The position numbers were made by a program, and so were the translations under genes. A stretch of 62,789 nt of DNA, counting the filler, from Stramenopiles sp. TOSAG23-6 (Eukaryota): the NCBI GenBank assembly GCA_900128565.1. It is 15 parts of 15 records of this genome, joined end to end, with 100 filler letters (N's around TTAATTAATTAA, not from the genome) between each part and the next. Parts side by side here need not be neighbours in the genome. Positions count along the whole stretch, not along the records: positions 1 to 4,113 come from LT637262.1; positions 4,214 to 8,324 come from LT637263.1; positions 8,425 to 12,530 come from LT637264.1; positions 12,631 to 16,732 come from LT637265.1; positions 16,833 to 20,933 come from LT637266.1; positions 21,034 to 25,132 come from LT637267.1; positions 25,233 to 29,325 come from LT637268.1; positions 29,426 to 33,517 come from LT637269.1; 7 more parts are not named here. One strand, given 5' to 3'. The notes below the pieces were generated by a model. That model was not told the origin of the DNA. It saw nothing but the letters and a program-made list of their open reading frames with translations, and did no database searches. Positions 1 to 62,789 of the stretch are shown here, one piece after another (within the stretch, counting starts at the first letter, position 1; every line of letters begins with the position of its first letter).

Positions 1-127
1 ATTTTGTACCTAACAAATTTTCAAAATTTTTTTTTGAAATATTTTTCCAAAATATTTTTTTTTTCATACTTAATTTTGTACCTAACAAATTCTATTTTTT
101 TTTTTGAAATATTTTTCCAAAATACAT

Positions 128-1622
128 CATCACGCACGTAGAAATTCTATGAGATTGTTTCTGAAACTCGTTTGTTTATTACCTAAATATCAAAACGAAA
201 ATACAAACAAGATTAAGAATTCTGGAGCAAAGGCATGTATGGTTTATTTGTTTTTAATTCTGATTTTGTTTTCGTACGTAATTTTGTACCTAACGAAAAA
301 ACAAATTTGAAATATTTTTCCAAAATACATGGGTCAATGATTTTCTTTTGAATACATCAAATTCGCAATCTTCAGATATTGTACATACTTTACATATTTC
401 AAGAAGTTTACATACTTTTGCTAAAAATCGAAATATAATTCCTGATTTTGGACTTGCTGTGCATGTACGTTTTCATTTCAATTTCGAATTTATTTTTTAC
501 TATGTAAATTTCGTACCTAACAAATTTCATCAATAAAAATATTTTTTCACAACACATGTTAGAAATTGTGCTTGGTGGGGTACTGCAATTTCATGGTTAG
601 AAGGATTAATTGCATCTATTGATTTTTATGATTGGATAATTAGGGCTAATCTCCAAAATATTGAAAATGTATTTACAATTCAACAAAGTGATACAAATAT
701 ATTGACCGGGAAACGCAAAATTAGGTATGCGGATACGAGTACGAGTACTAGTGATGCGTATAATATTGTTGATCGTATAAAACTTGCACTAGACAAGTTG
801 TTCCTGGCAGGAAAATTGAATTGTATGGGAGAATTTGAATATAATGACATCAACACATCGATGAGTCTTCCTCCTGTGTTGCTTTCTAAACTTTCCTCCG
901 TGAAAGCCGAATTTTTAATCAAATTATTCAATTTTTGTACACGTATTTTAATTGCAGATCCAACTCGATTGATGGAAAAAACTCAATCAGGTATTTCTGT
1001 GTTGAACGGGTCTTTCTATCATGTATTATTTTGTAGTGTTTTAAATCCTGGTATTTTTGGATTATTATATAGAGAAGCTGAAGGTGTTGATGCATTGCAG
1101 GAATCTACTCGAGAAATTTGCACAAAATTATGTTTTGTTTTTTCTAGTAGAGATTCAACGTCTACCGAAAACAATTTGCGTTTTAGCATGGAATTACAAA
1201 AATCCCATGATGTACTCAAAAGTATAATAAATGATGAATTGTACGGATTAAATGTACTGAATAAAACCGAAACTTCACATGCTAAACTAATTCCACTTTT
1301 ACGAGGATATAAATTATTGTGCAATTCTCGTTTAATTACAAATGACGTTTTATTATGGCATGATAAATCTTTGGGTAAAGAAATAAGCTCTTTTGATGTA
1401 TCAATTCAGATAGCAAAGAAATTATGTGGTGACGTGTCATTAGTTTCAAATGAATCAGATAGGATGACAAAAAAAAAAAAAATCTCCGAAAATGCAATGA
1501 TAAATGAGACTCCTCTGCAACTGGATATTTCACAGCATTTGTTTGATACTGCGATTAAATTGGGATGGCCTGTGTACAATTCGATATACAGTGTATTAAA
1601 TATTATTTTAGGATGTAGTAGT
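128..1622 (+). CDS. PRKDC: DNA-PKcs fragment, central HEAT region (exons 128-236, 331-464, 558-1622; partial)
   Basis: Spliced product HARRNSMRLFLKLVCLLP / SWLEGLIASIDFY / KAEFLIKLFNFCTRIL / SVLNPGIFG / LDISQHLFDTAIKLG resembles recalled human DNA-PKcs CRHKSIELFYKFVPLLP / WLDLLLAALECY / KCTVVVRIMEFTTTLL / LCEPASIGF / QLASGLLELAFAFG in the same order. Confidence 0.8.
237..330 (+). other. Intron, GT-AT (94 nt, contains no AG dinucleotide)
   Basis: GCA T|gtatgg...gtacctaac...aaaatacat|GG GTC restores the frame (A-W-V-N). Confidence 0.9.
465..557 (+). other. Intron, GT-AT
   Basis: CAT|gtacgt...cctaac...acaacacat|GTT AGA gives an open frame into the ORF at 702. Confidence 0.9.
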
Positions 1623-1738
1623 GTTTGTTTTCAAAATTTAATATTTTTATATTTAATTATTTTTTTTTGGAAGAAAATTTTGTACCTAATGATTTTTTTA
1701 CACCAAAAAAAATATATATATATTTTTTCACAATACTT

Positions 1739-3507
1739 GGCTGGTGCAATTCAATGTTTGTCATTTTTATTAACTTCATTTTCTTCGGCTGTTGGTGTCG
1801 ATACAAATAATTCAACAAGTACAGCAAATGAATCCATTATTATGGATTCACAAATGAAGAAGAAACTAGAGTTACGATTGAAGTTGTATACAATGGTTTG
1901 TACATTTTCATAATGAATTTAAAAAAAAAAATTTTGGTAGAAAATTTTGTACCTAACGAATTTTTTTAAACGATTTTTTTTTTCACAATATATGCGACTG
2001 GGGCATATATCTTCCAGAGGATATGTCAAGGTTTACTGTAGCTCAGGCATCATTACAATTAATTAGTAAACATGTACGTTTTCATGATTCATTTTTACCA
2101 ATTTCGAATTTATTTTTTTTTACCAATTTCGAATTTATTTTTTTTTTATCAATTTCGAATTTATTTTTTTTTCTTTTCCGTATAAAGTTGNTTTTTTTTT
2201 TTTANAAANTTCNCCNCCNAACNAATTTTGAATGTAGCATATTGTCACAATATATGCACATCTCTTCCGAAATGAAATGAAATCTAAAAATGCCATTGAA
2301 AATATATTTCATAGATTGTTAAAATGTTGCCATCATTATAGTAAAAAAACTTCAGATATTGGCAAGTTAGCTTTGAGTGCAGTTTTACACGAAATCTCTC
2401 TCAATTTGATAAAAGAATCGAATTTGGTAGATTCAAAATATTTATTTACATTTTTTATGAAAACATTTGCATCATTTCTTGTAGCTGATTCAAATGGATT
2501 TGATAGAATGATTAAAGTTCATATTGGAGTCACTGGTTTTGATATTTTTGCAACAGCTGTTTCAAAATTTGCACCAGATCAGGTCCCGGGTATCGTTCAA
2601 CAATTATTTCATTGTTATGACAGAATAATTCTACAACATAAAAATAAAAAGAGTGATAATAACCCTAACCATAATACAAAAACGTACCAAAATTTCGTAT
2701 CAAATGATAAAGTAGATGAAAGTAGTACAAATAATGTCAAAGAAGCGAAGAGTAAACATAAATTTGATTTTATTAAAAATCGATGGAGTGTCGCATCACT
2801 AATATTAATGAAATGTGGATGTACGTTTTCAAAATTGAATTTTTTATCTATATTTTTTTTATGGGAAATTGTATACCTAACATTTTTTTTTTTACGAAAA
2901 AAAAAAAAAAAAAAAAAAAAAAATTCACAGTATATATTTATCAGCCATTTCGTCATACTTACAATTTCTATCACTGAAAGAATTAGGTAAGAATATGCAA
3001 CTTCGTATTGAACATATAATTCAAGAACTTATTCTAGATTTTCCGAGTATTCATGAAAAACAAAGAATTCACTTAATTCAAGCTTTATTATGTATGTTTT
3101 CAAAATTGAATGTCTAATTTGTTTTTTCATACGAAATTATATACCTAACAATTTTTACAAAACAAAATATTTTTTCATAAGACATGTATGTTTTCAAAAT
3201 TGAGTTTTTTGAATTTTTTTTTTTCGTACTACAATTTGTACCTAACAAAATAACAATATATATTTTTTCACAATACATCAATATTTGTGTCACTTTTGGA
3301 CAAAGGATGTGTTTGTTTTATTTTTTTTCAAATTCGATTTTTTTTTTTTGGTTTTTATAAAAATTTTGTACCTAACAAATTTTTTTAGATTTTTTTTCAA
3401 AAATATTTTTCCAAAATACATTTCGTGATAAAAGGACAGCTGCTATTGGGTTTTTTCAATTACTTACTTTGAAAAGTAAACACAATTTGGTGGACATTCA
3501 ACAAAAT
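1739..3507 (+). CDS. PRKDC: DNA-PKcs fragment, N-terminal HEAT region (exons 1739-1899, 1994-2073, 2256-2820, 2936-3091, 3279-3308, 3422-3507; partial)
   Basis: LAGAIQCLSFLLTSFS / DMSRFTVAQASLQLISKHA / IFHRLLKCCHH / ELILDFPSI / SIFVSLLDKG resembles recalled DNA-PKcs N-terminal motifs VLAGCLKGLSSLL / DLKRYAVPSAGLRLFALHA / LFEVLLKWCAH / MQIDSFPQY / KVFLALAAKG. Confidence 0.78.
1900..1993 (+). other. Intron, GT-AT
   Basis: GTT T|gtacat...cacaatatat|GC GAC TGG joins in frame to DMSRF. Confidence 0.85.
2821..2935 (+). other. Intron, GT-AT (a CAG 5 nt upstream of the end is not used)
   Basis: GGA T|gtacgt...cacagtatat|AT TTA TCA is open; splicing at the CAG leads to a TGA stop. Confidence 0.88.
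3092..3278 (+). other. Two abutting GT-AT intron units (3092-3185, 3186-3278) with no exon between them
   Basis: Each unit has its own gtatgttttcaaaattga donor, cctaac branch point and 3' box; removing both gives LL-S-IFVSLLDKG. Confidence 0.85.
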
Positions 3508-4113
3508 GTATGTTTTTTTCAAAAAAAAAAAAAATATTTCAATTTTTTTTTTCGTAGTAAATTTTGTACCTAACAAAAAAAAAATATATATATTTCTTNN
3601 NNNNNNNNNNNNNNNNNNNNNNNNNNNNNNNNNNNNNNNNNNNNNNNNNNNNNNNNNNNNNNNNNNNNNNNNNNNNNNNNNNNNNNNNNNNNNNNNNNNN
3701 NNNNNNNNNNNNNNNNNNNNNNNNNNNNNNNNNNNNNNNNNNNNNNNNNNNNTTTTTAAAAAAAAAAAAAAAAAAAAAAAATTTATATTTTTTATTGCTG
3801 TACATTTAAAAAAAACAATATTTCTAACCCTAACCCTAATCAGTTATGTAGAAGTAGTGGAATAATGAAATTATAGCCAAAACCTTTCATGATGCTTTGA
3901 TGTGCTTGTTGTACTTTCGACAATAGCTTTTTTTTATGAACTTTTACTGTTTTTTTCTCTAGTAAAAGTTGCTATTTTAAGTATTGTATAGGCTATATTT
4001 AAGTATCAAATATTGTAATAAAAAGGTTTTCATTCTAGAAAGATTTTTATTATTTTTTCATACGAAAATTTGTACCTAACAATTTTTTTTTTTTTTTTGT
4101 AGTATATTTCAAT

Positions 4114-4213
4114 NNNNNNNNNNNNNNNNNNNNNNNNNNNNNNNNNNNNNNNNNNNNTTAATTAATTAANNNNNNNNNNNNNNNNNNNNNNNNNNNNNNN
4201 NNNNNNNNNNNNN
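4114..4213. other. Artificial contig spacer N44-TTAATTAATTAA-N44 (14 copies in the window)
   Basis: An identical 100-nt linker carrying six-frame stops recurs about every 4.2 kb; flanking contigs decrease in length from ~4113 to ~4072 nt. Confidence 0.97.
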
Positions 4214-6477
4214 TTTCATTATTTTCATTATTTTCATTATTTTCATTATTTTCATTATTTTCATTATTAGTTGTTAGACATGTTTCGTTCATCTCTGCAA
4301 CATCATTTGTTTCTTTTTGTTCAGTTTTATACATGTCAGATTTCGTGTTGTATATATCTTGTGTTTCATTATTATTATTATGATTATCCAAACTGCCAAT
4401 GACGTTACTACACTGTACATTCGATTTTGATTGAAATTGTTTAAAAAAATCTTCTTCCCCAGGATGGAGCCAACGTTCACTTTTACGAGCAATAACGCTA
4501 CATTTTGGATATTTTGGAGTATTTAACGGAGTATTTAACTCTGATGTAACAAACTTCGTTCCTTCATGACACGAAATCTTATTTCTTTTATCAAGTTTTT
4601 CTTGTGCCAAACGTCTTCTATCTTGTTCAGCTCTCCAATATACTACTAATGAAGGTACGTATTTAAAAGCTTGGCTACTATCCACTCCATCACCCACTGA
4701 TAATGTTGATTTTTGACTTATTTCTATATCACTATTCTTTGAATGTAAATTATTTGAATTTTCTATTGAAGTAGTTGGTGGTGTATCAAATTCTCTAGGT
4801 GAGGAAGATTTGGTACGAAATTTCGTACCAAATCCACCAAAACGTCGGAGTCTTCGATTTTGAATCTTTTCTGCAATAATGTCAAATTCTACAACACAAT
4901 TTGACGTTGGACAAAAATTGAATACATTCTCATTTGAAGCATTTGAAATATTTTCATGTTTTTTCAAATGATTTTGATTTGTTTGATTGGTTTGCTTAGG
5001 GTTAGGGTTACTTAAATCTACACCCTCATCTTCAGTGAGAGAAAAATCAAAGTCTTCAATATTTATGTATTTTGGAAAAATATTTCAAAAAAATCCAAAA
5101 AAAATTGTTAGGTACAAAATTTCGTACGAAAAAAAAAATCGATTTTTTTGTAAAAAAAAAAATAAAACATACATACCTCTAAGAATAGGATGAACTTCTG
5201 TTTTAGGGTTAGGGTTAGGATGAACTTCTGTTTTTGACTCTAGCGCAACACTTTGTGAAACATTTGTACCAATGTTTGTATCGTTTTGTATATTAGGGTT
5301 AGGGTTTTGCATTTTTTTTTGAACAGGTTTATGTTCAATGCAAGATAATTCATGTATTGTAGGAATATATACATATATTTTTTAGTTTTTTTGTTAGGTA
5401 CAAAATTTCGTATAAAAAAAAAATCTGTAAAAAATTCATTAGGGTTAGGGTTAGGAAAAACGTACGTGTGCTTCAACTTCTTTATACGTACCAATATACC
5501 CACAATTAAATTCACATTCATGTATTGCGAAGATAAATCTCTATATATGTATACATAAATTTGTTAGGTACAAAATTTTGCGAGGAAAAAAAAATAAGAT
5601 AAAATATTCAATTTTGAAAACGTACATATATCATCAAATGAGAATCACTCGCATCATGAGGGTTAGGGTTTGCATCATTTACCTTTTTGTTATCTAGATG
5701 TTTTTCATCAATATTTGCATTTATATTTTTTGATTCTTTTGTACTTTTTGTAGTACATGAAGTCTGTATTGACTCTGTTGACATTAAATGTAATTGGTTA
5801 GAGGAAGAAGAGGCCTCAGAAATATCAACTTGCTTCTCAATACCAGAAATAAAACTTTCCTGCCCAAGATTAATGTTATGATTACGAAAACAAATATCAC
5901 AGAGGTTTAAGTGGACATAACCCATTCCAGAAAGGCTATAATCAGCTAAAAACTGATGAATATATGGAACATGTGACTCAAATGGAAGAAACCTAAACGA
6001 TTTTCCATGCAATGAGACTCCTGTCGATGCACGTTTTGAAACCTTTTTCACATCGTCTGGGTTTCGTAGAGTGACGAGCAGAAACCAGCTAGGTTCATGA
6101 TAGCCATAGAAATTTATACGACGAACAAATTCAATATCAATGACTTCACGACCAAGTTGTTTAGTACGTCGGAGAGCAGAAATTATTTTATTACGCGAAA
6201 CTTCTTCACTATTACCAAATTCATCGAATAATTCCTGTGGACATTGCAAATAGAAATATGGTTTCACGCCATGTATGTGTACTACTGCTTTCTTTCCATC
6301 CGATGTTGCCCCATATACTCTTATTACAGGCGCAACCAATTCTTTTAATCTATACATTTTGGAAGAAACATCCTCAAGTAAAACCTCTTCACCTGTTTGT
6401 GTGTCCATCATATAGTGTTCAAGGTACAGCAGTTGTACAGTGTACAACGAAGACGCTTTCAATGATGTCTCACTCAT
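4214..6477 (-). CDS. REV3: DNA polymerase zeta catalytic subunit, N-terminal part (exons 6477-5626, 5519-5466, 5351-5173, 5064-4214; 3' truncated)
   Basis: PVIRVYGATSDGKKAVVHIHGVKPYFY, FYGYHE and FESHVPYIHQFLADYSLSGMG are REV3 N-terminal motifs; three GT-AT introns (5520-5625, 5352-5465, 5065-5172) restore the frame. Confidence 0.85.
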
Positions 6478-6775
6478 ATTCCTTCATACAGTGTATTACT
6501 CGAGATATTATTCAAACATAGCATCAAAAATCAAGTATGATAACCTTTATCAAAATCCTAAAGCTAGAAACATAGAATGTATAGATTTATTAGAAGTTTT
6601 GGTTATAAAAAGAGTACGAGGAGGTACACATGTTTATTCGAAAAAATTGACTGAATCAGGAGAAATCAGGAGTGAAAAAAAAAAACACAAAACGCATAGT
6701 ACATAGTACAATACAATACAATAACGTATAAAGCATCACATCATATATGCTATAAAGAATACTTTTTTTTTATTA

Positions 6776-7620
6776 CTACAACCCGCCTAGCAATCTTTTT
6801 TCTGCTACAAACTTTTTCCTTATCGCTTTTGCGTTTGCAGATTCAAATTCAACTGGAAAAAATTTATTCGCATCAGCAGTTAATTTTTTAATATCATCCA
6901 CTCTAGAAAACTGACTAGCAATGTATTTTGGAAAAATATTTCAAAAAAAATCTAAAAAAAAATGTTAGGTACAAAATTTCGTATGAAAAAAAATTCGATT
7001 TTTTTGTTAAAAAAAAAAATAAAACATACACAGCTTTCATCAATATATTGATATCATCAGGTTCTACTTCGGCATAGAGATTACGCATATATTGTAAAAG
7101 AATATTTTCAAAATTTGATTTTGTTTTGTTAGGTACAGAATTTTTGAAATAAAAAAACAAATAAATTCGAAATTCATGAAGAAACACGTACATTGCATTC
7201 AAAAGAGCTTTGAGTGCATCAGCTCGTTCAGACTCCAATTTTGTTCGTAAAGTGGATAAATCAGTGTAGAGAGTTTTTGGGATGCATTTTGAAAGAATCT
7301 ATCAAATTTAAGTTTTAGTTAGTAGGTATAGTAGATATGGAATGTGCTACAAGAAAAAAAATTAAAGTACAATATTGTTAGGGTTAGGGTTTGTTGTTAG
7401 GGTTAGGGGTAGAAAACATACATAATATCCAGAGCTTTTTCTGGAAATATCTTCTTTGCGTGTTTAAGGAGAAATTGAATATCTTCAAGAGTTGGTATTT
7501 CTTCATAAATTCCTTTCACTATGCCTTCAATAGACTCTATTTTAATACAATCAAAATATAATACTCTAAGTTTCAACTCTAACTCGGCTTTAAGTTTTTT
7601 CTTTTCATTTTCTCGCCTCA
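6776..7620 (-). CDS. Unknown helical protein C-terminus (exons 7620-7422, 7281-7192, 7086-7030, 6920-6776); either a PI3K extension or a separate mis-joined gene
   Basis: Open frame across GT-AT introns 7282-7421, 7087-7191 and 6921-7029 to a TAG stop; two similar ~70-aa helical units. Confidence 0.6.
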
Positions 7621-7738
7621 ATGTATTTTGGAAAAATATTTCAAAAAAAAAATCTAAAAAAAATTGTTAGGTACAACATTTTTTTACCAAAAAAAAAAAA
7701 AAATCGAATTTCGAATTTAAAAAAAAAATAAAACATAC

Positions 7739-8212
7739 ATTATCAATTCGTCTTGTTATGTCACTGATGGCATTATCAATCAGCTTACGAAACCATTCAC
7801 GTGCCTCTTTTTCAGTAAGCTCTAGTTGCAGCATTTCCCGCATAAACTCTAAATCTCTCTGACCACAGAGCTCCGGTAATTGCATGCACTATGAAAAAAT
7901 ATTAAAAAAAAAACTCGTTAGGTACAAAATTTCGTACGAAAAAAAAATGAATTTGAAATTCAATATGAGAACCTACATCGGAATAGCCATTGAAAATAAA
8001 TGTAAAAGAACTCGATGAGAGCGGCGTGCAAGAATAAAGGCATTCAGTGCCAAATCAGCAAATTCTTTCAACTTTTCTGTGCCAGAGCTTCCAGCAGATA
8101 TAGCAGAAACCATTCCAGGATCAAGTACAAACCTACATCTTTCACGTCGATATCCTTTCATTGCCATTGTTGAACCGAGAAAATGTCCAAAATCAATATG
8201 AAAAAGCCGACC
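7739..8212 (-). CDS. Phosphoinositide 3-kinase (class I-like), C-terminal part of kinase domain (exons 8212-7977, 7883-7739)
   Basis: GRLFHIDFGHFLG...RRER.RFVL...LFSMAIPMQLPEL...LELTEKEAREWF. Intron 7884-7976 must end in AT; using the upstream AG frameshifts LPEL. Confidence 0.88.
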
Positions 8213-8424
8213 ATGTATTTTGGAAAAATATTTCAAAACAAATCTAAAAAAAATTGTTAGGTACAAAAATTTTTTTTTCCGTAAAAAAAAAAAAAATAAA
8301 TTCAATTTCAAATTTAAAAAAAAANNNNNNNNNNNNNNNNNNNNNNNNNNNNNNNNNNNNNNNNNNNNTTAATTAATTAANNNNNNNNNNNNNNNNNNNN
8401 NNNNNNNNNNNNNNNNNNNNNNNN

Positions 8425-9373
8425 GGTTGTCTGCCAAGTCCAACCAATGGAGATTTGTTAGTTGACCAATTTGATTTGGTATTGGACCAGTTAGGTTGTT
8501 CCTATACAAGTACAATTTTTCGAGATTTGTTAGTTGACCAATTTCTTTTGGTATTGGACCAGTTAGTTTGTTGTTTCTCAAGTTCAGATGTTTGAGATTT
8601 GTTAGATGACCAATTTCAGTTGGAATTGGACCAGATAGTTTGTTGCCAGACAAGTACAATTTAGTAACACTTCCTTCAGTACACGTAACTCCATACCAGT
8701 CACAAATATCTGCATTTGTTTTCCAATTTTGTTTATGCTCCCAAAAATCTCCCTTTGTATTATCATACAATAAAGTTAAAGCTTCTTTTTCCAATAACTT
8801 ATTATGCATATCTTCTTGACGCCTTAGCCATTCGTCACAGGTTTCGTTTTCCATTCTTGTGAGGTTGGTTATTTTTACGTTGAGGCGTTTAAAACTTTCA
8901 AAAAACATTCTATACATTCTGTTTATTCTCTTCACACGGTATAGCCACTTCAATAAAGGTTCATCTTGTCTTTGTTTGGTGAGTTCTTTCATTTGATCGG
9001 TAAGTTCTTTCATTTGATTTTCTTCAGTGGTGTTTTCTCGAAATATTGCGACAAGTTTCGTTATCAAGTTATTTGCTTCTTGCTTAATATCTTTACTGAT
9101 ATTCTGATATATCACAGTATTTGTAGCAGAAAGAGACGATATGTCNGACGGAGTAAGAAATTGTCGTCTTAGNTGGCGCATCGTATCAGCGTTATCCGTG
9201 AACTGTTGCTCACCAACAGATTGATTTGCAAGACTATCAGCAGTAGTAGAAACATGGGGTCGTTTAGCGAGAGGGGTTAGGTTTTGTGAAGCATTGACAA
9301 GAGAAATCAACATTAATAGTAATATGAGAGAAGTGCATGGAGTGAGAAAGATTGTCATGATGTTCTCTTTCAA
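8425..9373 (-). CDS. Secreted or receptor-like LRR protein (3' truncated)
   Basis: Hydrophobic N-terminus, LRRNT-like CDWYGVTC, and repeats LxxLxLxxNxLTGPIPxEIGxL; no introns. Confidence 0.85.
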
Positions 9374-9577
9374 TCAAAAGTAATACCTTTATGTTTGTAT
9401 CAATTAGGTCAAACGGCTAGTTCCTAAGTCAGCTGACAAAATAGCACAAACCTGTTACAGACATATTTTTTTTGACAGTAACTGTTTCTTCTTGTCAACA
9501 GTTACTCGTTACAAGGATACTTACAGCGACATCCGCGAACATTTTGGTTTTGCTTGAGCAGCACCAAAGCTGTATCG

Positions 9578-11356
9578 ATGTCGTGGGGTAAATCGAAGAC
9601 TTCGCGATTCGGTTGGTTTTATGAGGATAAACCCGATAATTGTCGTGTTGGTCCAGGNACCTACAAAAGGCGAAGTGCAATTCGNCAAACTNTACGCCAT
9701 CCTCGGGGAGTTTTCAGTACAATAGAAAGNGAATGTTCAACTCCTTTGTATACATCTCAAAATAGATATTTTTTAGGAGATGAAAAACCAAAACAACGAC
9801 GACCTCGAGTACCTACATTTCTTGAGTTATTTGGTCGAGAACCACGAAGACGGCCGCCGAGACCAGAGTCTTTCTCAACGAATTTGAATAGATCAAAAAC
9901 ACGAAATCGTATAGCGGGAGGACGAAGAACACGTTGGCAACCAAAAGGAGGAGAAATCCCACTTCGACCTAGGTTGTCCAAATCTAGAAGTATTAACTCT
10001 ACCAATAGTAAGATTCCAGTAAAAGTTGTACTTCAAAATAAGTTAGCTACAAGAAATAGAAAAAAGTCAAATAACGCATCAGAAATTGTTATCAGTAGTA
10101 AAAAAAAAGTTTCAGTAAGTAGTCATAAAAATATCAAAAAGAAAATCAATAGGAATGTAGCTCAGCCGAGGAAAAATAATGGTAATTATTTAAATAAGAA
10201 CGTANCAAAGAGCAATGTAAGTAGGAAAAATAAAGTAATGAGATTTAGTGCAACGAGAGAGCCTAGAAGTAATAAGTTATTACAAAAAAACGCCCAAAAA
10301 ACTAAAGTTGAGATTCGCGTTAAATCGTCGTCTCGTTCCAATCGTTCCAATCGAACAAATGGGTTTATGACAGTACCCAAATCCAGATCAAATTTTGTCA
10401 AAGGAAAAAGAGAAATCGGAGTAAAATCTGTATCAAATGGATCTATAAAGAAGAACATTTCAATACCGATGAAAGCATCAAAGATAAATTCCAAAGGTCA
10501 AATTGCACCACGAAAACCACCGAAACAAATTGAAGATGAAAAACCACCGAAACAAGTTGAAGAAGAAAATAGTAGAAAGATACAAATAGTGAAACCAAAT
10601 GAGCAAAAAGTAGTACAAAAAAAGAAAATTATACTAAATCAAAATAAACCAAAAAAGAAACTTATATTTCAAAAGAATACTGATCGATCAATTTCTGTTG
10701 AAGATGTAAACAAAAGTGGTGACACTCAGCAAATTTCAAATTCGTTAGGTTCGAAATTAGGTACGGATTCAACCCTNAATATAAAGAACGACAAGAGTAT
10801 ACATCAAAACAATCCATCAAAATCTATTCAAGGCGCAGATATTTATGATAACGACAGCTTTCATGATGATTCAGAAGGAAGGAGTGATGATGATTTTGAA
10901 AAAGAAGATAGTATAGAGTATACCAAAGATGATGATTTTGAGGAAAGTCAATCAATGAGTGACTCTTTGAGTGATGCCCAAGCAGCTGCTGTATGGAAAC
11001 GCGAAATGCGTGAGAGAGAGCANTATATGATAGCNATGAAACAAAGACAAATTCAAAATGCAGCTGCTTTAAAGAATAGACAAACTTATGTACCCTCAAA
11101 TTCTGATTCTTCAACATCAAAGAAAAAATTAGTTCGACCTGGTGTTTTATTTGTCAAAGGTGGAAAGTACGAAGACAGTAGCAGTGCTAGTGACCATGAT
11201 GTTACCGATGAAGATTTTGAGAGTGATTCATCCTCTATGCGATCTCGTAGCACTGGAAGAAGTGAATCCAATAGACGCCATGATAGAAGTTTCGATAGCT
11301 TATCNAGTAGGAGTATACAAAGTGACGATGATTCATTTGAGTCTAGTACAGAATAA
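9578..11356 (+). CDS. Low-complexity basic then acidic protein, unknown function
   Basis: About 590-codon intronless ORF, K/R/S-rich then D/S-rich; first ATG at 9578. Confidence 0.65.
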   Translation: MSWGKSKTSRFGWFYEDKPDNCRVGPXTYKRRSAIXQTXRHPRGVFSTIEXECSTPLYTSQNRYFLGDEKPKQRRPRVPTFLELFGREPRRRPPRPESFSTNLNRSKTRNRIAGGRRTRWQPKGGEIPLRPRLSKSRSINSTNSKIPVKVVLQNKLATRNRKKSNNASEIVISSKKKVSVSSHKNIKKKINRNVAQPRKNNGNYLNKNVXKSNVSRKNKVMRFSATREPRSNKLLQKNAQKTKVEIRVKSSSRSNRSNRTNGFMTVPKSRSNFVKGKREIGVKSVSNGSIKKNISIPMKASKINSKGQIAPRKPPKQIEDEKPPKQVEEENSRKIQIVKPNEQKVVQKKKIILNQNKPKKKLIFQKNTDRSISVEDVNKSGDTQQISNSLGSKLGTDSTXNIKNDKSIHQNNPSKSIQGADIYDNDSFHDDSEGRSDDDFEKEDSIEYTKDDDFEESQSMSDSLSDAQAAAVWKREMREREXYMIXMKQRQIQNAAALKNRQTYVPSNSDSSTSKKKLVRPGVLFVKGGKYEDSSSASDHDVTDEDFESDSSSMRSRSTGRSESNRRHDRSFDSLXSRSIQSDDDSFESSTE

Positions 11357-11398
11357 ATTATTCATTTGAGTCTAGTACAAAATAAATTGAATTTCCTT

Positions 11399-12438
11399 TT
11401 ATTTTACATCTTGCATAAAACCTAATTTTGGTTTTATTAAAACATGCTTAATTTTCTTCTGNATCTTTTCAATTCTTTGGATGAAATGTAGCTGGACATT
11501 TCCTCTAATATCTAAAGTTTCCAAATTTCCAGAATACTCCAACATCTGTTCCTTTTTTTTAAATATATACAAATGTATCAAANTTTTACATCCAATAATT
11601 TTTAGATGTCGCATTTTGTTGAAAAATTTTGCACCACGAATATAGTAATTGTCTTCTGAGTAAAGTTGCTTTCCATCAGAGATCCAACCAGTTTCTGTAA
11701 AGGANGAGCAATTCTTTATAATTAATGTCTCTAACTGCATAATTTTACCGGGTGGATCGATTAATTGATCCAGTGTTTCNTCGTAAGTTCTATTCCATGG
11801 CCATGATTTTTCTTTAAATTTGTTGAATATTGCTAAATCTTTCTTTGGCTGAAGACCTTTNAGACTTTTTAAGTAATGACACTCTTCTATCCTCAACACT
11901 TTTAAAGCTTTACAATCAATTATACANGATAAATCAACAAGATAATTCATTCCATGAAAATGTATCTTCCTTAGTTTATTCAATTGTTTCAATATTTGCA
12001 ACTTCTTTTGATCTAATTGACAACAATTTGTTATAATTAAAGTTTCTAAATTGTGACAAACTGAAAGAACACCAATATCGACTAGACACCTTGCTTTGTG
12101 AATACAAAGTGAAGTTAGACTAGACACTCCGGATAACCACAAAGGTAGCACTGACAGTGACCAACAATGATTTAGTGTAATAGACATTTTAGTCATTTTC
12201 TTTATCGAATTCGTTTTTATTTATTGTGAAAAACATTTATTTTTAGACTTTTCGTTAGGTACGAAATTTAGTACAAAAAAAATTGAAATTCAATTTCGAA
12301 AACGTACATTATCTTCATTTGGTTTCGAGGATGACTTTCTGCTGAATGAATAGTTTGCATAAAAGTATCTTGCAATGACCTTTGCCCTATAATATTACCA
12401 TATCCATTCCAACCAATAGTAGATTCTAGTTGAACATC
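11399..12438 (-). CDS. LRR protein, C-terminal part (exons 12438-12308, 12218-11399)
   Basis: LETLIITNCCQL / LKVLRIEECHYL repeats; GT-AT intron 12219-12307 restores the frame. Confidence 0.75.
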
Positions 12439-12715
12439 ATGTATTTTAGAAAAATATTTCAAAAAAAATCCTTAGGTACAAAATTTCGTATGAAAAAAAA
12501 ATCAAATTTGAAAAAAAAATAAAACATACANNNNNNNNNNNNNNNNNNNNNNNNNNNNNNNNNNNNNNNNNNNNTTAATTAATTAANNNNNNNNNNNNNN
12601 NNNNNNNNNNNNNNNNNNNNNNNNNNNNNNTTGGAAAAATATTTCAAAAAAAAATCGTTAGGTACAAAATTTCGTACGAAAAAAAACTTCATACAAAAAA
12701 AAAATAAAACATACA

Positions 12716-15700
12716 TCTAACAAAGAAATAAATGTTTCATAAATGCATTTCCTTTCAGTTTCACTAACAGTAGTCGCTGAAGCATCTAATTCCAACGAAG
12801 ATAAACTAGATAGCACAACTTGTACAAGAGTGTCCGTGGTTGCAGTGCCGCCTGTATCCTTTTCATTTGATGAAGAGATATAATTTCTATCATCATCTTC
12901 AATATCGAGTTGAGACGTGACTTGGCGTACTCTAGCAGATTGAACTAAACCTTCAACCATCTTTACACTTTCATCAGAACGCACAGTAGATGGAGATGCT
13001 TCAAAAGCAGCAACTAATCCCTTCAAAGCTGCTTGGGCTAAAGGCTTGCGAGGATTACTATTTTTGTTATTAGCAATATCTGAAAGAATCTTAAAAATTC
13101 TTGTCCATGTTGTGACAGGTAAGGGCGAAACGAAAACGTCCTTAAATAACTTAAAAAAAACCTTCTCAAAAGGAGTTATGCGGTCGTATTTCAGTGCAAG
13201 AGAAACAGCTGATTGTGGATATAATTTCACACAAGCAAAATGTTTTCTTGAAGTAATTATCCTCATTTCACTCAAAAGATCCAACAGAGAATCTACAGTA
13301 TTCCCCCGCCAACATGAGTGATATTGTAACTCTCGGGCATGTACAAACGTTTTTGCAATGGCATTCAACAATGCACAAGCAACTTTTTCGTGTTCATTTT
13401 CAACAACAGAAGGACATAAACATATTTTTTTAAAGGCATTCCATACATGTTTTTGTAATTGAATCCAATGTTTTTCTTCCAACTTGGGTGTATTTAAATT
13501 TGTAACAATTTTATCATCCACGCATTTATTTTCTTCTAGATGATCATTTGAAACAATGTCTTCTATAGGAGATCCATCAATGTCGACATTTACAAGTGCA
13601 CCATCAACAACACGCATGCGTTCTGTGATATCGCCTCCTTCAGATTTAATTGTTTGACCACAAAGAGCTGACATCAAAAACATTTCTTGAAGAACATTCA
13701 CTGCAGCCAATTCAACCTCAAATGTATCCGATGTAGTACTCTTCTCCTGATTACCTCCTTGTAAAATAGCAATTTCTGCAGCACTTATTAAATGTTTCCA
13801 TGAGCTTAATAACCATTTTTGATGCAATTGGGAATTTTCTTGCTTTAACCAAAGTGATGTAAATATTTTTTTGAAAATCCGCGTCACACCATTCAAACAA
13901 ATAACTGTTGTTTCATACCATTGTTTTTCAGCAGTATCTCTTGTATGATGCATTAAGATATGGACTTTTTCACCAGAACGAGTTCGACCTAATTCTGCTC
14001 CCTGTACCTTACTATCCGTTGCTGCTGCACATGATTGCGAACGTTGTATTTCAGACAATAAAGGTAATAAACAATTCATAAAACAATGCTCCCAACATGA
14101 CAATGAAAAAACACTTCCAGAAGAAATAATTATATTAATGAGAGTTCGCAAAGCACAATTTCTGACTTCTGGGCGGGAGTCTTTTGATATTCGACTCAAT
14201 TCACCAAACAAAACAACCCACAACCCATTCATCTCCAGATTGAAATCTTTTACTATAATTGTAGGAGACACAATGACATTACTGTGATTATTTTTTAACG
14301 CAATTTTGGGGGAATGATTTGTGTTGCAAGTATTTTTCGGTGCTACTTTTTGCTTGATAAAATCCGCAGCAGTCCAAAATGTATTGATTGCAGTGAGTGC
14401 CACATTTATATCACCACGTTGATCACCATAACAACCTAAACAAAGTAAAAATTGAAGCAGTGCATGTATTTGTAAAGTACCTAAAAAATCATCAGCAATA
14501 AGATTAAGAGATTTAAATCCAATACCTATTTCAGAATCACGACTACCACCCGAGACATAGATATTTTCACCGCTACTATACGGCGAAGGAATATATTCTG
14601 GTACAGTTTCAATATCTACTGCCGGAGCACAAATAATCTCCATTGCGGGTGTCCAACCATCACTAATCACATCACCACAATTTACTAATAGTTGAAATAA
14701 ATCTTCAAGGACTCTCTTTTTAGTATCTACATATTCTGTCTTAAACATTTGCTGCAAAGTTCGTAGCATTTCACTTTGTCTTTTTCTAGGAATCGGATAA
14801 TTATTGTACTTTACATTGTTATTATTATCTGTATCCTTTTCTTGATCTTTCATATTAATATTGTTATTACTATCTGTATCCTTCTCTTGATCTTTCATAT
14901 ATAAAAGAGAATATTTTATTAATTCCGTTAGAGATTTCGTGGCAAACTCCCGTTTTGCTTTAGAACTAGACGATGCACATACCAACAAGTGTTCTTTTAT
15001 AATTTTCCACCAAATTGGTTCTAACAAACGAAAAATATTTTCATTTGCGACATCAATTAGTCTTTTAAAACCAAAGGAAATATCCTGTGGATAAGCTCTA
15101 CCTTTGACACGTTTTAAGACCATATTTGCATGAATAGATAAAGATTCCACTGCACTATCACGCTTTCCAATAAGTTGTGTCACACTAGCAGTTTTATATA
15201 AATTCCGTGCATGTGTTCCAATTATATTTGACACGGATAAACCAACTGCTGATGGAGAAAACGTCGATGATGACATTGATGCCCCAATCGAACTATTTTG
15301 TACAGTTGAGGAAGGTGGTAGTCCTTTTGATGTAGTACTCTCGACCCCAAGGCCTTCCATCGCCTTTTGTCTCATTCGTTGTAGTGCGTTTATTCTCGAA
15401 CTCTTTTCATTAACTACCTTTGATAAATTACGAAAAAATATTTTAAAATCGATTTTTTTGTTAGGTACAAAAAATTCGTATGAAAAAATAAATTGGAAAT
15501 TCTTGATGAAAACCTACATGTATCAACACTTAAAACATTTTTAGGTGATGTTTCTATTGTTGTCATGTCTATAGATATATTTTCCAAGTTTGATTTTACC
15601 GAGAGAGAAACTAAAGCAGTAATAAGAGATTGTAGAGCATCATCATTTATGGATTTACTTGAAATAAACAGTTGTTCCAATTCATTCAAAAATAGATTAA

Positions 15701-16675
15701 ATTCTGGATCAGTTCCTTCTAATGACTTAAGCATGTTAGAAGAATATACAATTTCAATCTTTTCATATACACTTAATAAAAACTCCCAATCATCTCCTAA
15801 TACAGAACTTAAATTTCTTCCAATACTTAACAGAGTTTTTGCTGACTTGACATGTTTCAAAGAAATTTGACACCATCCGTCATCATCCACGAAATCTTTG
15901 CTTAATGAAACTATCTCCCTCAGATGATCATCAACGGAAAATTTTTGAATTCTTTCATGTAATACTACAGGTTGCCATTGTTTAGGTAATGAAAATATTG
16001 ATAAAACAGTTACAAAAGCATTAAATGCTTCACTGTGACCCAAGTGTTTGCAACAACAAGAAAACATCTCGAAAGATTTCAATATTTTTTGCATTAATTC
16101 TATATCTGTACATACAAGCAGTGTGAAAAAATATTTCTAAAAGAAAAATTGTTAGGTACAAAATTTACTATGAAAAAAATTGAAATCCGTGATGAAAACA
16201 TACATGCAATAATGGAGACAGAGCAGCTAATGCAGGTTTCCATAAAGCTCGGATTATAGCATGTAGATCATCTTTTGTAGCTGTAATTTTAGTACTATTA
16301 TTCTCTACATTATTATTCAATTGATTCCACATGGAGCTCACTCGAGACATTAAAGAAAGAAAAGAAGATGCCGCCCACACTACTTGTGTACCACAACTAG
16401 CACACGTATATGTATTGTAAAAAAAATATTTCAATTTTTTTTACATTAGGTACAAAATTTTGTACGAAAAAAAAATTCCAAGTTGAAAAAAATAAACATA
16501 CATAGACTATTCGTATTTGTAATTCCACTTTGTCCAAGAATTATTGATTGGTCACTAAATTCTACGTAGCAATCGGAAAAGTATTCATCCCTTTTCTGGT
16601 TTTGATTAAGAAAAGACTGATAACTTTTCAACTCAGATGTTGTACAATTTTTTAATTGTGTGCGTATAAAATTAG
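12716..16675 (-). CDS. MON2: MON2 (endosome-to-Golgi trafficking), internal part
   Basis: DINVALTAINTFWTAADF, DSRPEVRNCALRTL and ILMHHTRDTAEKQWYET are MON2 hallmarks; introns 16410-16501 (GT-AT), 16116-16203 (GT-TT) and 15423-15517 (GT-AT). Confidence 0.9.
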
Positions 16676-16910
16676 ATGTATTGTGAAAAAATATTTCAAA
16701 AAAAAATCGTTAGGTACAAAATTTCGTACGAANNNNNNNNNNNNNNNNNNNNNNNNNNNNNNNNNNNNNNNNNNNNTTAATTAATTAANNNNNNNNNNNN
16801 NNNNNNNNNNNNNNNNNNNNNNNNNNNNNNNNTTTTAATTTTTTTTTTCATACGAAATTTTGTACCTAACAAATTTTTTAAATTTTTTTTTAAATATTAA
16901 ACAACAATTT

Positions 16911-18482
16911 ATGAATGGGCAATGTTACAATGGCAAAGTTAAATCTTGAAACTTGTGTGACATTTGCACCTGATGATGAAAAGTGTACTAAAATGCTACG
17001 AGTAATGACAAAACTGGACAAAGAATGGAAAGCTGCGGTACTTTGAAATATTTTTTGAAATTTTTTTTGACATTTTTTTTTCGTACGAAATTTCATACCT
17101 AACAAAAAAAAAAAAAAAAAAAATTTGAAATATTTTTCTACAATTTTAGAAAGCTGCAGAAAGTTCAAATAATTGGAAACTTGCAATTTATCATTTGGAA
17201 ACATTTTTAAATATGCCAGGTTTAGGTACCGGGTTTCCAATTATTCATAAAACACGACATTCTATCAATGAAAAACAGGAAAAAAATCATTCAAGTCAAA
17301 AGACAAAAAATAACCCTAACCCTAACCCCAACCCTATTATCCCTAAAATGCCAAAACATATTCAAAAAATCGTAACTAGACGAATCTGTACGGCATATGG
17401 ACGTTGGAGCTACTTACCTGCTCTTGGTTCAGCTGCTCATAATTGTACGCGAGCATTACGCCATGCAACAAGTGCAATGTATGGCCATCAAGAAGACGCA
17501 CGAAATGTTGGTACGTTTTTTTTTTTTTTTTTTTTTCATACGAAATTTTGTACCTAACAAATTTTCAAATTTTTTTTTTAAATATTTTTCACATGATTGC
17601 TGTTGATGAACGCATTCCAGTAGCTGAACTCTTTCTTGCTCGTTCATGGACAAGATTAGCACGTCGTTTATGGTCCAAAACTAGACAGGATTTATCAAAT
17701 GCTAAAAAATTACTTGCATGGGCGAACGATGATTATGAAAATTTAATGTCCTCTTCGAATCAATGGCGAGTTAATGGTGGATATTCAAAATATTCTGAAA
17801 AAAATTCTGAAAAAAATTTTGAAAAAAATTCTGAAAAAAATTTTGAAAAAAATTCTGAAAAAAATTTTGAAGAAAATTATGATGATTCACAACAGAAACA
17901 AAATGAACTTCGTACTTTATCAAATCTTTTAGATTTCCGATTACAATTTTTAGAAAAAGAGACAGATCGTCTTGAAGAGGAAGCAGAACAAGAAGAAGAT
18001 ATGTGTGTTTTATTTTTTTTTTTTTACAAAAAAATCGAATTTTTTTTTTCGTACGAAATTTTGTACCAAACAATTTTTTTTAGATTTTTTTTGGATTTCA
18101 ATTTTTTTTTTGTATAGAATAGTATGTACCTAACAAATTATTTGTTTTTGAATTTTTTTTTACAAAATTGGCATCGTTAATTGCACAATCTGAATTTAAT
18201 GATGTGTCCAAGAAAACGGTAGAAACTTTAGTCAATGCAGAAGAACAAGTAAACTTATTTAAACATCGAATACAGCGTACGTTTTCATTATGAATTTTTT
18301 ACCTAAATATTTAATTTTTTTTTTTTTTTTTATAAAAATTTTGTACCTAACAAATTTTTTTAGAATTTAATTATTTTTACAATACATGTCTGATTTTATT
18401 GAGCAATAAATACGAAGTTACAAAACGTAAATCATCTAAAACAATGCTTGAATATATACGACACAATAAAAACAATTTGTAG
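16911..18482 (+). CDS. TPR protein, DNAJC3/P58IPK-like, C-terminal part
   Basis: AKLNLETCVTFAPDDEKC.KMLR TPR-like motif; introns 17038-17149 (GT-AG), 17511-17599 (GT-TG), ~18003-18170 (ends uncertain) and 18277-18387 (GT-AT). Confidence 0.55.
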
Positions 18483-18639
18483 TAAATCATCTAAAAAAAA
18501 AAAAAAATTGCGTCGGTTTATATTTTATTTATTTTGTTGAACTTTTAAAATAATAAAACACAAAGTTTTTTCAAAATTTCAAAATTGAATATTCTATTTT
18601 TTTTTCATACGAAATTTCGTACCTAAGGATTTTTTTTTC

Positions 18640-20904
18640 TTATGAAACATTTCGAACACGTTTACAAAATTCCATATGAGCTGGCCAACCCAATTTATGA
18701 CATTGACCTTTACAAAATCTGACCTTTTTACATGCATGTATTGGGGAAAAATATATATTTTTTTTTTTTTAAATTTTTTGTTAGGTACAAAATTTCGTAC
18801 GAAAAAAAAATAGTTAAAAAATTGAAAAAAAGTAAAACATGCACAGCGTTTAATTGTAGATTTATGTCCCCAAATTTTACAATAATGACATTGAACTTCA
18901 CCTTTATGATTTCCATGTAATGTGAAAAAAATGTAAAAAAAAATTTACATTTTTGTTAGGTTCAAAATTTTTATAAAAAACCAAAAAAAAAAAAATTAAT
19001 TTTTTTTGAACATTTGAAATAATGAGAAACAAAAAATTAAATTTTTTTTGTTTTCTATGAAAATTTCGTATGAAACCAAAAAAAATATTTTTAATTTTTT
19101 TTGAACATTTGAAAATAATGAGAAACACATACATGATATGCTGCATATTCAGCTAAACGTTTTTGTTTCTCAGTTTCAATATCGCCCTTCTGACACGTGT
19201 CATCACTTTGACACGTGTCATGATCAATCATTTTGTTTTTTTTTATTTGTACTTGTATTGTATCATTTTGTTGTTGTTGTTGTTGTTGTTGTTGTACACC
19301 ATTAGGGTTAGGGTTTGAAGGCTCAATAATACAACGATTTGGTTCATTATGATCAATTCCAATCATTTGTTTTTGAGATTTTTTTTGAGATTCAGTAACC
19401 CTAACCCTAGTACTATGTTGTAAATATTTTTTACAATACTTTTGTATAATACTTGCAGCCCAATTTTTTTCAAACATTCCCAAATCTTTATCAAATGTTT
19501 TTTCTTCTCTATTTTCATTTTCAAATTCATAATTTTGTTCATTAGGGTTAGGGTTTGTCTTTTTTACTGTTTCATTCAAATTTAAAATTATATTTTTATT
19601 TATACAGACTGTTGTTTTTGTTGTCTTACCATCATTATTTATATGAAATGTTAATAATTCATTACAGTTTTGAAATTTTTCTAAGAAATTTTTAATGATC
19701 TAAAGTGTGAAAAAATATTTTTTTTTTTTTTTTTTTTTGGTTAGTACAAAAAAATTTTTTTTTTTTTTTAATTTACAATTTTTGAAACATACATTATTTT
19801 TATGAATTTTTTGTGTAAGCCACTCAACAGATTTCTTCATCATTTCAGGAACTACAAGTGAACCTACAAAACAAGGATACAAATTATTGTCTTGATTTGC
19901 AATGATAATTTTTGGTGTATTTTTTGTTATATACAGCATTGCATTATAATCAATTTTTACTTCTTGAAAAGTTTCCATCAAAAAAACACGAAAAACATCA
20001 TTTTTTAAAATTTGACCTTCTTCACCACGAAATATTTCTTTTGTAAATAATTTGAATGGCATTCCTTTTTTCTCATCATATATTGTAGAATTTCTATACA
20101 TTGATGATATGTCCAAAATTTTTTTTGTAATTTTGTTTTGTAATTCAATTATTGACTTGTCCAGCATTTCTTTTGCAATTTTGTCATTCTCATTCTCAAG
20201 CCAAAAATATTCCGCAGAACATTCTGTACCTAATGGAAACAAATTAAGTATTGACTTTTGAAGAATATCATGTTTGAACTCTTCCCAAGGTAGCCAAGGT
20301 AGGTTTAGGGTTTGTTTGAGATTTTCATTTTGATAATTTTGATTATGTTGATAATTTTGATTTTGTTCATTAGGGTTAGGGTTTATGCCGGGTGGTGGAT
20401 ATGATAAAGGGTTAGGGTTTATTTGTACACTTGATTCAATATCCAACATTGGCATCATCTCCTGAGTGTCCTGAGTATCCTGAGTTATAGTAGAAATATT
20501 ATCAGGTACTACTAACCCTAACCCTAATGAATCATCATTACACCCTAACCCTAATGAGTCATCATCAATTGTAGCACCTGTAGCCGACGAAGTGACATCT
20601 CCTACAACAATTTGTGGTCTTTGTGGTATTTGTGGTATGGATATTGGTGAATTCACTGCTGCTTCATTCGGTGTACCATGTAGTATACTACTAGGGTTAG
20701 GGTTACTAGTAGATTGTATTTCTTTTTGTACATCTAGGGTTGGGGTTTGTCTCATTTGTTTTTGGTCATTATCAGACAAATCTGCTTTTCCTTGAGTATT
20801 TCGAATTACATAATTTTGTTTTATAATCTCAGAAGCTGCCGTTTTTGAAATATTTTCATACTTTCCTGAAAAAAATTCAACTCGTAACAAATCTATACGA
20901 TATT
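18640..20904 (-). CDS. IQ-motif and MYND zinc-finger protein, C-terminal part
   Basis: Splicing yields CHYCKIWGHKSTIKRCACKKVRFCKGQCHKLGWPAHMEFC (MYND) and AASIIQKYCKKYL (IQ-like); introns 19700-19792, 18915-19132 and 18736-18842; stop TAA at 18640. Confidence 0.8.
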
Positions 20905-21114
20905 CATATTTTGTGAAAAAATATTTTTTTTTTNNNNNNNNNNNNNNNNNNNNNNNNNNNNNNNNNNNNNNNNNNNNTTAATTAATTAANNNNNNNNNNN
21001 NNNNNNNNNNNNNNNNNNNNNNNNNNNNNNNNNCAATTTTTTTTTTCAAAGTTTTTTTCATAGTAAATGTTGTACCTAACAATTTTTTGAATTTTTTTTT
21101 TTTCAACAATATAG

Positions 21115-22044
21115 GTGAAAGTCTTATCAATGTCAGTATTTCAGGTTCTACTGATGAAAAACAAAGTTATGTATTGCATTCGAATGATTTGAAGTTTGAT
21201 TTAGATACATTGGCTTTAAAAAAGAAAAAACGTCGTTTGAAAAAAAAGGGAAAAAAAGATGAAAATGTTGATGAAAAAACTGAAAATGATGTTGAAAATG
21301 ATGGTGAAAATGATGAAAAAGCTGAAAATGATGATGAAAATGATGAAAATGTTGATGAAAAAACTGAAAATGTTGAAAATGATGTTGAAAAAAATGATGA
21401 TGAAAAAAATGAAAATGATGATGATGAAAAAAATGATGATGCTGAAAATAATGATGATGAAAATAATGATGAAAATGATGATGAAAAAACTAAAGGAAAT
21501 GAAGTTGACACGAAACATTTAAAACAGGTTTGTACACTAATGATGGCACGAAATGGTAAAAAAGTTCTTTCAAATATTTCTGGTTTTTACAAAGATGTAT
21601 GTTTAAATTTTTTTTTTTTATTTCACAATTTTTTTTCAATTTTTTTCAATTTTTTTTTTCGTACGAAATTTCGTACCTAACAAAAAAAATGTAAAAAAAA
21701 AAAAATATTTCTTTACAATATTTATTACAAGTCATACATTACGAAAAAAGTTGTGCTACACGTGGCAAACTGTCTGTCATCAACCAGCGAGACCAAAATT
21801 ATTGAAACGTGAAAAATGTTTGGTTAAATTAATTAAAAATCTCCAAAACAAAGATTTTACAAATGTTGAAAAATTGTTGGATTGTGCAAAAAAAATTCCA
21901 AAAAAAAAGAAAAGTAAAAGCAAAAGTGAAAAAAATGATGAAAAAAATGATGAACAAAATAAAAACAAAACTGACCAAAATGAAGAAAAAGATGAAAAAG
22001 ATGATGAAAAAGATGATGAAAANGATGAAGAAAAAGAATTGTAA
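21115..22044 (+). CDS. Acidic low-complexity protein, C-terminal part
   Basis: D/E/N/K-rich exons joined in frame by GT-TT intron 21597-21723. Confidence 0.65.
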
Positions 22045-22257
22045 CCTCTCTTTTTTCTTTTTTTGTTAGGTACAAATTTTTGGTACAAAATTTATTTTGT
22101 ACACATTCAATTTTTTTTTTATTCAATTTTGAAAATGTCTGAATTTTTTTTTAAATAAAAAAAATTAAAAAAAAAAAGTAAAACATTCATTGATGTTTGT
22201 TTGTTTTTTTACATAAGATGTCGATCGATGAAGTCAATCAATACCGATTGCTTTTTT

Positions 22258-22328
22258 AGTTAGTACGATGAAAATTGAAAATTCTTCTACAATTTTGTAC
22301 CATTTTTTTTTTCATTAAATTTTGTAGC

Positions 22329-22364
<36 letters not shown>

Positions 22365-25039
22365 GTAAATTTTTTTTTTTTTTTTTTTTTTTTTTTGGTA
22401 GAAAATTTCATACCTAACTAAATGTTTTTAATTTTCTTGAAATATTTTGTAGAATATAGATGTTGTTGGATGGACTAGACTGAACGATTGTTTTGATCAT
22501 CAAGTAGCTGATATAACGCCATATACAATTCTTGCAGTATTACATATATGTATATACTTTTTTGCTCGATTTGAGGCGTCATTTGCATTTTGTGTATGTT
22601 ATCCATTAGGGTTAGGGTTACAATTTTATTTTCGTAGGAAATCGTGTACCTAACTGTTTTTATTTTTTTTTGAAATATTTCTTCACAAAATATGCACTTT
22701 TATACATTTCTTGGGTTTGTATAGATTTCACTTATACTGGTAAAACAATTAATCAACAGATATGGCAAGGAATATGTATGTTTTATTTTTTTTTTCACAA
22801 AAAAATCGAATTTATTTTTATAAAAAATTTGTACCTAACAAATTTAAGTTTTTTTTTTTTTTGAAATATTTTTCCAAAATACATCATTACTTCTTGCATT
22901 TGTGTGTGGTTCTTTCGTAGATGATGTTGATTATTTATCAAAACAAAATGGATCTATTCAAAACCTTCCTGCAAATCTGACGTCATCATTTTTCAATGAG
23001 GATGCAGCTTATAATTATGCCCAAAATAAGTATGTTGTACGATATTTTAGTGATTTCAGAGCTGTCATTATTCTTGTTCTTCATGCAAAAGACAAAATCT
23101 TTGAATGCATTACTATTGTTGGCTCTACATTGTTTGGAGTATTTCATTATTCCATTGTTACGGAATTATTCAAATATTTTGCTTGTACGTTTTTTATGTG
23201 AACCCAATTTTTTTTTTACGTTTTTTTTTTTTACGTTTTTTTTAATGTTTTTTTTATGTTTTTTTTAATGTTTTTTTTATGTTTTTTTTTTGTTTTTTTG
23301 CAATGCAAAACAAAAATGTGTACCTAACAAATTTTGCAAATGCTTTGAAATATTGTATCAAAGTAAATGTTTAATTCCAATTTGTTTAGGACTTTCATGG
23401 ATACATTGGAGTACAAAAAGATCTCACAGACTTTCACGAAAAAGAGCATGTATGTTTAATTTTTTTTCAATTTGGAATTTTGTTTTTTATAGTAAATTTT
23501 GTACCTAACATTTTTTTTTTTTTGAAATATTTTTCCAAAATACATTTATTGCAACTACAGAATGTATGAATAGTCGTGAAAGTTTTTCGACTGTGATGAA
23601 GGATGTTCCCGTGTACCTGAAATTTCCAAACGCTGCTGAACAGTGGCTCGAATCTTCTGCGTGGCTTCAGCAATTATTAAATATGATGTGGCCGTTTTTA
23701 CGTCCATGTATCAATCAGGCAATTATAGCTAAAATTGACCCATTGCTTGATTTTTCAAAACCTAGTTTTATTACAAAACTTTGGATTGATTCACTTGATT
23801 TAGGATCAACTCCTCCAGCCCTCGGAGGAATTGCTGGAGGAAATAGACCTCCTCTTCGTGATCATGAATATGATTCACCTGTAATGGATATTGACTTAGA
23901 TCTTGATTGTAAAAGTGTACGTTTTCATTTCAATTTTTTTTTTCAAAGTTTTTTTCATAGTAAATGTTGTACCTAACAATTTTTTTTCAAATTTTTTTTT
24001 GAAATATTTTTTCACAGTGCATGATTTTCGCTTTGTTATAGGTGTGAGATTGTCTACCGGTGGTACTTTACGTTTTGGTGCAACAAAACTAGGTATACGT
24101 GGTATGCTGCGACTAGCAATGACGCAGCATAAGTTATGTGGTTCCGGTTTCCAAGCGCTTGACATCTCATTTACAGAAAATCCAATACTTGAATTAGGTT
24201 TATTTCGTACAAAGAAAGGATCTTTGACGAGCTCTTTGACTGGTCCAATCATGTCATTCCTTCAAAGAGATTTAGTTGCTATTCTTGCAGCAAAGATTGT
24301 ATGTTTTGTTTTTGTATTTTTTTTTGTATTTTTCTTTTTGTATTTTTTTTGTATTTTTTTTGTATTTTTTTTTCTTGTTTTCTAACAAAAAAAAAAAAAA
24401 AAAAATATTGTACACAAGATATGTATACCCCAATCAGTATCATTTAGATTTGGAGTGGGTAGAGGATGAACTAGGAAAGAACATGGATGAAGAGACAATT
24501 GAAAATGTGAGAGGCTCATTAGTAGTTGACATTGTGAAAGGAAATCATGTACGTTTTTTTTTACATTTTTTTACATATTTTTTTTTATAAGAAATTTTGT
24601 ACCTAACAAATGTTTGAATTTTTGTTTTGAAATATTTTTACACAATGCATCTAAGGGTCATTGGAGGGCAGAATCCTTTAAAAGCTAAAAAAAACTGTTT
24701 TTTTTGTAAAACTTCTGTTCAATCCAAAAAGTATATTTCAAGTGTAGTCCAGAATTCAAACCAGCCAGTATGTATGTTTTATTTTTTTATTTTTGAGCCT
24801 TAAAAAAAATCGATTTTTTTTTTCATACGAAATTTTGTACCTAACAAATTTTTTTGAATTTTTTTGAAATATTTTTCCAAAATACATGGAATCAAAAAAT
24901 AGAATTTCTGATTCAGGATATTACTACTGCAAATTTAACCGTTGAAATTTGGAACCATAATAAGAAAGGAGAAGATATTTTGATTAAAACACTTCAATTT
25001 CCTCTAAAATGTCTTGACACTTCTCCTTTTGTAGAGTAT
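22258..25039 (+). CDS. Extended synaptotagmin/tricalbin-like protein (TM segments, SMP domain, C2 domain; 3' truncated; start uncertain)
   Basis: ESSAWLQQLLNMMWPFL...SLDLGSTPP (SMP), AKIVYPN, and NQPVWNQKIEF (C2) are restored by eight GT-AT introns from 22594-22693 to 24772-24887. Confidence 0.85.
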
Positions 25040-25343
25040 GTATGTTTTATTTTTTTTTTTTTTAATTTTTATACGAAATTTTGTACCTAACAAATTTTTT
25101 TTTTAGAAAATTTTGAAATATTTTTCCAAAATNNNNNNNNNNNNNNNNNNNNNNNNNNNNNNNNNNNNNNNNNNNNTTAATTAATTAANNNNNNNNNNNN
25201 NNNNNNNNNNNNNNNNNNNNNNNNNNNNNNNNAAATTTTTTACCTAACAATTTTTTTTTTTTTTTTTTTTTTTTTTTCATAGAAAATTTTTTTATAAAAA
25301 TTAATTTTTTACAAAAAAAAAAAAATATTTTTTCACAATACAT

Positions 25344-25537
25344 GTATTCCTTCTAGTAATGTATGTACGAGCCCTAAAGATACTCGGACGTACATGTCAC
25401 AAATATCTCCATTTTTATCAAATATAGGTTTGGATAGAGCAGTACATGAAAAAGCTCCTATCAGTGTTCGTCAAGGAAATGATATGAAAATATTATTTGC
25501 TGGTTGTGGTACAAGTAGACAAATGTTTGTTTTCATC

Positions 25538-25573
<36 letters not shown>

Positions 25574-26764
25574 TAGAAAATTTTTTACCTGAACCAAAAT
25601 TTTTTTTTTTTTTTTTTTTTTTATTAATGGCGACAGTTGAAAAGGATGCTTCATTTACTGGTATTGATCTAAGTTCATCATCTTTAGCTTATGGCGCTTT
25701 CCGTTGGCAACAAATTGTAAATTCAGATGATTCTAATGTATCAAAACAAATGAAATCAAATAGAGTGAAGTTTTTACAGAGGGATGTACGGTTTCATCAT
25801 ACACTTCAAAAACATTTTCATACGAAATTTTGTACCTAACGATTTTTTTTTATTTTTTTTACCGAAAAAAAAAAAAAAAAATATTTTTTCACAATATATC
25901 TTTTACAATTGACGTCATTAGAAGATCTTATTCATAATGAAAAACTTGATTTACAAAATGATTATTTTGATGTCATTGAAGTGACTGGGGTTTTACATCA
26001 TTTACTGCATCCAGAGGAAGGTCTTCAATCTCTTTTAAAATTACTACGAAAAGGTGGTATAATAAAAATAGCCTTATATTCTCAAAAAGCACGCGAATAC
26101 AGTACGTTTTCATTTCAATTTCGATTTTTTTTTTTCGTACGAAATTTTGTACCTAACAAATTTTTTTAGATTTTTTGAAATATTTTTTCACAATATATGC
26201 GGTGTATATGCAGCTCGCAGGGTTATCAAAGAATTTCAATTACATATGGATGAAAATAGTAATGATCAACTACAAAACACGAATAATCATACTTTTGTAC
26301 AGAAACTGATGAGTGACAGTCATCGAGTTGGAAGTGAAATGAAAAAGTTAAGATTTTGGGAAAGATTGAATTCTGATGTTTCCGATATTCGAAATGCTAG
26401 AGAGCTTATATTTACAATTTCAAATAATATAAAGAAAGATAGTAAAGAAGATGCCATAGAAGCGAAAATTGCACGTTTGCAATATGGAGACTTTCACTCA
26501 GTGTCTGACACGAGAGACTTACTCTTCCATGCTCATGAAAAAGCTTTTAATCTGATTGAAGTTCAAGATATGCTTGAGAGAAATTCCTTAGAATTTTTAG
26601 GATTTGATATTGATCCTATGGCAAAAGCACGCTTTGATGCATTTGTTCAAAATGAAGAGTTGAATAGAACCAGTAGTATATTAGAAAATTGGGATAAGTT
26701 TGAGGAGAATAATTCTGGTTTCTTTGCTGGAATGTATCAGTTCTGGGCTGTAAAGAAGAGTTAA
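25344..26764 (+). CDS. Class I SAM-dependent methyltransferase, C-terminal part
   Basis: ILFAGCGT, GIDLS.SSLAY, FDVIEVTGVLHHL, RDLLFHAHE and GMYQFW; GT-AT introns 25786-25899 and 26102-26198. Confidence 0.85.
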
Positions 26765-27338
26765 TTAAGAGTACACAGAATAAACTGCATACACAATAGA
26801 AATTACATTGCATGCACTATATTATTTTTAGAAATTATATTAATCAAGATAAGCAAATCATCCTCGTTGGAGTGACGTTAACCACAAAGTCAAAAGCACC
26901 AATCCGAACGTGTCTTAGGAGAAGATTGACATTATCACATTAATTACTCTTAAACCAAGCCAGATGGATGCAAGCACTGCAAAATAAAACTCTACTGTAC
27001 CATATGCTAAAAATTCTTGATTCTTTTTACTTACCATTGTCAAAAATAGTGTCTATTGTCAAGCTACTATGTATTCTTTTTTCTTCAAGAGTAGTCGTGG
27101 TTGTAGTCAAGCAGTGGCCGATTCAGCGCAAGTTTCTAAACGCAAAATCAAATGACAACAACGCAAATTATTTTTTTTTTGACCATCAATTGATTTTTTT
27201 ATTTTTCGTGTTTCCTCTTTTTGTTTTCAAAGAGTCCTCGGGAGTCACACAATATATGAGTCAGAATGAGAATGAGTCAAGATCTGAGATCATCATAAAA
27301 AGGCAATTAATAAATCCTTGTTNCCTTGACAATTAACA

Positions 27339-29249
27339 ATGTCGTCTGACTTTGTCTGGCATTCTGGGTATTTGACAAAACATACTGTGGGTAGCACGTG
27401 GCATTGGGGGCGTTGGACTACTCGTTTTTTTTGTTTATATAACAACCTATTAACGTATCAGAAGAATGAGAATTCAGCAGCTGGAATAAAGAGTGTTATG
27501 ATTACCTCTGATACTATTTTGAGTTTATCTCACACAGGAAAATTAGCTTTCCACTTAAAAACTCCTCAATTGTCACTTCATGCTCAAGCAAGTAGTAAAG
27601 AGGAATTATTAGTATGGATGAAACAACTTGAAGCTGCAATTAGAGCTACTCGAATGCTTTCTGGTCACTCTTGCTCTGGTTTCCTCACAAAGTTAGCTAT
27701 AAAAAGTAAACGTAATTGGAAAAAGCGTTTCTTCTCTCTCAATAACAATTTGCTCAGTTATTATATTGTAGACAATGATAGTTCAGTAATGGTAAAAAAT
27801 AAAGGTACTCAATCAGTTGCAACATCAAAAGGATCAAAAACTGGAAAAGTAAAACAACAAACAAAGAGAACAAATAATGAAGGTACTCAATCAGTTGCAA
27901 CATCAAAAGCTGGTATAGTAAAACGTAGACCAAAGCGCATAATTCAACTTGATCATAATAGCAGTGTTCGTGAGGTAGGCTGTGTCAATGGTAGAAATTA
28001 TTGTTTTGAATTATACGTTTTTTTTTCAATTTTTCATCTAATTTTTTTTCGTACGAAATTTCGTACCTAACAAAAAAAATCAAAAAAAAAAATATTTCTT
28101 CACAATATATATCTACCCCAACGGCAGTATTAGTAGCACAGGCATCTAGTGAAGCATCGTTGAAAGTATGGTTAAGATCACTTCTCACTGCTATCGGCTT
28201 AGTAAAATTGAACCCTAGTATCAATGAAAAATTTGTTGAAAATGTTGCTGATGTAAAATTGAACCCTAGTATCAATGAAAAATTTGTTGAAAATCTTACT
28301 GATGTAAAATTGAACCCTAGTATCAATGAAAAATTTGTTGAAAATGTTACTGATGTAAAACAAGATATTAAATTGAAACAGACTGTTTTTTCATTAGGTA
28401 CGAAATTTGATACAAAACGATTAGGTACGGAATTTGATACAAAACTATGGGATTACTTATTGACTAATGCAACCACCATAGGGACTTTAATAGATAGTGG
28501 AATTGATTCTAGATATCGATTTGATATGTACGTGTTCAGCATGAATTTCAAAATATATTTTCATACGAAATTTTGTACCTAACAAAAAAAATATTTTTTT
28601 TTTAGCATAAATATCAAATTTATTTTTTTTTCATAAAAAAAATTCGTACCTAACCAACCAATCTCGAATTTTTGAAATATATTTTCACTATACATGTGGG
28701 TTAAATTGTGTGGTGCTTGTGCTTGGGCGTGGCGTAGGCCTAGAAGTGCCTTTGAAAGCGAAAATGAAGACGTCATTGAGGTATGTTTTATTGTTTTTTT
28801 CAATGTCAAATTTATTTTTTTTTCGTACGAAATTTTGTACCTAACAAAAATTTTTAGATTTTTTTTGAAATATTTTTTCACAATATAGGCAAAAGAAGCT
28901 GAAAATGCAATTTTATCTAGATCGATGGCTCAAAGATCTCAATCGTCTAGTAATACTACAATGATGTCAACATCTGATAAGAAAGATTCAAAGTTTGTCA
29001 ATGGCTTTCGAAAAATGATTAAAAAAGTTCATTCAAAACCGAATCAAAATTCGAATGTGGAAATGGTACGAAAATATTTACTAAAGAGGCGAATTTTATT
29101 AGAAAAAAATAGAAAATCAAAAAAAAGACGGAAAATTTGTGAGAGTCCTTGGGAACATTTTGGACGTCTAGCTCAGGCATCTAGTAAAAATGCACCTTTT
29201 GAGTCGACTATAATGAGAGATTTGGATCGAACGTTTCCAACAAATCCTT
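27339..29249 (+). CDS. Tandem PH and TBC (Rab-GAP) protein, 5' part
   Basis: Two PH domains (SGYLTK...W.TRFFCL; SGFLTK...WKKRFFSL), plus GIDSRYRFDMWVKLCGA and IMRDLDRTFPTNP (TBC); introns 28013-28110, 28528-28695 and 28781-28888. Confidence 0.88.
28202..28361 (+). repeat. 54-nt coding tandem repeat, 3 copies (VKLNPSINEKFVENxxD)
   Basis: Directly visible. Confidence 0.9.
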
Positions 29250-29263
29250 TGTACGTTTTCAAA

Positions 29264-29316
<53 letters not shown>

Positions 29317-29425
29317 TTTTTTTTTNNNNNNNNNNNNNNNNNNNNNNNNNNNNNNNNNNNNNNNNNNNNTTAATTAATTAANNNNNNNNNNNNNNNNNNN
29401 NNNNNNNNNNNNNNNNNNNNNNNNN

Positions 29426-30449
29426 TGTATGTATTTTGGAAAAATATTTAAAAAAAAAATTAAAATTTGTTAGGTACAAAATTTCGTATGAAAAAAAATT
29501 CGATTTTTTTGTAAAAAAAAATAATAAAGCATACATATCTGTCATAACTTCTATCTGTATAAGAAGGACGATAACTACTAGTATGACTATTTTCATAACG
29601 ACGATGATGATGTCTATCATTTCTATCATTTGTTACACGACTTTGTTGACTTTGATTATTTTGTTGACTTTGATTATTTTGTTGACTTTGTTGATTTCGA
29701 TTATTTTGTTGACTTCGATTATTTTGATTATTTTGATTTCCATTACATATTAAATTATTTTGTTGACTTTGATTATTTCTATTATTTTGAGTATCAAACA
29801 CAGCGTTTACAAAAACAGAAAAATATTCTACAAGATCATTTTTATCCTTGGCATTTATTAATTTCAAAAAATTTCCACGAGTTGATTTTTTATTACTGTA
29901 TTTTGTAAAAATATTTCAAAATTTTTTTTTTAGTTTCAAAAAAAAATTTGTTAGGTACGAAATTCCCTATGAAAAAATTTAAAAAAAAACAATTCATACA
30001 AAAGAAATAAATAAAACATACATAGTTTTGCTTACATAATTAGCAATAACAAACAACATTCGATATCCAATTAATGTAGCCGTATTTACACCTTTCATTG
30101 CACCTTGAATACAATTTTGATCGTTGTCTTGGTTAGATGTTTCATTATTATTATTGGTTGGTAATTGATGCATTAAATATGTAACGTAATTACGAATATT
30201 TTGATTGGGTTGAAATATTTCTGTTGCTATTTGTATCATATTTCTTGGATTATATTCGACAATTGACATTGTATCATCATTTTGAATTGATGTTAATTCA
30301 TGATTTTGTGTAGTTTGTATTGTGAAAAAATATTTTTTATTTTTTTTTTTTTTGTGAGTAAAAAAAAATATTTTGTATGAAATTTTCAAAAAAAAAAAAA
30401 AAAAAAAAANAAAAAAAAAAAAAAAAAAAANATTTTTTTTTTAAAAAAN

Positions 30450-30482
<33 letters not shown>

Positions 30483-32411
30483 ATGATAAAAACCTACGAG
30501 ATGATCGTTTTTCTGTTCCTAATGTTAAACCATTATATTGTACCGACATCATTCTATTATAGACTTGAAGAGCATCATCTTGAGTTAATTTAAAATTTCG
30601 NTTTTGTTTTTTGTACTCTTTTTTTCTTTCTTTAAGAATTTTTAGTTGTGTTGAAAGTACGTTATAAGCGGATTGAAGTAAATGATTTTGGTGCGACACT
30701 GGGCACACAAACCAATGCAACAGTCTATGATTATACGTGTATGTCATATTTAATTTTGTTGCTGATCGTCCATTCAAAATCCACATGTAGTACGAAAACA
30801 ACACGAAATCATGAAAAAAATCATTAGGTACGAAATTTACTATGAAAAAAAAAAAAAAAATCATGATGTGAAAAAACGTACTTGTCTCTACAGTTTAATA
30901 AATGACATCCAATAATTTTAACGTTTTTTGCCCATTGTTCTTTTTTTTGGCCAGTTACAGTTGCCATATATTCCTTTCGGTAACAACATGAGTGTGTTAA
31001 CATCGTTATGACTTTTGTCTCATGCCAGTTACCATGCGCGACTGAATAAGGACATGGAATTTGACGCTCAGGATTATTTTGAATTTTACAAAAGTTTTCA
31101 ATTAATTTTTTATTTTGTTCTTCTTTTTCATTTCTTTCGTCTTCAGCAATTTGTTTATCTCGTTCAAGCTGATTATTTTCCACTTGAGCTCTGCGTAGTC
31201 TTTCTTGAGCTTGTTCATTTTTTCCTTTTAATAAACTGTAAGCAATATTAAAAAAAAGGAATCTTTTTTCGTTAGGTATGAAATTATCTACCAAAAAAAA
31301 AAAAAAATTCATGATGAAAAAATACAAACTTCGTTAAGTTCTTCAAGTTTAGTTCTTTTAACCTTAAGTTTTTCTTCTCGTGTTATTCGCTCATGTTTAT
31401 GTTCTCTTATCGTTTTACTATATCTGGTCGTTAATTGAGTCATATATTGTAGAAAAATATTTCAATTTTGTTTTTTTGTTAGGTACAAAATTTACTATGA
31501 AAAAAACAAATCCGAAAAAAAAACTTTGAAGTGAATGAAACCTACAATCTTTTTTTTAGTTCTTCTTTTTCTTTTTCCATTGCAACCAATTTACTTTCAC
31601 CTAATTTATATTCCCAATATGTATCATGATAGTCAACCAAAATTTCATCTCCCTTTTTAACATTATTTTTTATAACAACTGCAAGTAATGGTAAATCAAG
31701 AAACGTAAACGTAAAAAAAGTGGCATTTCCATTTTCAGGAATGCGCTGACGGGCTCCATAAAACTCTTGCATTTTTCTCCAATCGTTAATTGATGCTAAT
31801 GCAGTTCTTCGATCCATGATGTACCCATCCATTGAAATATGATTATTTTTATACATCTTTTCAACTGCCTCAGAGGCGCTTTCTTTTGTTAGACCGAATG
31901 AATAGTTATCTCGTCCGTGTCCTGTGGTGTTTTCCAAATCCCTAAGCACTTTATCATACAAAATCTCACCACCGTAGAGAAGCGGAATGATAGTATACTT
32001 TTGAAGATTTGATCTAGCAACAAGTTTGAACGCTATATCTCCACCGAACTTACGAGCAGGGTGTTGCTCATCTTCTATAAACTTAATTTTTACATATTTT
32101 TGCCATTCGTCTGGGTCGGAACGGAGGCACTGTCGGATGTTTCTCATATGTTCCATTGTCGGGAAGGTAAAATCTTTACTGTAAAAATCATCCACACGTT
32201 GTACATCACTTTGGTGATCACACTTAATAGGTAATTTCAGGCGTAGAATAAAATCTGTTTCTTTTGTAGAATTTTCAACTCTCTCAAAATGTTTTCTTAG
32301 TTTTTTTTTGGTTTGACGCAGAGGAAGTTTTTCGAATAATTCTTCTTTAATATATATGCCAGCAGTCTCAGTGTACCCATATGGAGGCTTTGGTACTGAG
32401 CCGTGACTCAT
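29426..32411 (-). CDS. SET-domain protein with coiled coil and Cys/His-rich region; distal exons may be mis-joined
   Basis: YGGEIL...ASINDWR...NVKKGDEILVDYHDTYW (SET); introns 31442-31545 and 30785-30881 (GT-AT) and 29896-30021 (GT-AG); two further junctions are unresolved. Confidence 0.7.
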
Positions 32412-33478
32412 TGGTATTATGCTTATTTTTATAATCAATCTTTGTCCAGTTGTATAATTTATCCAACAGGTACTACTTTGTGTGTTGTCTGTCGTCGTCG
32501 TCGTGGCCAAAAAAAACAAGATTGTGTTTTTAACGATTGAAATCTACTGGGTGCCGGGTAACATTATACACTAAAAATAGAATCTCGAAAGACAATTTTT
32601 TTTTAATCAAATGAAATCAATATAACTACTCAAATATCACCACACAAATAAAACAAATATATATCCTTCAATCCATGTACAATATTATTTAATACTCGAT
32701 GTGTTGTAGTATTCAATGTATCACTTAATTCTCTACCATTTTTTTATACTTAAACACCATAAATACAAAAATATTGGTATATTATTTGATATATTGCCTT
32801 ATGCATCATCATCATCATCAATACGTACACATATTATTGTGCAGTAACATGAATATTTTTGAATGTATCATGACGATGAATCTTATAGGAATCCCTGAAA
32901 AATAAAAAAATATAAAATATTTAATATTTGTTAGGCATACACATTGTACTATTATTGTACTATTATGAAAAAAAATTAACATTTTTAAAATGAGTAATTA
33001 AAAACATACATGACGTCACTTACAGCATCTGTAGTCGATTTAGTTTGTTGTGAAACAAAAATAGCCGAAGGTACATTTGACATTTTACTTCCTTGCATGT
33101 ATTGAATAATATATTATATATATTGAAACGTTGTTAATTATATTCATATATATATTATATACTACAAACACATACAAAAAATATTTAAAAAAACATAAAA
33201 AAAAATATTACTTTTTTTTTTTTAAATAAATTTGAAATTCATACTAGGGTTAGGGTTACGTACATTGTTGCCAGCATTTGTAAACGAAGTGTTGAATCAC
33301 CAATTTTATATCCAGGTCGTGTTGCAAGCAATTCAAGTTCTCTACTCTTTGGATAAAAACTTAAAGATGAGGATAATGGATGAAAATGAGCAGTATAATT
33401 CAACCAAGCAAAACCAACACCAAACATATAGTATGAAAAATATTTTTTTTTTTTTTTTTTTTTTTTTTTAGGTATAAA

Positions 33479-33513
<35 letters not shown>

Positions 33514-33670
33514 TTAGNNNNNNNNNNNNNNNNNNNNNNNNNNNNNNNNNNNNNNNNNNNNTTAATTAATTAANNNNNNNNNNNNNNNNNNNNNNNNNNN
33601 NNNNNNNNNNNNNNNNNTACGAAATTTTGTACCTAACAATTTTTTTTTGAAATATTTTTCCAAAATACAT

Positions 33671-35180
33671 GGCCCAGAACCGAGTGATTTAATTGCCAAG
33701 TTAAAAGAGGAAGAAGTCAAGTATATCAAGTTGTTAATGGAAGCTCGTAATAACCCTACTAGTTCTGCAGATTATAAAGTTTTGATAGCAAGTGCTGATA
33801 AAGCCAAAGCATCTAGGGAAGCAATTGAAGCAAAGTGTAACGTAAATAGTAGAAATATTAGTGAAACAAACATATTTAAAAAAAGTAATAATGCTACAAA
33901 ACAGGTGAAAGACACAAGTGAAGCAACTGCAAGAAAAAAGAGAGATAAAATCTTTCGAACTCTTGAGAAAATTCTCGTAAAACAAAAAAAAGAACATTCT
34001 GGAGATAAATTAACTCGTCAATCTTTGGTGGTATTGCGTAAAATGTTCAAAAATTCGAAGCAGCCTCCTCCATTATATCATATTGAAAAAAAAACAAATT
34101 AAGAAAGATAATATTCTTGAAGATATTTCATTTGGTGAATTAGAAATGACACTCATTGGTGCAGAAAGTATCAAATATGGAGGGAAATCCTCAATGACAT
34201 GCTATGCAAAATATATCTTTGACAATGCTGGAACTATACACTCTGGTAAAACACAAGATGATAGCTCAGGAATGAGTCCCCAATGGAATCATTTACATAA
34301 ATTTGATAAAGTCGTTCCTGACAAAAGACGATCTCGAAAATGTGATCGTTTTATCAAACAGAAAGTAGTAGTTACATTGTACTTCAACGGATGGCTTGGT
34401 GACAAAGCTATTTGTAAAGCCGAGGTGCCTTTGACAAAGTTGGGGAGTTCTTGTGATTGTGTTGTTAAATCGCCTTGCGTAGATATCGGTTCTTCTTCAG
34501 GTAAGACGTGTGGTAGTATTTCAGTTCGATTTCGTGTCCGAAATCCTTTAGTTGAGCCTTCATTTACTGTTGTTACATATGATCATTTAATTATAGATAG
34601 TTATCCACCCACTTTAGCTGTTGGCCAGAGCCTATATGAAGCTATGAACTCATCACATGTCAAAGAAAAGTCAATAAAAGTGTTACCTAATAGTAAAACT
34701 GCTGCTTTAAATAGTAATGTAACTTCAGCTCTACGAAAGCAGCGTAAGAAAAGCCATCCTGCGGACCTAAGTGTGATGAAGGAATTAAGTGATGATGATA
34801 TTGATGATCTACCTGAGGAACTTGCATCAGCACATTTTATCACGAATATTCAAAGCTATGAATGTTTAAAAGCTGAGCTTGTTGTCCTTGATAAACTAAT
34901 TGCTTCATCAAAAGATGAAGACGAGAGAGAGTCATATACTTTTGATAAAGAATCAATCAAGACAAATATACATGTGATAGAGTTGACATTTAACAATGGC
35001 ACACTAACACCAACGATTTACTTTCCAAAAGTAATTGCATGTATGAACCGTGATCTCCGAAATGCGAAAGCATTTAAAGCTAAAGGTAAAAAATATAAAA
35101 TGGATTGTGTGCGCTGTTTCCAACGTTATAAAATTGCAAAAGCCGAACTTGAGAGTTTAAAAAAAAAGTACGGGAAATGA
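33671..35180 (+). CDS. CC2D1: CC2D1/Lgd-like C2-domain protein, C-terminal part; one frameshift in the A-run near 34087-34095
   Basis: PPPLYHIEKK...ELEMTLI...SPQWNHLHKF...GSISVRFRVRNPL resembles the CC2D1A/B C2 region. Confidence 0.75.
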
Positions 35181-35218
35181 TTTATAATGATTAAAACAAA
35201 ATAATGTCAAATGTTATA

Positions 35219-37189
35219 TTATTCTCGCTGTTTGATTTCTTCATTTCTCCTAGTTTCTCTATCGTTTTCTGGTAAATTTAATATTTCTTGATGTCTCAAA
35301 GCTGCAGGTACATTCGGAGGGGGCTTAAGAAGGTCCTCTGGGAGCAGCCTTCCTCCTTTATATGAAATTGGCACGGGTTTATTATTGTTCTGGGGAATTA
35401 AATTTATGCGATATCCCGATTTTGGCCTTCTTTTATCTATTGACTTTACTTCCTTTAAAGATCCAAATGAAAATGCGGGTCCTCGATATTTTGGATCGGG
35501 GAGTTTTCGAGGACCAGGAGTATTTTTAGCTAATTCTTCATGTCGTGACAAAGGTCTACCTACTCCAAGATACGAGTCGCGTTTACCACCTGATATACCA
35601 AAACGACCGATAGAACGACCATGTTCTGAAGATTCTTGTACAGCCCGGCAATTTTTATTATACTTATCAAAACATGAATCACTACTATAAATAGGTCCAG
35701 GGCTATTNCTACTGTCTGGAATAAATGTATTAATATCTCCTACTTTAAAGCGATCAATTGTAGAAAATTGACCACCCTTTGGCCGTGGTTGTGACGATAT
35801 ACGCTCCCCTCTTGATATATCTGTAATCTTTCCATTTGAAGTTAATTTTACTTCATTAAGCGATCGATGTATTCCTTTAGCAATTAGATCTCCATTTATC
35901 CAAGCCTCTGGCATGGTACGTGTTGCTTTTGATGACATCATACCTACCTGACCTTGCTTAGTTCCATTGTGCAATGCATCTCTATCGAGTAATCCTTTAT
36001 GAGCTCTACGTGCTACAGTTAGAGCAGCATCCATCTCAGCCCATTCCACCTTTCCATCACCATTAATGTCCATAAATTTATGAAGTAATTTCGCGTGATT
36101 ATCTGACAAATTCACTCCACAAATTTCAAATATAGAGCAGAACTCCTCTAACGAAATGTAACCATCATGATCATCAACCTTTTCATAAGCACTTCGCAAT
36201 TCGTGAAGTGGTACACTCCAAATCGAATATTGTTTTCTACTACTCTTTTTTTTACTAGACTTAAATGTTCCGACTTTAGGCTTTCCGAATCCATCATATT
36301 CAAAATCGCCAACATATCTCGTTTTATTAGTAAATTTATTCCTTGGATAATTTTGAGTTTGTTTCAGTATTTCGTTTTCTTGGTGTATTGCAGTCATTAG
36401 CTTGCATAAACCAGCAGTCATCGAATGTAGATGTTTTTTAGATGACATACCGCGACTTAGGCGAAGCCATTGTACTGATCGTGGATCCTTTGTTGCTTTC
36501 TTAGAAGTGTCTGCTTCCGGCATCTGAAAATGCTTCAAAGATAAACGATTTTTATCTACATGTTGAGTTTTGAAACGTGCAGCTGATCGACTAAAATCAA
36601 ATGATGGGCTTTTTGCAACAACATGGGTATACTTTACAGTTGAAAATAACTTTGGAGATCTTATTGGAGAAGATACACCAGGGTAGCGAGTTTTACTCGC
36701 AGGTGATGAAGAGCCTGGGGTATTCTGACGTATAGCATACAATGCTGGCGGAAGTTGTGGTTGAAATGCAGTCACTCTATTTTCAGCGATTTGCCAAGAA
36801 CCAAATATTTCGGTAGATGGAGTAAAAACAACACTGGAATTGCTCCTTGGTTTAATCACTCTTTTTGTTGGTATTTCATCTGCCTTTGTCGAGGTTTTGG
36901 ACGCAAATTGTTGCCGAAGTCTTTGGGATTCTTCCTTTACAAAATTTAACAGTTGAGACTCTGAAGCGACAGAAGCCTCTTTCCATTGTGCATCACCACC
37001 ATAAAATTCAGCAAAATCAACCAATGTGTATGCCCTATTATCCGTCGGATCAATTCGTCGTTCTGACTGTATCCACTCACTGTCACCACCATACGTCTCA
37101 ACAAAGGATTTTTTAGAATACAAACGACCGTCTAAAACATCAAGCCGTAAAGTTGTAGTTCCGTCTTCTTCAAAAGAATTTTTCACCAT
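35219..37189 (-). CDS. EF-hand protein with PGP-type motifs (possibly axonemal)
   Basis: DDHDGYISLEEF and DINGDGKVEWAE EF-hands; SPGPIY, TPGP and GPAFSFG motifs; no introns. Confidence 0.75.
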   Translation of the reverse strand: MVKNSFEEDGTTTLRLDVLDGRLYSKKSFVETYGGDSEWIQSERRIDPTDNRAYTLVDFAEFYGGDAQWKEASVASESQLLNFVKEESQRLRQQFASKTSTKADEIPTKRVIKPRSNSSVVFTPSTEIFGSWQIAENRVTAFQPQLPPALYAIRQNTPGSSSPASKTRYPGVSSPIRSPKLFSTVKYTHVVAKSPSFDFSRSAARFKTQHVDKNRLSLKHFQMPEADTSKKATKDPRSVQWLRLSRGMSSKKHLHSMTAGLCKLMTAIHQENEILKQTQNYPRNKFTNKTRYVGDFEYDGFGKPKVGTFKSSKKKSSRKQYSIWSVPLHELRSAYEKVDDHDGYISLEEFCSIFEICGVNLSDNHAKLLHKFMDINGDGKVEWAEMDAALTVARRAHKGLLDRDALHNGTKQGQVGMMSSKATRTMPEAWINGDLIAKGIHRSLNEVKLTSNGKITDISRGERISSQPRPKGGQFSTIDRFKVGDINTFIPDSXNSPGPIYSSDSCFDKYNKNCRAVQESSEHGRSIGRFGISGGKRDSYLGVGRPLSRHEELAKNTPGPRKLPDPKYRGPAFSFGSLKEVKSIDKRRPKSGYRINLIPQNNNKPVPISYKGGRLLPEDLLKPPPNVPAALRHQEILNLPENDRETRRNEEIKQRE

Positions 37190-37511
37190 TATATAGTATA
37201 CATATAAATGAAATATAGAAAATTGTCAAGCAAATTAAAAATAACTAGCAATGTTGATTGTTTACTATACTATGCAAGGTCTCTATGAATGATTAAAAGA
37301 TGATAAGTCCGAGAGTCTTAAGGCTACAGTTACGTTTTCTGTTTTTGTCAAAAAAACACGAAACCCAATTTTCCAATTTTCCAATTTCCAAAAATTGGGG
37401 ATTGATTGCATTCATTGCGCGATTGGCCAAACAGAAACTTTGAAAAAACTGTAGATTTCGGCAAGAGTATCGAATACTTCAATCCTATGGAAACATTTTT
37501 CACATTTCCCG

Positions 37512-37700
37512 ATGGAGCGTGGTGGGCTCCATCCTCTTGCTTCAGGTTTACTTCATGGATCTCCTTTTGTCCGCAAGGTAACAATGAAGTTACTTCGACG
37601 ATTAGACGCCTTGCCTGAAACACGCTATGGAGTTCAAGCTCTTAATCCTTTCTTGCTGACAACATTCACTCGATTATGTGATGCTGCGGACAACGATGAT
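37512..37700 (+). CDS. Fragment resembling the Afi1/SPA-family C-terminus
   Basis: GGLHPLASGLLHGSPFVRKVTMKLLRRL...ALNPF; ends at an AT|GTATGT donor; upstream part not found. Confidence 0.35.
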
Positions 37701-37808
37701 GTATGTTTNNNNNNNNNNNNNNNNNNNNNNNNNNNNNNNNNNNNNNNNNNNNTTAATTAATTAANNNNNNNNNNNNNNNNNNNNNNNNNNNNNNNNNNNN
37801 NNNNNNNN

Positions 37809-40800
37809 GAGGGTTACAAATACGTACCATGTACATGGACGAAAGATACAGAGTGTGTCAAATGTAAATCCGATGAATATGTACCAATTAATAGTACTGA
37901 GTGTAGAAGGTGTACTACTATAACATCATGTAAATCAAAAAGCTCTGCACCTACAAAATGTACATTGACAGCTGACGCAAAGTGTGAACCTTGTCCAGAG
38001 GGTTACTATTCATATGAAGGTAAAAAATGTAAACGTTGCCTTACTGAAAATAAACCATAAAATAATGAAANNNNNNNNNNNNNNNNNNNNNNNNNNNNNN
38101 NNNNNNNNNNNNNNNNNNNNNNNNNNNNTAAAATGTTCCGATGATGTAGATGCTCATTGCAAAACATGCGAAATTGAATCTTGCCCAAAAGGTCATAGAA
38201 GTGAGCTTTGCAAAGATAATATCGGATCACACTGTATCAAATGTAATCAAGGTAATTTTTCCATCGATGGTAAAAAATGTCAGACGTGTTCTTTGAAACC
38301 ATCATGCCCACAAGGCCATAAAACCAAGGATTGTACGCTCACTAAGGATACTATGTGGCTCCACAAAGTGCTACGATGTAAAGAAACCAACACGAGATAC
38401 TTGCCCAAAATATTGTAATTTCCAAAGATATTTTTTTGAAAAGAAGGATTACTGTTACCCATGTAAAAATCTCAATGGGTGCCCCGCTGGCGAGCAATTT
38501 CGACCATGTAGTCCCACAGCAGATGATGCTTGTGATGTTTGTCCTAAAGGTTCGTTTTCGCCAAGCTTTGGAAAAGAGCAATGTATTTCTTGTAATAAAA
38601 CTAAGAAGTGCCCAGAAACACATAAACTAATCAAATGTTCAGAAATAGCTGATGCAAGTTGCAAATTAATAGAATGTGACTCAAATGAAACATGGGATAA
38701 GGAAACACAACAGTGCAAACGATGCTCTGCGATCCCCAAATGTGCTGATGGGTATAAATATGTCCAGTGTTCTACTCTGAAAGATAGTAGATGTGTTGCT
38801 TGTGATGATAACTACTGGGTTGAACGGGGCGGTACAGTATGCAAAAAATGTAGTAATAAACCGACTAATTGTGTAGCTGGTTATGAACCAGCTAAATGTA
38901 CACGTTTCAGAGATTCATTTTGTAAACCATGCACTAATGATTCGTTTTCTCTCAACGGTCATACGTGTCAGAAATGTAGCAAACATGAGAGTATTAATTG
39001 TTTAGACGGTGTAATCAGAAACTGTACAAGAACAGCAAACACGCGTTGTCAAAGATGCCGTGTTGATTCTGCAGCACCTTCAAATATGATGTACTATAAT
39101 AAAGATGCCAATTCATGTGCAAAGTGTACCCAAAAGAAAAATCTACAATGTGAAAGAGGTTATGAGTTTAAAGATTGCACTGCGACTAAAAATGCTTATT
39201 GTGGTTTGTGTGACACCAAAACATGTTCACCAGGAAATGAACCTGTGTTGTGCTACAATGGAGTACCAAGTTCGTGCAAGCCTTGCGAAGGCAACAAATA
39301 TTCACTAAATGGAAAAATTTGCCAAAGTTGTTCAACTATTGGAACCAAGTGCGAAGTTGGGCTAAAGTTTGCAGAATGTAATCGTTTCAGAGATGCTGGA
39401 TGTCAACCATGTGAAAAGGATGACACACACATACAATGTCGCAAAAGTAATATACAGAAATGTAGTTCTCTTTATAGAAATTGTAATAACGAAACAAATC
39501 GTGAATGTTTACTCGAACAAAAACATTATAAAGTACTTTATGATGATGAAGAATGGTGTTCTCCATGTCATGATCACGTAAAGTGTGGCGTAGGTCAAGG
39601 ATTTCATAAATGTGATGCTACAAATGATAATTTATGTAAACCATGTCCAGACGGGACATTCTCTGTCACACATGATAAATCATCTTGTAAAATATGTAGT
39701 ACAATCTTCGAAGGAACATGTGCTAAAGATCATTATATAAAAGAGTGCACTTCGGTGGCTGATGCAAGCTGTACTAGAATGGGATGCACCGAGGGGGAGA
39801 CTTGGAACTACGATACTCAAAAATGTAAACCGTGTACTGATATTGTATGCGGCCAAGGTTATCGAAAGGTTTCATGCGAAACTTCAAGAGACACACACTG
39901 TGAGAAATGCGGACCAGGTAAATATGTCGAGGCTCTCGGTGTCAAATGCAAAACGTGTACATCCACAACCACTCTGAATACATGTGAACCTGGACAAGAA
40001 CTATTAAAATGTAAGTTGGATGAAGATCGTCAGTGCAAACACTGTGATACAGGGAGATTTTCGCCTGGTGGCGGTGTTGCGTGCAAGAAATGTTTAACTA
40101 AGAGTGAAGTTGATAGCTCCCTAAATGGTGGTTGCTGGAATGGCGTTATCGAATATTGTACAAAATCTTCCCAAACAAGTTGTAATGTATGTTTTGACCT
40201 GAACAGCAAGGATAATAATTTTAAGTTCTATGATTCAAAACACGATAGATGTGTAAATTGTAAAAAGGAACATGAACTCAATGGTGTCACACATAATGGT
40301 TACTGTCGCGACGGTTTTGAATTTCGCAATTGTTCAGATATTACTGATTCTTCTTGTGTGAAATGCAAACCGAAACAGTGCACTGCAGGATATGAACCGG
40401 TATTATGTAGTAGTAACCCAAAAAAGCCATCATCGTGTAAATCTTGTGAAAGTGGAAAATATTCTACGGATGGAAGCTTATGTAAACCATGTAAAACAAC
40501 GAATGTGTTGTGTTCACCAAATCACAAACTTCAGGAATGTACACCACAAGAAGACTTAAAGTGCATTCGGTGCGAGGGGGAAAATGATCCTCACCAACAA
40601 TGTTTAAAGAGTGGTGTGCAGCATTGTTCTCAAATTCAAAACCTTGATCTTCAAGCGGTAAATCCAGAGTATTACAAGATAGGAGAATGGTGTTATCCAT
40701 GTCAAAAAATAGAAAGTTGTCCTGAAGGACACGGATATCAAAAATGTGGGAATGGGAAAGATGCTCAATGTAACCGATGTATTCCTGGGGAAACATTTTC

Positions 40801-41899
40801 GTCGTCGGCAGATAAATCGTCGTGCAGGACATGCAACAAATTTGAATGTACTAAGAAACAGAAAATAAAACAATGCACCATAACAGAAGATTATGATTGT
40901 GTCAAACCAAAATGTGAAACAAATACGACATGGAAGTATCTTAAACAAAAATGTGAAAAATGTGCACCTCCTCAATGCAATGAAGGACAAAAGATTGTAG
41001 CCTGTACACTTCATACTGATACAAAATGTGTCTCGTGTAATAAAAATGAGTATGCTATAAGAGGCAGTTATAAATGCACAAAATGTTCTGAAGGTTCAGA
41101 AATAACAAACTCAATTACAATAAATCAGCAAATCGAATGTAAAGATGATCATATATTACAAGAATGTTTGCCTGGTGAAGATGCAAAATGCATCAAATGT
41201 GTAGCGGGGAAGTATAAAAAAAGTGAAAGAGAATGCGTTGATTGTTACACAGAAGAAAAAGTTAATCGTTTACTTCCCCGAGGTTGTTGGAATGGTATAT
41301 TTCAAATGTGTTCCAACAAGACACAGTCATATTGCAAACGTTGTTATGTAGATGGCGAGATACCTGGTAAACAACAATTCTTCGACGCAAATGAAAAAGT
41401 TTGTCGAAATTGTACCCAAAGAAAATGCGAAAGGGGTAAAAAGTTAATACCATGTACAGACACATCAGATTCGTTCTGCGAAATGTGTAAACCTAAACGA
41501 TGTTATGCCGGAACTGAGCCAGTTTTATGTTATGGCGATAAACCAGCTTCGTGTCAAGACTGTGAAGACGGCTATTATTCTCCAGAAGGTAAAAGTTGTA
41601 CAAAGTGCTCAACGCGCAAGCTGGAATGTGACAAAGATCATAAATTCATGAAATGCACGAAATTCGAAGATTCGAGGTGTATTCGATGTGAGCATAATGA
41701 TACACACCCTCAATGTATAAATAGTGATGTACAGCATTGTTCACAGTTGTCATCATTGGCAACATGCGAAAGTGAAGATGATTCTAATATTTGTAATGTG
41801 CCAAATCCTACGAGAAAATCTTGCCCAAAGCAATGCATTTTCACGCAACGCTACCACGCTGAAAATGAATGGTGTTACCCTTGCACTCACATAAAGAGT
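37809..41899 (+). CDS. Very large Cys-rich TNFR/furin-like repeat protein (partial at both ends; frame break near 38355)
   Basis: Continuous CxxC...C..T.D..C repeats with a higher-order repeat of ~400 aa; no introns. Confidence 0.85.
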
Positions 41900-41999
41900 N
41901 NNNNNNNNNNNNNNNNNNNNNNNNNNNNNNNNNNNNNNNNNNNTTAATTAATTAANNNNNNNNNNNNNNNNNNNNNNNNNNNNNNNNNNNNNNNNNNNN

Positions 42000-44900
42000 A
42001 TTATNATTATCATCTANATGTATATTCATATCATCATTATCATCTATATGTATAGTAGTCCGACTTCCACGATTTTTACGTCGGTCAATAATCGCTCTAG
42101 CTCGATTCCGTTGAAGTTTCTGTTGCTCATTTTGTAATTGCATTTTCCACTCACTTGATGATGTACTTTTATTTTTAGTAGAATCAGTGTGACTCTTAGA
42201 TGTATAATTATCATTTGAAGTATCTCTATTTATTTCTTTTGGTTTTTCTTCTTTTTCTGATAGAAAATTTGTTTCTTTTTTTTCTTCTTTTTCTGATAGA
42301 AAATTTGTTTCTTCTTTTTCTTCTTTTTCTGATAGAAAATTTGTTTCTTCTTTTTCTTCTGGTAGAAAATTTGTTTGGTATTTTGATTGGGTAAGTTCTT
42401 CACCATTCATACTATTACCTGCTGATGTCAATTTCCATAAAGATCTTTTAGTGATTGATGTTTCATGTTGTTTCCCATCACAGTTCGATTCATGTTTTAT
42501 ATTGGTTGCATTACATGGTACAATATTTTTACCATCTTTTACATTATTATTATAAACGTAATCCATACTATTGCTTTCAGTATTAAATGCAATATTTTCA
42601 TTAACACTTTCATCGCAATCCGACTTCTCACTATTTGATGTCTGTGATTGAGATAACGTGAATGAACTGTATTGTGCAAAAATATTTGAAAAACAATTCG
42701 TTAGGTACAAAATTTTTTTACGAAAAAAAACCAAAAAAAAAAAAAAATTCGAAATTGAAATTGAAATGAAAACGTTCAATAATTGCCCCATCACTTCGTC
42801 TTTTACATGATTTGCCACACGACTTTTGAACAATTCTTCCTCTTTCAATTTCGCAGCAGCTGCCGTTCGAGCGGCTTTTTCTAATATTATTTTGGATATT
42901 TCATTTTCCAAGTTTTGTTTTGTCACTTGTAAAGATTCAATCGTAACCGTCACTTCTTTTAATTTTTTACGAAGTTGACGCAAAGTAGGCTTTTTAATAT
43001 CATTACACTTTTCTACATTTCGTGATTTATCCTTACTTTTTTTTGTCGTTTTTCGCTTTCCTTTTAGATTTTTTATATTCACAGTTTTTTGATTCATTTT
43101 TGGATTTGTTTTCTTAATATTTCGCCATTTGTCTTTTATATTTGTTGAACTTCGTAAACATAAAATTTCGGAAAACTCTTTATCATTTTTCATCTCCGTC
43201 CAATTTCCAATTCCATGTTTTTCCACTGCTTTATGTAATGCGTCCACCTCAGAAGCAGTCCATCTTTTTCTTTTAGATTTCGTGTTTTTTGTATGATCTG
43301 GTAGTACTACACTATTGGATTCAATGGATTCAATGGATTGTATACCTCCTCCACATGACTCTATATTATTTGGGGATATCCCATTTGTTGTTGTATATAT
43401 ACCTGAGTTATTGGCTTTCTTTATCAAGTCTATTAATACACCTGTCGAGACGTTATTCACTTTAGCACATTTTTTTAAATGTGAATTTTTTTTAGTCGAT
43501 GTAAAAGTTGAAAAGTCAATGTTGCATAAAACACATTTTTGATTTCTTTGGAAATGTGTTCCAACAACCGAAATGTTTATACTATTACTATTAGTATCAA
43601 TATTATTATCAATACTTATACTATTATTATTATCAATACTTATACTATTAGTATCAATATTATTATCAATACTTATACTATTATAATCATTTTCAATATG
43701 TTTATTCGCATTAGTGGATTGTTTTTGATTTTCTAGACAATATTGGATACATTTTAAAGTTTTTGTTTCGTTTCTATTTATTTTTGTAATTCTTGAACTA
43801 CAGTTTTTATCTAAACACACATTTACATGCCGTTGTCTCTCCTCAATTGAATAATTATCAAGATTTTCATCACAGGCAGGACAACAGAAGTTAGGGTTAG
43901 GGTTCGTTGACTCTTTATTTTTGGGTACAACTACATTTTTAAGTACAGATTTCATTACTTCTTGTTTTGGAGATGAAGATTTCGACGTTTTTGCAACTTT
44001 TGTTTTCTGTTGAATACAAAAGGAAAAATCTTCAAGGACTATTGGGCCTATTTGTTGTCGATTTTTTTGATTTTCAATATTTATTTTATTTGATATTTTT
44101 ACTTTTTCTTCATTTTCATTATTTTTTTGATTTTTTTCAATTTCAATCGTGTTTGGTAAAGAACTATTTGATTTCGCTTTTTTCACTTGACTTGTTTCAA
44201 TAAAATCTGACAAATCTAATTCATTTATTTCTGGAGACATGTTTTGAAGTATACCAGTAGATAATGATCGCTTTGGAGTATTTGCAATTTGAGCGCATTT
44301 CCGTTTAGTCGTTTTTTTATCAGAGATTTCAGAGTTTTGATGTATACTATTATTATCAGAATTGACCATAAAATAATGCAAAAGAGCTGAAGTGTCACCC
44401 ATATTGATATGTGTCATACACATTTCTCGATTCTGCGCACGTTTAATTTGAAGAGTAACGCCTACATTTGGATTGAGTTGAAGTTCATTCAATCGTGTTC
44501 CATTTGTACTTGAAAGATCTGTTATTCCTACTGTGAGAATTTCCTCGTTGTTTTCTATCAATGAAGATTGTTTTTTTTTATGTCCATACACTTGAATCTT
44601 GCAGTGACAATCAGATACAGAAGTATCCTTTCGTAGAGTTATACCACATTTACGTGACCGACCTATAATTATTGTAGTGCAGTCATCATCACAGACTTCA
44701 TTTGTACTTTTTTCACTACTTTCGGTCCCTTCAGTTTCGAGTAAAATATCTAAACTATTCGATTCACGTAGATCTTGACTATCCGCATTATCGTCAATAC
44801 CATTATTCTCCTTTTGTTGCGATAACCGTATTCTAGCTTTTGTTTTTTTTGACTGCAAACGCCCTCCGAGTCTCGACCTCTTCTTTTTGGGATCTCGCTG

Positions 44901-45047
44901 TCTCTTCCTTCGTAATTTTTCCTTCACTACAACTGGTGCTGTCAATTCAACGTTTCCCGCTTCTGATGTCCATAGTGGAAAATGCTCTCCAGCATGCGGA
45001 CCAGATATTACAATGAGTTGTAGCTCATGCTTTGCAGATGTCATCAA
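42000..45047 (-). CDS. SLX4-like protein with FHA, two UBZ4-type zinc fingers and a TRF-type Myb (telobox) domain; intron 42667-42777; 3' truncated
   Basis: IGRS...VSDCHCKI...DLSSTNGT (FHA); CPACDENL...RQRHVNVCLD and CVLC...KNSHLKKCA (UBZ4 pair); KRKRWTASEVDAL...IKDKWRN (telobox). Confidence 0.75.
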
Positions 45048-45264
45048 TGATTTGAACTATTTACGTGGGAGCCATTATTGTTCTTTTAAATCTCTCTCCT
45101 TCTTCTCTTGAGATCAGCGACTCAAAAAAAAGTACTCAAAAAGTCGTTTCAAACCCTATAATCGTGAAATTGATTAGAAAATATATCATCATGTAACTTT
45201 CATTCATTTTTTTTTTATTACTTATTACTTTTTTTTATGATAAAATTATTGTAAACAGCCTCTA

Positions 45265-46023
45265 TTATATCTTCCTTAACAAATAAACACCTGCAAGCAA
45301 CCCGCCTAATTCAACACGCCATTGATTCTCAATCTGTATAAGTGAATTAGAGTTTGATACAACTTTTGTAGGGTTAGGGTTAGGGTTAACATTATCCGTA
45401 CAATTTGTACATTTTTGTATATTTTTTGTATTTGATTTGACTGCAGAGTCCCGAATCATTCTCAAATTTTGCCACAAAGTTCTTGTATCATTCGGAAATG
45501 CAGTAATCCAATCCTCAGCAGTTGTTTCCCCTTCAAGCAATTCCACTGGAACATTTCCTAAATATTTGTCAATAAAGTTTTGAATGGTTGCCAAAAGTTT
45601 GAGACGTTTTATTTTTACTTTGTTGTTACTTTTATTAGCGTTTTTATTACTTTTATTATCCTCATCATGTATACTATTCTTTATTTTTACTTTGTTGTTA
45701 CTTTTATTAGCGTTTTTATTACTTTTACTATCCTCATCATGTATATTATTCTTTATTTTTACCTTTTTAATACATTGATGATCCTTCTCATGTATTTCAT
45801 TCTTTATATTATCATTTATTTTTGTCATTTTGAGAATTTGAGTTTTTCTTTTTCTATCATTACCCTCAAAAATTTTCTTTCTTTTTTGTAACAATTTTCT
45901 ATAGCAAATACTATTCAAATATTTCTCATGGTCTGCTGAGTCAACTATAATTTTTGAATATTCAGTATTTATATTTTTTATCCATTTCTGAAAATTCTTT
46001 GTCAATGACGTCAGAATTACAGC
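45265..46023 (-). CDS. Unknown K/N-rich protein, last exon
   Basis: Open frame after intron end ...aaaatacag at 46024. Confidence 0.6.
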   Translation of the reverse strand, partial: AVILTSLTKNFQKWIKNINTEYSKIIVDSADHEKYLNSICYRKLLQKRKKIFEGNDRKRKTQILKMTKINDNIKNEIHEKDHQCIKKVKIKNNIHDEDSKSNKNANKSNNKVKIKNSIHDEDNKSNKNANKSNNKVKIKRLKLLATIQNFIDKYLGNVPVELLEGETTAEDWITAFPNDTRTLWQNLRMIRDSAVKSNTKNIQKCTNCTDNVNPNPNPTKVVSNSNSLIQIENQWRVELGGLLAGVYLLRKI

Positions 46024-46183
46024 CTGTATTTTGGAAAAATATTTCAAAAAAAAATCTAAAAAAATTTGTTAGGTACAAAATTTNNNNNNNNNNNNNNNNN
46101 NNNNNNNNNNNNNNNNNNNNNNNNNNNTTAATTAATTAANNNNNNNNNNNNNNNNNNNNNNNNNNNNNNNNNNNNNNNNNNNN

Positions 46184-49100
46184 ATTATNATTATCATCTA
46201 NATGTATATTCATATCATCATTATCATCTATATGTATAGTAGTCCGACTTCCACGATTTTTACGTCGGTCAATAATCGCTCTAGCTCGATTCCGTTGAAG
46301 TTTCTGTTGCTCATTTTGTAATTGCATTTTCCACTCACTTGATGATGTACTTTTATTTTTAGTAGAATCAGTGTGACTCTTAGATGTATAATTATCATTT
46401 GAAGTATCTCTATTTATTTCTTTTGGTTTTTCTTCTTTTTCTGATAGAAAATTTGTTTCTTTTTTTTCTTCTTTTTCTGATAGAAAATTTGTTTCTTCTT
46501 TTTCTTCTTTTTCTGATAGAAAATTTGTTTCTTCTTTTTCTTCTGGTAGAAAATTTGTTTGGTATTTTGATTGGGTAAGTTCTTCACCATTCATACTATT
46601 ACCTGCTGATGTCAATTTCCATAAAGATCTTTTAGTGATTGATGTTTCATGTTGTTTCCCATCACAGTTCGATTCATGTTTTATATTGGTTGCATTACAT
46701 GGTACAATATTTTTACCATCTTTTACATTATTATTATAAACGTAATCCATACTATTGCTTTCAGTATTAAATGCAATATTTTCATTAACACTTTCATCGC
46801 AATCCGACTTCTCACTATTTGATGTCTGTGATTGAGATAACGTGAATGAACTGTATTGTGCAAAAATATTTGAAAAACAATTCGTTAGGTACAAAATTTT
46901 TTTACGAAAAAAAACCAAAAAAAAAAAAAAATTCGAAATTGAAATTGAAATGAAAACGTTCAATAATTGCCCCATCACTTCGTCTTTTACATGATTTGCC
47001 ACACGACTTTTGAACAATTCTTCCTCTTTCAATTTCGCAGCAGCTGCCGTTCGAGCGGCTTTTTCTAATATTATTTTGGATATTTCATTTTCCAAGTTTT
47101 GTTTTGTCACTTGTAAAGATTCAATCGTAACCGTCACTTCTTTTAATTTTTTACGAAGTTGACGCAAAGTAGGCTTTTTAATATCATTACACTTTTCTAC
47201 ATTTCGTGATTTATCCTTACTTTTTTTTGTCGTTTTTCGCTTTCCTTTTAGATTTTTTATATTCACAGTTTTTTGATTCATTTTTGGATTTGTTTTCTTA
47301 ATATTTCGCCATTTGTCTTTTATATTTGTTGAACTTCGTAAACATAAAATTTCGGAAAACTCTTTATCATTTTTCATCTCCGTCCAATTTCCAATTCCAT
47401 GTTTTTCCACTGCTTTATGTAATGCGTCCACCTCAGAAGCAGTCCATCTTTTTCTTTTAGATTTCGTGTTTTTTGTATGATCTGGTAGTACTACACTATT
47501 GGATTCAATGGATTCAATGGATTGTATACCTCCTCCACATGACTCTATATTATTTGGGGATATCCCATTTGTTGTTGTATATATACCTGAGTTATTGGCT
47601 TTCTTTATCAAGTCTATTAATACACCTGTCGAGACGTTATTCACTTTAGCACATTTTTTTAAATGTGAATTTTTTTTAGTCGATGTAAAAGTTGAAAAGT
47701 CAATGTTGCATAAAACACATTTTTGATTTCTTTGGAAATGTGTTCCAACAACCGAAATGTTTATACTATTACTATTAGTATCAATATTATTATCAATACT
47801 TATACTATTATTATTATCAATACTTATACTATTAGTATCAATATTATTATCAATACTTATACTATTATAATCATTTTCAATATGTTTATTCGCATTAGTG
47901 GATTGTTTTTGATTTTCTAGACAATATTGGATACATTTTAAAGTTTTTGTTTCGTTTCTATTTATTTTTGTAATTCTTGAACTACAGTTTTTATCTAAAC
48001 ACACATTTACATGCCGTTGTCTCTCCTCAATTGAATAATTATCAAGATTTTCATCACAGGCAGGACAACAGAAGTTAGGGTTAGGGTTCGTTGACTCTTT
48101 ATTTTTGGGTACAACTACATTTTTAAGTACAGATTTCATTACTTCTTGTTTTGGAGATGAAGATTTCGACGTTTTTGCAACTTTTGTTTTCTGTTGAATA
48201 CAAAAGGAAAAATCTTCAAGGACTATTGGGCCTATTTGTTGTCGATTTTTTTGATTTTCAATATTTATTTTATTTGATATTTTTACTTTTTCTTCATTTT
48301 CATTATTTTTTTGATTTTTTTCAATTTCAATCGTGTTTGGTAAAGAACTATTTGATTTCGCTTTTTTCACTTGACTTGTTTCAATAAAATCTGACAAATC
48401 TAATTCATTTATTTCTGGAGACATGTTTTGAAGTATACCAGTAGATAATGATCGCTTTGGAGTATTTGCAATTTGAGCGCATTTCCGTTTAGTCGTTTTT
48501 TTATCAGAGATTTCAGAGTTTTGATGTATACTATTATTATCAGAATTGACCATAAAATAATGCAAAAGAGCTGAAGTGTCACCCATATTGATATGTGTCA
48601 TACACATTTCTCGATTCTGCGCACGTTTAATTTGAAGAGTAACGCCTACATTTGGATTGAGTTGAAGTTCATTCAATCGTGTTCCATTTGTACTTGAAAG
48701 ATCTGTTATTCCTACTGTGAGAATTTCCTCGTTGTTTTCTATCAATGAAGATTGTTTTTTTTTATGTCCATACACTTGAATCTTGCAGTGACAATCAGAT
48801 ACAGAAGTATCCTTTCGTAGAGTTATACCACATTTACGTGACCGACCTATAATTATTGTAGTGCAGTCATCATCACAGACTTCATTTGTACTTTTTTCAC
48901 TACTTTCGGTCCCTTCAGTTTCGAGTAAAATATCTAAACTATTCGATTCACGTAGATCTTGACTATCCGCATTATCGTCAATACCATTATTCTCCTTTTG
49001 TTGCGATAACCGTATTCTAGCTTTTGTTTTTTTTGACTGCAAACGCCCTCCGAGTCTCGACCTCTTCTTTTTGGGATCTCGCTGTCTCTTCCTTCGTAAT

Positions 49101-50263
49101 TTTTCCTTCACTACAACTGGTGCTGTCAATTCAACGTTTCCCGCTTCTGATGTCCATAGTGGAAAATGCTCTCCAGCATGCGGACCAGATATTACAATGA
49201 GTTGTAGCTCATGCTTTGCAGATGTCATCAATGATTTGAACTATTTACGTGGGAGCCATTATTGTTCTTTTAAATCTCTCTCCTTCTTCTCTTGAGATCA
49301 GCGACTCAAAAAAAAGTACTCAAAAAGTCGTTTCAAACCCTATAATCGTGAAATTGATTAGAAAATATATCATCATGTAACTTTCATTCATTTTTTTTTT
49401 ATTACTTATTACTTTTTTTTATGATAAAATTATTGTAAACAGCCTCTATTATATCTTCCTTAACAAATAAACACCTGCAAGCAACCCGCCTAATTCAACA
49501 CGCCATTGATTCTCAATCTGTATAAGTGAATTAGAGTTTGATACAACTTTTGTAGGGTTAGGGTTAGGGTTAACATTATCCGTACAATTTGTACATTTTT
49601 GTATATTTTTTGTATTTGATTTGACTGCAGAGTCCCGAATCATTCTCAAATTTTGCCACAAAGTTCTTGTATCATTCGGAAATGCAGTAATCCAATCCTC
49701 AGCAGTTGTTTCCCCTTCAAGCAATTCCACTGGAACATTTCCTAAATATTTGTCAATAAAGTTTTGAATGGTTGCCAAAAGTTTGAGACGTTTTATTTTT
49801 ACTTTGTTGTTACTTTTATTAGCGTTTTTATTACTTTTATTATCCTCATCATGTATACTATTCTTTATTTTTACTTTGTTGTTACTTTTATTAGCGTTTT
49901 TATTACTTTTACTATCCTCATCATGTATATTATTCTTTATTTTTACCTTTTTAATACATTGATGATCCTTCTCATGTATTTCATTCTTTATATTATCATT
50001 TATTTTTGTCATTTTGAGAATTTGAGTTTTTCTTTTTCTATCATTACCCTCAAAAATTTTCTTTCTTTTTTGTAACAATTTTCTATAGCAAATACTATTC
50101 AAATATTTCTCATGGTCTGCTGAGTCAACTATAATTTTTGAATATTCAGTATTTATATTTTTTATCCATTTCTGAAAATTCTTTGTCAATGACGTCAGAA
50201 TTACAGCCTGTATTTTGGAAAAATATTTCAAAAAAAAATCTAAAAAAATTTGTTAGGTACAAA
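46184..50263. repeat. Redundant contig: copy of 42000-46079 (SLX4-like gene 46184-49231; ORF 49449-50207)
   Basis: Identical ORF translations, and the same internal n positions. Confidence 0.95.
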
Positions 50264-50418
50264 NNNNNNNNNNNNNNNNNNNNNNNNNNNNNNNNNNNNN
50301 NNNNNNNTTAATTAATTAANNNNNNNNNNNNNNNNNNNNNNNNNNNNNNNNNNNNNNNNNNNNTTGTACCTAACAAATTTTAGTTTTTTTTTTTTTGAAA
50401 TATTTTTCCAAAATACAT

Positions 50419-50884
50419 CTATGATAGTGGACACAAAACTTGGCTTCGAAAGCATAGTAGCTTTGCTGATATTAATGAATTTAACAATCTTGCAGATGCT
50501 CTTGAAAGTTTTCTCACAACAAAGGCTTTCAAAGGCTTGGTAGAACTAGGGTTAGGGGATGTATGTTTTTATATTTGATTTTTTTTTAGTAGTAAATTTT
50601 GTACCTAACGAATTTTTAATCAAAAAAAAAAATTCTCTATATATGTTTTTGATTTTTTTTTAGTAGTAAATTTTGTACCTAACGAACTTTTAATAATTTT
50701 TTGTTTTTTCACAATATATGTTTTTGGAAGTTCTGGTGAAGAAACCGATGCTAGTCGAGAAGGTCTGTCTGATCTTGTGGATTTGGCTGTAGCTGATGGT
50801 TGCCAAACAAATGCTGTGACTCTTTTGGAGAATGATTATCATGAGATAATGAATTTGGCATTTAGGTTAACAAAAAAAGCATAA
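50419..50884 (+). CDS. C-terminal exons, probably iron-containing alcohol dehydrogenase family
   Basis: KGLVELGLGD|VFG...LSDLVDLAVADGCQTNAVTL..DYHEIM joined by GT-AT intron 50561-50719. Confidence 0.55.
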
Positions 50885-51115
50885 ACTAAAGTTCTATTCC
50901 AAAAATGGAGTGGAAATCTCATTTAAGTGTTTTTTTTATTTTATAGTATGTTAGGCACATCAATAGCCTTTTCAGGATCAAATAACTTTTTCTAATTTGA
51001 TCGGCCGGCGATAAGAAGAAAATAAAACTTTTGAAGAAAAATTGGTTTTAATTGTTTTGTATTTTGGTTCAAAATTTTTCTTAACTTTAAAACGGACGAT
51101 GTAAAAGAAATTATT

Positions 51116-52714
51116 TCATCTCCACCAATCTGAAAAAAAATCCATGTCACTTGATGAAGCACTGTAACTAGTTACACCTGGGGTACCATAAGCATGCATG
51201 CCACCAGCGATAATGGCAAGGTCCGTATAATCAGACGTACGATCTCGTGCTACTGGTTCCGTTGCTTTTTTCTTTTTTTGCTGTTGCTTCGTTCTAGGAC
51301 TCAAATTCTTTCCAACTTTCTCTGTTCGTTCAGCTGTTGTTGCACCACCACCTTCTTTATTGTCTTCTTCGACTTTTTGTTCTTCAACTGGAACTGGAGC
51401 AGTACTACCAGCACTTTCTCTATTGTCTTCTTCGACTTTGACAACGTCTTCATCTGATGAATCTTCTTCTAGTTCTCCACCTTCTTTGCCTTCTTCTTCA
51501 CCACCTTCTTCGCCACCTTCACCACCTTCTTCACCATCACCTTCTGCTTCGTCGAAATTACCTGATACATCACCTGATGAATCCTCTTCTAGTTCTCCAC
51601 CTTCTTTGCCTTCTTCTTCAACTTCTTCTTCGCCACCTTCTTCAACTTCTTCACCAGAACCTTCTTTACCTTCTTCTTCCCCACCAACTTCTTCAATACC
51701 TCCTTCTTCGTTGAAATTACCTGATGAATCTTCTTCTAGTTCTACAGCTTCAGGATTAACACCTTCTTCAAAGTAATCTTCGTCGTCAACGTCGCCTGAG
51801 GAATCTTCAGGAAGATTACTTGAAAGCAAACGAGTATATTTAGCAACATCACTGTCATCTTCTAGTTTATAAGGAATCTCTAGCTCTTTGTTTAGCTTCT
51901 TAATCATCTTCTCTTGAGCTAGAAACCTCGTTTTTGCATCATGTACCCTCTGTCGGGCTACTTTTTGCATAGAGTGCGAATTTTCGATATTTTGTTGTTT
52001 ACGTTTTACATTTTCTTCAAACAATTTTAATTTCAATCTACATATAATTTCTTTTTTTTTAGACTTCAGTATTAATACTTTTACTCGCTTCTTATTTATC
52101 TCAAACTGAATTAACATATTAGCATACTTCAAACGCTGGGCATATTGAGTAGTTGTAGTTTTGCCAATATGAGTCTTTAATCCCATCATGTTTTTGTCTA
52201 TATTCTCGATAATTTTTTCTAATGTACCAGTATCATGTTTTTGTTTTTCAATTTCGTTGATAATGCTTTGTCTTCTATTTTCAATTGCAGAAAGAAATGA
52301 GTCAATTTCGCTTTTTGATTTTTCTTCAAAAGCTTCATCAACCAGCGATATAAAATCGTGTATTTTTCTTATTTGTAAAGTTTTTGCTGGTGCCTCTACT
52401 GATTTGTATATTGATCCAAATAATGATATACTATCTTTAGAGGATACATTTGCATCATTTTCAACGGATGTCACTTCCCCTGGAGACTCGTCGTTTTCTT
52501 CTACTTCAAGAGCTTCCTCTTCGATTCCAAGAACTTCTCTACCCACTTTTTTTACAGTGTCTCTAATTGAAGAAATACCGTCAATATGGTTCACTTTTTT
52601 AAGTGCTCTTGTCAAATCAAAATACATAGAACTTATTTCATCGCTAGAGATTACGGAGTCATGAAACATGGTTGCAAGTATTACGACACATATAACTAAT
52701 CTTATACGAACCAT
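51116..52714 (-). CDS. Secreted coiled-coil protein with E/G-rich repeats
   Basis: Signal-like MVRIRLVICVVILATMF; acidic repeats at about 51455-51810. Confidence 0.7.
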   Translation of the reverse strand: MVRIRLVICVVILATMFHDSVISSDEISSMYFDLTRALKKVNHIDGISSIRDTVKKVGREVLGIEEEALEVEENDESPGEVTSVENDANVSSKDSISLFGSIYKSVEAPAKTLQIRKIHDFISLVDEAFEEKSKSEIDSFLSAIENRRQSIINEIEKQKHDTGTLEKIIENIDKNMMGLKTHIGKTTTTQYAQRLKYANMLIQFEINKKRVKVLILKSKKKEIICRLKLKLFEENVKRKQQNIENSHSMQKVARQRVHDAKTRFLAQEKMIKKLNKELEIPYKLEDDSDVAKYTRLLSSNLPEDSSGDVDDEDYFEEGVNPEAVELEEDSSGNFNEEGGIEEVGGEEEGKEGSGEEVEEGGEEEVEEEGKEGGELEEDSSGDVSGNFDEAEGDGEEGGEGGEEGGEEEGKEGGELEEDSSDEDVVKVEEDNRESAGSTAPVPVEEQKVEEDNKEGGGATTAERTEKVGKNLSPRTKQQQKKKKATEPVARDRTSDYTDLAIIAGGMHAYGTPGVTSYSASSSDMDFFSDWWR

Positions 52715-53046
52715 CTTTTTTACACAAGCTTTAATGGGAGGAGGAGAAGAAAATAATGAAATTTTGAAATTTCGAAATTTAACAATTTTGTCGTCATCGT
52801 CATCAGATCTCATGAAAATCTCCGAATATTTTTCCAAATAGGGGCTATAAACACAAAAAGCCAGCGCGCGCCACGCCGTTACAATATTGAAGTTGAACAT
52901 CAATTCTTTACATGTGTACACAGATGCGCAATATAGTTTACATTGGCCTTTTTTGCACAATTCCAAAAGTACCATAGAATTTTCATGAAAATAGACGTGT
53001 ACTCCTATTGAATTTCACTTTTATTTATGGCAAAGAGTAATAAGCA

Positions 53047-54359
53047 ATGAATCGTAAAGCACCAGAACATCTGTATTGCCCGCTGACAAGAAAGGTTTTC
53101 GTAGACCCTGTCGTAGCGTCAGATGGAAATACATATGAACGAGCTGCNATTGCAGATTATATGCTTACCAATAACAATTCACCTCTAACCGACGAACCCT
53201 TCTCGCATTCACATTTAACTCAAAATAATATGTGTAAAATGGAGTGTGAATTATACCCCGCTACATATACTATAGAAGAGTTATGGCAGCAAACGTCAAG
53301 CGCCAAAAATGCATCTGAATTACAGGAAGTCTTGAAGAGCATAACAAAAAAGGTCACTGAATCTCGTTCGAATATTATTCATTTACCTAGTGCAAAAAAG
53401 AATATCCAAGATATTTTACAAAATGAATGGATCAATGATGAAATCAGGAATGCCCTTGAGACTTTGGCGGGGTTATTTGATTCTAGATTTTTAGAATGTT
53501 TGGAAGAAAAAGAGGCAGTTGAAAAAATGGTTAAGGTGTCTCATTCTTCAATCGAAACACTATGTACTAATATATCTGAACTGAAACACAAAATTTCAGC
53601 ACTTCATGAATCATTAGAAAAAGCCAGGAAGGTAATTCCGACAGAAAAAAAGATTATTCATGATGCAAATCAAAGAATTTTAGGTGCTCAGGATTATATT
53701 AAAAGTGGTATCGACGCACAGATTGCTGCTACACACTCGATCCAAGCATTAAATATAATGTTGCACAACTTGAGGAAAAATGCACAGACGTTGGAACGTG
53801 ACGAGGTTCTGAAATCCAATGCTATAAAACAATTTGGCGTGGGGGCCAAATATGAAACCAGTGTGGGGGATGCCTCTGCGTTGTTATCTTTCAGTCGCGT
53901 GACGAAAAAAAGAAGTACTACTTCTACTTTTTCATCCTTTACAAAAAAGAAAAAAAAGCGTAGATTAGTCCGGAATAAGAAAAAAGATACGAAATTACCT
54001 GAAATGCTTCTGTATGAATACGGACGTGAGTTGTACTGGGGTGAAAATTTTAGGACTGTTGATAAAGAAGCTGGTCGTGCTGCCATTGAATCCGCAGCAA
54101 TTGCGGAATTGCCAATTGCCATTGCAGAATGCGTTTTAATGGGTTGGAATTGTTTTCAAAAAGATTCTAATAAGGCAATAAAGTTGTTTTCAAAGATTAC
54201 TGATAATCCTTATGCTCAAGTAATGTTAGGACACTGCTATGAAAATGGAAATGGCATTGGTCAGAACGCTGAAAAAGCTTTTGAATTATATGTGAAAGCA
54301 AGTGAAAGTAATTTTCCTTTTGGAACCTTTAGTGTAGGTCGGTGTTATGGAAGTGGCAT
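53047..54359 (+). CDS. U-box, coiled-coil and Sel1-repeat protein (3' truncated at an intron)
   Basis: LYCPLTRKVFVDPVVASDGNTYER...SPLT (U-box); AQVMLGHCYENGNGIGQNAEKAFELY (Sel1). Confidence 0.88.
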
Positions 54360-54540
54360 GTACGTTTTATTTTTTTTTCAATTTCGAATTTTTTTTCGTA
54401 CGAAATTTTGTACCTAACGATTTTTTTTGAAATATTTTTTNNNNNNNNNNNNNNNNNNNNNNNNNNNNNNNNNNNNNNNNNNNNTTAATTAATTAANNNN
54501 NNNNNNNNNNNNNNNNNNNNNNNNNNNNNNNNNNNNNNNN

Positions 54541-57500
54541 TTTTAATTTTTTTTTTCATACGAAATTTTGTACCTAACAAATTTTTTAAATTTTTTTTTA
54601 AATATTAAACAACAATTTATGAATGGGCAATGTTACAATGGCAAAGTTAAATCTTGAAACTTGTGTGACATTTGCACCTGATGATGAAAAGTGTACTAAA
54701 ATGCTACGAGTAATGACAAAACTGGACAAAGAATGGAAAGCTGCGGTACTTTGAAATATTTTTTGAAATTTTTTTTGACATTTTTTTTTCGTACGAAATT
54801 TCATACCTAACAAAAAAAAAAAAAAAAAAAATTTGAAATATTTTTCTACAATTTTAGAAAGCTGCAGAAAGTTCAAATAATTGGAAACTTGCAATTTATC
54901 ATTTGGAAACATTTTTAAATATGCCAGGTTTAGGTACCGGGTTTCCAATTATTCATAAAACACGACATTCTATCAATGAAAAACAGGAAAAAAATCATTC
55001 AAGTCAAAAGACAAAAAATAACCCTAACCCTAACCCCAACCCTATTATCCCTAAAATGCCAAAACATATTCAAAAAATCGTAACTAGACGAATCTGTACG
55101 GCATATGGACGTTGGAGCTACTTACCTGCTCTTGGTTCAGCTGCTCATAATTGTACGCGAGCATTACGCCATGCAACAAGTGCAATGTATGGCCATCAAG
55201 AAGACGCACGAAATGTTGGTACGTTTTTTTTTTTTTTTTTTTTTCATACGAAATTTTGTACCTAACAAATTTTCAAATTTTTTTTTTAAATATTTTTCAC
55301 ATGATTGCTGTTGATGAACGCATTCCAGTAGCTGAACTCTTTCTTGCTCGTTCATGGACAAGATTAGCACGTCGTTTATGGTCCAAAACTAGACAGGATT
55401 TATCAAATGCTAAAAAATTACTTGCATGGGCGAACGATGATTATGAAAATTTAATGTCCTCTTCGAATCAATGGCGAGTTAATGGTGGATATTCAAAACA
55501 GTCTCAAGAAAATTCTGAAAAAAATTTTGAAAAAAATTTTGAAAAAAATTTTGAAGAAAATTATGATGATTCACAACAGAAACAAAATGAACTTCGTACT
55601 TTATCAAATCTTTTAGATTTCCGATTACAATTTTTAGAAAAAGAGACAGATCGTCTTGAAGAGGAAGCAGAACAAGAAGAAGATATGTGTGTTTTATTTT
55701 TTTTTTTTTACAAAAAAATCGAATTTTTTTTTTCGTACGAAATTTTGTACCAAACAATTTTTTTTAGATTTTTTTTGGATTTCAATTTTTTTTTTGTATA
55801 GAATAGTATGTACCTAACAAATTATTTGTTTTTGAATTTTTTTTTACAAAATTGGCATCGTTAATTGCACAATCTGAATTTAATGATGTGTCCAAGAAAA
55901 CGGTAGAAACTTTAGTCAATGCAGAAGAACAAGTAAACTTATTTAAACATCGAATACAGCGTACGTTTTCATTATGAATTTTTTACCTAAATATTTAATT
56001 TTTTTTTTTTTTTTTATAAAAATTTTGTACCTAACAAATTTTTTTAGAATTTAATTATTTTTACAATACATGTCTGATTTTATTGAGCAATAAATACGAA
56101 GTTACAAAACGTAAATCATCTAAAACAATGCTTGAATATATACGACACAATAAAAACAATTTGTAGTAAATCATCTAAAAAAAAAAAAAAATTGCGTCGG
56201 TTTATATTTTATTTATTTTGTTGAACTTTTAAAATAATAAAACACAAAGTTTTTTCAAAATTTCAAAATTGAATATTCTATTTTTTTTTCATACGAAATT
56301 TCGTACCTAAGGATTTTTTTTTCTTATGAAACATTTCGAACACGTTTACAAAATTCCATATGAGCTGGCCAACCCAATTTATGACATTGACCTTTACAAA
56401 ATCTGACCTTTTTACATGCATGTATTGGGGAAAAATATATATTTTTTTTTTTTTAAATTTTTTGTTAGGTACAAAATTTCGTACGAAAAAAAAATAGTTA
56501 AAAAATTGAAAAAAAGTAAAACATGCACAGCGTTTAATTGTAGATTTATGTCCCCAAATTTTACAATAATGACATTGAACTTCACCTTTATGATTTCCAT
56601 GTAATGTGAAAAAAATGTAAAAAAAAATTTACATTTTTGTTAGGTTCAAAATTTTTATAAAAAACCAAAAAAAAAAAAATTAATTTTTTTTGAACATTTG
56701 AAATAATGAGAAACAAAAAATTAAATTTTTTTTGTTTTCTATGAAAATTTCGTATGAAACCAAAAAAAATATTTTTAATTTTTTTTGAACATTTGAAAAT
56801 AATGAGAAACACATACATGATATGCTGCATATTCAGCTAAACGTTTTTGTTTCTCAGTTTCAATATCGCCCTTCTGACACGTGTCATCACTTTGACACGT
56901 GTCATGATCAATCATTTTGTTTTTTTTTATTTGTACTTGTATTGTATCATTTTGTTGTTGTTGTTGTTGTTGTTGTTGTACACCATTAGGGTTAGGGTTT
57001 GAAGGCTCAATAATACAACGATTTGGTTCATTATGATCAATTCCAATCATTTGTTTTTGAGATTTTTTTTGAGATTCAGTAACCCTAACCCTAGTACTAT
57101 GTTGTAAATATTTTTTACAATACTTTTGTATAATACTTGCAGCCCAATTTTTTTCAAACATTCCCAAATCTTTATCAAATGTTTTTTCTTCTCTATTTTC
57201 ATTTTCAAATTCATAATTTTGTTCATTAGGGTTAGGGTTTGTCTTTTTTACTGTTTCATTCAAATTTAAAATTATATTTTTATTTATACAGACTGTTGTT
57301 TTTGTTGTCTTACCATCATTATTTATATGAAATGTTAATAATTCATTACAGTTTTGAAATTTTTCTAAGAAATTTTTAATGATCTAAAGTGTGAAAAAAT
57401 ATTTTTTTTTTTTTTTTTTTTTGGTTAGTACAAAAAAATTTTTTTTTTTTTTTAATTTACAATTTTTGAAACATACATTATTTTTATGAATTTTTTGTGT

Positions 57501-58617
57501 AAGCCACTCAACAGATTTCTTCATCATTTCAGGAACTACAAGTGAACCTACAAAACAAGGATACAAATTATTGTCTTGATTTGCAATGATAATTTTTGGT
57601 GTATTTTTTGTTATATACAGCATTGCATTATAATCAATTTTTACTTCTTGAAAAGTTTCCATCAAAAAAACACGAAAAACATCATTTTTTAAAATTTGAC
57701 CTTCTTCACCACGAAATATTTCTTTTGTAAATAATTTGAATGGCATTCCTTTTTTCTCATCATATATTGTAGAATTTCTATACATTGATGATATGTCCAA
57801 AATTTTTTTTGTAATTTTGTTTTGTAATTCAATTATTGACTTGTCCAGCATTTCTTTTGCAATTTTGTCATTCTCATTCTCAAGCCAAAAATATTCCGCA
57901 GAACATTCTGTACCTAATGGAAACAAATTAAGTATTGACTTTTGAAGAATATCATGTTTGAACTCTTCCCAAGGTAGCCAAGGTAGGTTTAGGGTTTGTT
58001 TGAGATTTTCATTTTGATAATTTTGATTATGTTGATAATTTTGATTTTGTTCATTAGGGTTAGGGTTTATGCCGGGTGGTGGATATGATAAAGGGTTAGG
58101 GTTTATTTGTACACTTGATTCAATATCCAACATTGGCATCATCTCCTGAGTGTCCTGAGTATCCTGAGTTATAGTAGAAATATTATCAGGTACTACTAAC
58201 CCTAACCCTAATGAATCATCATTACACCCTAACCCTAATGAGTCATCATCAATTGTAGCACCTGTAGCCGACGAAGTGACATCTCCTACAACAATTTGTG
58301 GTCTTTGTGGTATTTGTGGTATGGATATTGGTGAATTCACTGCTGCTTCATTCGGTGTACCATGTAGTATACTACTAGGGTTAGGGTTACTAGTAGATTG
58401 TATTTCTTTTTGTACATCTAGGGTTGGGGTTTGTCTCATTTGTTTTTGGTCATTATCAGACAAATCTGCTTTTCCTTGAGTATTTCGAATTACATAATTT
58501 TGTTTTATAATCTCAGAAGCTGCCGTTTTTGAAATATTTTCATACTTTCCTGAAAAAAATTCAACTCGTAACAAATCTATACGATATTCATATTTTGTGA
58601 AAAAATATTTTTTTTTT
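54541..58617. repeat. Alternative haplotype or copy of contig 16833-20933 (TPR and MYND genes)
   Basis: Essentially identical except 24 nt shorter, and locally different, in the (S/F)EKN repeat near 55497-55555. Confidence 0.95.
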
Positions 58618-58770
58618 NNNNNNNNNNNNNNNNNNNNNNNNNNNNNNNNNNNNNNNNNNNNTTAATTAATTAANNNNNNNNNNNNNNNNNNNNNNNNNNN
58701 NNNNNNNNNNNNNNNNNGTACAAAATTTTTATAAAAAAAAAATTCGAATTTGAAAAAAAATAAAACATAC

Positions 58771-60368
58771 ATGGTTTTACACAGCACTGGTAACGTATGT
58801 TGTGAAACTAACCCAGATACAGACACAAATTTTGATCGTGCAAAGGAAGTTGAAGTAAAATCAGATGTTGCTTTACCATTTGGACCACTTAAATTAGTTC
58901 TTTCTCCACCATTACCACCTACTGGGGTAGTCAATTGTTGTATTCGTTGTGCTAATTGAGTAAACATTGACCGAACACGGGGATATTCCGTTGATATTGC
59001 CGTTTTCAAAAAATTTGAGGATTCAAAACTTGTTTTTAATATCTGTGTTAATAATTTACATACATTCACCCATATTAAAGAGAGCATTGAAAGTACAGTT
59101 ACAGTTGCGGACGACTTACTTTGATCAGTTGCTGATGTCGAAGAAATCTCATTTTGACTACATGAAGAAGCACCGATTTGATTTTGCGCGTGACGTAAAA
59201 CAAAATTAATGAAAAAGTCCTGTGTGCTTGGATCCCTCTTCTTGCACAAAATTTTAAAAATCGACCACGTCATTACAATGTGATTAAAGATACAATCACA
59301 GACTTTTTTTAGTCGTTTCCAAAGTAAAAGTCGCCAAGCAGCATCTTCACCTAGAGAAGGATTTAATTTCCCGCGTACAGCTCCGGGCAATGAATTACGA
59401 TGTTCCTTTCTGCCTTTTGATTTATTTCTATTTTCTTTTGCAATTTTTTCAACATCGAGAAGATCTTTTATAAAAACAGATATCTTTTGCGTTAAATGAG
59501 CCATAGCAATATCGACAGCATCTGGAAGCATACCTAAACAAAAGTATATTTGTAAAGAGGCACCAGTGGAAGCATGATTTTTTTTATCCAAACCATTGAG
59601 TAATACACTTTCTGCACCATGACGAACTCGAGCACTGGCTTCCAATATCCAGACACGTTCTTTTTCTACAAAGTTAATTCCGGAAAGAGCAGGGAAATGT
59701 AGAGCCTTCTCCACATCACGGAGATATTGAGCAGCTTTGTACAACTCTCGAGGTTTATATACTACGATACGCTTTTTAGATAATGACTTTCCATTATTTT
59801 TTACCGGCCCACTGACAAGTTTCATCTGTAACTTTAATTTACCTACAGCAAATATAAGTCTGAGTATGCGACGAAGAATTGCGGATACGTTTTGCATCCG
59901 ACGAAGCTGTACGGTTCTTAACTTCATTAACTTAAATGGTTCTAACACGTCAGTATTTATTTTTTGCATTGATGATTGTAACTCAGATACACCCTCAACA
60001 ACTCCTGTGAAGTCGTTTTGTACTTTCTTTACTCGAGTCACACGATCCAACAAAGCTGGTTGATTTACAGACACTAAAGTTTTAATGTCTTTATTTATAG
60101 ACACAAGATATGAATCCAAAGATGAAATACATATTTCCAAACTATTCGCATGATCTAATTCCGCCTTGAACGATGTGTTAGATCGATGAGAGCTACTGCG
60201 ACGTGAGCGTGGCGATAGAGGTTGACCCGAGCTGCCACTCCGAGATCTTTGTTGTGCGTCCTGTGCTAAAATATCTGCAGCAAAAGTATTAGCATCAAAT
60301 TGAGGTCTGAGAAATACAGCAAGGTCTTCATCAGTCTCAATTGAAGAAGCAATTTCAAGAGTATCCAT
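58771..60368 (-). CDS. COG5: Conserved oligomeric Golgi complex subunit 5, first exon
   Basis: FLRPQFDANTFA, LVSVNQPALL and EPFKLMKLRTVQLRRMQNVSAILRRILR are typical of the COG5 N-terminus. Confidence 0.85.
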
Positions 60369-60669
60369 TGTACCTTAGTTTGTTTTGATACAAGTCATTA
60401 CACTGATCTGTCGTGGAAACTACTACTATTTTTTATCATTCTGTTATATAAGAGGAAGGAGTCAAGACTCAAGAGTCAAAAAAGAGCGTCAAAAATTGGC
60501 ATTCATTTTTTGATTTTATTTTTCATTTCGAGTCCGAGTCAGTTCGACTGTTAGGCCTACGTACTACGTAGGGATCTATGATCTCTCAGTACCTTGCTTG
60601 CTCTGAGTCCCATAGCTATTAAGGCTAATTTATAGTTTAAGTATAATACTACTGTGACGAATCAAAAAC

Positions 60670-61467
60670 ATGAGGAAACTTGTACAAATTATAGTGTGGT
60701 TCACTTGCTTTCTGAGTAATAGCTTTGCTTTTGGTAAAGGAATATATTCTAGCAAAAGCGAAGTTCGGTGGTTTACTGACAACGGAGATACAAGAGACGG
60801 CGTTAACATTACCTTTCACTTGGAGAAACAAGATAAACCATACACAATTTACGATGCGATAACAGATTCCCTTGAAATAATTCTCGAGATTCCAGAACAA
60901 TTTCGTAATTATCCCACTAAACTTTTGCGTTGTTGGAAACCAGCAGCTACAAATTTCTTTTTGAAACAAAATAGATTGATCAAAAACCTCAAAGATGTAA
61001 AAAGGATATCTCTCAAATTGTCTGTATCTCTGCCAAAAGACGGAAGGATAGCGACTATCTTTCCACATGACTCCGATCAATTTACTATTTCTCTATCTAT
61101 GGACGAAATTCATTTTTTGTTGTGGTATCCTGGGTCTGAAAGGGTTAACAAACACTCTTGGTGTGCAACGAAAGTAAGAGGTACATTTAAAGGGGGGAGA
61201 AGAAGTACTTATCAATATTTTCCGGTTGTAGAGCTACATAGTGTGTCCCCAATCATCGAAAGCCAAAATTATTTGCGTCAACATAAACGTGCAAAATATA
61301 CTGAGGAAGAGGCATCAAAGGATGTAGTAAAATATACTGAGGAAGAGGCATCAAAGGATTTAGTGTTGAAACGTGTAAAATATACTGAGGAAGAGGCATC
61401 AAAGGATTTAGTCTTTCTCTCTTCTGGAAAAGTTGAAGTTGACCCACCAGACAGTGTTTGGGTTTGA
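60670..61467 (+). CDS. Secreted hypothetical protein with 3 KYTEEEASKD repeats
   Basis: Signal-like N-terminus; repeats at about 61293-61410. Confidence 0.65.
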   Translation: MRKLVQIIVWFTCFLSNSFAFGKGIYSSKSEVRWFTDNGDTRDGVNITFHLEKQDKPYTIYDAITDSLEIILEIPEQFRNYPTKLLRCWKPAATNFFLKQNRLIKNLKDVKRISLKLSVSLPKDGRIATIFPHDSDQFTISLSMDEIHFLLWYPGSERVNKHSWCATKVRGTFKGGRRSTYQYFPVVELHSVSPIIESQNYLRQHKRAKYTEEEASKDVVKYTEEEASKDLVLKRVKYTEEEASKDLVFLSSGKVEVDPPDSVWV

Positions 61468-61683
61468 TTAAAATATTCAATCTCAAATGAAAAAAGTTTC
61501 ATTTATTATTTTACTTATAATACGAATAGATATAGAATGATCTTATTTATACACCAGTACTATGATAATATTGCTTTTATGAATACTATTCACTTATAAA
61601 ATAGTAATTTTTGACACCATTGGAAGAAGGCTATAACAAACGAATCTGCTTTTACAAATTTTTACGTCGGAACGTGATGCTTC

Positions 61684-62789
61684 CTATCCATTGTTGTAGT
61701 TTGGCTTTTCGCCTTTGTTCGTTTCTCCCTCGCTCGTGTCTCCCTCTGTTTCTTCTTTATTTGATTCTTCCTTTTCAGATTTTGCTTCATTTTTTGATTC
61801 TTTTGATGCTTTCTTCGTTTTTTTCTTGGCAATCCCATTTCCCCCCGGACCCGGAGCACCTAGAGATTGTATTTCTCCCATTAATTTCGTTGTCAATTCT
61901 ATTTCTCTCTTAGTTTGAGTCTTTGCTTTTTTTACCAAGTCTTCATACCCTTTCAAAGTCTCTTTTTCCTCTGTGTCTAATGCTTTATTTTCTTTCTCTT
62001 CCGACTTTGTGTCCTTCTTTGGCGTTGGTACTATACTATTTGGTACCATACCAGTCCATCTATTCAGGTCTTTTGTTCTATGAAGGATAAATCGCTTTAA
62101 ATCATAAACTCGGTGAATCAAGCTCTTGATCTGTTGTAGTTTTGAATCAAATTGGAAGTTTCCAAAATTATAATCATGGGTAATTATTGGAAAATTGGCA
62201 AGTACATTATTTACTTCATTCCTAGCGGTAGTGATGTCTCTATGTATACGTGCAGTTTCCAATTGTTTTTGCCTTTGGTATAAAATTGATTTTTGTTGCT
62301 CTAGCATAAATTCTTGATTCGTCAATGATGCAAGTTCTGCCTCTATCCCAGGTTGTTGTATCGCACCGGAAGAACCAAATGCATCATTCATTTCATGTTG
62401 TTGTTGCATTGCACCCATAAAATCAACTGCATCATTCATCCCAGGTACATTTTGATGGAATTCTCCAATACCAGTACCTGCGCCTTTTTGAGAGGATACA
62501 ATGTTGTTCATTGGTAAAATTTGAGTATCAGCCATATTTTGTTGCATCTGTGAAAGCATTTCATTTTCAGCCAAAATATTACTCGATGTATCAGATGTTA
62601 TTGGGCCACCCGGTAACCCAAGTTCTGCTCGACGACGCTTCATCCATGCATCATCCGTTTGTTCTAAATTGCTTATGTCTTGTGAAACTTGTACATCTTT
62701 ATTCATACTCTCTGACTGTGGATATAATTCTGGTACTTGTACATCTTTATTCATACTCTCTGACTGTGGATATAATTCTGGTACTTGTA
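61684..62789 (-). CDS. Hypothetical Q/M-rich coiled-coil protein (5' truncated; 48-nt repeat at contig end)
   Basis: Open frame of at least 356 codons; the VQVPELYPQSESMNKD unit is repeated. Confidence 0.6.
   Translation of the reverse strand, partial: QVPELYPQSESMNKDVQVPELYPQSESMNKDVQVSQDISNLEQTDDAWMKRRRAELGLPGGPITSDTSSNILAENEMLSQMQQNMADTQILPMNNIVSSQKGAGTGIGEFHQNVPGMNDAVDFMGAMQQQHEMNDAFGSSGAIQQPGIEAELASLTNQEFMLEQQKSILYQRQKQLETARIHRDITTARNEVNNVLANFPIITHDYNFGNFQFDSKLQQIKSLIHRVYDLKRFILHRTKDLNRWTGMVPNSIVPTPKKDTKSEEKENKALDTEEKETLKGYEDLVKKAKTQTKREIELTTKLMGEIQSLGAPGPGGNGIAKKKTKKASKESKNEAKSEKEESNKEETEGDTSEGETNKGEKPNYNNG

What the first reader, a model, noticed from the sequence alone, without database searches (positions are those of the whole stretch)
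237..50719. A eukaryote whose dominant intron class appears to be GT-AT rather than GT-AG
Seen: conserved genes are interrupted by ~90-130 nt AT-rich inserts, always on the coding strand, with a U2-type donor (GTAYGT, GTAGGT) and branch point (TACCTAAC). In 36 of 44 non-redundant introns checked by hand, the frame is restored by ending at ...AT (mostly YAT). Intron 237-330 has no AG at all. Removing the introns rebuilds conserved motifs: PI3K PMQLPEL, C2 PVWNQ, SMP IVYPN, TBC RFDMWVKL and the MYND finger. Established: the major spliceosome almost always uses YAG, read by U2AF35 and by a G(+1)/G(-1) interaction. Inference: this lineage has altered 3' splice-site recognition genome-wide. I know of non-canonical intron expansions in Fritillaria, Amoebophrya and euglenids, but not of a GT-AT-dominated genome.
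Basis: partly seen in the sequence, partly recalled or inferred. Interest (0 to 1): 0.96.

Follow-up and report, generated by a model that had tools for sequence, protein, structure and literature searches.

The report
Repeated introns ending in AT
Genes of an unidentified, very divergent marine eukaryote are interrupted by many near-identical short introns that start with a normal GT but seem to end in AT instead of the almost universal AG, which would be a rare change in how cells read the ends of introns.

Summary
The window is about 16 contigs of roughly 4 kb, joined by spacers, from an AT-rich eukaryote. Its genes carry 84-184 nt inserts of one repeat family. Each insert has a GTAYGT start, a TACCTAAC branch box 33-60 nt before the end, and a conserved TTCACAATAYAT end.

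I curated 43 testable inserts:
- 43 of 43 start with GT.
- 38 end in AT, 3 in AG and 2 in TT.
- For 41 of 43, cutting at the family-defined end gives the longest reading frame across the junction (chance 1/3; P about 1e-17).
- The first AG after the branch box is in frame in only 14 of 40.

One PI3K junction is exactly colinear with a solved PI3K-C2alpha chain.

Introns in different genes are up to 94% identical. This makes them introner-like, and their AT end may come from the insertion site.

I obtained no RNA evidence. No public collection I scanned held this organism. Splicing at AT is therefore inferred from sequence, not shown.

A 3'AT end as the commonest intron end is already published for Fritillaria tunicates, but there it goes with non-GT starts.

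Verdict: probably real. It is a new variant of a known kind and still needs transcript proof.

The parts
237..330 (+). intron, GTATGG..CAT, no AG at all
465..557 (+). intron GTACGT..CAT
1615..1734 (+). intron GTAGTA..AAT; border chosen by frame (the family-homologous end at 1738 is not in frame)
1900..1993 (+). intron GTACAT..TAT; exon ends TT, so the border register is nearly unambiguous
2074..2255 (+). intron GTACGT..TAT
2821..2935 (+). intron GTACGT..TAT; an AG 5 nt before the end is out of frame
3092..3185 (+). intron GTATGT..CAT, back to back with the next intron (no exon between them)
   Evidence: only the sum of the two is tested
3186..3278 (+). intron GTATGT..CAT, second of the tandem pair
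3309..3421 (+). intron GTGTTT..CAT; donor chosen by frame
7884..7976 (-). intron GTAGGT..CAT in the PI3K kinase domain; its removal gives exact colinearity with PI3K-C2alpha
7621..7738 (-). intron GTATGT..CAT; EXCEPTION: the frame needs the end 1 nt upstream (..ACA|T), and the AT end gives a TGA at the junction
7282..7421 (-). intron GTATGT..CAT with a TACTAAC branch and telomere-like repeats inside
7087..7191 (-). intron GTACGT..TAT
6921..7029 (-). intron GTATGT..CAT; 0.94 identical to intron 5065-5172 of another gene
5520..5625 (-). intron GTACGT..CAT in the REV3-like gene
5352..5465 (-). intron GTACGT..CAT; exon ends AC
5065..5172 (-). intron GTATGT..CAT
16410..16501 (-). intron GTATGT..CAT in the Mon2 gene
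16116..16203 (-). intron GTATGT..CTT in Mon2. The junction is ungapped against a Mon2 homologue. GTATGT is repeated at the intron start and the next exon start, so seven registers give the same mRNA, one of them GT..AT
15423..15517 (-). intron GTAGGT..TAT in Mon2
17038..17149 (+). family intron GTACTT..TAG, a canonical AG end
17511..17594 (+). intron GTACGT..CAT; EXCEPTION: the frame needs the end 1 nt upstream (..ACA|T)
18005..18168 (+). intron GTGTTT..AAT; donor chosen by frame (GT at 18003 would give a TT end)
18277..18387 (+). intron GTACGT..CAT; exon ends GC
21597..21723 (+). intron GTATGT..TTT; TT sits at the position where the family has AT
22594..22693 (+). intron GTATGT..TAT with a TTAGGG-like tract inside
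22776..22884 (+). intron GTATGT..CAT
23185..23368 (+). intron GTACGT..AAT; weakly discriminated by frame (60/36/60)
23450..23545 (+). intron GTATGT..CAT
23917..24022 (+). intron GTACGT..CAT; an AG 5 nt before the end is out of frame
24549..24650 (+). intron GTACGT..CAT
24772..24887 (+). intron GTATGT..CAT splitting the W codon of the C2-domain PVWNQ
25786..25899 (+). intron GTACGG..TAT in a methyltransferase-like gene
26102..26198 (+). intron GTACGT..TAT; exon ends CA
28017..28108 (+). intron in a PH domain. It reads either GTTTTT..TAT, or by family homology ATACGT(28013)..TAT(28110). Both are in frame and both end in AT
28528..28695 (+). intron GTACGT..CAT with two branch boxes; rebuilds RFDMWVKL
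28781..28888 (+). family intron GTATGT..TAG, canonical; 0.83 identical to the AT-ending intron 5065-5172
31442..31545 (-). intron GTAGGT..TAT; exon ends TT
31231..31325 (-). intron GTATTT..TAT; donor chosen by family homology and frame
30785..30881 (-). intron GTACGT..CAT; exon ends AA
29896..30021 (-). family intron GTATGT..CAG; AG end, exon ends AT
12219..12307 (-). intron GTACGT..AAT; weakly discriminated by frame (30/29/11)
50561..50719 (+). intron GTATGT..TAT, internally duplicated
18736..18842 (-). family intron in the MYND finger with GCATGT at the 5' position and CAT at the end. Its removal is in frame but leaves C-x-C where the profile expects C-x2-C. Borders unresolved
42667..42777 (-). 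family copy with GAACGT at the 5' position and a CAG end; 111 nt, no stop in frame, so both removal and retention keep the ORF
8213..8263 (-). 3' part of a family intron cut by a contig gap; ends CAT just before GRLFHIDFGH of PI3K
33630..33670 (+). 3' part of a family intron cut by a gap; ends CAT
50367..50418 (+). 3' part of a family intron cut by a gap; ends CAT
16676..16716 (-). 3' part of a family intron cut by a gap; ends CAT
46024..46075 (-). 3' part of a family intron cut by a gap; ends CAG (same DNA again at 50208-50259)
21073..21114 (+). 3' part of a family intron cut by a gap; ends TAG
1..127 (+). two tandem partial family copies (branch box plus tail) upstream of the first coding exon

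Best explanation
These are spliceosomal introns of one introner-like repeat family in an unidentified, very divergent marine eukaryote.

Each copy carries its own yeast-like 5' splice site (GTAYGT), a branch box (TACCTAAC) and a conserved 3' tail (TTCACAATAYAT). The unit that must be removed to restore the gene runs from the G of GT to the T of the final AT. The major-type spliceosome of this organism would therefore routinely use YAT, and also accept YAG, as the 3' splice site.

The family spread recently into many genes in the sense orientation, with a preference for ..AT|G.. sites. The final AT is either the element's own end or a copy of the target AT.

Shown:
- the repeat family exists;
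- all curated copies lie in the sense orientation;
- the frame statistics favour the AT end;
- one junction is exactly colinear with a solved protein.

Inferred:
- removal happens at the RNA level by the spliceosome;
- the exact register is GT..AT;
- the elements are mobile;
- the pattern holds across the whole genome.
For: Family and signals:
- TACCTAAC occurs 68 times against 0.95 expected. The 22-mer tail occurs 19 times against 0 expected.
- Introns of different genes are up to 0.94 identical (0.94, 0.91, 0.87 for the best pairs); the shuffled maximum is 0.63.
- Alignment A1 shows full-length homology. The two AG-ending copies differ from the AT-ending ones at the last base only.
- 43 of 43 curated introns start with GT. 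They end in AT 38, AG 3, TT 2. The branch A lies 33-60 nt (median 41) from the end in the 42 that have a branch box.

Frame evidence:
- The frame class of the family-defined end wins in 41 of 43. P(X>=41 | n=43, p=1/3) = 1.1e-17.
- The first AG after the branch is in frame in 14 of 40 non-AG introns, as chance predicts. 23 of the 40 have no AG between the branch and the end.

Protein evidence:
- PI3K exon A residues 1-78 match 7bi4_A residues 772-849. Exon B residues 2-45 match 852-895. Two residues (junction codon M plus Q) fill the two-residue space with no indel.
- The Mon2 junction is ungapped against homologue P0001.

Register and other support:
- 16 of 43 exons do not end in AT, yet GT still sits at the family's first position. 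This favours the GT..AT register.
- PolyA metatranscriptome runs hold 6-13% of the sampled words of 21034-29325, against 30% for an independent seawater DNA run and 63-75% for the likely source runs. This shows presence in RNA libraries and nothing more.
- Precedent for 3'AT splicing and for target-derived 3' sites: PMC13326754 (section 21) and passages of PMC11282704.
Against: The frame tests only the intron length modulo 3. A shift of 3 nt, or an equal shift of both borders, cannot be excluded except at the PI3K junction.

Problem introns:
- Two AT-ending introns (7738..7621 and 17511..17594) need the border 1 nt upstream. Sequencing indels are a possible cause: the two copies of one contig differ by 5 gap openings in 4.1 kb. 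That explanation is unproven.
- The MYND intron has GC at the 5' position, and the predicted product misses one residue of the zinc knuckle.
- I chose five borders with help of the frame.

The target-copy idea is weak. The exon-end dinucleotide equals the intron-end dinucleotide in only 25 of 43, and the third base matches no more often than chance (my hand count).

I found no convincing inverted terminal repeats. RNA folding of 8 copies gives z-scores from -1.8 to +0.2.

Only one window of about 55 kb of non-redundant DNA was seen, with no whole genome and no snRNA in the window.
Confidence: 0.7

Rival explanations
1. The inserts are spliceosomal introns, but the real RNA borders are not GT..AT. 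Cryptic AG sites, borders shifted by 3 nt, or a mix of different ends are used, and the AT end is an artefact of inferring borders from frames.
For: The frame fixes only the length modulo 3. 17 of 40 non-AG introns do have an AG between the branch and the end, six of them 4-5 nt before it. Two introns need ..ACA|. The MYND product is one residue short. I chose five borders using the frame.
Against: The first AG after the branch is in frame in 14 of 40, the chance rate. The AGs at -4 or -5 are out of frame, and 23 of 40 have no AG at all in that stretch. At the PI3K junction a 3-nt shift would create an indel against 7bi4_A, and none is seen. The end falls at the same family position in 41 of 43.
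Confidence: 0.1
2. The true register is two bases to the left: AT-AC / AT-AT introns (ATGTAYGT...AYAC|AT) removed by a minor, U12-like spliceosome.
For: 27 of 43 exons end in AT, so this register gives the same mRNA for them. From my recall, TACCTAAC looks somewhat like the U12 branch box TCCTTAAC.
Against: 16 of 43 exons do not end in AT. In that register the 3' ends become heterogeneous (AC, AT, GC, AA). ATGTAYGT does not match the U12-type /ATATCC donor (recalled). The branch A lies 33-60 nt from the end, whereas U12-type introns have roughly 10-26 nt (recalled).
Confidence: 0.05
3. The inserts are removed from DNA, not RNA. They would be germline-limited eliminated sequences like ciliate IESs, bounded by a short direct repeat (AT) of which one copy stays.
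For: They are short and AT-rich, have non-AG ends, and carry an AT direct repeat at both borders in 25 of 43.
Against: All 43 lie in the sense orientation of the gene and carry a donor plus a branch box at spliceosomal spacing. Long ORFs are open under the standard code. Three copies use a plain AG end.
Confidence: 0.04
4. GT..AT splicing is real, but the introns are ordinary old introns whose likeness reflects very strict splice signals in an AT-rich genome, not a mobile family.
For: Strict, uniform signals are known in some small genomes; the scan's earlier notes on Ostreococcus are one example (not tested here). No inverted repeats or clear target duplication were found.
Against: The likeness runs over the full length, including parts with no known signal role, with identities of 0.8-0.94 against a shuffled maximum of 0.63. 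There are back-to-back and internally duplicated copies, and partial copies outside coding sequence.
Confidence: 0.06
5. The inserts are not removed at all. The genes would be pseudogenes, or the assembly would be wrong (for example the final T is an error for G).
For: The assembly is of low quality: 1480 N, and duplicate contigs with indels.
Against: The final T is seen in 38 separate copies, and the 22-mer tail is exact in 11 places. The exons keep long open frames and conserved domains once the inserts are taken out. The inserts carry stops and mostly have lengths that are not multiples of three.
Confidence: 0.03

Closest known systems
Non-canonical introns of Fritillariidae (larvacean tunicates): F. 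borealis AG/AC and AG/AT, F. pellucida 3'AT
   Same: 3'AT is the most frequent intron end there: 44% in F. pellucida and 34% in F. borealis. The last three bases are YAY, and a YAY triplet often precedes the 5' site. They have a transposon-like origin, with the exonic triplet proposed to form the 3' site (PMC13326754 section 21; PMC11282704 passages). In this window the last three bases are YAT in 34 of 43 and the exon ends in YAT in 17 of 43.
   Different: In Fritillaria the 5' ends are mostly non-GT (AG) and only 5% of F. borealis introns are canonical. Here 43 of 43 start with GT, with a yeast-like GTAYGT and a strong branch box. The host here shows no tunicate affinity: COG5 hits at 26-35% identity are spread over fungi, plants, corals, sponges, slime moulds and unnamed protists. 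Whether GT/AT is itself a sizeable class in F. pellucida I could not see, because Figure 2E and the supplements are not held.
Introner elements of Micromonas, Aureococcus and dinoflagellates (MITE-like)
   Same: Many near-identical short introns sit in unrelated genes. The element supplies part of the splice signals, and the other site may come from the duplicated target (PMC11282704 passages).
   Different: By those passages and my recall, those elements give canonical GT-AG introns and have clear 3-nt or longer target duplications and inverted terminal repeats. Here the end is AT, the direct repeat is at most 2 nt and imperfect (25 of 43), and no inverted repeats were found.
Fungal introner-like elements (recalled: van der Burgt et al. 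2012; not read here)
   Same: Roughly 100-nt introns carry all splice signals inside the element, multiply within a genome, and lack inverted repeats and target duplications.
   Different: Those are GT-AG and were reported to fold stably (recalled). Here folding is not better than for shuffles, with z from -1.8 to +0.2 in 8 copies, and the end is AT.
Strong-signal introns of yeasts (GTATGT / TACTAAC / YAG)
   Same: The donor is GTAYGT, the branch box is TAC(C)TAAC, and the branch-to-end distance is 33-60 nt.
   Different: There is an extra C in the branch box, the density is very high (about one intron per 300-500 nt of gene here), and the end is YAT instead of YAG.

Membership tests
U2-type spliceosomal introns | 5' splice site GT with a consensus able to pair with U1/U6 | tested here: met
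   GT in 43 of 43; GTATGT 16, GTACGT 15, GTAGGT 3
U2-type spliceosomal introns | Branch box with a bulged A upstream of the 3' end, T-rich tract between them | tested here: met
   A TAC(C)TAAC-type box is present in 42 of 43, with the A 33-60 nt from the end; the tails are T-rich
U2-type spliceosomal introns | 3' splice site YAG | tested here: not met
   AG in 3 of 43; AT 38, TT 2
U2-type spliceosomal introns | Removed from RNA through a lariat | not testable with these tools
Introners / introner-like elements | Many near-identical introns in unrelated genes | tested here: met
   Best-pair identities 0.61-0.94 against a shuffled maximum of 0.63; alignment A1
Introners / introner-like elements | Target-site duplication at the borders | tested here: inconclusive
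   Exon-end dinucleotide equals intron-end dinucleotide in 25 of 43; no signal at the third base (hand count)
Introners / introner-like elements | Terminal inverted repeats | tested here: inconclusive
   Only GTAT/ATAC-type complementarity in an AT-rich context (hand comparison ends); folding z from -1.8 to +0.2
Introners / introner-like elements | Presence/absence differences between strains; genome-scale copy number | not testable with these tools
   No genome is held; there are no matches in JGI, IMG/VR or GTDB contigs
Fritillaria-type non-canonical introns | YAY as the last three intron bases | tested here: met
   CAT 22 plus TAT 12 = 34 of 43
Fritillaria-type non-canonical introns | Non-GT (mostly AG) 5' ends | tested here: not met
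   GT in 43 of 43
Fritillaria-type non-canonical introns | Host is a larvacean tunicate | tested here: inconclusive
   Named COG5 hits at 26-31% identity come from many kingdoms, none from a tunicate among the 20 looked up. The best hit (35%) is an unnamed EukProt protein
U12-type (AT-AC) introns | /ATATCC donor and a branch box close to the 3' end | tested here: not met
   The donor is (AT)GTAYGT and the branch A lies 33-60 nt from the end. The family consensus values are recalled
Ciliate-type internal eliminated sequences | Orientation independent of the gene, TA borders, often a reassigned stop codon | tested here: not met
   All 43 are in the sense orientation; the borders are AT, not TA; ORFs of up to 1216 aa are open under the standard code

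The most novel reading that the evidence does not exclude
A free-living marine protist lineage, with no close relative in a library drawn from about 15 billion public proteins (1.84 billion representatives searched), has shifted the preferred 3' splice site of its major spliceosome from YAG to YAT. About 88% of the introns in this window fit that pattern. The 5' splice site and branch box stay textbook yeast-like. The shift came with the invasion of a ~100-nt introner whose end is AT. This would be independent of the larvacean case and more extreme than it.
Probability: 0.55. Interest if true: 0.88.

Novelty: new variant of a known kind. Interest (0 to 1): 0.8.

Why it matters
The terminal G of introns is among the most conserved letters in eukaryotic genes. 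From structural work that I recall and did not read here, it is read in the second catalytic step by pairing with the first intron G.

An organism that keeps GT and a strong branch box but ends about nine in ten introns with T would be a natural experiment. It would show how the 3' site is chosen in an AT-rich tail full of other ATs, and which factors (U2AF, Prp8, Slu7/Prp18, snRNAs) changed.

It would also be a second, independent case, beside Fritillaria, linking mass intron gain from a repeat element to a relaxed or altered splice code.

On the practical side, standard gene finders and read mappers that insist on AG would mis-annotate almost every gene of this lineage in marine metagenomes.

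Tried and rejected
RNA reads:
- No junction evidence was therefore obtained.

Same-organism proteins that might span junctions:
- Mon2 exon against longer and near-length proteins gave only a 24%-identical homologue.
- SMP exon gave nothing.

Same-organism DNA or cDNA in public contig collections:
- JGI metagenomes by protein and by the intron 22-mer.
- IMG/VR.
- GTDB genomes.
- All were empty.

Other negative results:
- Own genome: none is held.
- snRNA and tRNA: none in the window.
- Earlier notes of this scan: nothing on this genome or look-alikes. The Ostreococcus notes are unrelated.

Taxon: the Atlas and names of 20 COG5 hits gave no placement. A taxid read from a cut-off name was discarded as unreliable.

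Per-exon profile or structure continuity: it worked for PI3K only. The C2, methyltransferase, PH and TBC exons were too short or too weak.

Ideas rejected or left open:
- A 3-nt target duplication is no better than chance.
- Inverted terminal repeats and a stable RNA fold are not supported.
- Covariation between intron positions +3/+4 and -3/-4 is inconsistent by hand.
- A first automatic frame test mis-called short exons. It was replaced by the chain test.

Literature: no paper describes a GT-AT-dominated genome. 'gt-at' plus 'introners' gave 0 papers.

Full report
**What the window is.**
- The 62,789 bases are not one locus. They are about 16 contigs of roughly 4.1 kb, sorted by falling length and joined by N runs with a TTAATTAATTAA linker. 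There are 1480 N in all.
- Two contigs occur twice. 42000-46083 equals 46184-50263 (100% identical). 16833-20933 equals 54541-58617 (99.3% identical, with 3 mismatches and 5 gap openings).
- Those differences show that single-base indel errors occur about once per 800 bases.
- GC is 22-37%. No whole genome is held.
- The window has no tRNA and no Rfam family at gathering score.

**Whose DNA it is.**
- The ORFs encode ordinary eukaryotic proteins: Mon2, a PI3K kinase domain, REV3/Pol-zeta N-terminus, COG5, PH, C2, SMP, U-box plus Sel1, FHA plus Myb, LRR and EF-hand.
- Long ORFs, up to 1216 aa, are open under the standard code.
- The organism is far from everything sampled.
  - The 951-aa Mon2 exon finds one homologue at 24% identity among 5.8 billion clusters.
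  - The intronless COG5 ORF finds 35% identity at best, in an unnamed EukProt protein.
  - After that come 26-31% hits to proteins of Mortierella-type fungi, a conifer, Pigoraptor, corals, a sponge, a dictyostelid and charophytes.
- I cannot place it. Nothing points to tunicates.
- Words of 21034-29325 are held as follows:
  - two small DNA runs of a coded organism A: 0.75 and 0.63;
  - an independent seawater metagenome: 0.30;
  - five seawater metatranscriptome runs, three of them polyA: 0.06-0.13.
- It is therefore a marine organism whose sequences occur in RNA libraries.

**The observation.**
- TACCTAAC occurs 68 times against 0.95 expected.
- Lining up all sites on this box shows one repeated unit. 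It starts with GTAYGTTTT, continues with a T-rich stretch, often has the palindrome TTTCGTACGAAA, then TTTTGTACCTAAC, a T-rich tail with GAAATATTTTT, and ends in CCAAAATACAT or CACAATAYAT.
- The 22-base tail is found 19 times with up to 2 mismatches; 0 are expected.
- Introns of different genes reach 0.94, 0.91 and 0.87 identity over their full length. The shuffled maximum is 0.63. Alignment A1 shows this column by column.

**Gene models.**
- I built 14 gene chains by hand from three-frame maps and listed 43 introns whose two flanks can be tested.
- Their statistics are:

| Feature | Result (of 43) |
|---|---|
| 5' dinucleotide | GT 43 |
| Last two bases | AT 38, AG 3, TT 2 |
| Last three bases | CAT 22, TAT 12, AAT 4 |
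| Length | 84-184 nt, median 106 |
| Branch A to 3' end | 33-60 nt, median 41 (42 introns with a box) |
| GC | 0.19 (exons 0.32-0.36) |
| Last two exon bases before GT | AT 27 |
| Last exon base | T 35 |
| First base of next exon | G 22 |

- All 43 lie on the strand of the gene.
- Of the 60 non-redundant exact TACCTAAC hits, 40 lie in these introns and none lies in a coding exon. The rest are introns cut by contig gaps, partial copies in 5' regions, or three odd cases.

**Does cutting at AT restore the genes?**
- For each intron I spliced its neighbours as listed, moved its 3' border by -4 to +4, and measured the open frame across the junction.
- The frame class of the family-defined end is best in 41 of 43. 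Under chance (1/3) this has P = 1.1e-17.
- A few cases are weakly discriminated: 3092, 23185, 12307, 5625, 28528 and 23450.
- I chose five borders among nearby GT or AT sites with help of the frame. By my hand reading, without them the count would still be 37 of 43.
- As a control, the first AG downstream of the branch box is in frame in 14 of 40 non-AG introns, the chance rate. 23 of the 40 have no AG at all between the branch and the end. The AGs that sit 4-5 nt before the end in six introns are out of frame.
- Intron 237-330 has no AG anywhere.

**Protein-level checks.**
- In the PI3K kinase domain, the exon before intron 7976..7884 matches residues 772-849 of the solved PI3K-C2alpha chain 7bi4_A. 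The exon after it, from its second residue, matches 852-895.
- The junction codon (M) and the first residue (Q) fill the two-residue space exactly. A border shifted by 3 nt would leave an indel.
- In Mon2, the junction of intron 16203..16116 lies in an ungapped stretch against homologue P0001, '...SPLLH|VCTDIELMQ...'.
- That intron ends in TT by family position. However, GTATGT is repeated at the intron start and at the start of the next exon, so seven registers give the same mRNA. One of them is GT..AT.
- Attempts to repeat the continuity test on the C2, methyltransferase, PH and TBC exons failed for lack of signal.

**What speaks against a simple rule.**
- Two AT-ending introns (7738..7621 after the PI3K kinase domain, and 17511..17594) are in frame only if the border lies one base upstream..ACA|T. 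In the first, the AT end would create a TGA at the junction. These may be true variants or indel errors near the junction. I cannot tell which.
- One intron (21597..21723) ends in TT with no other register available.
- The intron inside the MYND finger (18842..18736) has GC at the family's GT position. Its predicted product has C-x-C where the Pfam profile places the two cysteines at positions 14 and 17. Its real borders probably differ by one codon.
- A copy at 42777..42667 has GA at the 5' position. It is 111 nt long, has no stop, and lies inside a 1034-aa ORF, so it may no longer be spliced.

**Register and origin.**
- 27 of 43 exons end in AT. For those introns the borders GT..AT, TG..xA and AT..xx give the same mRNA, and no cDNA could separate them.
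- The GT..AT reading is preferred for two reasons. GT is at the first family position in all 43, including the 16 whose exon does not end in AT. In the shifted register the 3' ends would become heterogeneous.
- The AT|G look of both junctions fits two models. In one, the element begins with G, ends with AT and enters AT|G sites. In the other, the element duplicates a 2-nt AT target, as proposed for Micromonas introners and for the TAC triplet of Fritillaria (PMC11282704, passages).
- The duplication model is weak here. The two dinucleotides agree in 25 of 43 and the third base agrees no more often than chance.
- I found no convincing inverted repeats. Folding of eight copies is not better than for shuffles (z from -1.8 to +0.2).
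- Back-to-back copies (3092-3185 with 3186-3278), internally doubled copies (28528-28695 and 50561-50719) and partial tandem copies at 1-127 fit a unit that inserts next to its own AT end.

**What could not be done.**
- Proteins predicted from transcripts of this organism are not in the protein collections I could query.
- Neither its genes nor its intron tail occur in JGI metagenome contigs, IMG/VR or GTDB genomes.
- That the RNA is cut at AT is therefore an inference from 43 reading frames and one exact protein colinearity.

**Comparison with what is known.**
- I read sections 21 and 26 (part 1) and searched passages of Soo et al., NAR 2026 (PMC13326754).
  - In F. pellucida and F. borealis the most frequent 3' end is AT (44% and 34%).
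  - A YAY triplet forms the last three bases and often precedes the 5' site.
  - F. borealis has duplicated, divergent U2AF subunits.
- The claim that no genome is known to favour a 3'AT is therefore too strong. In those animals, however, the 5' ends are mostly AG and only 5% of F. borealis introns are canonical.
- Here the 5' site and branch box are textbook, the AT share is about 88% in this sample, and the host is not recognisably a tunicate.
- My searches found no paper on a GT-AT-dominated genome: 'gt-at' + 'non-canonical introns' + 'genome' gave 8 papers with 6 listed; 'gt-at' + 'introners' gave 0. Searches found none either.
- Figure 2E and the supplements of the NAR paper, which may list a GT/AT class for F. 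pellucida, were not visible to me.

**Verdict.**
- The best reading, at about 0.7, is an introner-like family of spliceosomal introns with canonical 5' and branch signals and a YAT 3' end.
- It is a new variant of known kinds (introners; Fritillaria-type 3'AT splicing) in an unplaced marine eukaryote.
- It deserves transcript-level confirmation, which should be easy for anyone able to map the listed RNA runs.

Noticed in passing
window 4215-6483 (-), 17315-17340 (+), and inside introns 5352-5465 (-), 7282-7421 (-), 22594-22693 (+), 50545-50560 (+): Short telomere-like tracts, (CCCTAA)2-3 or (TTAGGG)2-3, lie in frame inside coding exons, where they read as NPNPN, for example four times in the REV3-like gene. 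They also lie near the 5' end of several introns. There are no long arrays. Origin unknown.
   Followed up: no
window 3092-3278 (+); 28528-28695 (+); 50561-50719 (+); 1-127 (+): Family copies sit back to back with no exon between them, are doubled internally (two branch boxes), or occur as tandem partial copies upstream of a gene. It looks as if the unit inserts or duplicates at its own AT|G end.
   Followed up: partly
window 42667-42777 (-), same DNA at 46851-46961: A family copy has GA instead of GT at its start and ends in AG. It is exactly 111 nt with no stop in frame, inside a 1034-aa FHA/Myb ORF. It may be an intron that has become coding sequence.
   Followed up: partly
many copies, e.g. 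window 5401-5420 (-), 26130-26149 (+): A perfect 12-base palindrome, TTTCGTACGAAA, lies just upstream of the branch box in many copies; a variant reads TTTCATACGAAA. Its role is unknown.
   Followed up: no
window 4214-8324 (-): One 4-kb contig holds the 3' end of a PI3K whose best solved match is class II PI3K-C2alpha, with further in-frame exons after the kinase domain. After a stop near 6780 comes the start (MSETSLK..., about 6477) of a REV3/Pol-zeta-like gene. Gene spacing is therefore very tight.
   Followed up: partly
window 24296-24384 (+): A T-rich, low-complexity stretch lies inside the SMP/C2 gene and breaks the frame. It looks like an intron of a different kind, without the TACCTAAC box. 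A read laying filter tripped on it, so I did not analyse it.
   Followed up: no
window 22045-22110 (-): One partial family copy (branch box without a recognisable start or end) lies antisense between two plus-strand genes. It is the only copy I saw that is not in the sense of a neighbouring gene.
   Followed up: no
whole window: The record is a chain of about 4.1-kb contigs sorted by length, with two contigs present twice. Neighbouring genes across spacers are not truly neighbours, and single-base indel errors are frequent (5 in 4.1 kb between the duplicates).
   Followed up: yes

Follow-up and report, generated by a model that had tools for sequence, protein, structure and literature searches.

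Nearly all introns in the contigs analysed here are copies of a single short repeat, and splicing seems to remove the members of this family at GT...AT, a minority ending in AG, instead of at the almost universal GT...AG. The window, that is, the whole stretch of 62,789 nucleotides that was analysed, comprises 15 contigs of about 4.1 kb each from an uncultured, AT-rich marine eukaryote (a protist), joined by spacers of the form N44-TTAATTAATTAA-N44. Some 60 introns, spread over 14 of the 15 contigs, had one layout in common: GTAYGTTTT, then a T-rich segment, (TTCGTACG)AAATTTTGTACCTAAC, a tract of A/T and finally TTGAAATATTTTTYCAMAATAYAT. When a profile HMM trained on 35 curated introns was run against the window, 94 matches were obtained at E ≤ 1, 76 of them with E < 1e-3; 65 of these 76 lay outside the duplicate contigs 12 and 14 (contigs 11 and 12 are identical, and contigs 5 and 14 are 99.3% alike). 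The family thus amounts to roughly 60 intron loci in the window, about one per kb; the copies are about 90-125 nt long (median 106), each with all its own signals, and essentially all introns seen in the window belong to it (Table 1). An earlier reading made from the sequence alone had placed the layout on 14 of the 15 contigs, and this count was correct, since HMM matches fell on 13 contigs and a truncated copy, spotted by eye only, stands at the start of contig 15, while contig 10 gave no family copy in the profile HMM search. All the sequence blocks named in that reading were present and strongly conserved in the position tables and core alignment. Copies did occur in the range 237..31545 that it gave, but the family continues to 58769.

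The conserved ...ATACAT, overlooked as such in the sequence-only reading, is the 3′ splice site itself, and family introns therefore do not end in AG. Position tables of 41 introns gave GT at the 5′ end in 37, AT at the 3′ end in 33 and AG in three. An AG downstream of the branch box was skipped in 14 of the 37 non-AG introns; disregard of AGs between the branch point and the final AT argues for a GT-AT boundary. In the PI3K gene, RNA contig X11 record 15 joined position 7976 to 7882, skipping 93 nt; an ATG shared at the joint permits the GT...AT reading, and an AG 5 nt upstream was unused. The shared ATG creates a 3-nt ambiguity, so this joint, the sole junction seen in RNA (a metatranscriptome contig of depth 5), leaves the exact cut unfixed. 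The GT..AT splice product aligned without gaps to the PI3K homologues P0001 (score 514) and P0002 (229), whereas the AG product was frameshifted and its alignments ended at the junction (338 and 167, respectively).

The remaining boundaries were placed from reading frames, and these determine the length only modulo 3. Removal of nine introns from contig 1, two of whose boundaries had to be moved, produced 795 codons with zero stops, whereas the other frames contained 59 and 86; two of the nine lack an AG within 40 nt of the 3′ end. When 39 junctions were tested at five offsets, the GT..AT cut alone gave the longest open frame in 29 and tied in 3, and the remaining 7 did not favour it; these include one short-exon artefact, one junction with all frames open and one with a TGA at the junction. 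The one copy found in another data set, in L001, a metagenome contig from another collection, had the three boxes and likewise kept the frame, with 178 + 47 codons. Intron phases were uniform (12/13/14).

The 16-nt palindrome GTACGAAATTTCGTAC had 35 matches with at most two mismatches in the window, against 0.02 expected from shuffles. The sequence-only reading had described it as perfect and directly before CTAAC; perfect copies do exist in introns at 21661 and 28051, but these are only 2 of 60 intronic cores, CA or TG replacing CG elsewhere, and the third perfect copy in the window, at 4813, lies inside a coding exon. The common form of the core was TTTC[G/A]TACGAAATTTTGTACCTAAC. Its 5′ arm decays and varies freely without compensation, while the 3′ arm with CTAAC is nearly invariant. 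Arms paired in 63.1% of cells against 62.3% in shuffles (107 of 500 shuffles equalled this), and predicted intron folds did not exceed shuffles in stability (z -1.4 to +0.9). The palindrome is not a conserved hairpin, and the proposal of a hairpin kept by selection found no support in covariation. An extended splice signal, the other proposal, holds for AAATTTTGTACCTAAC and for the last ~22 nt of the intron, both conserved at 80-100% per position, but not for the whole element. The branch A lay about 41 nt from the 3′ end (median 41). Partial core copies were also found inside coding exons, one pair of them antisense. No intron lacking the conserved boxes was seen.

Several lines of evidence show that the family introns are copies of a few master sequences. 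An A at +10 went together with CC at -11/-10 in 10 of 12 introns against 0 of the remaining 28 (Fisher p 8e-8); such linked variants, about 100 nt apart and not complementary to each other, define subfamilies. Among 703 intron pairs, 20 were at least 0.80 identical (maximum 0.94), compared with none when spacers were shuffled and signals kept, and some pairs in unrelated genes reached 0.86-0.94 across their whole length. At least 16 of the 30 contig ends fell in family copies, as judged from HMM matches. Independent seawater DNA and RNA runs from other studies contained the element in thousands of contigs. In seawater DNA and RNA contigs, where depth was counted at 90% likeness and may partly stem from relatives or low-complexity matches, the best-conserved copies had depths of 10^3-10^4.8 and most exon bins 0-10; bins over well-conserved copies reached 1.6e4-6.4e4 in X3 DNA and up to 1.9e4 in RNA contigs, and two divergent copies only 70-150. 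The sequence-only reading's suggestion of an intron-generating, introner-like family is thus borne out by the linked subfamilies, the near-identical pairs, the seawater copy number and the assembly breaks within copies; of its interpretation as a whole, the selected hairpin fell away and the extended signal survived in part. Longer copies encoding a transposase, which it had proposed to look for, were not found. Exon ends and intron ends showed 22 matching 2-mers within introns against 20.4 expected, and with no excess no variable target duplication is demonstrated; the young copy 6921-7029 has GT where target duplication would predict AT. Ends of A-type copies form an imperfect inverted repeat of 8-10 nt, and B-type copies have almost none. 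None of the window copies was antisense within a gene or clearly intergenic.

Table 1. Copies of the intron family in the window, by position along the whole stretch.
Position	Strand	Feature	Evidence
237..330	+	intron, A-type (GTATG...CCAAAATACAT), DNA-PKcs-like gene	HMM 1-104, E 2e-13; 795-codon model
465..557	+	intron, B-type (GTACG...CACAACACAT)	HMM, frame test, 795-codon model; AG 5 nt downstream out of frame
1623..1739	+	intron ending ...ATACTT; 3′ end uncertain, 1736 or 1739 keeps frame	frame test
1900..1993	+	intron	HMM, frame test, 795-codon model
2074..2255	+	intron with single Ns and triplicated internal block	795-codon model
2821..2935	+	intron; CACAG within 3′ box not frame-keeping end	frame test, 795-codon model
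3092..3185	+	intron, first of directly abutting pair	HMM, 795-codon model
3186..3278	+	intron, second of abutting pair, no exon between	HMM, 795-codon model
3309..3421	+	intron, A-type; 5′ end corrected to AT|GTGTTTG	795-codon model
5065..5172	-	intron, A-type; 0.94 identical to 6921-7029; bin depth 63562 in X3	HMM, identity comparison
5352..5465	-	intron, telomere-like block near 5′ end	HMM
5520..5625	-	intron after REV3-like N-terminal exon; divergent, low metagenome depth	HMM, depth
6921..7029	-	intron, A-type	HMM, identity comparison, frame test
7087..7191	-	intron, divergent copy	HMM, depth, frame test
7621..7738	-	intron, A-type; TGA directly after junction, hence just before stop codon or 3′ site 1 nt off	frame test
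7884..7976	-	intron, PI3K gene; only RNA-seen junction	X11 record 15; gap-free alignment to P0001, P0002
8213..8324	-	intron cut by contig end	HMM
12219..12307	-	intron	HMM, frame test
12439..12529	-	intron at contig end, branch box CCTAAG	
12632..12714	-	intron cut by contig start, Mon2 gene	HMM
15423..15517	-	intron, Mon2 gene	HMM, frame test
16116..16203	-	intron ending ...CTGCTT	HMM, frame test
16410..16501	-	intron	HMM, frame test
16676..16732	-	intron 3′ part at contig end	HMM
16835..16896	+	intron cut by contig start; duplicate 54543-54604	HMM
17062..17144	+	intron copy, 3′ region with ...ACAATTTTAG, ends not fixed	HMM
17511..17594	+	intron; frame test ambiguous	HMM, frame test
18003..18170	+	intron, two branch-box modules, 3′ end uncertain	HMM
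18277..18387	+	intron	HMM, frame test
18585..18650	+	degenerate copy between two convergent genes; no GTAYGT, box CCTAAG	
18736..18842	-	intron, 5′ GCATGT; duplicate 56420-56526	HMM, position tables
21044..21114	+	intron 3′ part at contig start, ends ATATAG	HMM
21597..21720	+	intron, perfect palindrome 21661-21676, 3′ end not fixed	palindrome search, HMM
22594..22693	+	intron with telomere-like block	HMM, frame test
22776..22884	+	intron, A-type	HMM, identity comparison, frame test
23450..23545	+	intron, A-type	HMM, frame test
23917..24022	+	intron	HMM, frame test
24549..24650	+	intron	HMM, frame test
24772..24887	+	intron, A-type	HMM, identity comparison, frame test
25040..25132	+	intron cut by contig end	HMM
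25786..25899	+	intron	HMM, frame test
26102..26198	+	intron, best HMM score (57 bits)	HMM
28013..28110	+	intron, perfect palindrome 28051-28066, 5′ reads ATACGT	palindrome search, HMM, frame test
28528..28695	+	intron, two branch-box modules	HMM
28781..28888	+	intron ending AG; upstream exon also ends AG	HMM, position tables
29429..29534	-	intron, A-type, adjoins contig start	HMM, identity comparison
29896..30021	-	intron ending AG	HMM, frame test
30785..30881	-	intron	HMM, frame test
31231..31325	-	intron	HMM, frame test
31442..31540	-	intron, 5′ GTAGGTTTCAT	HMM, frame test
33618..33670	+	intron 3′ part at contig start	HMM
42667..42777	-	intron, GA...AG ends, open in frame; identical duplicate 46851-46961	HMM, position tables
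46025..46084	-	intron 3′ part at contig end, ends ACAG; duplicate 50209-50263	HMM
50364..50418	+	intron 3′ part at contig start	HMM
50561..50719	+	intron, branch-box module tandemly duplicated inside	HMM, frame test
54360..54437	+	intron cut by contig end	HMM
58718..58769	-	intron 5′ part at contig start, COG5 gene	by eye

These are probably U2-type spliceosomal introns of a single introner-like repeat family with a GT-AT boundary. In each copy GTAYGTTTT would serve as the 5′ splice site, AAATTTTGTACCTAAC as an extended branch box and GAAATATTTTTYCAMAATAYAT as the 3′ terminal box, and the cut would fall directly 3′ of the final AT, with the AGs between the branch point and this AT passed over. 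The palindrome, the TTCGAA block and other small palindromes may be parts inherited from the source element, the 5′ arm presumably decaying largely via CG-to-CA and CG-to-TG changes and selection maintaining the branch-proximal arm and the 3′ box. This box would be complementary to the 5′ end (exon AT + GTAT versus ATAC + AT), and such pairing could join both ends and mark the cut site. New copies would be whole units inserted after (A)T. The leading guess for the route, held with somewhat less than even confidence, is insertion of a short non-autonomous DNA element with duplication of its AT target, splicing then removing the element and one AT.

Nearly as likely is RNA-mediated copying, in which a spliced-out intron would reverse-splice after the (A)T of another transcript, be reverse-transcribed and recombine into the gene, a route proposed earlier for fungal introner-like elements. 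It is consistent with the sense orientation of all curated copies (most of them frame-confirmed), with copy ends that are exact and carry all signals, with the uniform phases, with the B-type copies devoid of terminal inverted repeats and with the lack of excess exon-end/intron-end matches within introns. The inverted repeat of the A-type ends and the core fragments in exons, one pair antisense, speak against it, and so does the sole intron whose upstream exon ends in AG (28781-28888), which itself ends in AG as duplication predicts (chance about 3 in 40); the higher frequency of exon-end AT in younger A-type copies than in older ones fits any insertion model.

It is improbable that no copying occurred and that old independent introns converged under long rigid signals imposed by a divergent spliceosome. 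Such convergence is known in milder form from intron-poor yeasts and parasites, and it would account for the 80-100% conservation per position of the branch-proximal 16 nt and last ~22 nt, for the boxes in every intron seen and for the variable target duplication not being found. However, likeness reaches into the spacers, where shuffling abolished all 20 pairs, non-complementary variants far apart are linked, the palindrome 5′ arm varies like a decaying relic, partial cores occur in coding exons, depth in metagenome contigs is 100-1000 times greater for well-conserved than for divergent copies, and the organism is intron-rich, unlike the species with rigid signals. Less likely still are boundaries two bases leftward, which would make these AT...AC introns of the minor (U12-like) or a hybrid type. 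Upstream exons do end in AT in 24 of 41 cases, most introns have AC before the final AT, and for such copies the mRNA is the same as under GT-AT, the ambiguity of the RNA-supported junction included; but 17 of the 41 exons end otherwise while 37 of 41 introns start with GT, the RNA-supported intron would become AT...GC, the 5′ and branch boxes are unlike the conserved U12-type boxes, and the branch-to-3′ distance is far above that of U12-type introns. That the repeats arose artificially, through whole-genome amplification, chimeric assembly or the joining of the window's parts, is scarcely credible: the assembly is highly fragmented and contains the duplicate contigs, but the element recurs in the independent seawater runs and, with its boxes in frame, in L001, and long reading frames reappear once the copies are excised.

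Introners of marine algae and other protists are reportedly also the subject of Huff et al. 2016. Like the introners described from Micromonas, Aureococcus, Symbiodinium and Chrysochromulina, among other marine algae and protists (Gozashti et al., 2022, PMC9860276), the window family consists of short non-coding elements that, in many near-identical copies, form introns of unrelated marine-protist genes. Some introner families are described there as carrying the 5′ site and taking the 3′ site from the duplicated target, so that splicing restores mRNA length. The introners described there have 5′ GT, GC or GA and 3′ AG, whereas the window family ends in AT in about 85% of copies, shows no demonstrable variable target duplication and has short terminal inverted repeats in one subfamily only. 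Fungal introner-like elements (van der Burgt et al., 2012; PMC3609843) similarly carry all splice signals, lie in sense orientation, lack transposon hallmarks and decay to resemble ordinary introns. As characterized there, they end in AG, exceed regular introns in length and have stable predicted folds, whereas folds in the window equal shuffles and the family makes up essentially all introns seen.

Like the window family, the Amoebophrya introner elements (Farhat et al., 2021, PMC7789003) are repeated marine-protist introns whose boundaries are non-canonical, with short direct repeats across exon/intron borders and complementary, potentially pairing intron ends. As described in that paper, the elements have no conserved dinucleotide and inverted repeats of 8-20 nt, and it is suggested that they are spliced by a mechanism other than the ubiquitous one; the window family conserves GT, a strict branch box and an equally strict AT end, and has end complementarity of 5-10 nt. 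Its 5′ site and branch point resemble those of ordinary U2-type introns, and its 3′ end is unusual. Non-conventional introns of euglenids and hemistasiid diplonemids (Thakur et al., 2025, PMC12621601) are likewise non-GT-AG, with end pairing proposed; as portrayed in that source they lack conserved terminal dinucleotides, whereas the window introns keep GT, the branch box and AT.

The sequence-only reading had claimed a stereotyped intron layout with a 16-bp palindrome, and this layout was borne out. The 16-nt palindrome had 35 matches at up to two mismatches against 0.02 expected, three of them perfect, and the 89 occurrences of ACCTAA(C/T), listed with their flanks, presented one common layout on both strands. 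A profile HMM was built from 35 curated introns and searched against the window at E≤1; 94 matches were obtained, 76 of them with E<1e-3 and 65 of the latter outside the duplicate contigs 12 and 14. Weak opposite-strand matches were mostly the palindromic core in reverse. In all, approximately 60 intron loci, at a density near one per kb, were found on 14 of the 15 contigs (the copy on contig 15 by eye only), and every intron recognised in these contigs belongs to one introner-like family. Copies were confirmed within the range first assigned to the family and run on to 58769, past its end. Contig 10, the sole contig without a family intron, is filled by a 1,200-residue cysteine-rich repeat protein without a Pfam match.

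The contigs are 4,072-4,113 bases each, separated by spacers N44-TTAATTAATTAA-N44, and the GC content is 22-37% per 2 kb across the window. Pfam recognised ordinary eukaryotic genes (DNA-PKcs, the REV3 N-terminus, Mon2, COG5, U-box/Sel1, FHA+Myb, PH, EF-hand and plant-type LRR), and a PI3K catalytic exon was recognised by homology in the contig 2 region. The protein search with this exon gave one close relative of 79% identity in EukProt (P0001, a predicted protein only); the protein searches with COG5 and with the translated read-through of one family intron gave no match. Contig 12 is an exact duplicate of contig 11, and contigs 5 and 14 agree to 99.3%, with 3 mismatches and 5 gap openings between them, among them a tandem-repeat length difference; the near-duplicates carry the same introns. 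Some contigs contain single Ns at isolated places, and one run of these falls within a branch box. A stramenopile would fit the plant-type LRRs and the TTAGGG-type repeats, though neither demonstrates one. Contig 2 shared 0.78 of its words with two small DNA runs of one organism and 0.05-0.21 with seawater metagenomes and metatranscriptomes of other studies; since its words occur in such seawater data, the organism is marine.

Splicing was seen directly in a 256-nt contig (record 15) of the polyA metatranscriptome X11, which joined two pieces of contig 2 with 93 nt skipped. On the coding strand the skipped piece is readable as GTAGGT...GTGCAT, with three common letters leaving the cut ambiguous by at most 3 nt; under no reading was the junction GT-AG, and an AG five bases before the end was unused. 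The GT..AT product aligned gap-free over the junction to P0001 (79% identical) and to P0002, a distant PI3K homologue, and the AG product ran by frameshift into stops. In contig 1, removal of nine family introns left a stop-free frame of 795 codons, where the other two frames had 59 and 86 stops; this model needed two boundary moves (one 5′ site by 2 nt to AT/GT, and one ...ACTT 3′ end by +1 or -2), and in two of the nine introns no AG lies within 40 nt of the 3′ end. When the 39 introns having both flanks were compared at offsets of -2 to +2, the predicted cut alone gave the longest open frame in 29 and was tied in three; seven favoured another offset, with one short-exon artefact, one case open in all frames and one TGA at the junction. 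The copy on L001, a metagenome contig from another collection, is 104 nt long, has the ends GT...AT and keeps the frame open for 178 and 47 codons. Because the RNA joint, the homologue alignment, the contig 1 model and the junction frame tests all agree, the family elements are introns removed from the transcript and ending in AT, the single RNA junction being a weak point of the evidence. Another PI3K intron gave an immediate TGA at its predicted junction; P0001 continues past that point with a conserved C-terminal helix, of which no counterpart was found in the window, followed by a lysine-rich tail similar to the downstream open frame. Two explanations offer themselves: a 3′ cut misplaced by 1 nt at this intron, or a P0001 prediction in which two genes have been fused.

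The introns were then compared with the known classes. The 5′ end was GT in 37 of the 41 introns as first curated, and with a branch point upstream of the 3′ end this agrees with the U2 type; in the branch core the C at columns 20-21 and the A at columns 23-24 are invariant, and T22 and C25 are present in at least 55 of 60 cores. Assignment to canonical GT-AG introns was rejected on the 3′ ends, which were AT in 33 of the 41, AG in only three and TT in two (two of the remaining three are AT under revised boundaries); AG was bypassed in the RNA-supported intron, and an unused AG lay between the branch A and the end in 14 of 37 other, non-AG introns. U12-type introns are marked by a conserved 5′ box, a conserved branch box and a short distance from branch point to 3′ end. 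This class was rejected too, as neither GTAYGTTTT, the 5′ consensus, nor the box GTACCTAAC corresponds to the U12 boxes, and the median distance from branch A to 3′ end is 41 nt (range 33-60). An Rfam search of the window gave no match and no snRNA.

Such a shared layout could reflect either copies of one sequence or convergent signals, and the likeness over whole introns points to copies. Among 703 pairs of single-module introns, identity was 0.70 or more in 186 and 0.80 or more in 20, with a maximum of 0.94; the null, in which the three signal boxes were kept and the spacers shuffled, gave 25 pairs at 0.70 or above and none at 0.80. The closest pairs sit in unrelated genes. An A at +10 went together with CC at -11/-10 in 10 of 12 introns as against 0 of 28 others (Fisher 8e-8), and T at +4 was linked with A at -8 (p 4e-4); these linked variant sites are about 100 nt apart and lack complementarity. 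Depth was taken from contig 2 alone, to which 8,072 contigs of the seawater DNA run X3 aligned, mostly at introns. It reached 1.6e4-6.4e4 over well-conserved copies (up to 1.9e4 in RNA runs) and 70-150 over two divergent copies; exon bins were mostly at 0-10, but 7250-7525 was far higher, bins without cover carry no evidential weight, and relatives may supply part of the depth. A repeat family is expected to show such a pattern, a very abundant conserved class beside unique degraded copies. Joints in X3 were considered as deletions and rejected, as they connect different repeat copies. At least 16 of the 30 contig ends, and three more by eye, fall inside a family match, and thus the repeat fragments the assembly. 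Intron phases were 12/13/14; old introns have a phase-0 excess, and these uniform phases give a weak hint of new positions. We therefore regard the family introns as copies and not convergent signals, and their removal as introns, with many copies similar over the whole length in unrelated genes, speaks for the intron-generating element that had been proposed.

The sequence-only reading had offered, as the other explanation, an extended splice signal or a hairpin maintained by selection, and had suggested a covariation test. For this test, 60 cores from unique loci were aligned and pairing between the two arms was scored. Pairing was found in 63.1% of cells and, in shuffles, in 62.3% (107 of the 500 shuffles reached the observed value), the covariation score was 0.093 against 0.078 (matched by 59 of 500), and more cells, 70.6%, paired when the partner was slid by -2. 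No compensatory change was thus detected, and the selected hairpin fell. Conservation reaches 90% or more at nearly every column of the 3′ arm and CTAAC, and the 5′ arm is variable; perfect cores were 2 of 60, and the three CG steps of the palindrome are often replaced (at the first, CA 18 against CG 16; at the third, TG 47 against CG 8). Because the arms show no covariation and the 3′ arm is kept as the 5′ arm varies, we conclude that the palindrome is a feature inherited from the source sequence. On this reading selection acts only on its branch-proximal half, and the extended signal holds for that half, as an extended branch box, and not for the whole palindrome.

The ends of the introns bear on how they spread. 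Of 41 upstream exons, 34 had T at -1 and 24 ended in AT, compared with 19% AT-before-GT in long exons; with the final intron AT this gives the arrangement AT/GTAT...ATAC AT/. It could combine a short inverted repeat with a 2-bp duplication, or else the two intron ends could form a helix of 5-6 bp. Of 10 introns, 7 had such an end helix in their minimum-energy fold, and the whole folds were no stabler than shuffles (z -1.4 to +0.9). In the A-type introns (GTATG..., the younger copies) GTAT(G)TTTT faces AAAATAC as an imperfect inverted repeat, which is nearly absent from the B-type (GTACG...). Exon-end and intron-end 2-mers matched within 22 introns against 20.4 expected, hence without an excess, in a test blind to an invariant AT duplication; this comparison of matches within and between introns is the introner test as set out in PMC9860276. 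One intron with AG at its upstream exon end also has AG at its own 3′ end, and one young copy is preceded by GT. The window contains no long copy that could be a related autonomous element. The family may have spread by a DNA or an RNA route, both being consistent with the end data.

Internally duplicated modules or abutting copies were present at five loci (see the table). The two members of the abutting pair have in common a 5′ variant that is rare among other copies, and therefore tandem duplication is likelier than two insertions. Fragments resembling the intron core were also seen in coding exons; their HMM E-values (0.015, 0.004 and 0.08) are suggestive only. A 20-nt core pattern, run against public collections, found one locus in metagenome contigs, the genuine copy on L001, and none in viral contigs. 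The sole locus among genome contigs, L002, was rejected as a chance match, lying inside a bacterial gene with no other box.

Coordinates of individual features along the window
Feature	Position	Strand	Remark
Abutting pair of complete introns	3092-3278		no exon between
Intron with two branch-box modules	50561-50719
Intron with two branch-box modules	28528-28695
Intron with two branch-box modules	1-127
Intron with two branch-box modules	18003-18170
Pieces joined in the X11 contig	8166-7976; 7882-7819
PI3K intron with TGA at the junction	7621-7738	-
Open frame downstream of that intron	7192-7620	-
Intron-core fragment in coding exon	4809-4832	-	sense; holds perfect palindrome; translated FGTKFRTK
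Two tandem 27-nt core copies in exon	28386-28444	-	antisense; translated LGTKFDTKR / LGTEFDTKL
Cysteine-rich repeat protein	38297-41899	+	contig 10
Isolated single Ns	2191-2223; 9146-11927		also elsewhere
Intron with single Ns in its branch box	2074-2255
Telomere-type blocks (examples)	5203-5214; 19302-19313; 20512-20523; 45369-45386

The window also carries 32 blocks of two or three telomere-type hexamers (TTAGGG/CCCTAA) between 3824 and 58387, 21 of them at unique loci, and nearly no such 12-mers are expected by chance in 63 kb. The blocks sit in exons, in introns and just past stop codons; the exonic ones are in frame and encode NPNPN or LGLG in at least eight proteins, with both orientations within one gene. 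Because L001 has such blocks after a stop codon as well (about 1770-1815), they do not stem from faulty assembly.

Bursts of intron gain are currently best explained by introners, and introner surveys begin from annotated GT-AG introns; an AT-ending family in an unannotated single-cell assembly would escape them. We lean slightly towards the view that the default 3′ splice site of this lineage is A-U and not A-G, and that a still-spreading introner carries the AT end, with a 3′ box pairing to the 5′ splice site, to hundreds or thousands of genes. If true, 3′ site recognition by the spliceosome would be altered at both steps, and the lineage would offer a natural case of an intron-generating element and the splicing machinery shaping each other. 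Should GT-AT hold genome-wide, it would be a natural experiment on 3′ site choice in the second catalytic step, standard gene finders would misread most genes of the lineage and of its ocean-metagenome relatives, and the element would break assemblies, with contigs ending inside copies.

Literature searches for a GT-AT or GU-AU intron class returned incidental mentions only (supplements of introner papers may list others), those for the branch box of this family returned primer matches only, and those for MAST-4 introns and single-cell genomes returned nothing on unusual splice sites. As described in passages of PMC9860276 and PMC12130899, introner families occur with and without duplications and inverted repeats, recruit splice sites in varied ways and use AG or AC 3′ sites; according to the latter, families with unfamiliar splice sites were hand-checked and dropped unless transcripts confirmed them. 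The repeated non-canonical introns of Amoebophrya (PMC7789003) have direct and inverted repeats and, as far as described there, no conserved dinucleotides, unlike the family here, and diplonemid introns (PMC12621601) lack GT-AG and have ends that pair. By the passages and abstracts of these four papers, whose supplements may list more, none of the systems combines a strict GT with an equally strict branch box and AT end. What the window holds is a real introner-like family with a non-AG 3′ site in a marine protist, and it is more unusual than the sequence-only reading had said.

Follow-up and report, generated by a model that had tools for sequence, protein, structure and literature searches.

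A repeated family of introns with mostly YAT 3′ ends in unrelated genes of a marine stramenopile

Introduction

How is the 3′ end of an intron chosen if it rarely carries an AG? This question is raised by a stretch of 62,789 nucleotides, filler included (the window), from Stramenopiles sp. TOSAG23-6, an AT-rich marine eukaryote. The window comprises 15 contigs of ~4.1 kb each, and an initial annotation proposed that its introns end at a set distance from a conserved upstream box, with nearby AGs skipped and the final dinucleotide relaxed. The assembly is fragmentary and N-rich, and may contain single-base errors. All counts given here refer to a curated set of 47 non-redundant intron copies.

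One Intron Family in Many Genes

The introns form one family with a copy length of 75-218 nt in the window and a common order of signals: GTAYGTTTT is followed by the branch box TACCTAAC, a T run, and a CA-rich tail with a final CAT or TAT. The strong 5′ site reads T|GTAYGTTTT, with G1 in 98%, T2, A3, and T6 in 96% each, and G5 in 91% of the copies, preceded by an exonic T at position -1 in 87%. The branch motif CTAA[C/G/T] is present in 46/47 introns, and its A lies 31-62 nt from the intron end. The tail follows the consensus CA[C/A]AATA[C/T]AT, with the cut placed after the final T. Position -2 is an A in 91% (43/47) and position -1 a T in 77% of the copies; counted by last base, 36 introns end in T and 11 in G. 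The termini are GT-AT (32), GT-AG (8), GT-TT (2), GT-TG (2), and AT-AT, GA-AG, and GC-AT (one each). An AG thus does not define the 3′ end, as had been proposed, since 38 of the 47 introns end otherwise and nine end in AG. The supposed relaxation of the final dinucleotide, however, is mostly a single change, i.e., T for G at -1 with the A at -2 kept, and extends to TT or TG in only a few copies. Ordinary YAG ends of the T-rich kind also occur among the introns of this genome.

The family is spread over 12 of 13 non-redundant contigs and occupies many unrelated host genes (REV3-, PI3K-, MON2-, SMP/C2-, PH-, and U-box-like). Two of the contigs are:

4214..8324 (-): contig with REV3-like and PI3K-like genes and ten family introns
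21034..25132 (+): contig with two genes and about twelve family introns

Reading Frame, Predicted Protein, and RNA at the Junctions

The frame test held the donor at the family G and covered the introns with unambiguous long ORFs on both sides (n = 31). The family-aligned end is required by frame in 26 of these (binomial p about 1e-8), and in 22/26 of the non-AG subset. Five introns do not fit; three misfits (3092, 3309, and 5625) are, by our reading, artefacts that short exons or tandem copies produce in the test. The other two, 7738-7621 and 31325-31236, are family introns that the family rule does not bring into frame. The intron at 18003 has its in-frame end at 18169, not 18170. ORFs run open through the intron tail, so that frame alone also admits acceptors at plus or minus 3n nt.

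At the level of the predicted proteins, residue-level support is available for four junctions, located in the PI3K and SMP/C2 genes. The introns concerned, together with a further one of the SMP/C2 gene (23917..24022), are:

7884..7976 (-): PI3K-like kinase gene; family intron, GTAGGT...GTGCAT, placed by homology to 7bi4_A
23917..24022 (+): SMP/C2 (extended-synaptotagmin-like) gene; family intron, GT...GCAT, that keeps the frame when cut by the family rule
24299..24422 (+): family-like intron, GT...GATAT, in frame, branch box TTCTAAC
24549..24650 (+): family intron, GT...TGCAT, junction gap-free against homologues at the start of a C2 domain
24772..24887 (+): family intron, GT...ATACAT, consensus subfamily A, junction within a C2 motif

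The PI3K junction aligns without a gap to chain 7bi4_A: the upstream exon corresponds to residues 772-849, the downstream exon matches from residue 852 on, beginning with the exon's second residue, and positions 850-851 are filled by the split codon plus one residue. In the SMP/C2 gene, five consecutive family introns yield one open frame, and three of the five junctions are gap-free against nine homologues. The junction of 24299..24422, which has an AAG 4 nt before its end, falls in a conserved V-x-P-N stretch, and that of 24772..24887 is straddled by a conserved N-P-x-W-N motif whose W codon is split T|GG. At 23917..24022, the alignment of homologues is too variable to favour either the family end or its CAG alternative. 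The PI3K junction and the three SMP/C2 junctions are gap-free at the family positions only.

RNA support comes from a single RNA-run contig at the following locus:

16833..16912 (+): family intron cut off by the start of the contig, with its 3′ part present and ending ...CAATTTAT

This RNA-run contig of 235 nt matches 16913-17040 with 1 mismatch, and the match stops exactly at the predicted AT acceptor; 106 further letters are absent from the genomic contig. Mapping of RNA reads gave no spliced read across any intron, and all 15 joints listed fell between repeat copies. Exon end and intron end share at least 2 bases in 25/47 introns, and the mRNA of these is therefore the same for a GT-AT, a TG-CA, or an AT-AC cut. 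Cleavage presumably occurs at GT and AT rather than in a slid register with identical mRNA.

Bypassed AGs and Diverged Tails

The following introns bear on whether an AG is used at all:

2821..2935 (+): family intron, ...CACAGTATAT, in frame; a CAG precedes its end by 5 nt
15423..15517 (-): family intron, GTAGGT...AATTTAT, in frame
16116..16203 (-): family intron in a MON2-like gene, annotated as a TT case, ...CACACTGCTT, in frame at the family position
17511..17599 (+): family intron, annotated as a TG case, ...CACATGATTG, in frame
19700..19792 (-): family intron with an AG end, ...CACACTTTAG, in frame as GT-AG
21597..21723 (+): family intron, annotated as a second TT case, ...TACAATATTT, in frame

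The 3′ ends at 16116 (-), 21723, 17599, and 19700 (-) were found where the initial annotation had put them, with the sequence it gave, and the nearby AGs are real as well: a YAG lies 5 nt upstream of the end at 2935 (CAG), 7884 (TAG), and 24022 (CAG), and an AAG 5 nt downstream of 15423. That each of these would cause a stop or frameshift is correct given the family GT donor, but not with other donors. With an AT donor 2 nt upstream, the YAG comes into frame at 7884 and 2935, and at 23917..24022 a GT 2 nt upstream combined with the CAG is a canonical in-frame alternative that adds one residue. Further in-frame alternatives are a CAG 9 nt downstream for 2821..2935 and, as a GT-AG end, a TAG 9 nt downstream for 15423..15517, where the AAG shifts the frame. 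Across the family, at least one AG lies between branch box and end in 17/47 introns. When 12 nt to each side of the end are considered, 15 of the 38 non-AG introns have an AG and 23 have none; AT-type introns devoid of any nearby AG are, e.g., 24772-24887 and 237-330. We infer that the bypassed AGs are truly unused.

The TT and TG introns listed here are in frame at the family position. No TT or TG case has homology support. In 16116..16203, whose flanking exons gave no Pfam match on either side, GTATGT opens both the intron and the next exon, and a 4-nt slide therefore yields GT-AT with identical mRNA. In 17511..17599, a TGTTG direct repeat occupies both flanks, the family donor has no in-frame AT or AG end, and a Pfam search of the flanking exons returned nothing informative. 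In 21597..21723, the tail TACAATATTT differs from the TACAATATAT of other copies by A to T at -2.

Proposed Reading of the 3′ End From the Local Tail

The introns are probably major (U2) spliceosomal introns of one recently multiplied, introner-like family, with mostly YAT ends that are chosen by the local tail. Their 3′ site would read Y-A-T, less often Y-A-G, with the A at -2 retained and U in place of G as the last base. Since ordinary YAG introns occur in the same genome, the machinery would have to accept both types of end. The exact bond would be selected through the local tail sequence, about 9-12 nt beyond the T run, by a putative tail-reading factor, and neither by scanning for the first AG nor by a strict count from AAATATT. 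Structures solved for late stages of the spliceosome show the branch A paired with the 3′ A at -2, and the 5′ G at +1 paired with the G at -1; a kept A with a relaxed last base would fit these pairings. No snRNA was found in the window. If this explanation is true, the splicing machinery sets the intron end by local context instead of seeking an AG.

Relation to Known Introns

AT 3′ ends are known from larvacean tunicates: the available part of one report assigns them to 44% of the introns of Fritillaria pellucida and 34% of those of F. borealis, with main classes that start with AG (AG/AC, AG/AT) and only 5% GT/AG, and describes splicing by the major spliceosome and a divergent U2AF2 that binds some distance upstream of 3′ sites (PMC13326754). 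The window introns share with Fritillaria, as described there, the mostly AT 3′ ends and the U-rich tract (PMC13326754). The Y-A-Y that forms the last three intron bases in Fritillaria, and often also stands just before the 5′ site, has a counterpart in the window, where CAT or TAT forms the last three intron bases in 33/47 and the last three exon bases in 20/47 cases. Unlike the Fritillaria introns of that account, 44/47 start with GT, within a strong GTAYGT, and carry the near-invariant branch box TACCTAAC. Moreover, the gene content of the window (plant-type LRR and others) suggests a protist, not a tunicate. In intron-poor eukaryotes such as Giardia and Trichomonas, the branch point lies a fixed short distance from an AG. 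The fused branch/3′ site motifs of these organisms, as far as the accessible text presents them, resemble the window introns in their long conserved 3′ motif and the fixed place of the 3′ site (PMC2483917), but the window introns have AT ends and a branch-to-end distance anywhere between 31 and 62 nt.

Near-identical short introns with their own splice signals, found in unrelated genes after an apparently recent expansion, also characterize the introners of Micromonas, Aureococcus, dinoflagellates, and fungi, of which the Micromonas and Aureococcus elements are mentioned in the available portion of PMC7789003. The non-AG ends of 38/47 window introns set them apart from introners, and neither a clear target-site duplication nor a long inverted repeat was found (47 termini compared; 6 introns folded). 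Repeated families of mostly non-GT-AG introns are further described for marine protists, namely as introner elements of Amoebophrya (PMC7789003) and as introns of euglenids and hemistasiid diplonemids (PMC12621601), with short direct repeats over their boundaries in the excerpts at hand. According to these excerpts, such introns have no conserved terminal dinucleotides, but depend on inverted repeats of 8-20 nt or G/C-rich end pairing. The window introns, unlike them, have a strong, yeast-like 5′ site and branch box, and fold no better than shuffled sequence.

Origin of the Family and the Ruler Model

The copies might be MITE-like introner DNA transposons whose insertion duplicates a short target site (AT, or CAT|G), in which case the repeat at both ends would be a trace of the insertion and the apparent 3′ rule no more than the element's own end. 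This proposal, which we consider plausible although somewhat short of probable, concerns origin and is compatible with tail-read U2 introns. It draws on the near-identity of copies in unrelated genes, on exon ends ...AT in 30/47 and intron ends ...AT in 34/47 cases with YAT|G at both junctions, on a short inverted repeat at the element ends (ATGTAT start, ATACAT end), on copies outside ORFs (about 18560-18640; antisense at 22030-22190), and on two introns whose opening 6 nt, in one case the rare variant GCATGT, recur at the start of the next exon. It also draws on a head-to-tail pair, apparent from sequence, in which, by our reading of the phases, frame is kept when both copies are removed together:

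3092-3185 + 3186-3278 (+): two family introns, head to tail, with zero exon between them

However, a pair-specific signal is missing, as the mean shared length is 1.49 compared with 1.39 for shuffled 3′ ends (p 0.22), AT at the exon end shows no association with AT at the intron end (2x2 table 23, 11, 7, 6), and 11 introns have an AT end after an exon that does not end in AT. Neither an empty site nor a transposase was seen, and folding of six introns gave no significant RNA structure (z -1.3 to +0.4 in 6/6) and no long terminal inverted repeat.

A true ruler, i.e., a factor on the AAATATT/T-run box that fixes the cutting distance downstream regardless of the bases, is unlikely. The box, sought as the 7-mer A[AT]ATAT[TA], was matched in 36/47 introns, and its distance to the end is indeed nearly constant, as had been noted: 14 nt in 26/36 and 13-16 nt in 31/36, or about 11 nt after AAATATTTTT. 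The AG end of 19700..19792 likewise lies 14 nt past the box, a module position that it shares with the AT ends. The four copies with diverged tails (17599, 16116, 21723, and 15423) all need the family-aligned position for their frame, and five introns, given the family GT donor, bypass an AG located 4-5 nt upstream of their end. A precedent might be the divergent U2AF2 paralogue of Fritillaria borealis, which, in the available part of the report, was cross-linked 6-20 nt upstream of 3′ sites and itself induced those sites when expressed in HEK293T cells (PMC13326754). However, box, T run, and end belong to one 22-nt module of the repeated element, conserved at 55-94% per position, and a constant distance is therefore expected from common descent alone. 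Moreover, a strict count from AAATATT fails in three copies with a one-base T-run indel (17511, 16501, and 17038), where the in-frame junction tracks the CA-rich tail or an AG, at a box distance of 13 or 15 nt; in 17511..17599, the T run is one base shorter and the distance is 13 nt. The first TAT of TATAT tails is unused, which calls for some base-specific reading, and the retention of A at -2 likewise speaks against indifference to the bases. The ruler is thus not supported as stated; overall, the initial observation is partly confirmed and its interpretation partly supported.

Other Placements of the Splice Sites

AT-AC introns, of U12 or U2 type, resemble the window introns in that the spliceosome accepts non-AG 3′ ends and in their extended conserved signals. 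If the window introns were of this kind, they would start with the AT before GTAYGT and end in ...ATAC, the last dinucleotide being exonic. An A at +1 is accepted in combination with a terminal C at -1. AT stands at the upstream exon end in 30/47 and AC at -4 and -3 in 21/47 introns, and where both are present the mRNA is identical either way. The two coincide in only about 15/47, though (counted from the termini table), which leaves at most about a third of the copies open to an AT-AC reading, and AT-AC was flagged as in frame in 11/47, including 10/38 non-AG introns. The exon does not end in AT in 17/47, among them 23917, 24299, 26102, and 7029, which are well supported by frame or homology; the exon before 23917..24022 ends in GT, and 24549..24650 has GC at -4 and -3, so that neither can be read as AT-AC. 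Moving the donor 2 nt to the left yields much less regular termini than GT...AT, with AT (30), TT (7), GT (4), and six others once each as first, and AC (21), AT (15), TT (4), GC (4), and three others once each as last dinucleotides. U12-type introns have the 5′ consensus [A/G]TATCCTT and a branch-to-end distance of roughly 10-15 nt; the family differs in both, its branch box lying 31-62 nt from the end. We therefore regard an AT-AC register as quite improbable.

Canonical splicing at nearby GT/GC-AG pairs with shifted donor or acceptor, which would make the AT ends an artefact of repeat alignment, is highly improbable: AG ends are clearly in use (9/47), and a search for in-frame pairs (donor within 9 nt, acceptor within 18 nt) found one for 17/38 non-AG introns, ten of them with the same donor (e.g., 2821 and 15517, with an AG 9 nt downstream; 23917 would need the GT 2 nt upstream and the CAG), but 21/38 have no such pair, 23/38 lack any AG within 12 nt of the end, only the family positions give gap-free alignments at the PI3K junction and three SMP/C2 junctions, and the frame fit of 26/31 introns at one fixed position would be left unaccounted for.

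Anatomy of the Intron Family

The genes of the window are interrupted by 47 near-identical introns of 75–218 nt, which lie in unrelated genes on 12 of the 13 non-redundant contigs and mostly begin with GT and end with AT. Copies were found by listing every CCTAAC on both strands, nearly all of which fall in one short element within ORF-bearing sequence; the 47 non-redundant copies were then fixed by coordinates, with the 5′ motif's G as donor and, as acceptor, the base that aligns with the tail's final T. A copy starts with GTATGTTTT or GTACGTTTTCA, followed by a variable T/A-rich stretch, continues with TTTTCGTACGAAATTTTGTACCTAAC, a variable spacer and GAAATATTTTT, and closes with a tail that reads CCAAAATACAT or CACAATATAT.

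Both the 5′ site and the branch site are of the U2 type: GT is found in 44/47 introns (G1 98%, T2 96%, A3 96%, G5 91%, T6 96%), and CTAA[C/G/T] in 46/47, mostly within GTACCTAAC, with the branch A 31–62 nt from the end (sd 6.5). The T run spanning −11 to −16 shows 64–94% conservation. The terminal AG of U2-type introns is present in 9 of the 47, and 34 end in AT. The termini are GT-AT (32), GT-AG (8), GT-TT (2), GT-TG (2), AT-AT (1), GA-AG (1) and GC-AT (1); CAT (21) or TAT (12) make up the last three intron bases in 33/47, and the last three exon bases in 20/47 (10 each). Copies that end in AG carry the G exactly where the others carry T (e.g., 30021–29896, 28781–28888, 42777–42667). Three copies differ in their first dinucleotide:

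Introns with a variant first dinucleotide, all in frame
28013–28110, plus strand, ATACGT (AT-AT)
42667–42777, minus strand, GAACGT (GA-AG)
18736–18842, minus strand, GCATGT (GC-AT)

Partial copies of the family also occur outside ORFs, in 3′ UTR or intergenic sequence (about 18560–18640, plus strand; 22030–22190, minus strand), one of them antisense to a neighboring gene.

Reading Frames and Protein Alignments at the Junctions

The family-aligned end agrees with the reading frame well beyond chance: among the 31 introns with long, unambiguous ORFs on both sides, 26 need exactly this end (p 1e-8), 2 need a shift of +1 and 3 a shift of +2, and among non-AG introns the aligned end fits the frame in 22/26. 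The acceptor is not determined by ORFs alone: intron tails often contain no stop, which leaves sites at ±3n nt open. We read the misfits at the introns 3092, 3309, and 5625 (introns are named here by one end coordinate) as short-exon or tandem artefacts of the frame test. Two further family introns on the minus strand, 7738–7621 and 31325–31236, are out of frame under the family rule. The element at 7738 may sit between two genes, or in a fused or misassembled one, because an ORF of the PI3K-like kind is normally expected to stop shortly past this point.

Protein comparisons place individual junctions more precisely. In the PI3K-like gene, the exon before intron 7976–7884 (minus strand) maps to residues 772–849 of 7bi4_A, and the exon after it, starting with its second residue, maps from residue 852, so that the split codon and one further residue fill positions 850–851 without a gap. 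In the SMP/C2 gene, removal of five consecutive introns at the family positions yields a single open frame of 367 residues. In an alignment with nine homologues, which came from a search of representative proteins, the gene's junctions 24299/24422, 24549/24650, and 24772/24887 are gap-free; the last lies within the C2 motif N-P-x-W-N, whose W codon is split T|GG. Junction 23917/24022 falls in a variable loop, where the homologue alignment does not decide it. A Pfam search with the exons flanking the TT- and TG-ending introns gave no usable match. Overall, four junctions have protein support, and RNA gives a slight hint at one.

Skipped AGs and the Position of the 3′ End

The initial annotation had proposed that the 3′ site is set by a fixed distance from a conserved box, with nearby AGs skipped, and its coordinates and 3′-end sequences proved correct. 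An AG lies between branch box and end in 17/47 introns. In six introns it is found 13 nt after the branch A, within the conserved TTTTTTTAGA, and in five (2821, 3092, 23917, 24299, and 7976) it lies 4–5 nt before the end. That use of the skipped AGs would disrupt the frame holds with the family donor; a donor 2 nt upstream, however, restores the frame for the AGs at −5. At 7976, a shifted pair of this kind is disfavored by the absence of a gap at the PI3K junction, although a one-residue insertion would be compatible with the alignment.

The box was recognized in 36 introns, of which 26 end 14 nt and 31 end 13–16 nt after the 7-mer. Per-position conservation runs from 55 to 94% over the final 22 intron bases and does not extend into the exon; a fixed distance from box to end is therefore what copies of one element are expected to show. 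In three copies the T run has gained or lost one base; their in-frame end lies 13 nt (17511) or 15 nt (16501, 17038) from the box and tracks the tail or, in 17038, an AG. Where a tail ends in TATAT, the second TAT is the one used, the first being out of frame. The indel copies and the TATAT tails imply that strict counting from the box does not hold and that some base-specific reading is needed. All four copies with diverged tails are in frame at the aligned place, and the terminal dinucleotide is thus not the sole cue. Of the proposed mechanism, what stands is that the 3′ end is not cued by AG; the constant spacing belongs to the repeated module itself, and it is the tail that the junction follows.

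The aberrant ends can be narrowed down further. The TT end at 16116 (minus strand) was placed at the right coordinate, but sliding the intron by 4 nt gives GT-AT with the same mRNA. The TG end at 17599 is flanked by a TGTTG repeat, and the tail with the TT end at 21723 matches the TACAATATAT of other copies except for one base, at −2. For intron 18003 (plus strand), the end had been set one base too far, as the frame needs 18169 and not 18170.

Alternative Readings of the Splice Sites

Exon end and intron end share at least two bases, usually AT or CAT, in 25/47 introns, and the identical mRNA would thus result there from GT-AT, TG-CA, or AT-AC. Some copies indeed fit AT-AC introns in a register shifted by 2 nt: AT precedes the donor in 30/47, and AC stands at −4,−3 in 21/47. 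However, both occur together in only about 15/47, an AT-AC reading is impossible at 23917, 24299, 26102, 7029, and others, and the GT register is far more regular, with GT in 44/47 and A at −2 in 43/47. Canonical GT/GC-AG pairs near the family sites might rescue certain introns. At 23917, a GT 2 nt upstream paired with the AG at −5 is in frame, and 2821 and 15517 (the latter on the minus strand, 15517–15423) have an in-frame AG 9 nt downstream. This is not a general solution, however: searching up to 9 nt from the donor and 18 nt from the acceptor turns up no in-frame GT/GC-AG pair for 21 of 38 non-AG introns, and in 23/38 no AG stands within 12 nt of the end. Introns such as 237–330, 24772–24887, and 25786–25899 lack a nearby AG. 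Minor (U12-type) introns carry [A/G]TATCCTT at the 5′ site and the branch motif TCCTTAAC about 10–15 nt from the 3′ end, and membership in this class is rejected because the 5′ consensus of the family, GTAYGTTTT, has no TCC and its branch box, ACCTAAC, lies 31–62 nt from the end.

RNA Data

Contigs from RNA runs were compared with one window contig, 16833–20933, where their exon cover is thin and the uncovered parts weigh neither way. No clean intron joint was found on this contig; all 15 joints listed run between repeat copies. A 235-nt RNA contig matches 16913–17040 with one mismatch and continues with 106 letters that are absent from the window contig. Such a boundary would be expected from splicing at 16912|16913, a predicted AT acceptor, and it lends that acceptor weak support, because the upstream exon lies outside the window. 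The family core at 16833–16969 reached a summed word depth of 13,882 and 22,768 in two seawater RNA runs, in which most exon bins had 0–15. This depth shows that the family, or its relatives, is very numerous in the two libraries, and is compatible with pre-mRNA, excised introns, and carried-over DNA alike.

Origin and Spread

The intron family is introner-like. YAT|G is found at both junctions, the last exon base being T in 87% and the one before it A in 68% of copies. A pair-specific duplication signal is absent (shuffle p 0.22), AT exon ends and AT intron ends show no association, and the terminal inverted repeat is limited to a 6-nt palindrome. In two copies on the minus strand, the next exon opens with a repeat of the intron's own first six bases (16116–16203, GTATGT; 18736–18842, the rare GCATGT). 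These repeats, with a chance estimated at about 1e-4 and absent from other copies, may be the footprint of an insertion or of a lost neighboring copy. It is possible that the family spread with a short target-site duplication, and likewise possible that it spread by reverse splicing into YAT|G junctions.

Some copies occur in tandem or in doubled form. At 3092–3278 (plus strand), two complete family introns stand head to tail with no exon between them, and four longer introns (159–218 nt) contain two copies of the branch box or duplicated family segments:

Introns with doubled segments
28528–28695
50561–50719
18003–18170, plus strand
18915–19132, minus strand

A hairpin formed by pairing of the intron ends was rejected, as 6/6 folded introns had z between −1.3 and +0.4 relative to shuffles. 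Ciliate-style DNA elimination appears to be argued against by the standard genetic code, the TTAGGG-type repeats, and the strong spliceosomal signals. An origin in diplonemids was set aside as well, since published diplonemid introns are G/C-rich at their ends and have no branch motif (PMC12621601).

Relation to Known Introns and Proposed Reading

The nearest described case is that of Fritillaria tunicates (PMC13326754), in which introns most often end in AT, the closing triplet is Y-A-Y and frequently stands just ahead of the intron too, and a divergent U2AF2 is bound upstream of where the intron ends. The likeness lies in Y-A-Y, which ends 33/47 of the window introns and precedes the 5′ site in 20/47. 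By contrast, Fritillaria introns mostly start with AG (AG/AC and AG/AT being the main types), whereas the family described here has GT in 44/47. The introns of Amoebophrya (PMC7789003) and of euglenids and hemistasiids (PMC12621601) rely on end pairing and have no fixed termini; unlike these, the window introns lack extensive end pairing in 6/6 folds. A GT-AT intron class was not found described among the matches listed in the literature searched, judged by titles and abstract openings, and the motif strings of the family returned primer matches only. We rate the GT-AT family as a candidate for a new form of non-canonical spliceosomal intron.

No intron signal in eukaryotes is more constant than the terminal AG, which is read twice, early by U2AF and at the second step by the catalytic core. 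Our proposal, which we advance tentatively and with somewhat less than even confidence, is that the major spliceosome of this presumed marine protist has a second 3′ specificity for Y-A-U, set in a CA-rich tail roughly 10 nt beyond the U tract and preferred over AGs 4–5 nt away, and that an introner carrying this signal spread through the genome and left most introns GU-AU. If this is true, the most conserved intron signal has shifted across a lineage, in an organism whose 5′ and branch signals are still yeast-like. Hundreds of near-identical AU-ended introns with textbook 5′ and branch signals would then form a valuable natural system, in which the AG-ended copies of the same element serve as built-in controls; side by side, the two kinds would probe site choice at the second step and the relaxation of the last base with A kept at −2. 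The proposal also bears on the spread of introners and on introners that bring their own splice signals, and gene-prediction programs that insist on an AG would disrupt nearly all of the organism's genes.

Genes and Sample

The window of 62,789 bases consists of 15 contigs of about 4.1 kb each, arranged from longest to shortest, and their joints are N44-TTAATTAATTAA-N44; the linkers are a six-frame stop, across which features are not readable, and many single N occur in the contigs. Two pairs of contigs, 16833–20933 with 54541–58617 and 42000–46083 with 46184–50263, are near-duplicates and, compared for the presence or absence of introns, almost identical. GC ranges from 22 to 37% across the window. 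The genes are eukaryotic: Pfam matches comprise the REV3/Pol delta N-terminus, MON2, COG5, U-box plus Sel1, PH, and EF-hand, a PI3K-type kinase gene is also present, and the MON2 assignment of its exon was confirmed by an Atlas look-up. An Rfam scan found no family in the window. The contigs' genes are intron-dense, with one different case at 38297–41947 (plus strand), an intronless single ORF of 1,216 codons that encodes a cysteine-rich repeat protein.

No protein homologue was retrieved for the SMP exon among longer proteins, or for COG5. A HMMER scan of representative proteins gave 106 matches, the best being a 79-aa fragment with 64% identity, and a transcript of the same species was thus not found. 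The 19-nt intron core matched two loci in metagenomes, both by chance in unrelated sequence. Of the sampled words of 12631–20933, 6–12% are present in five seawater metatranscriptome runs.

Telomere-type hexamer repeats, (TTAGGG)2–3 in either orientation, are dispersed over the window, with 23 ten-mer matches outside the duplicate contigs compared to 0.04 expected from shuffles:

Telomere-type repeats, at least at these positions
3829, 4997, 5204, 5294, 5440, 7379, 7398, 17315, 19303, 19400
further sites: 19543, 20371, 20517, 20544, 20692, 22607, 33245, 43892, 45369, 50547

Four of the repeats are inside introns, and most lie within long ORFs, where they read as N-P-N-P, L-G-L-G, R-V-R-V, or L-T-L. 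A contig from the RNA runs at 20452–20876 crosses three of them gap-free, and the repeats are therefore present in RNA.

Follow-up and report, generated by a model that had tools for sequence, protein, structure and literature searches.

In Drosophila, zero-nucleotide exons have been recognised as ratchet points, of which 196 with an AG/GT were identified (bioRxiv 10.1101/006163), and in Cryptococcus neoformans the 375-nt intron of BOT1 is removed as two pieces of 210 and 165 nt (bioRxiv 10.1101/224170). As far as the available portions of these two reports go, the ratchet points resemble the locus described here in that a 3' splice site abuts a 5' site and that removal of the upstream part recreates a 5' splice site; BOT1 presents this arrangement in a microbe with short introns. 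The ratchet points described in these portions are AG/GT and lie mostly within very long introns, whereas the two units analysed here, A and B, meet at AT/GT, total 187 nt, belong to a single repeat family, and are candidates for stepwise removal.

Introners are transposon-like intron families with direct repeats at their boundaries (PNAS 2022, PMC9860276), and those of Amoebophrya have non-canonical boundaries (PMC7789003). Like the family to which A and B belong, they comprise many similar short introns in unrelated genes. In the accessible parts of both papers, introners bear short direct repeats over the exon-intron boundary, and their termini form short inverted repeats. Introner elements of the DNA-transposon type are recognised by mobility, a target-site duplication and a transposase; the family described here is introner-like in its sequence. 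We found no description of two abutting introner copies with a zero-length exon in the portions available of this literature (PMC9860276, PMC7789003), and the main text of PMC9860276 contains neither 'tandem' nor 'nested'. A literature search of limited coverage returned no paper on abutting introner copies or on GT-AT introns in a stramenopile.

The stwintrons of Hypoxylaceae need two splicing reactions in succession for their excision, and copies of similar sequence have spread within a genome (PMC8469720, PMC12403724). They share with the pair a complex intervening sequence and the presence of similar copies within one genome. In a stwintron, as the consulted sections of these papers present it, an internal intron breaks a splice signal of the external one, whereas A and B lie side by side and neither breaks a signal of the other. 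A stwintron reading of the locus was considered and discarded, given that all six signals of A and B are uninterrupted. Introns can also be gained by tandem genomic duplication, which adds intronic sequence that has splice sites of its own (PMC4974935). In that model, according to the part of the paper available, exon sequence with a proto-splice site is duplicated, whereas the origin of A and B by such an event would need a whole existing intron to be copied flush. The pair thus differs from the systems compared in its AT/GT junction, in its composition from two members of a single intron family, and in its very short length.

Results

One family of short introns interrupts the genes of the window

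The window, by which we mean the whole stretch of 62,789 nt that was analysed from the assembly of the marine protist Stramenopiles sp. TOSAG23-6 (GCA_900128565.1), consists of small contigs joined by N runs and a TTAATTAATTAA linker, and is AT-rich (22-37% GC in 2-kb windows). Two stretches of 4.1 kb each are duplicated in it: 42000-46079 is identical to 46184-50263 (100% identity), and 16833-20933 closely resembles 54541-58617 (99.3%). These are redundant contigs or alleles in the pseudo-scaffold. A telomere-like 12-mer, AGGGTTAGGGTT, occurs in 31 exact copies (0 expected) in exons and introns and on both strands, for example at 3826, 4998, 5205, 5295, 5441, 5659, 19304, 20372, 22608, 33246 and 43893; some of these copies are counted twice through the redundant contigs. 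At 5205, the 12-mer lies between the two arms of a 19-nt direct repeat, and the majority of the other sites are without flanking repeats.

Short introns of one family interrupt the genes of the window; they have a 5' GTAYGT, a T-rich body, the branch box TGTACCTAACAA, a T-run and, usually, a 3' CAMAATAYAT. The branch box is nearly invariant: when up to two mismatches were allowed, 84 matches were found against 7.8 expected. A family HMM, trained on 52 branch-centred segments of the window, gave 87 matches distributed over both strands and across the entire window; the intron unit proper corresponds to positions 28 to 125 of this model. There are 36 distinct full-length units, with a mean pairwise identity of 0.70. 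Family units measure 88-127 nt, with a distance from the branch to the 3' end of 33-60 nt.

Among the 32 solitary, full-length units with a GT start, the 3' end is AT in 26 cases, TT in three, AG in two and GT in one. To relate these boundaries to the reading frame, we removed each HMM-delimited unit exactly; of the 20 uniquely decidable units, 16 gave a result that agreed with the frames of the exons, where chance would give one third. This test was tried on 30 units, 10 of which were ambiguous, and one of the four misfits is the chimeric unit 1623-1737. The row of the frame test for unit +3311 is unreliable, as its 75-nt upstream flank reaches into unit B, and the boundary of that unit was taken from homology. 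The flanks of 30 solitary units showed an A at position -2 in 21, a T at -1 in 25 and a G at +1 in 17 (background frequency of G, 15%). In 17 of 32 units, the last two nucleotides of the exon equal the last two of the intron; most of these cases are AT-AT and one is AG-AG, and a terminal AT also occurs beside differing exon ends. The sequence properties of the family suggest that it is introner-like.

Internal mini-repeats are common in the introns of the GT...AT family. In intron 2074-2255, a 25-26-nt motif is repeated in tandem 3.2 times at 2092-2172 (94-96% matches), and this intron also has a stretch of scattered N calls. A 5' subtype, GTAYGTTTTCAAAATTGA, has seven matches with up to two mismatches, four of which are clustered in the DNA-PKcs fragment described below, within 1623-3203 (sites 1623, 2821, 3092 and 3186); the remaining sites are 5625-, 12307- and 29251+, the final sign giving the strand. 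Local spread or gene conversion could explain this clustering. On the minus strand, the unit 16203-16116 ends in ..CTGCTT and is directly followed by GTATGT (16116-16100); this GTATGT could belong to an exon or be a further 5' site.

Two complete family introns abut at positions 3092-3278

Units A and B are full-length copies of this repeated GT...AT family, arranged head to tail, with B starting directly after A (Table 1). The family HMM covers A over model positions 25-126 (43.8 bits, nhmmer) and B over positions 21-130 (56.8 bits, nhmmer). Of the 90 ungapped columns in the alignment of the two units, 73 are identical and 17 differ, and there are seven further columns with gaps. The first 18 bases of both units are the same, and this sequence has no other exact occurrence in the window; with up to three mismatches it matched 10 times (0.85 expected), and the zero-mismatch matches are A and B alone. 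TRF, run at a score of at least 50, did not include the pair among its listed repeats. Being diverged and unlisted by TRF, the pair is not an exact stutter.

A search of the window for the junction pattern, that is, a family 3' end directly followed by a family 5' end, gave two matches with up to two mismatches, against 0.01 expected. The second match is an ordinary exon-intron boundary, and the junction between A and B is thus the sole abutting case in the window. A degenerate form of the pattern was also searched in metagenome contigs, where none of the 35 loci found matched the family HMM, all being chance matches in unrelated DNA. A comparison with stretches from other genomes of the same survey gave no look-alike.

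The stretch 3092-3278 is a real head-to-tail pair of complete family introns with no exon between the copies. The preliminary description of this DNA had reported complete units of 94 and 93 nt in direct contact, with GTATGT following A at an AT/GT junction, and had held a simple stutter to be unlikely given their divergence; the sequence and the HMM coverage confirmed the first two statements, and the third agrees with the column counts and the TRF result.

Table 1. Features of the DNA-PKcs fragment around the intron pair. Coordinates refer to the window.
Feature	Coordinates	Strand	Basis
DNA-PKcs homologue exon, N-terminal HEAT region	2256..2820	+	Pfam, phmmer
Neighbouring family intron, AT-ended, AG 5 nt upstream bypassed	2821..2935	+	Frame, ungapped P0001 alignment
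Exon preceding the pair, phase 1 at its ..AT end	2936..3091	+	Single open frame; P0001 up to residue 551
Unit A, complete family intron of 94 nt, from 5' GTATGT through branch box and T-run to ..GACAT at the 3' end	3092..3185	+	nhmmer, PWM
Branch-point box of A, with 1 mismatch against TGTACCTAACAA; branch adenosine 3148, 37 nt from the 3' end of A	3140..3151	+	
Zero-length exon junction AT/GTATGT, 3' end of A against 5' end of B	3184..3191	+	Sequence, homology
Unit B, complete family intron of 93 nt, consensus-perfect branch box and 3' end	3186..3278	+	nhmmer, PWM
Branch-point box of B, identical to TGTACCTAACAA; branch adenosine 3245, 33 nt from the 3' end of B	3237..3248	+	
30-nt exon downstream of the pair	3279..3308	+	IFVSLLDKG vs P0001 553-561
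Next family intron, GTGTTTG ... ACAT	3309..3421	+	nhmmer 3296-3426; 5' site 3309 demanded by flanking exon frames
Next exon, then family intron running into N gap at 3599	3422..3507	+	

The pair interrupts a DNA-PKcs gene, whose alignment leaves no residue between the units

The gene that carries the pair, which codes for a kinase of DNA repair, was identified from its exons. Exon 2256-2819 matched the Pfam model DNA-PKcs_N with 31.3 bits (cut-off 26.1), and exon 558-1622 matched DNAPKcs_CC1-2 with 27.4 bits (cut-off 26.1). When the 188-aa exon was compared by phmmer with 1.84 billion representatives, two proteins were recovered at E <=0.001, with identities of 39% and 32%. The better match, a protein of 4408 aa referred to here as P0001, aligned over residues 311-454 (E 1.2e-09). 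The same full search revealed no close relative or transcript-derived copy with which intron positions could be compared. P0001 is a true DNA-PKcs, as judged by its set of Pfam domains (N, CC1-2, CC3, CC5 and PI3_PI4_kinase). BLAST of the gene fragment against P0001 gave 108 and 127 bits. These domain matches, above their cut-offs, and the colinear similarity to P0001 substantiate the earlier assignment of the gene to DNA-PKcs.

The window holds a fragment of this gene, with its two parts in the wrong order: exons 128-1622 match residues 1308-1702 of P0001, and the downstream exons 1740-3308 match residues 230-561. The break in order falls inside a family intron, unit 1623-1737, and the frame there is shifted by 1 nt. 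At this place, the contig has either been misassembled through the repeats or undergone a genuine rearrangement.

The pair interrupts a codon in phase 1, within the N-terminal HEAT region. To define what lies between A and B in the message, the alternative products of intron removal were compared with P0001 by means of a script. When both units were taken out and nothing was kept between them (0-nt model), no gap appeared across the junction relative to residues 549-561: the end of exon 2936-3091 pairs with residues 549-551, the split codon with residue 552, and codons 3281-3307 of the 30-nt exon (IFVSLLDKG) lie opposite MFVGLLDKG at residues 553-561. Retention of A would introduce five stops, and that of B one. 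From the sequence comparison, both copies must be removed, and the predicted ligated product is colinear with other DNA-PKcs. The view that the frame needs exactly 0 nt between the units, already put forward in the preliminary description, is upheld by this ungapped homology and by the lower score of a 4-nt alternative, discussed below.

Both units carry their own splicing signals

To evaluate the signals of the pair, position weight matrices (PWMs) for the 5' end, the branch and the 3' end were trained on the solitary units. The 5' ends of A and B are both at the median, with 16 of the 32 solitary units scoring lower. The branch box and the 3' end of B outscored all 31 and all 32 solitary units, respectively. 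Unit A keeps the ACCTAAC core in a weak branch context (one of 31 solitary units scored lower), and its 3' end is below average, with 8 of 32 solitary units scoring lower (lower quartile). The ATACCTAAC variant of the branch present in A was also found in solitary introns, for instance at 2872 and 17094. In both units the distance from the branch to the end is inside the family range. Folding of the RNA corresponding to 3072-3298 gave -21.5 kcal/mol (z = +1.12), with 170 of 200 shuffled sequences as good or better, and showed no structure joining the ends.

Each unit has a full set of signals, namely a 5' site, a branch box and, at the normal spacing of 33-37 nt, a 3' end, and should be removable separately; three routes can be envisaged. 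If A were removed first, the exon ending in ..AT would be joined to the GTATGT of B, and splicing would take place again at a junction that is AT/GT instead of one with AG. If B were removed first, A would be left as an ordinary intron. Alternatively, the 5' site of A could be used with the branch and the 3' end of B, and all 187 nt would leave in one step. Since the three routes would give the same mRNA, the arrangement is expected to be nearly neutral for the gene. Partial products would remain substrates for splicing and, if exported, would carry stop codons.

As to the main route, we place about half of the weight on stepwise removal; the rest falls on one-step or mixed removal, which is plausible because composite introns of 159-168 nt with two branches and one clear 5' site are found in the same window. 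The weak branch context and the weak 3' end of A, and the ORFs restored when these composites are removed whole, favour removal in one step, and the completeness and normal family length of both units favour their recognition as two introns. Recursive (ratchet) splicing at AT/GT, one of the two readings offered in the preliminary description, is possible, given that all three signals of both units are within the range of the solitary units.

Composite introns elsewhere in the window

Four other composite introns contain two branch-box modules: 1-127, 18003-18168 (also present as 55687-55852), 28528-28695 and 50561-50719. The first is a partial tandem duplication with a period of 72 nt that is not flush with the unit ends. 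The last is likewise partial and not flush; it has a period of 74 nt, spans the 3' end and approximately 4 nt of exon, and shows a TTG microhomology. The modules of 28528-28695 are 65% alike. This composite and 18003/18005-18168, which occurs in both copies of the redundant contig, join dissimilar or truncated modules, namely a complete or 3'-truncated unit and a 5'-truncated unit.

Removal of the whole composite restored the ORF in the three testable cases (159-168 nt). When the first unit alone was removed from 28528-28695, two stops remained, and in 50561-50719 both whole and partial removal left an open frame. Introns close to the pair in length and with two branch modules thus seem to be tolerated. 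The composites may be decayed descendants of flush pairs.

Origin of the pair and alternative explanations

Taken as a whole, the best explanation of the locus, which we hold with moderate confidence, is that of a real pair that arose by insertion and whose units are separately removable. Its first element would fail if the exon between the units were not of zero length, either because A ends at the AG at 3180-3181 and is followed by a 4-nt micro-exon and the next intron from 3311, or because a short exon was deleted between two introns. Unit A does contain an AG 4 nt short of its end, the family alignment puts the start of the next unit at 3311, and the 4-nt model with this 5' site also has an open frame. 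However, the 4-nt model, which we rejected, loses the alignment past residue 551 of P0001 and reaches 95 bits against 108 for the 0-nt model (63 against 99 locally), whereas the 0-nt model runs ungapped over residues 552-561 with six of nine identities in the 30-nt exon. In addition, the neighbouring intron 2821-2935 also bypasses an AG, located 5 nt ahead of its AT end. A lost exon was rejected as well, because the ungapped run through residues 552-561 leaves no space for missing residues. An exon of any length between A and B is therefore extremely improbable. The pair would also disappear if the locus held one true intron and the second unit came from a repeat-driven misassembly or an amplification chimera. 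The window is indeed a pseudo-scaffold of small contigs, and the wrong-order join with its frame shift of one nucleotide, inside the family unit 1623-1737, belongs to the same contig. Nevertheless, a misjoin driven by repeats falls in common sequence and would produce one hybrid unit instead of two complete flush units, and 17 differing columns out of 90 aligned, plus seven gap columns, correspond neither to a stutter nor to an amplification copy. Moreover, the exons flanking the pair are consecutive in P0001, and the window contains no second copy of them. An artefact of the assembly is, on this evidence, very unlikely.

Regarding the origin of a real pair, we consider the chance to be slightly better than even that a second copy of the family inserted exactly at the AT/GT boundary of a resident copy. 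The resident boundary AT/GT would mimic the preferred flank AT/G, so that the new copy would land flush and generate the order AT-A-AT-B-AT; the flank consensus AT/G is what makes the AT/GT at the resident 5' end a good insertion site. This consensus could, on the other hand, reflect a splicing constraint rather than an insertion preference. Insertion is favoured because insertions are always flush with the unit ends and random duplications rarely are: the two partial tandem duplications of the window are not flush, and the pair of A and B is. The low similarity of the modules in 28528-28695 argues that these are independent neighbouring copies. The competing explanation, a whole-unit tandem duplication in place, by unequal exchange or by end joining at the flanking 2-nt AT microhomology, followed by divergence to about 81% identity, seems to us unlikely but deserving of serious attention. 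Each of the two units has the other as its best match (0.82, ranking 27th among 630 pairs), and they have in common the 18-base 5' end that is unique to them, but B is equally near (0.81-0.82) to three other units, and A and B were sisters in just 8% of the bootstrap trees of a maximum-likelihood tree of the 36 units, in which 21 of 33 inner branches had support below 80. At the 20 substitutions between A and B, the family majority was matched by A at nine and by B at seven (p = 0.8); this symmetry, in itself uninformative, is what is expected of copies of equal age, and it would also fit duplication. Tandem duplication is also active in these introns, as seen in the 72-nt period at 1-127, the 74-nt period at 50561-50719 and the 25-26-nt motif repeated 3.2 times at 2092-2172. 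Against it, both breakpoints would have had to fall exactly at the unit ends, within the 2-nt AT, and the other two duplications of near-unit period are not flush. Re-insertion of the element at an existing junction, as proposed in the preliminary description, is supported insofar as AT/GT fits the flank consensus, and the tree, the divergence and the similarity values do not separate it from whole-unit duplication.

A more far-reaching version of the insertion reading is that the family is a present or recent mobile element that homes to its own AT/GT boundary and builds tandem introns, which would be resolved by obligate re-splicing at a ratchet site devoid of AG. We regard this as a speculative and rather doubtful proposal.

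Discussion

Considered alone, the locus would be near neutral for the gene and represents one further case of an arrangement known from fungi and flies; it is tidy and has precedent, and it is not unprecedented. Its interest lies in its use as a compact, natural substrate for tests, in which two near-equivalent introns that do not end in AG share one common junction. Such a substrate bears on whether a 3' end can be defined by the terminus of the element itself, and on re-splicing at AT/GT.

If flush pairs turned out to be common and built from unrelated copies, they would be direct evidence of insertion at the boundary of the family itself. Under that same condition, the introns of this organism would grow by whole units that later fuse into longer composites. 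Should the homing reading be true, the junction between A and B would be the first recursive splice site set by the terminus of an element instead of by AG/GT, and it would offer a route for introns to lengthen unit by unit.
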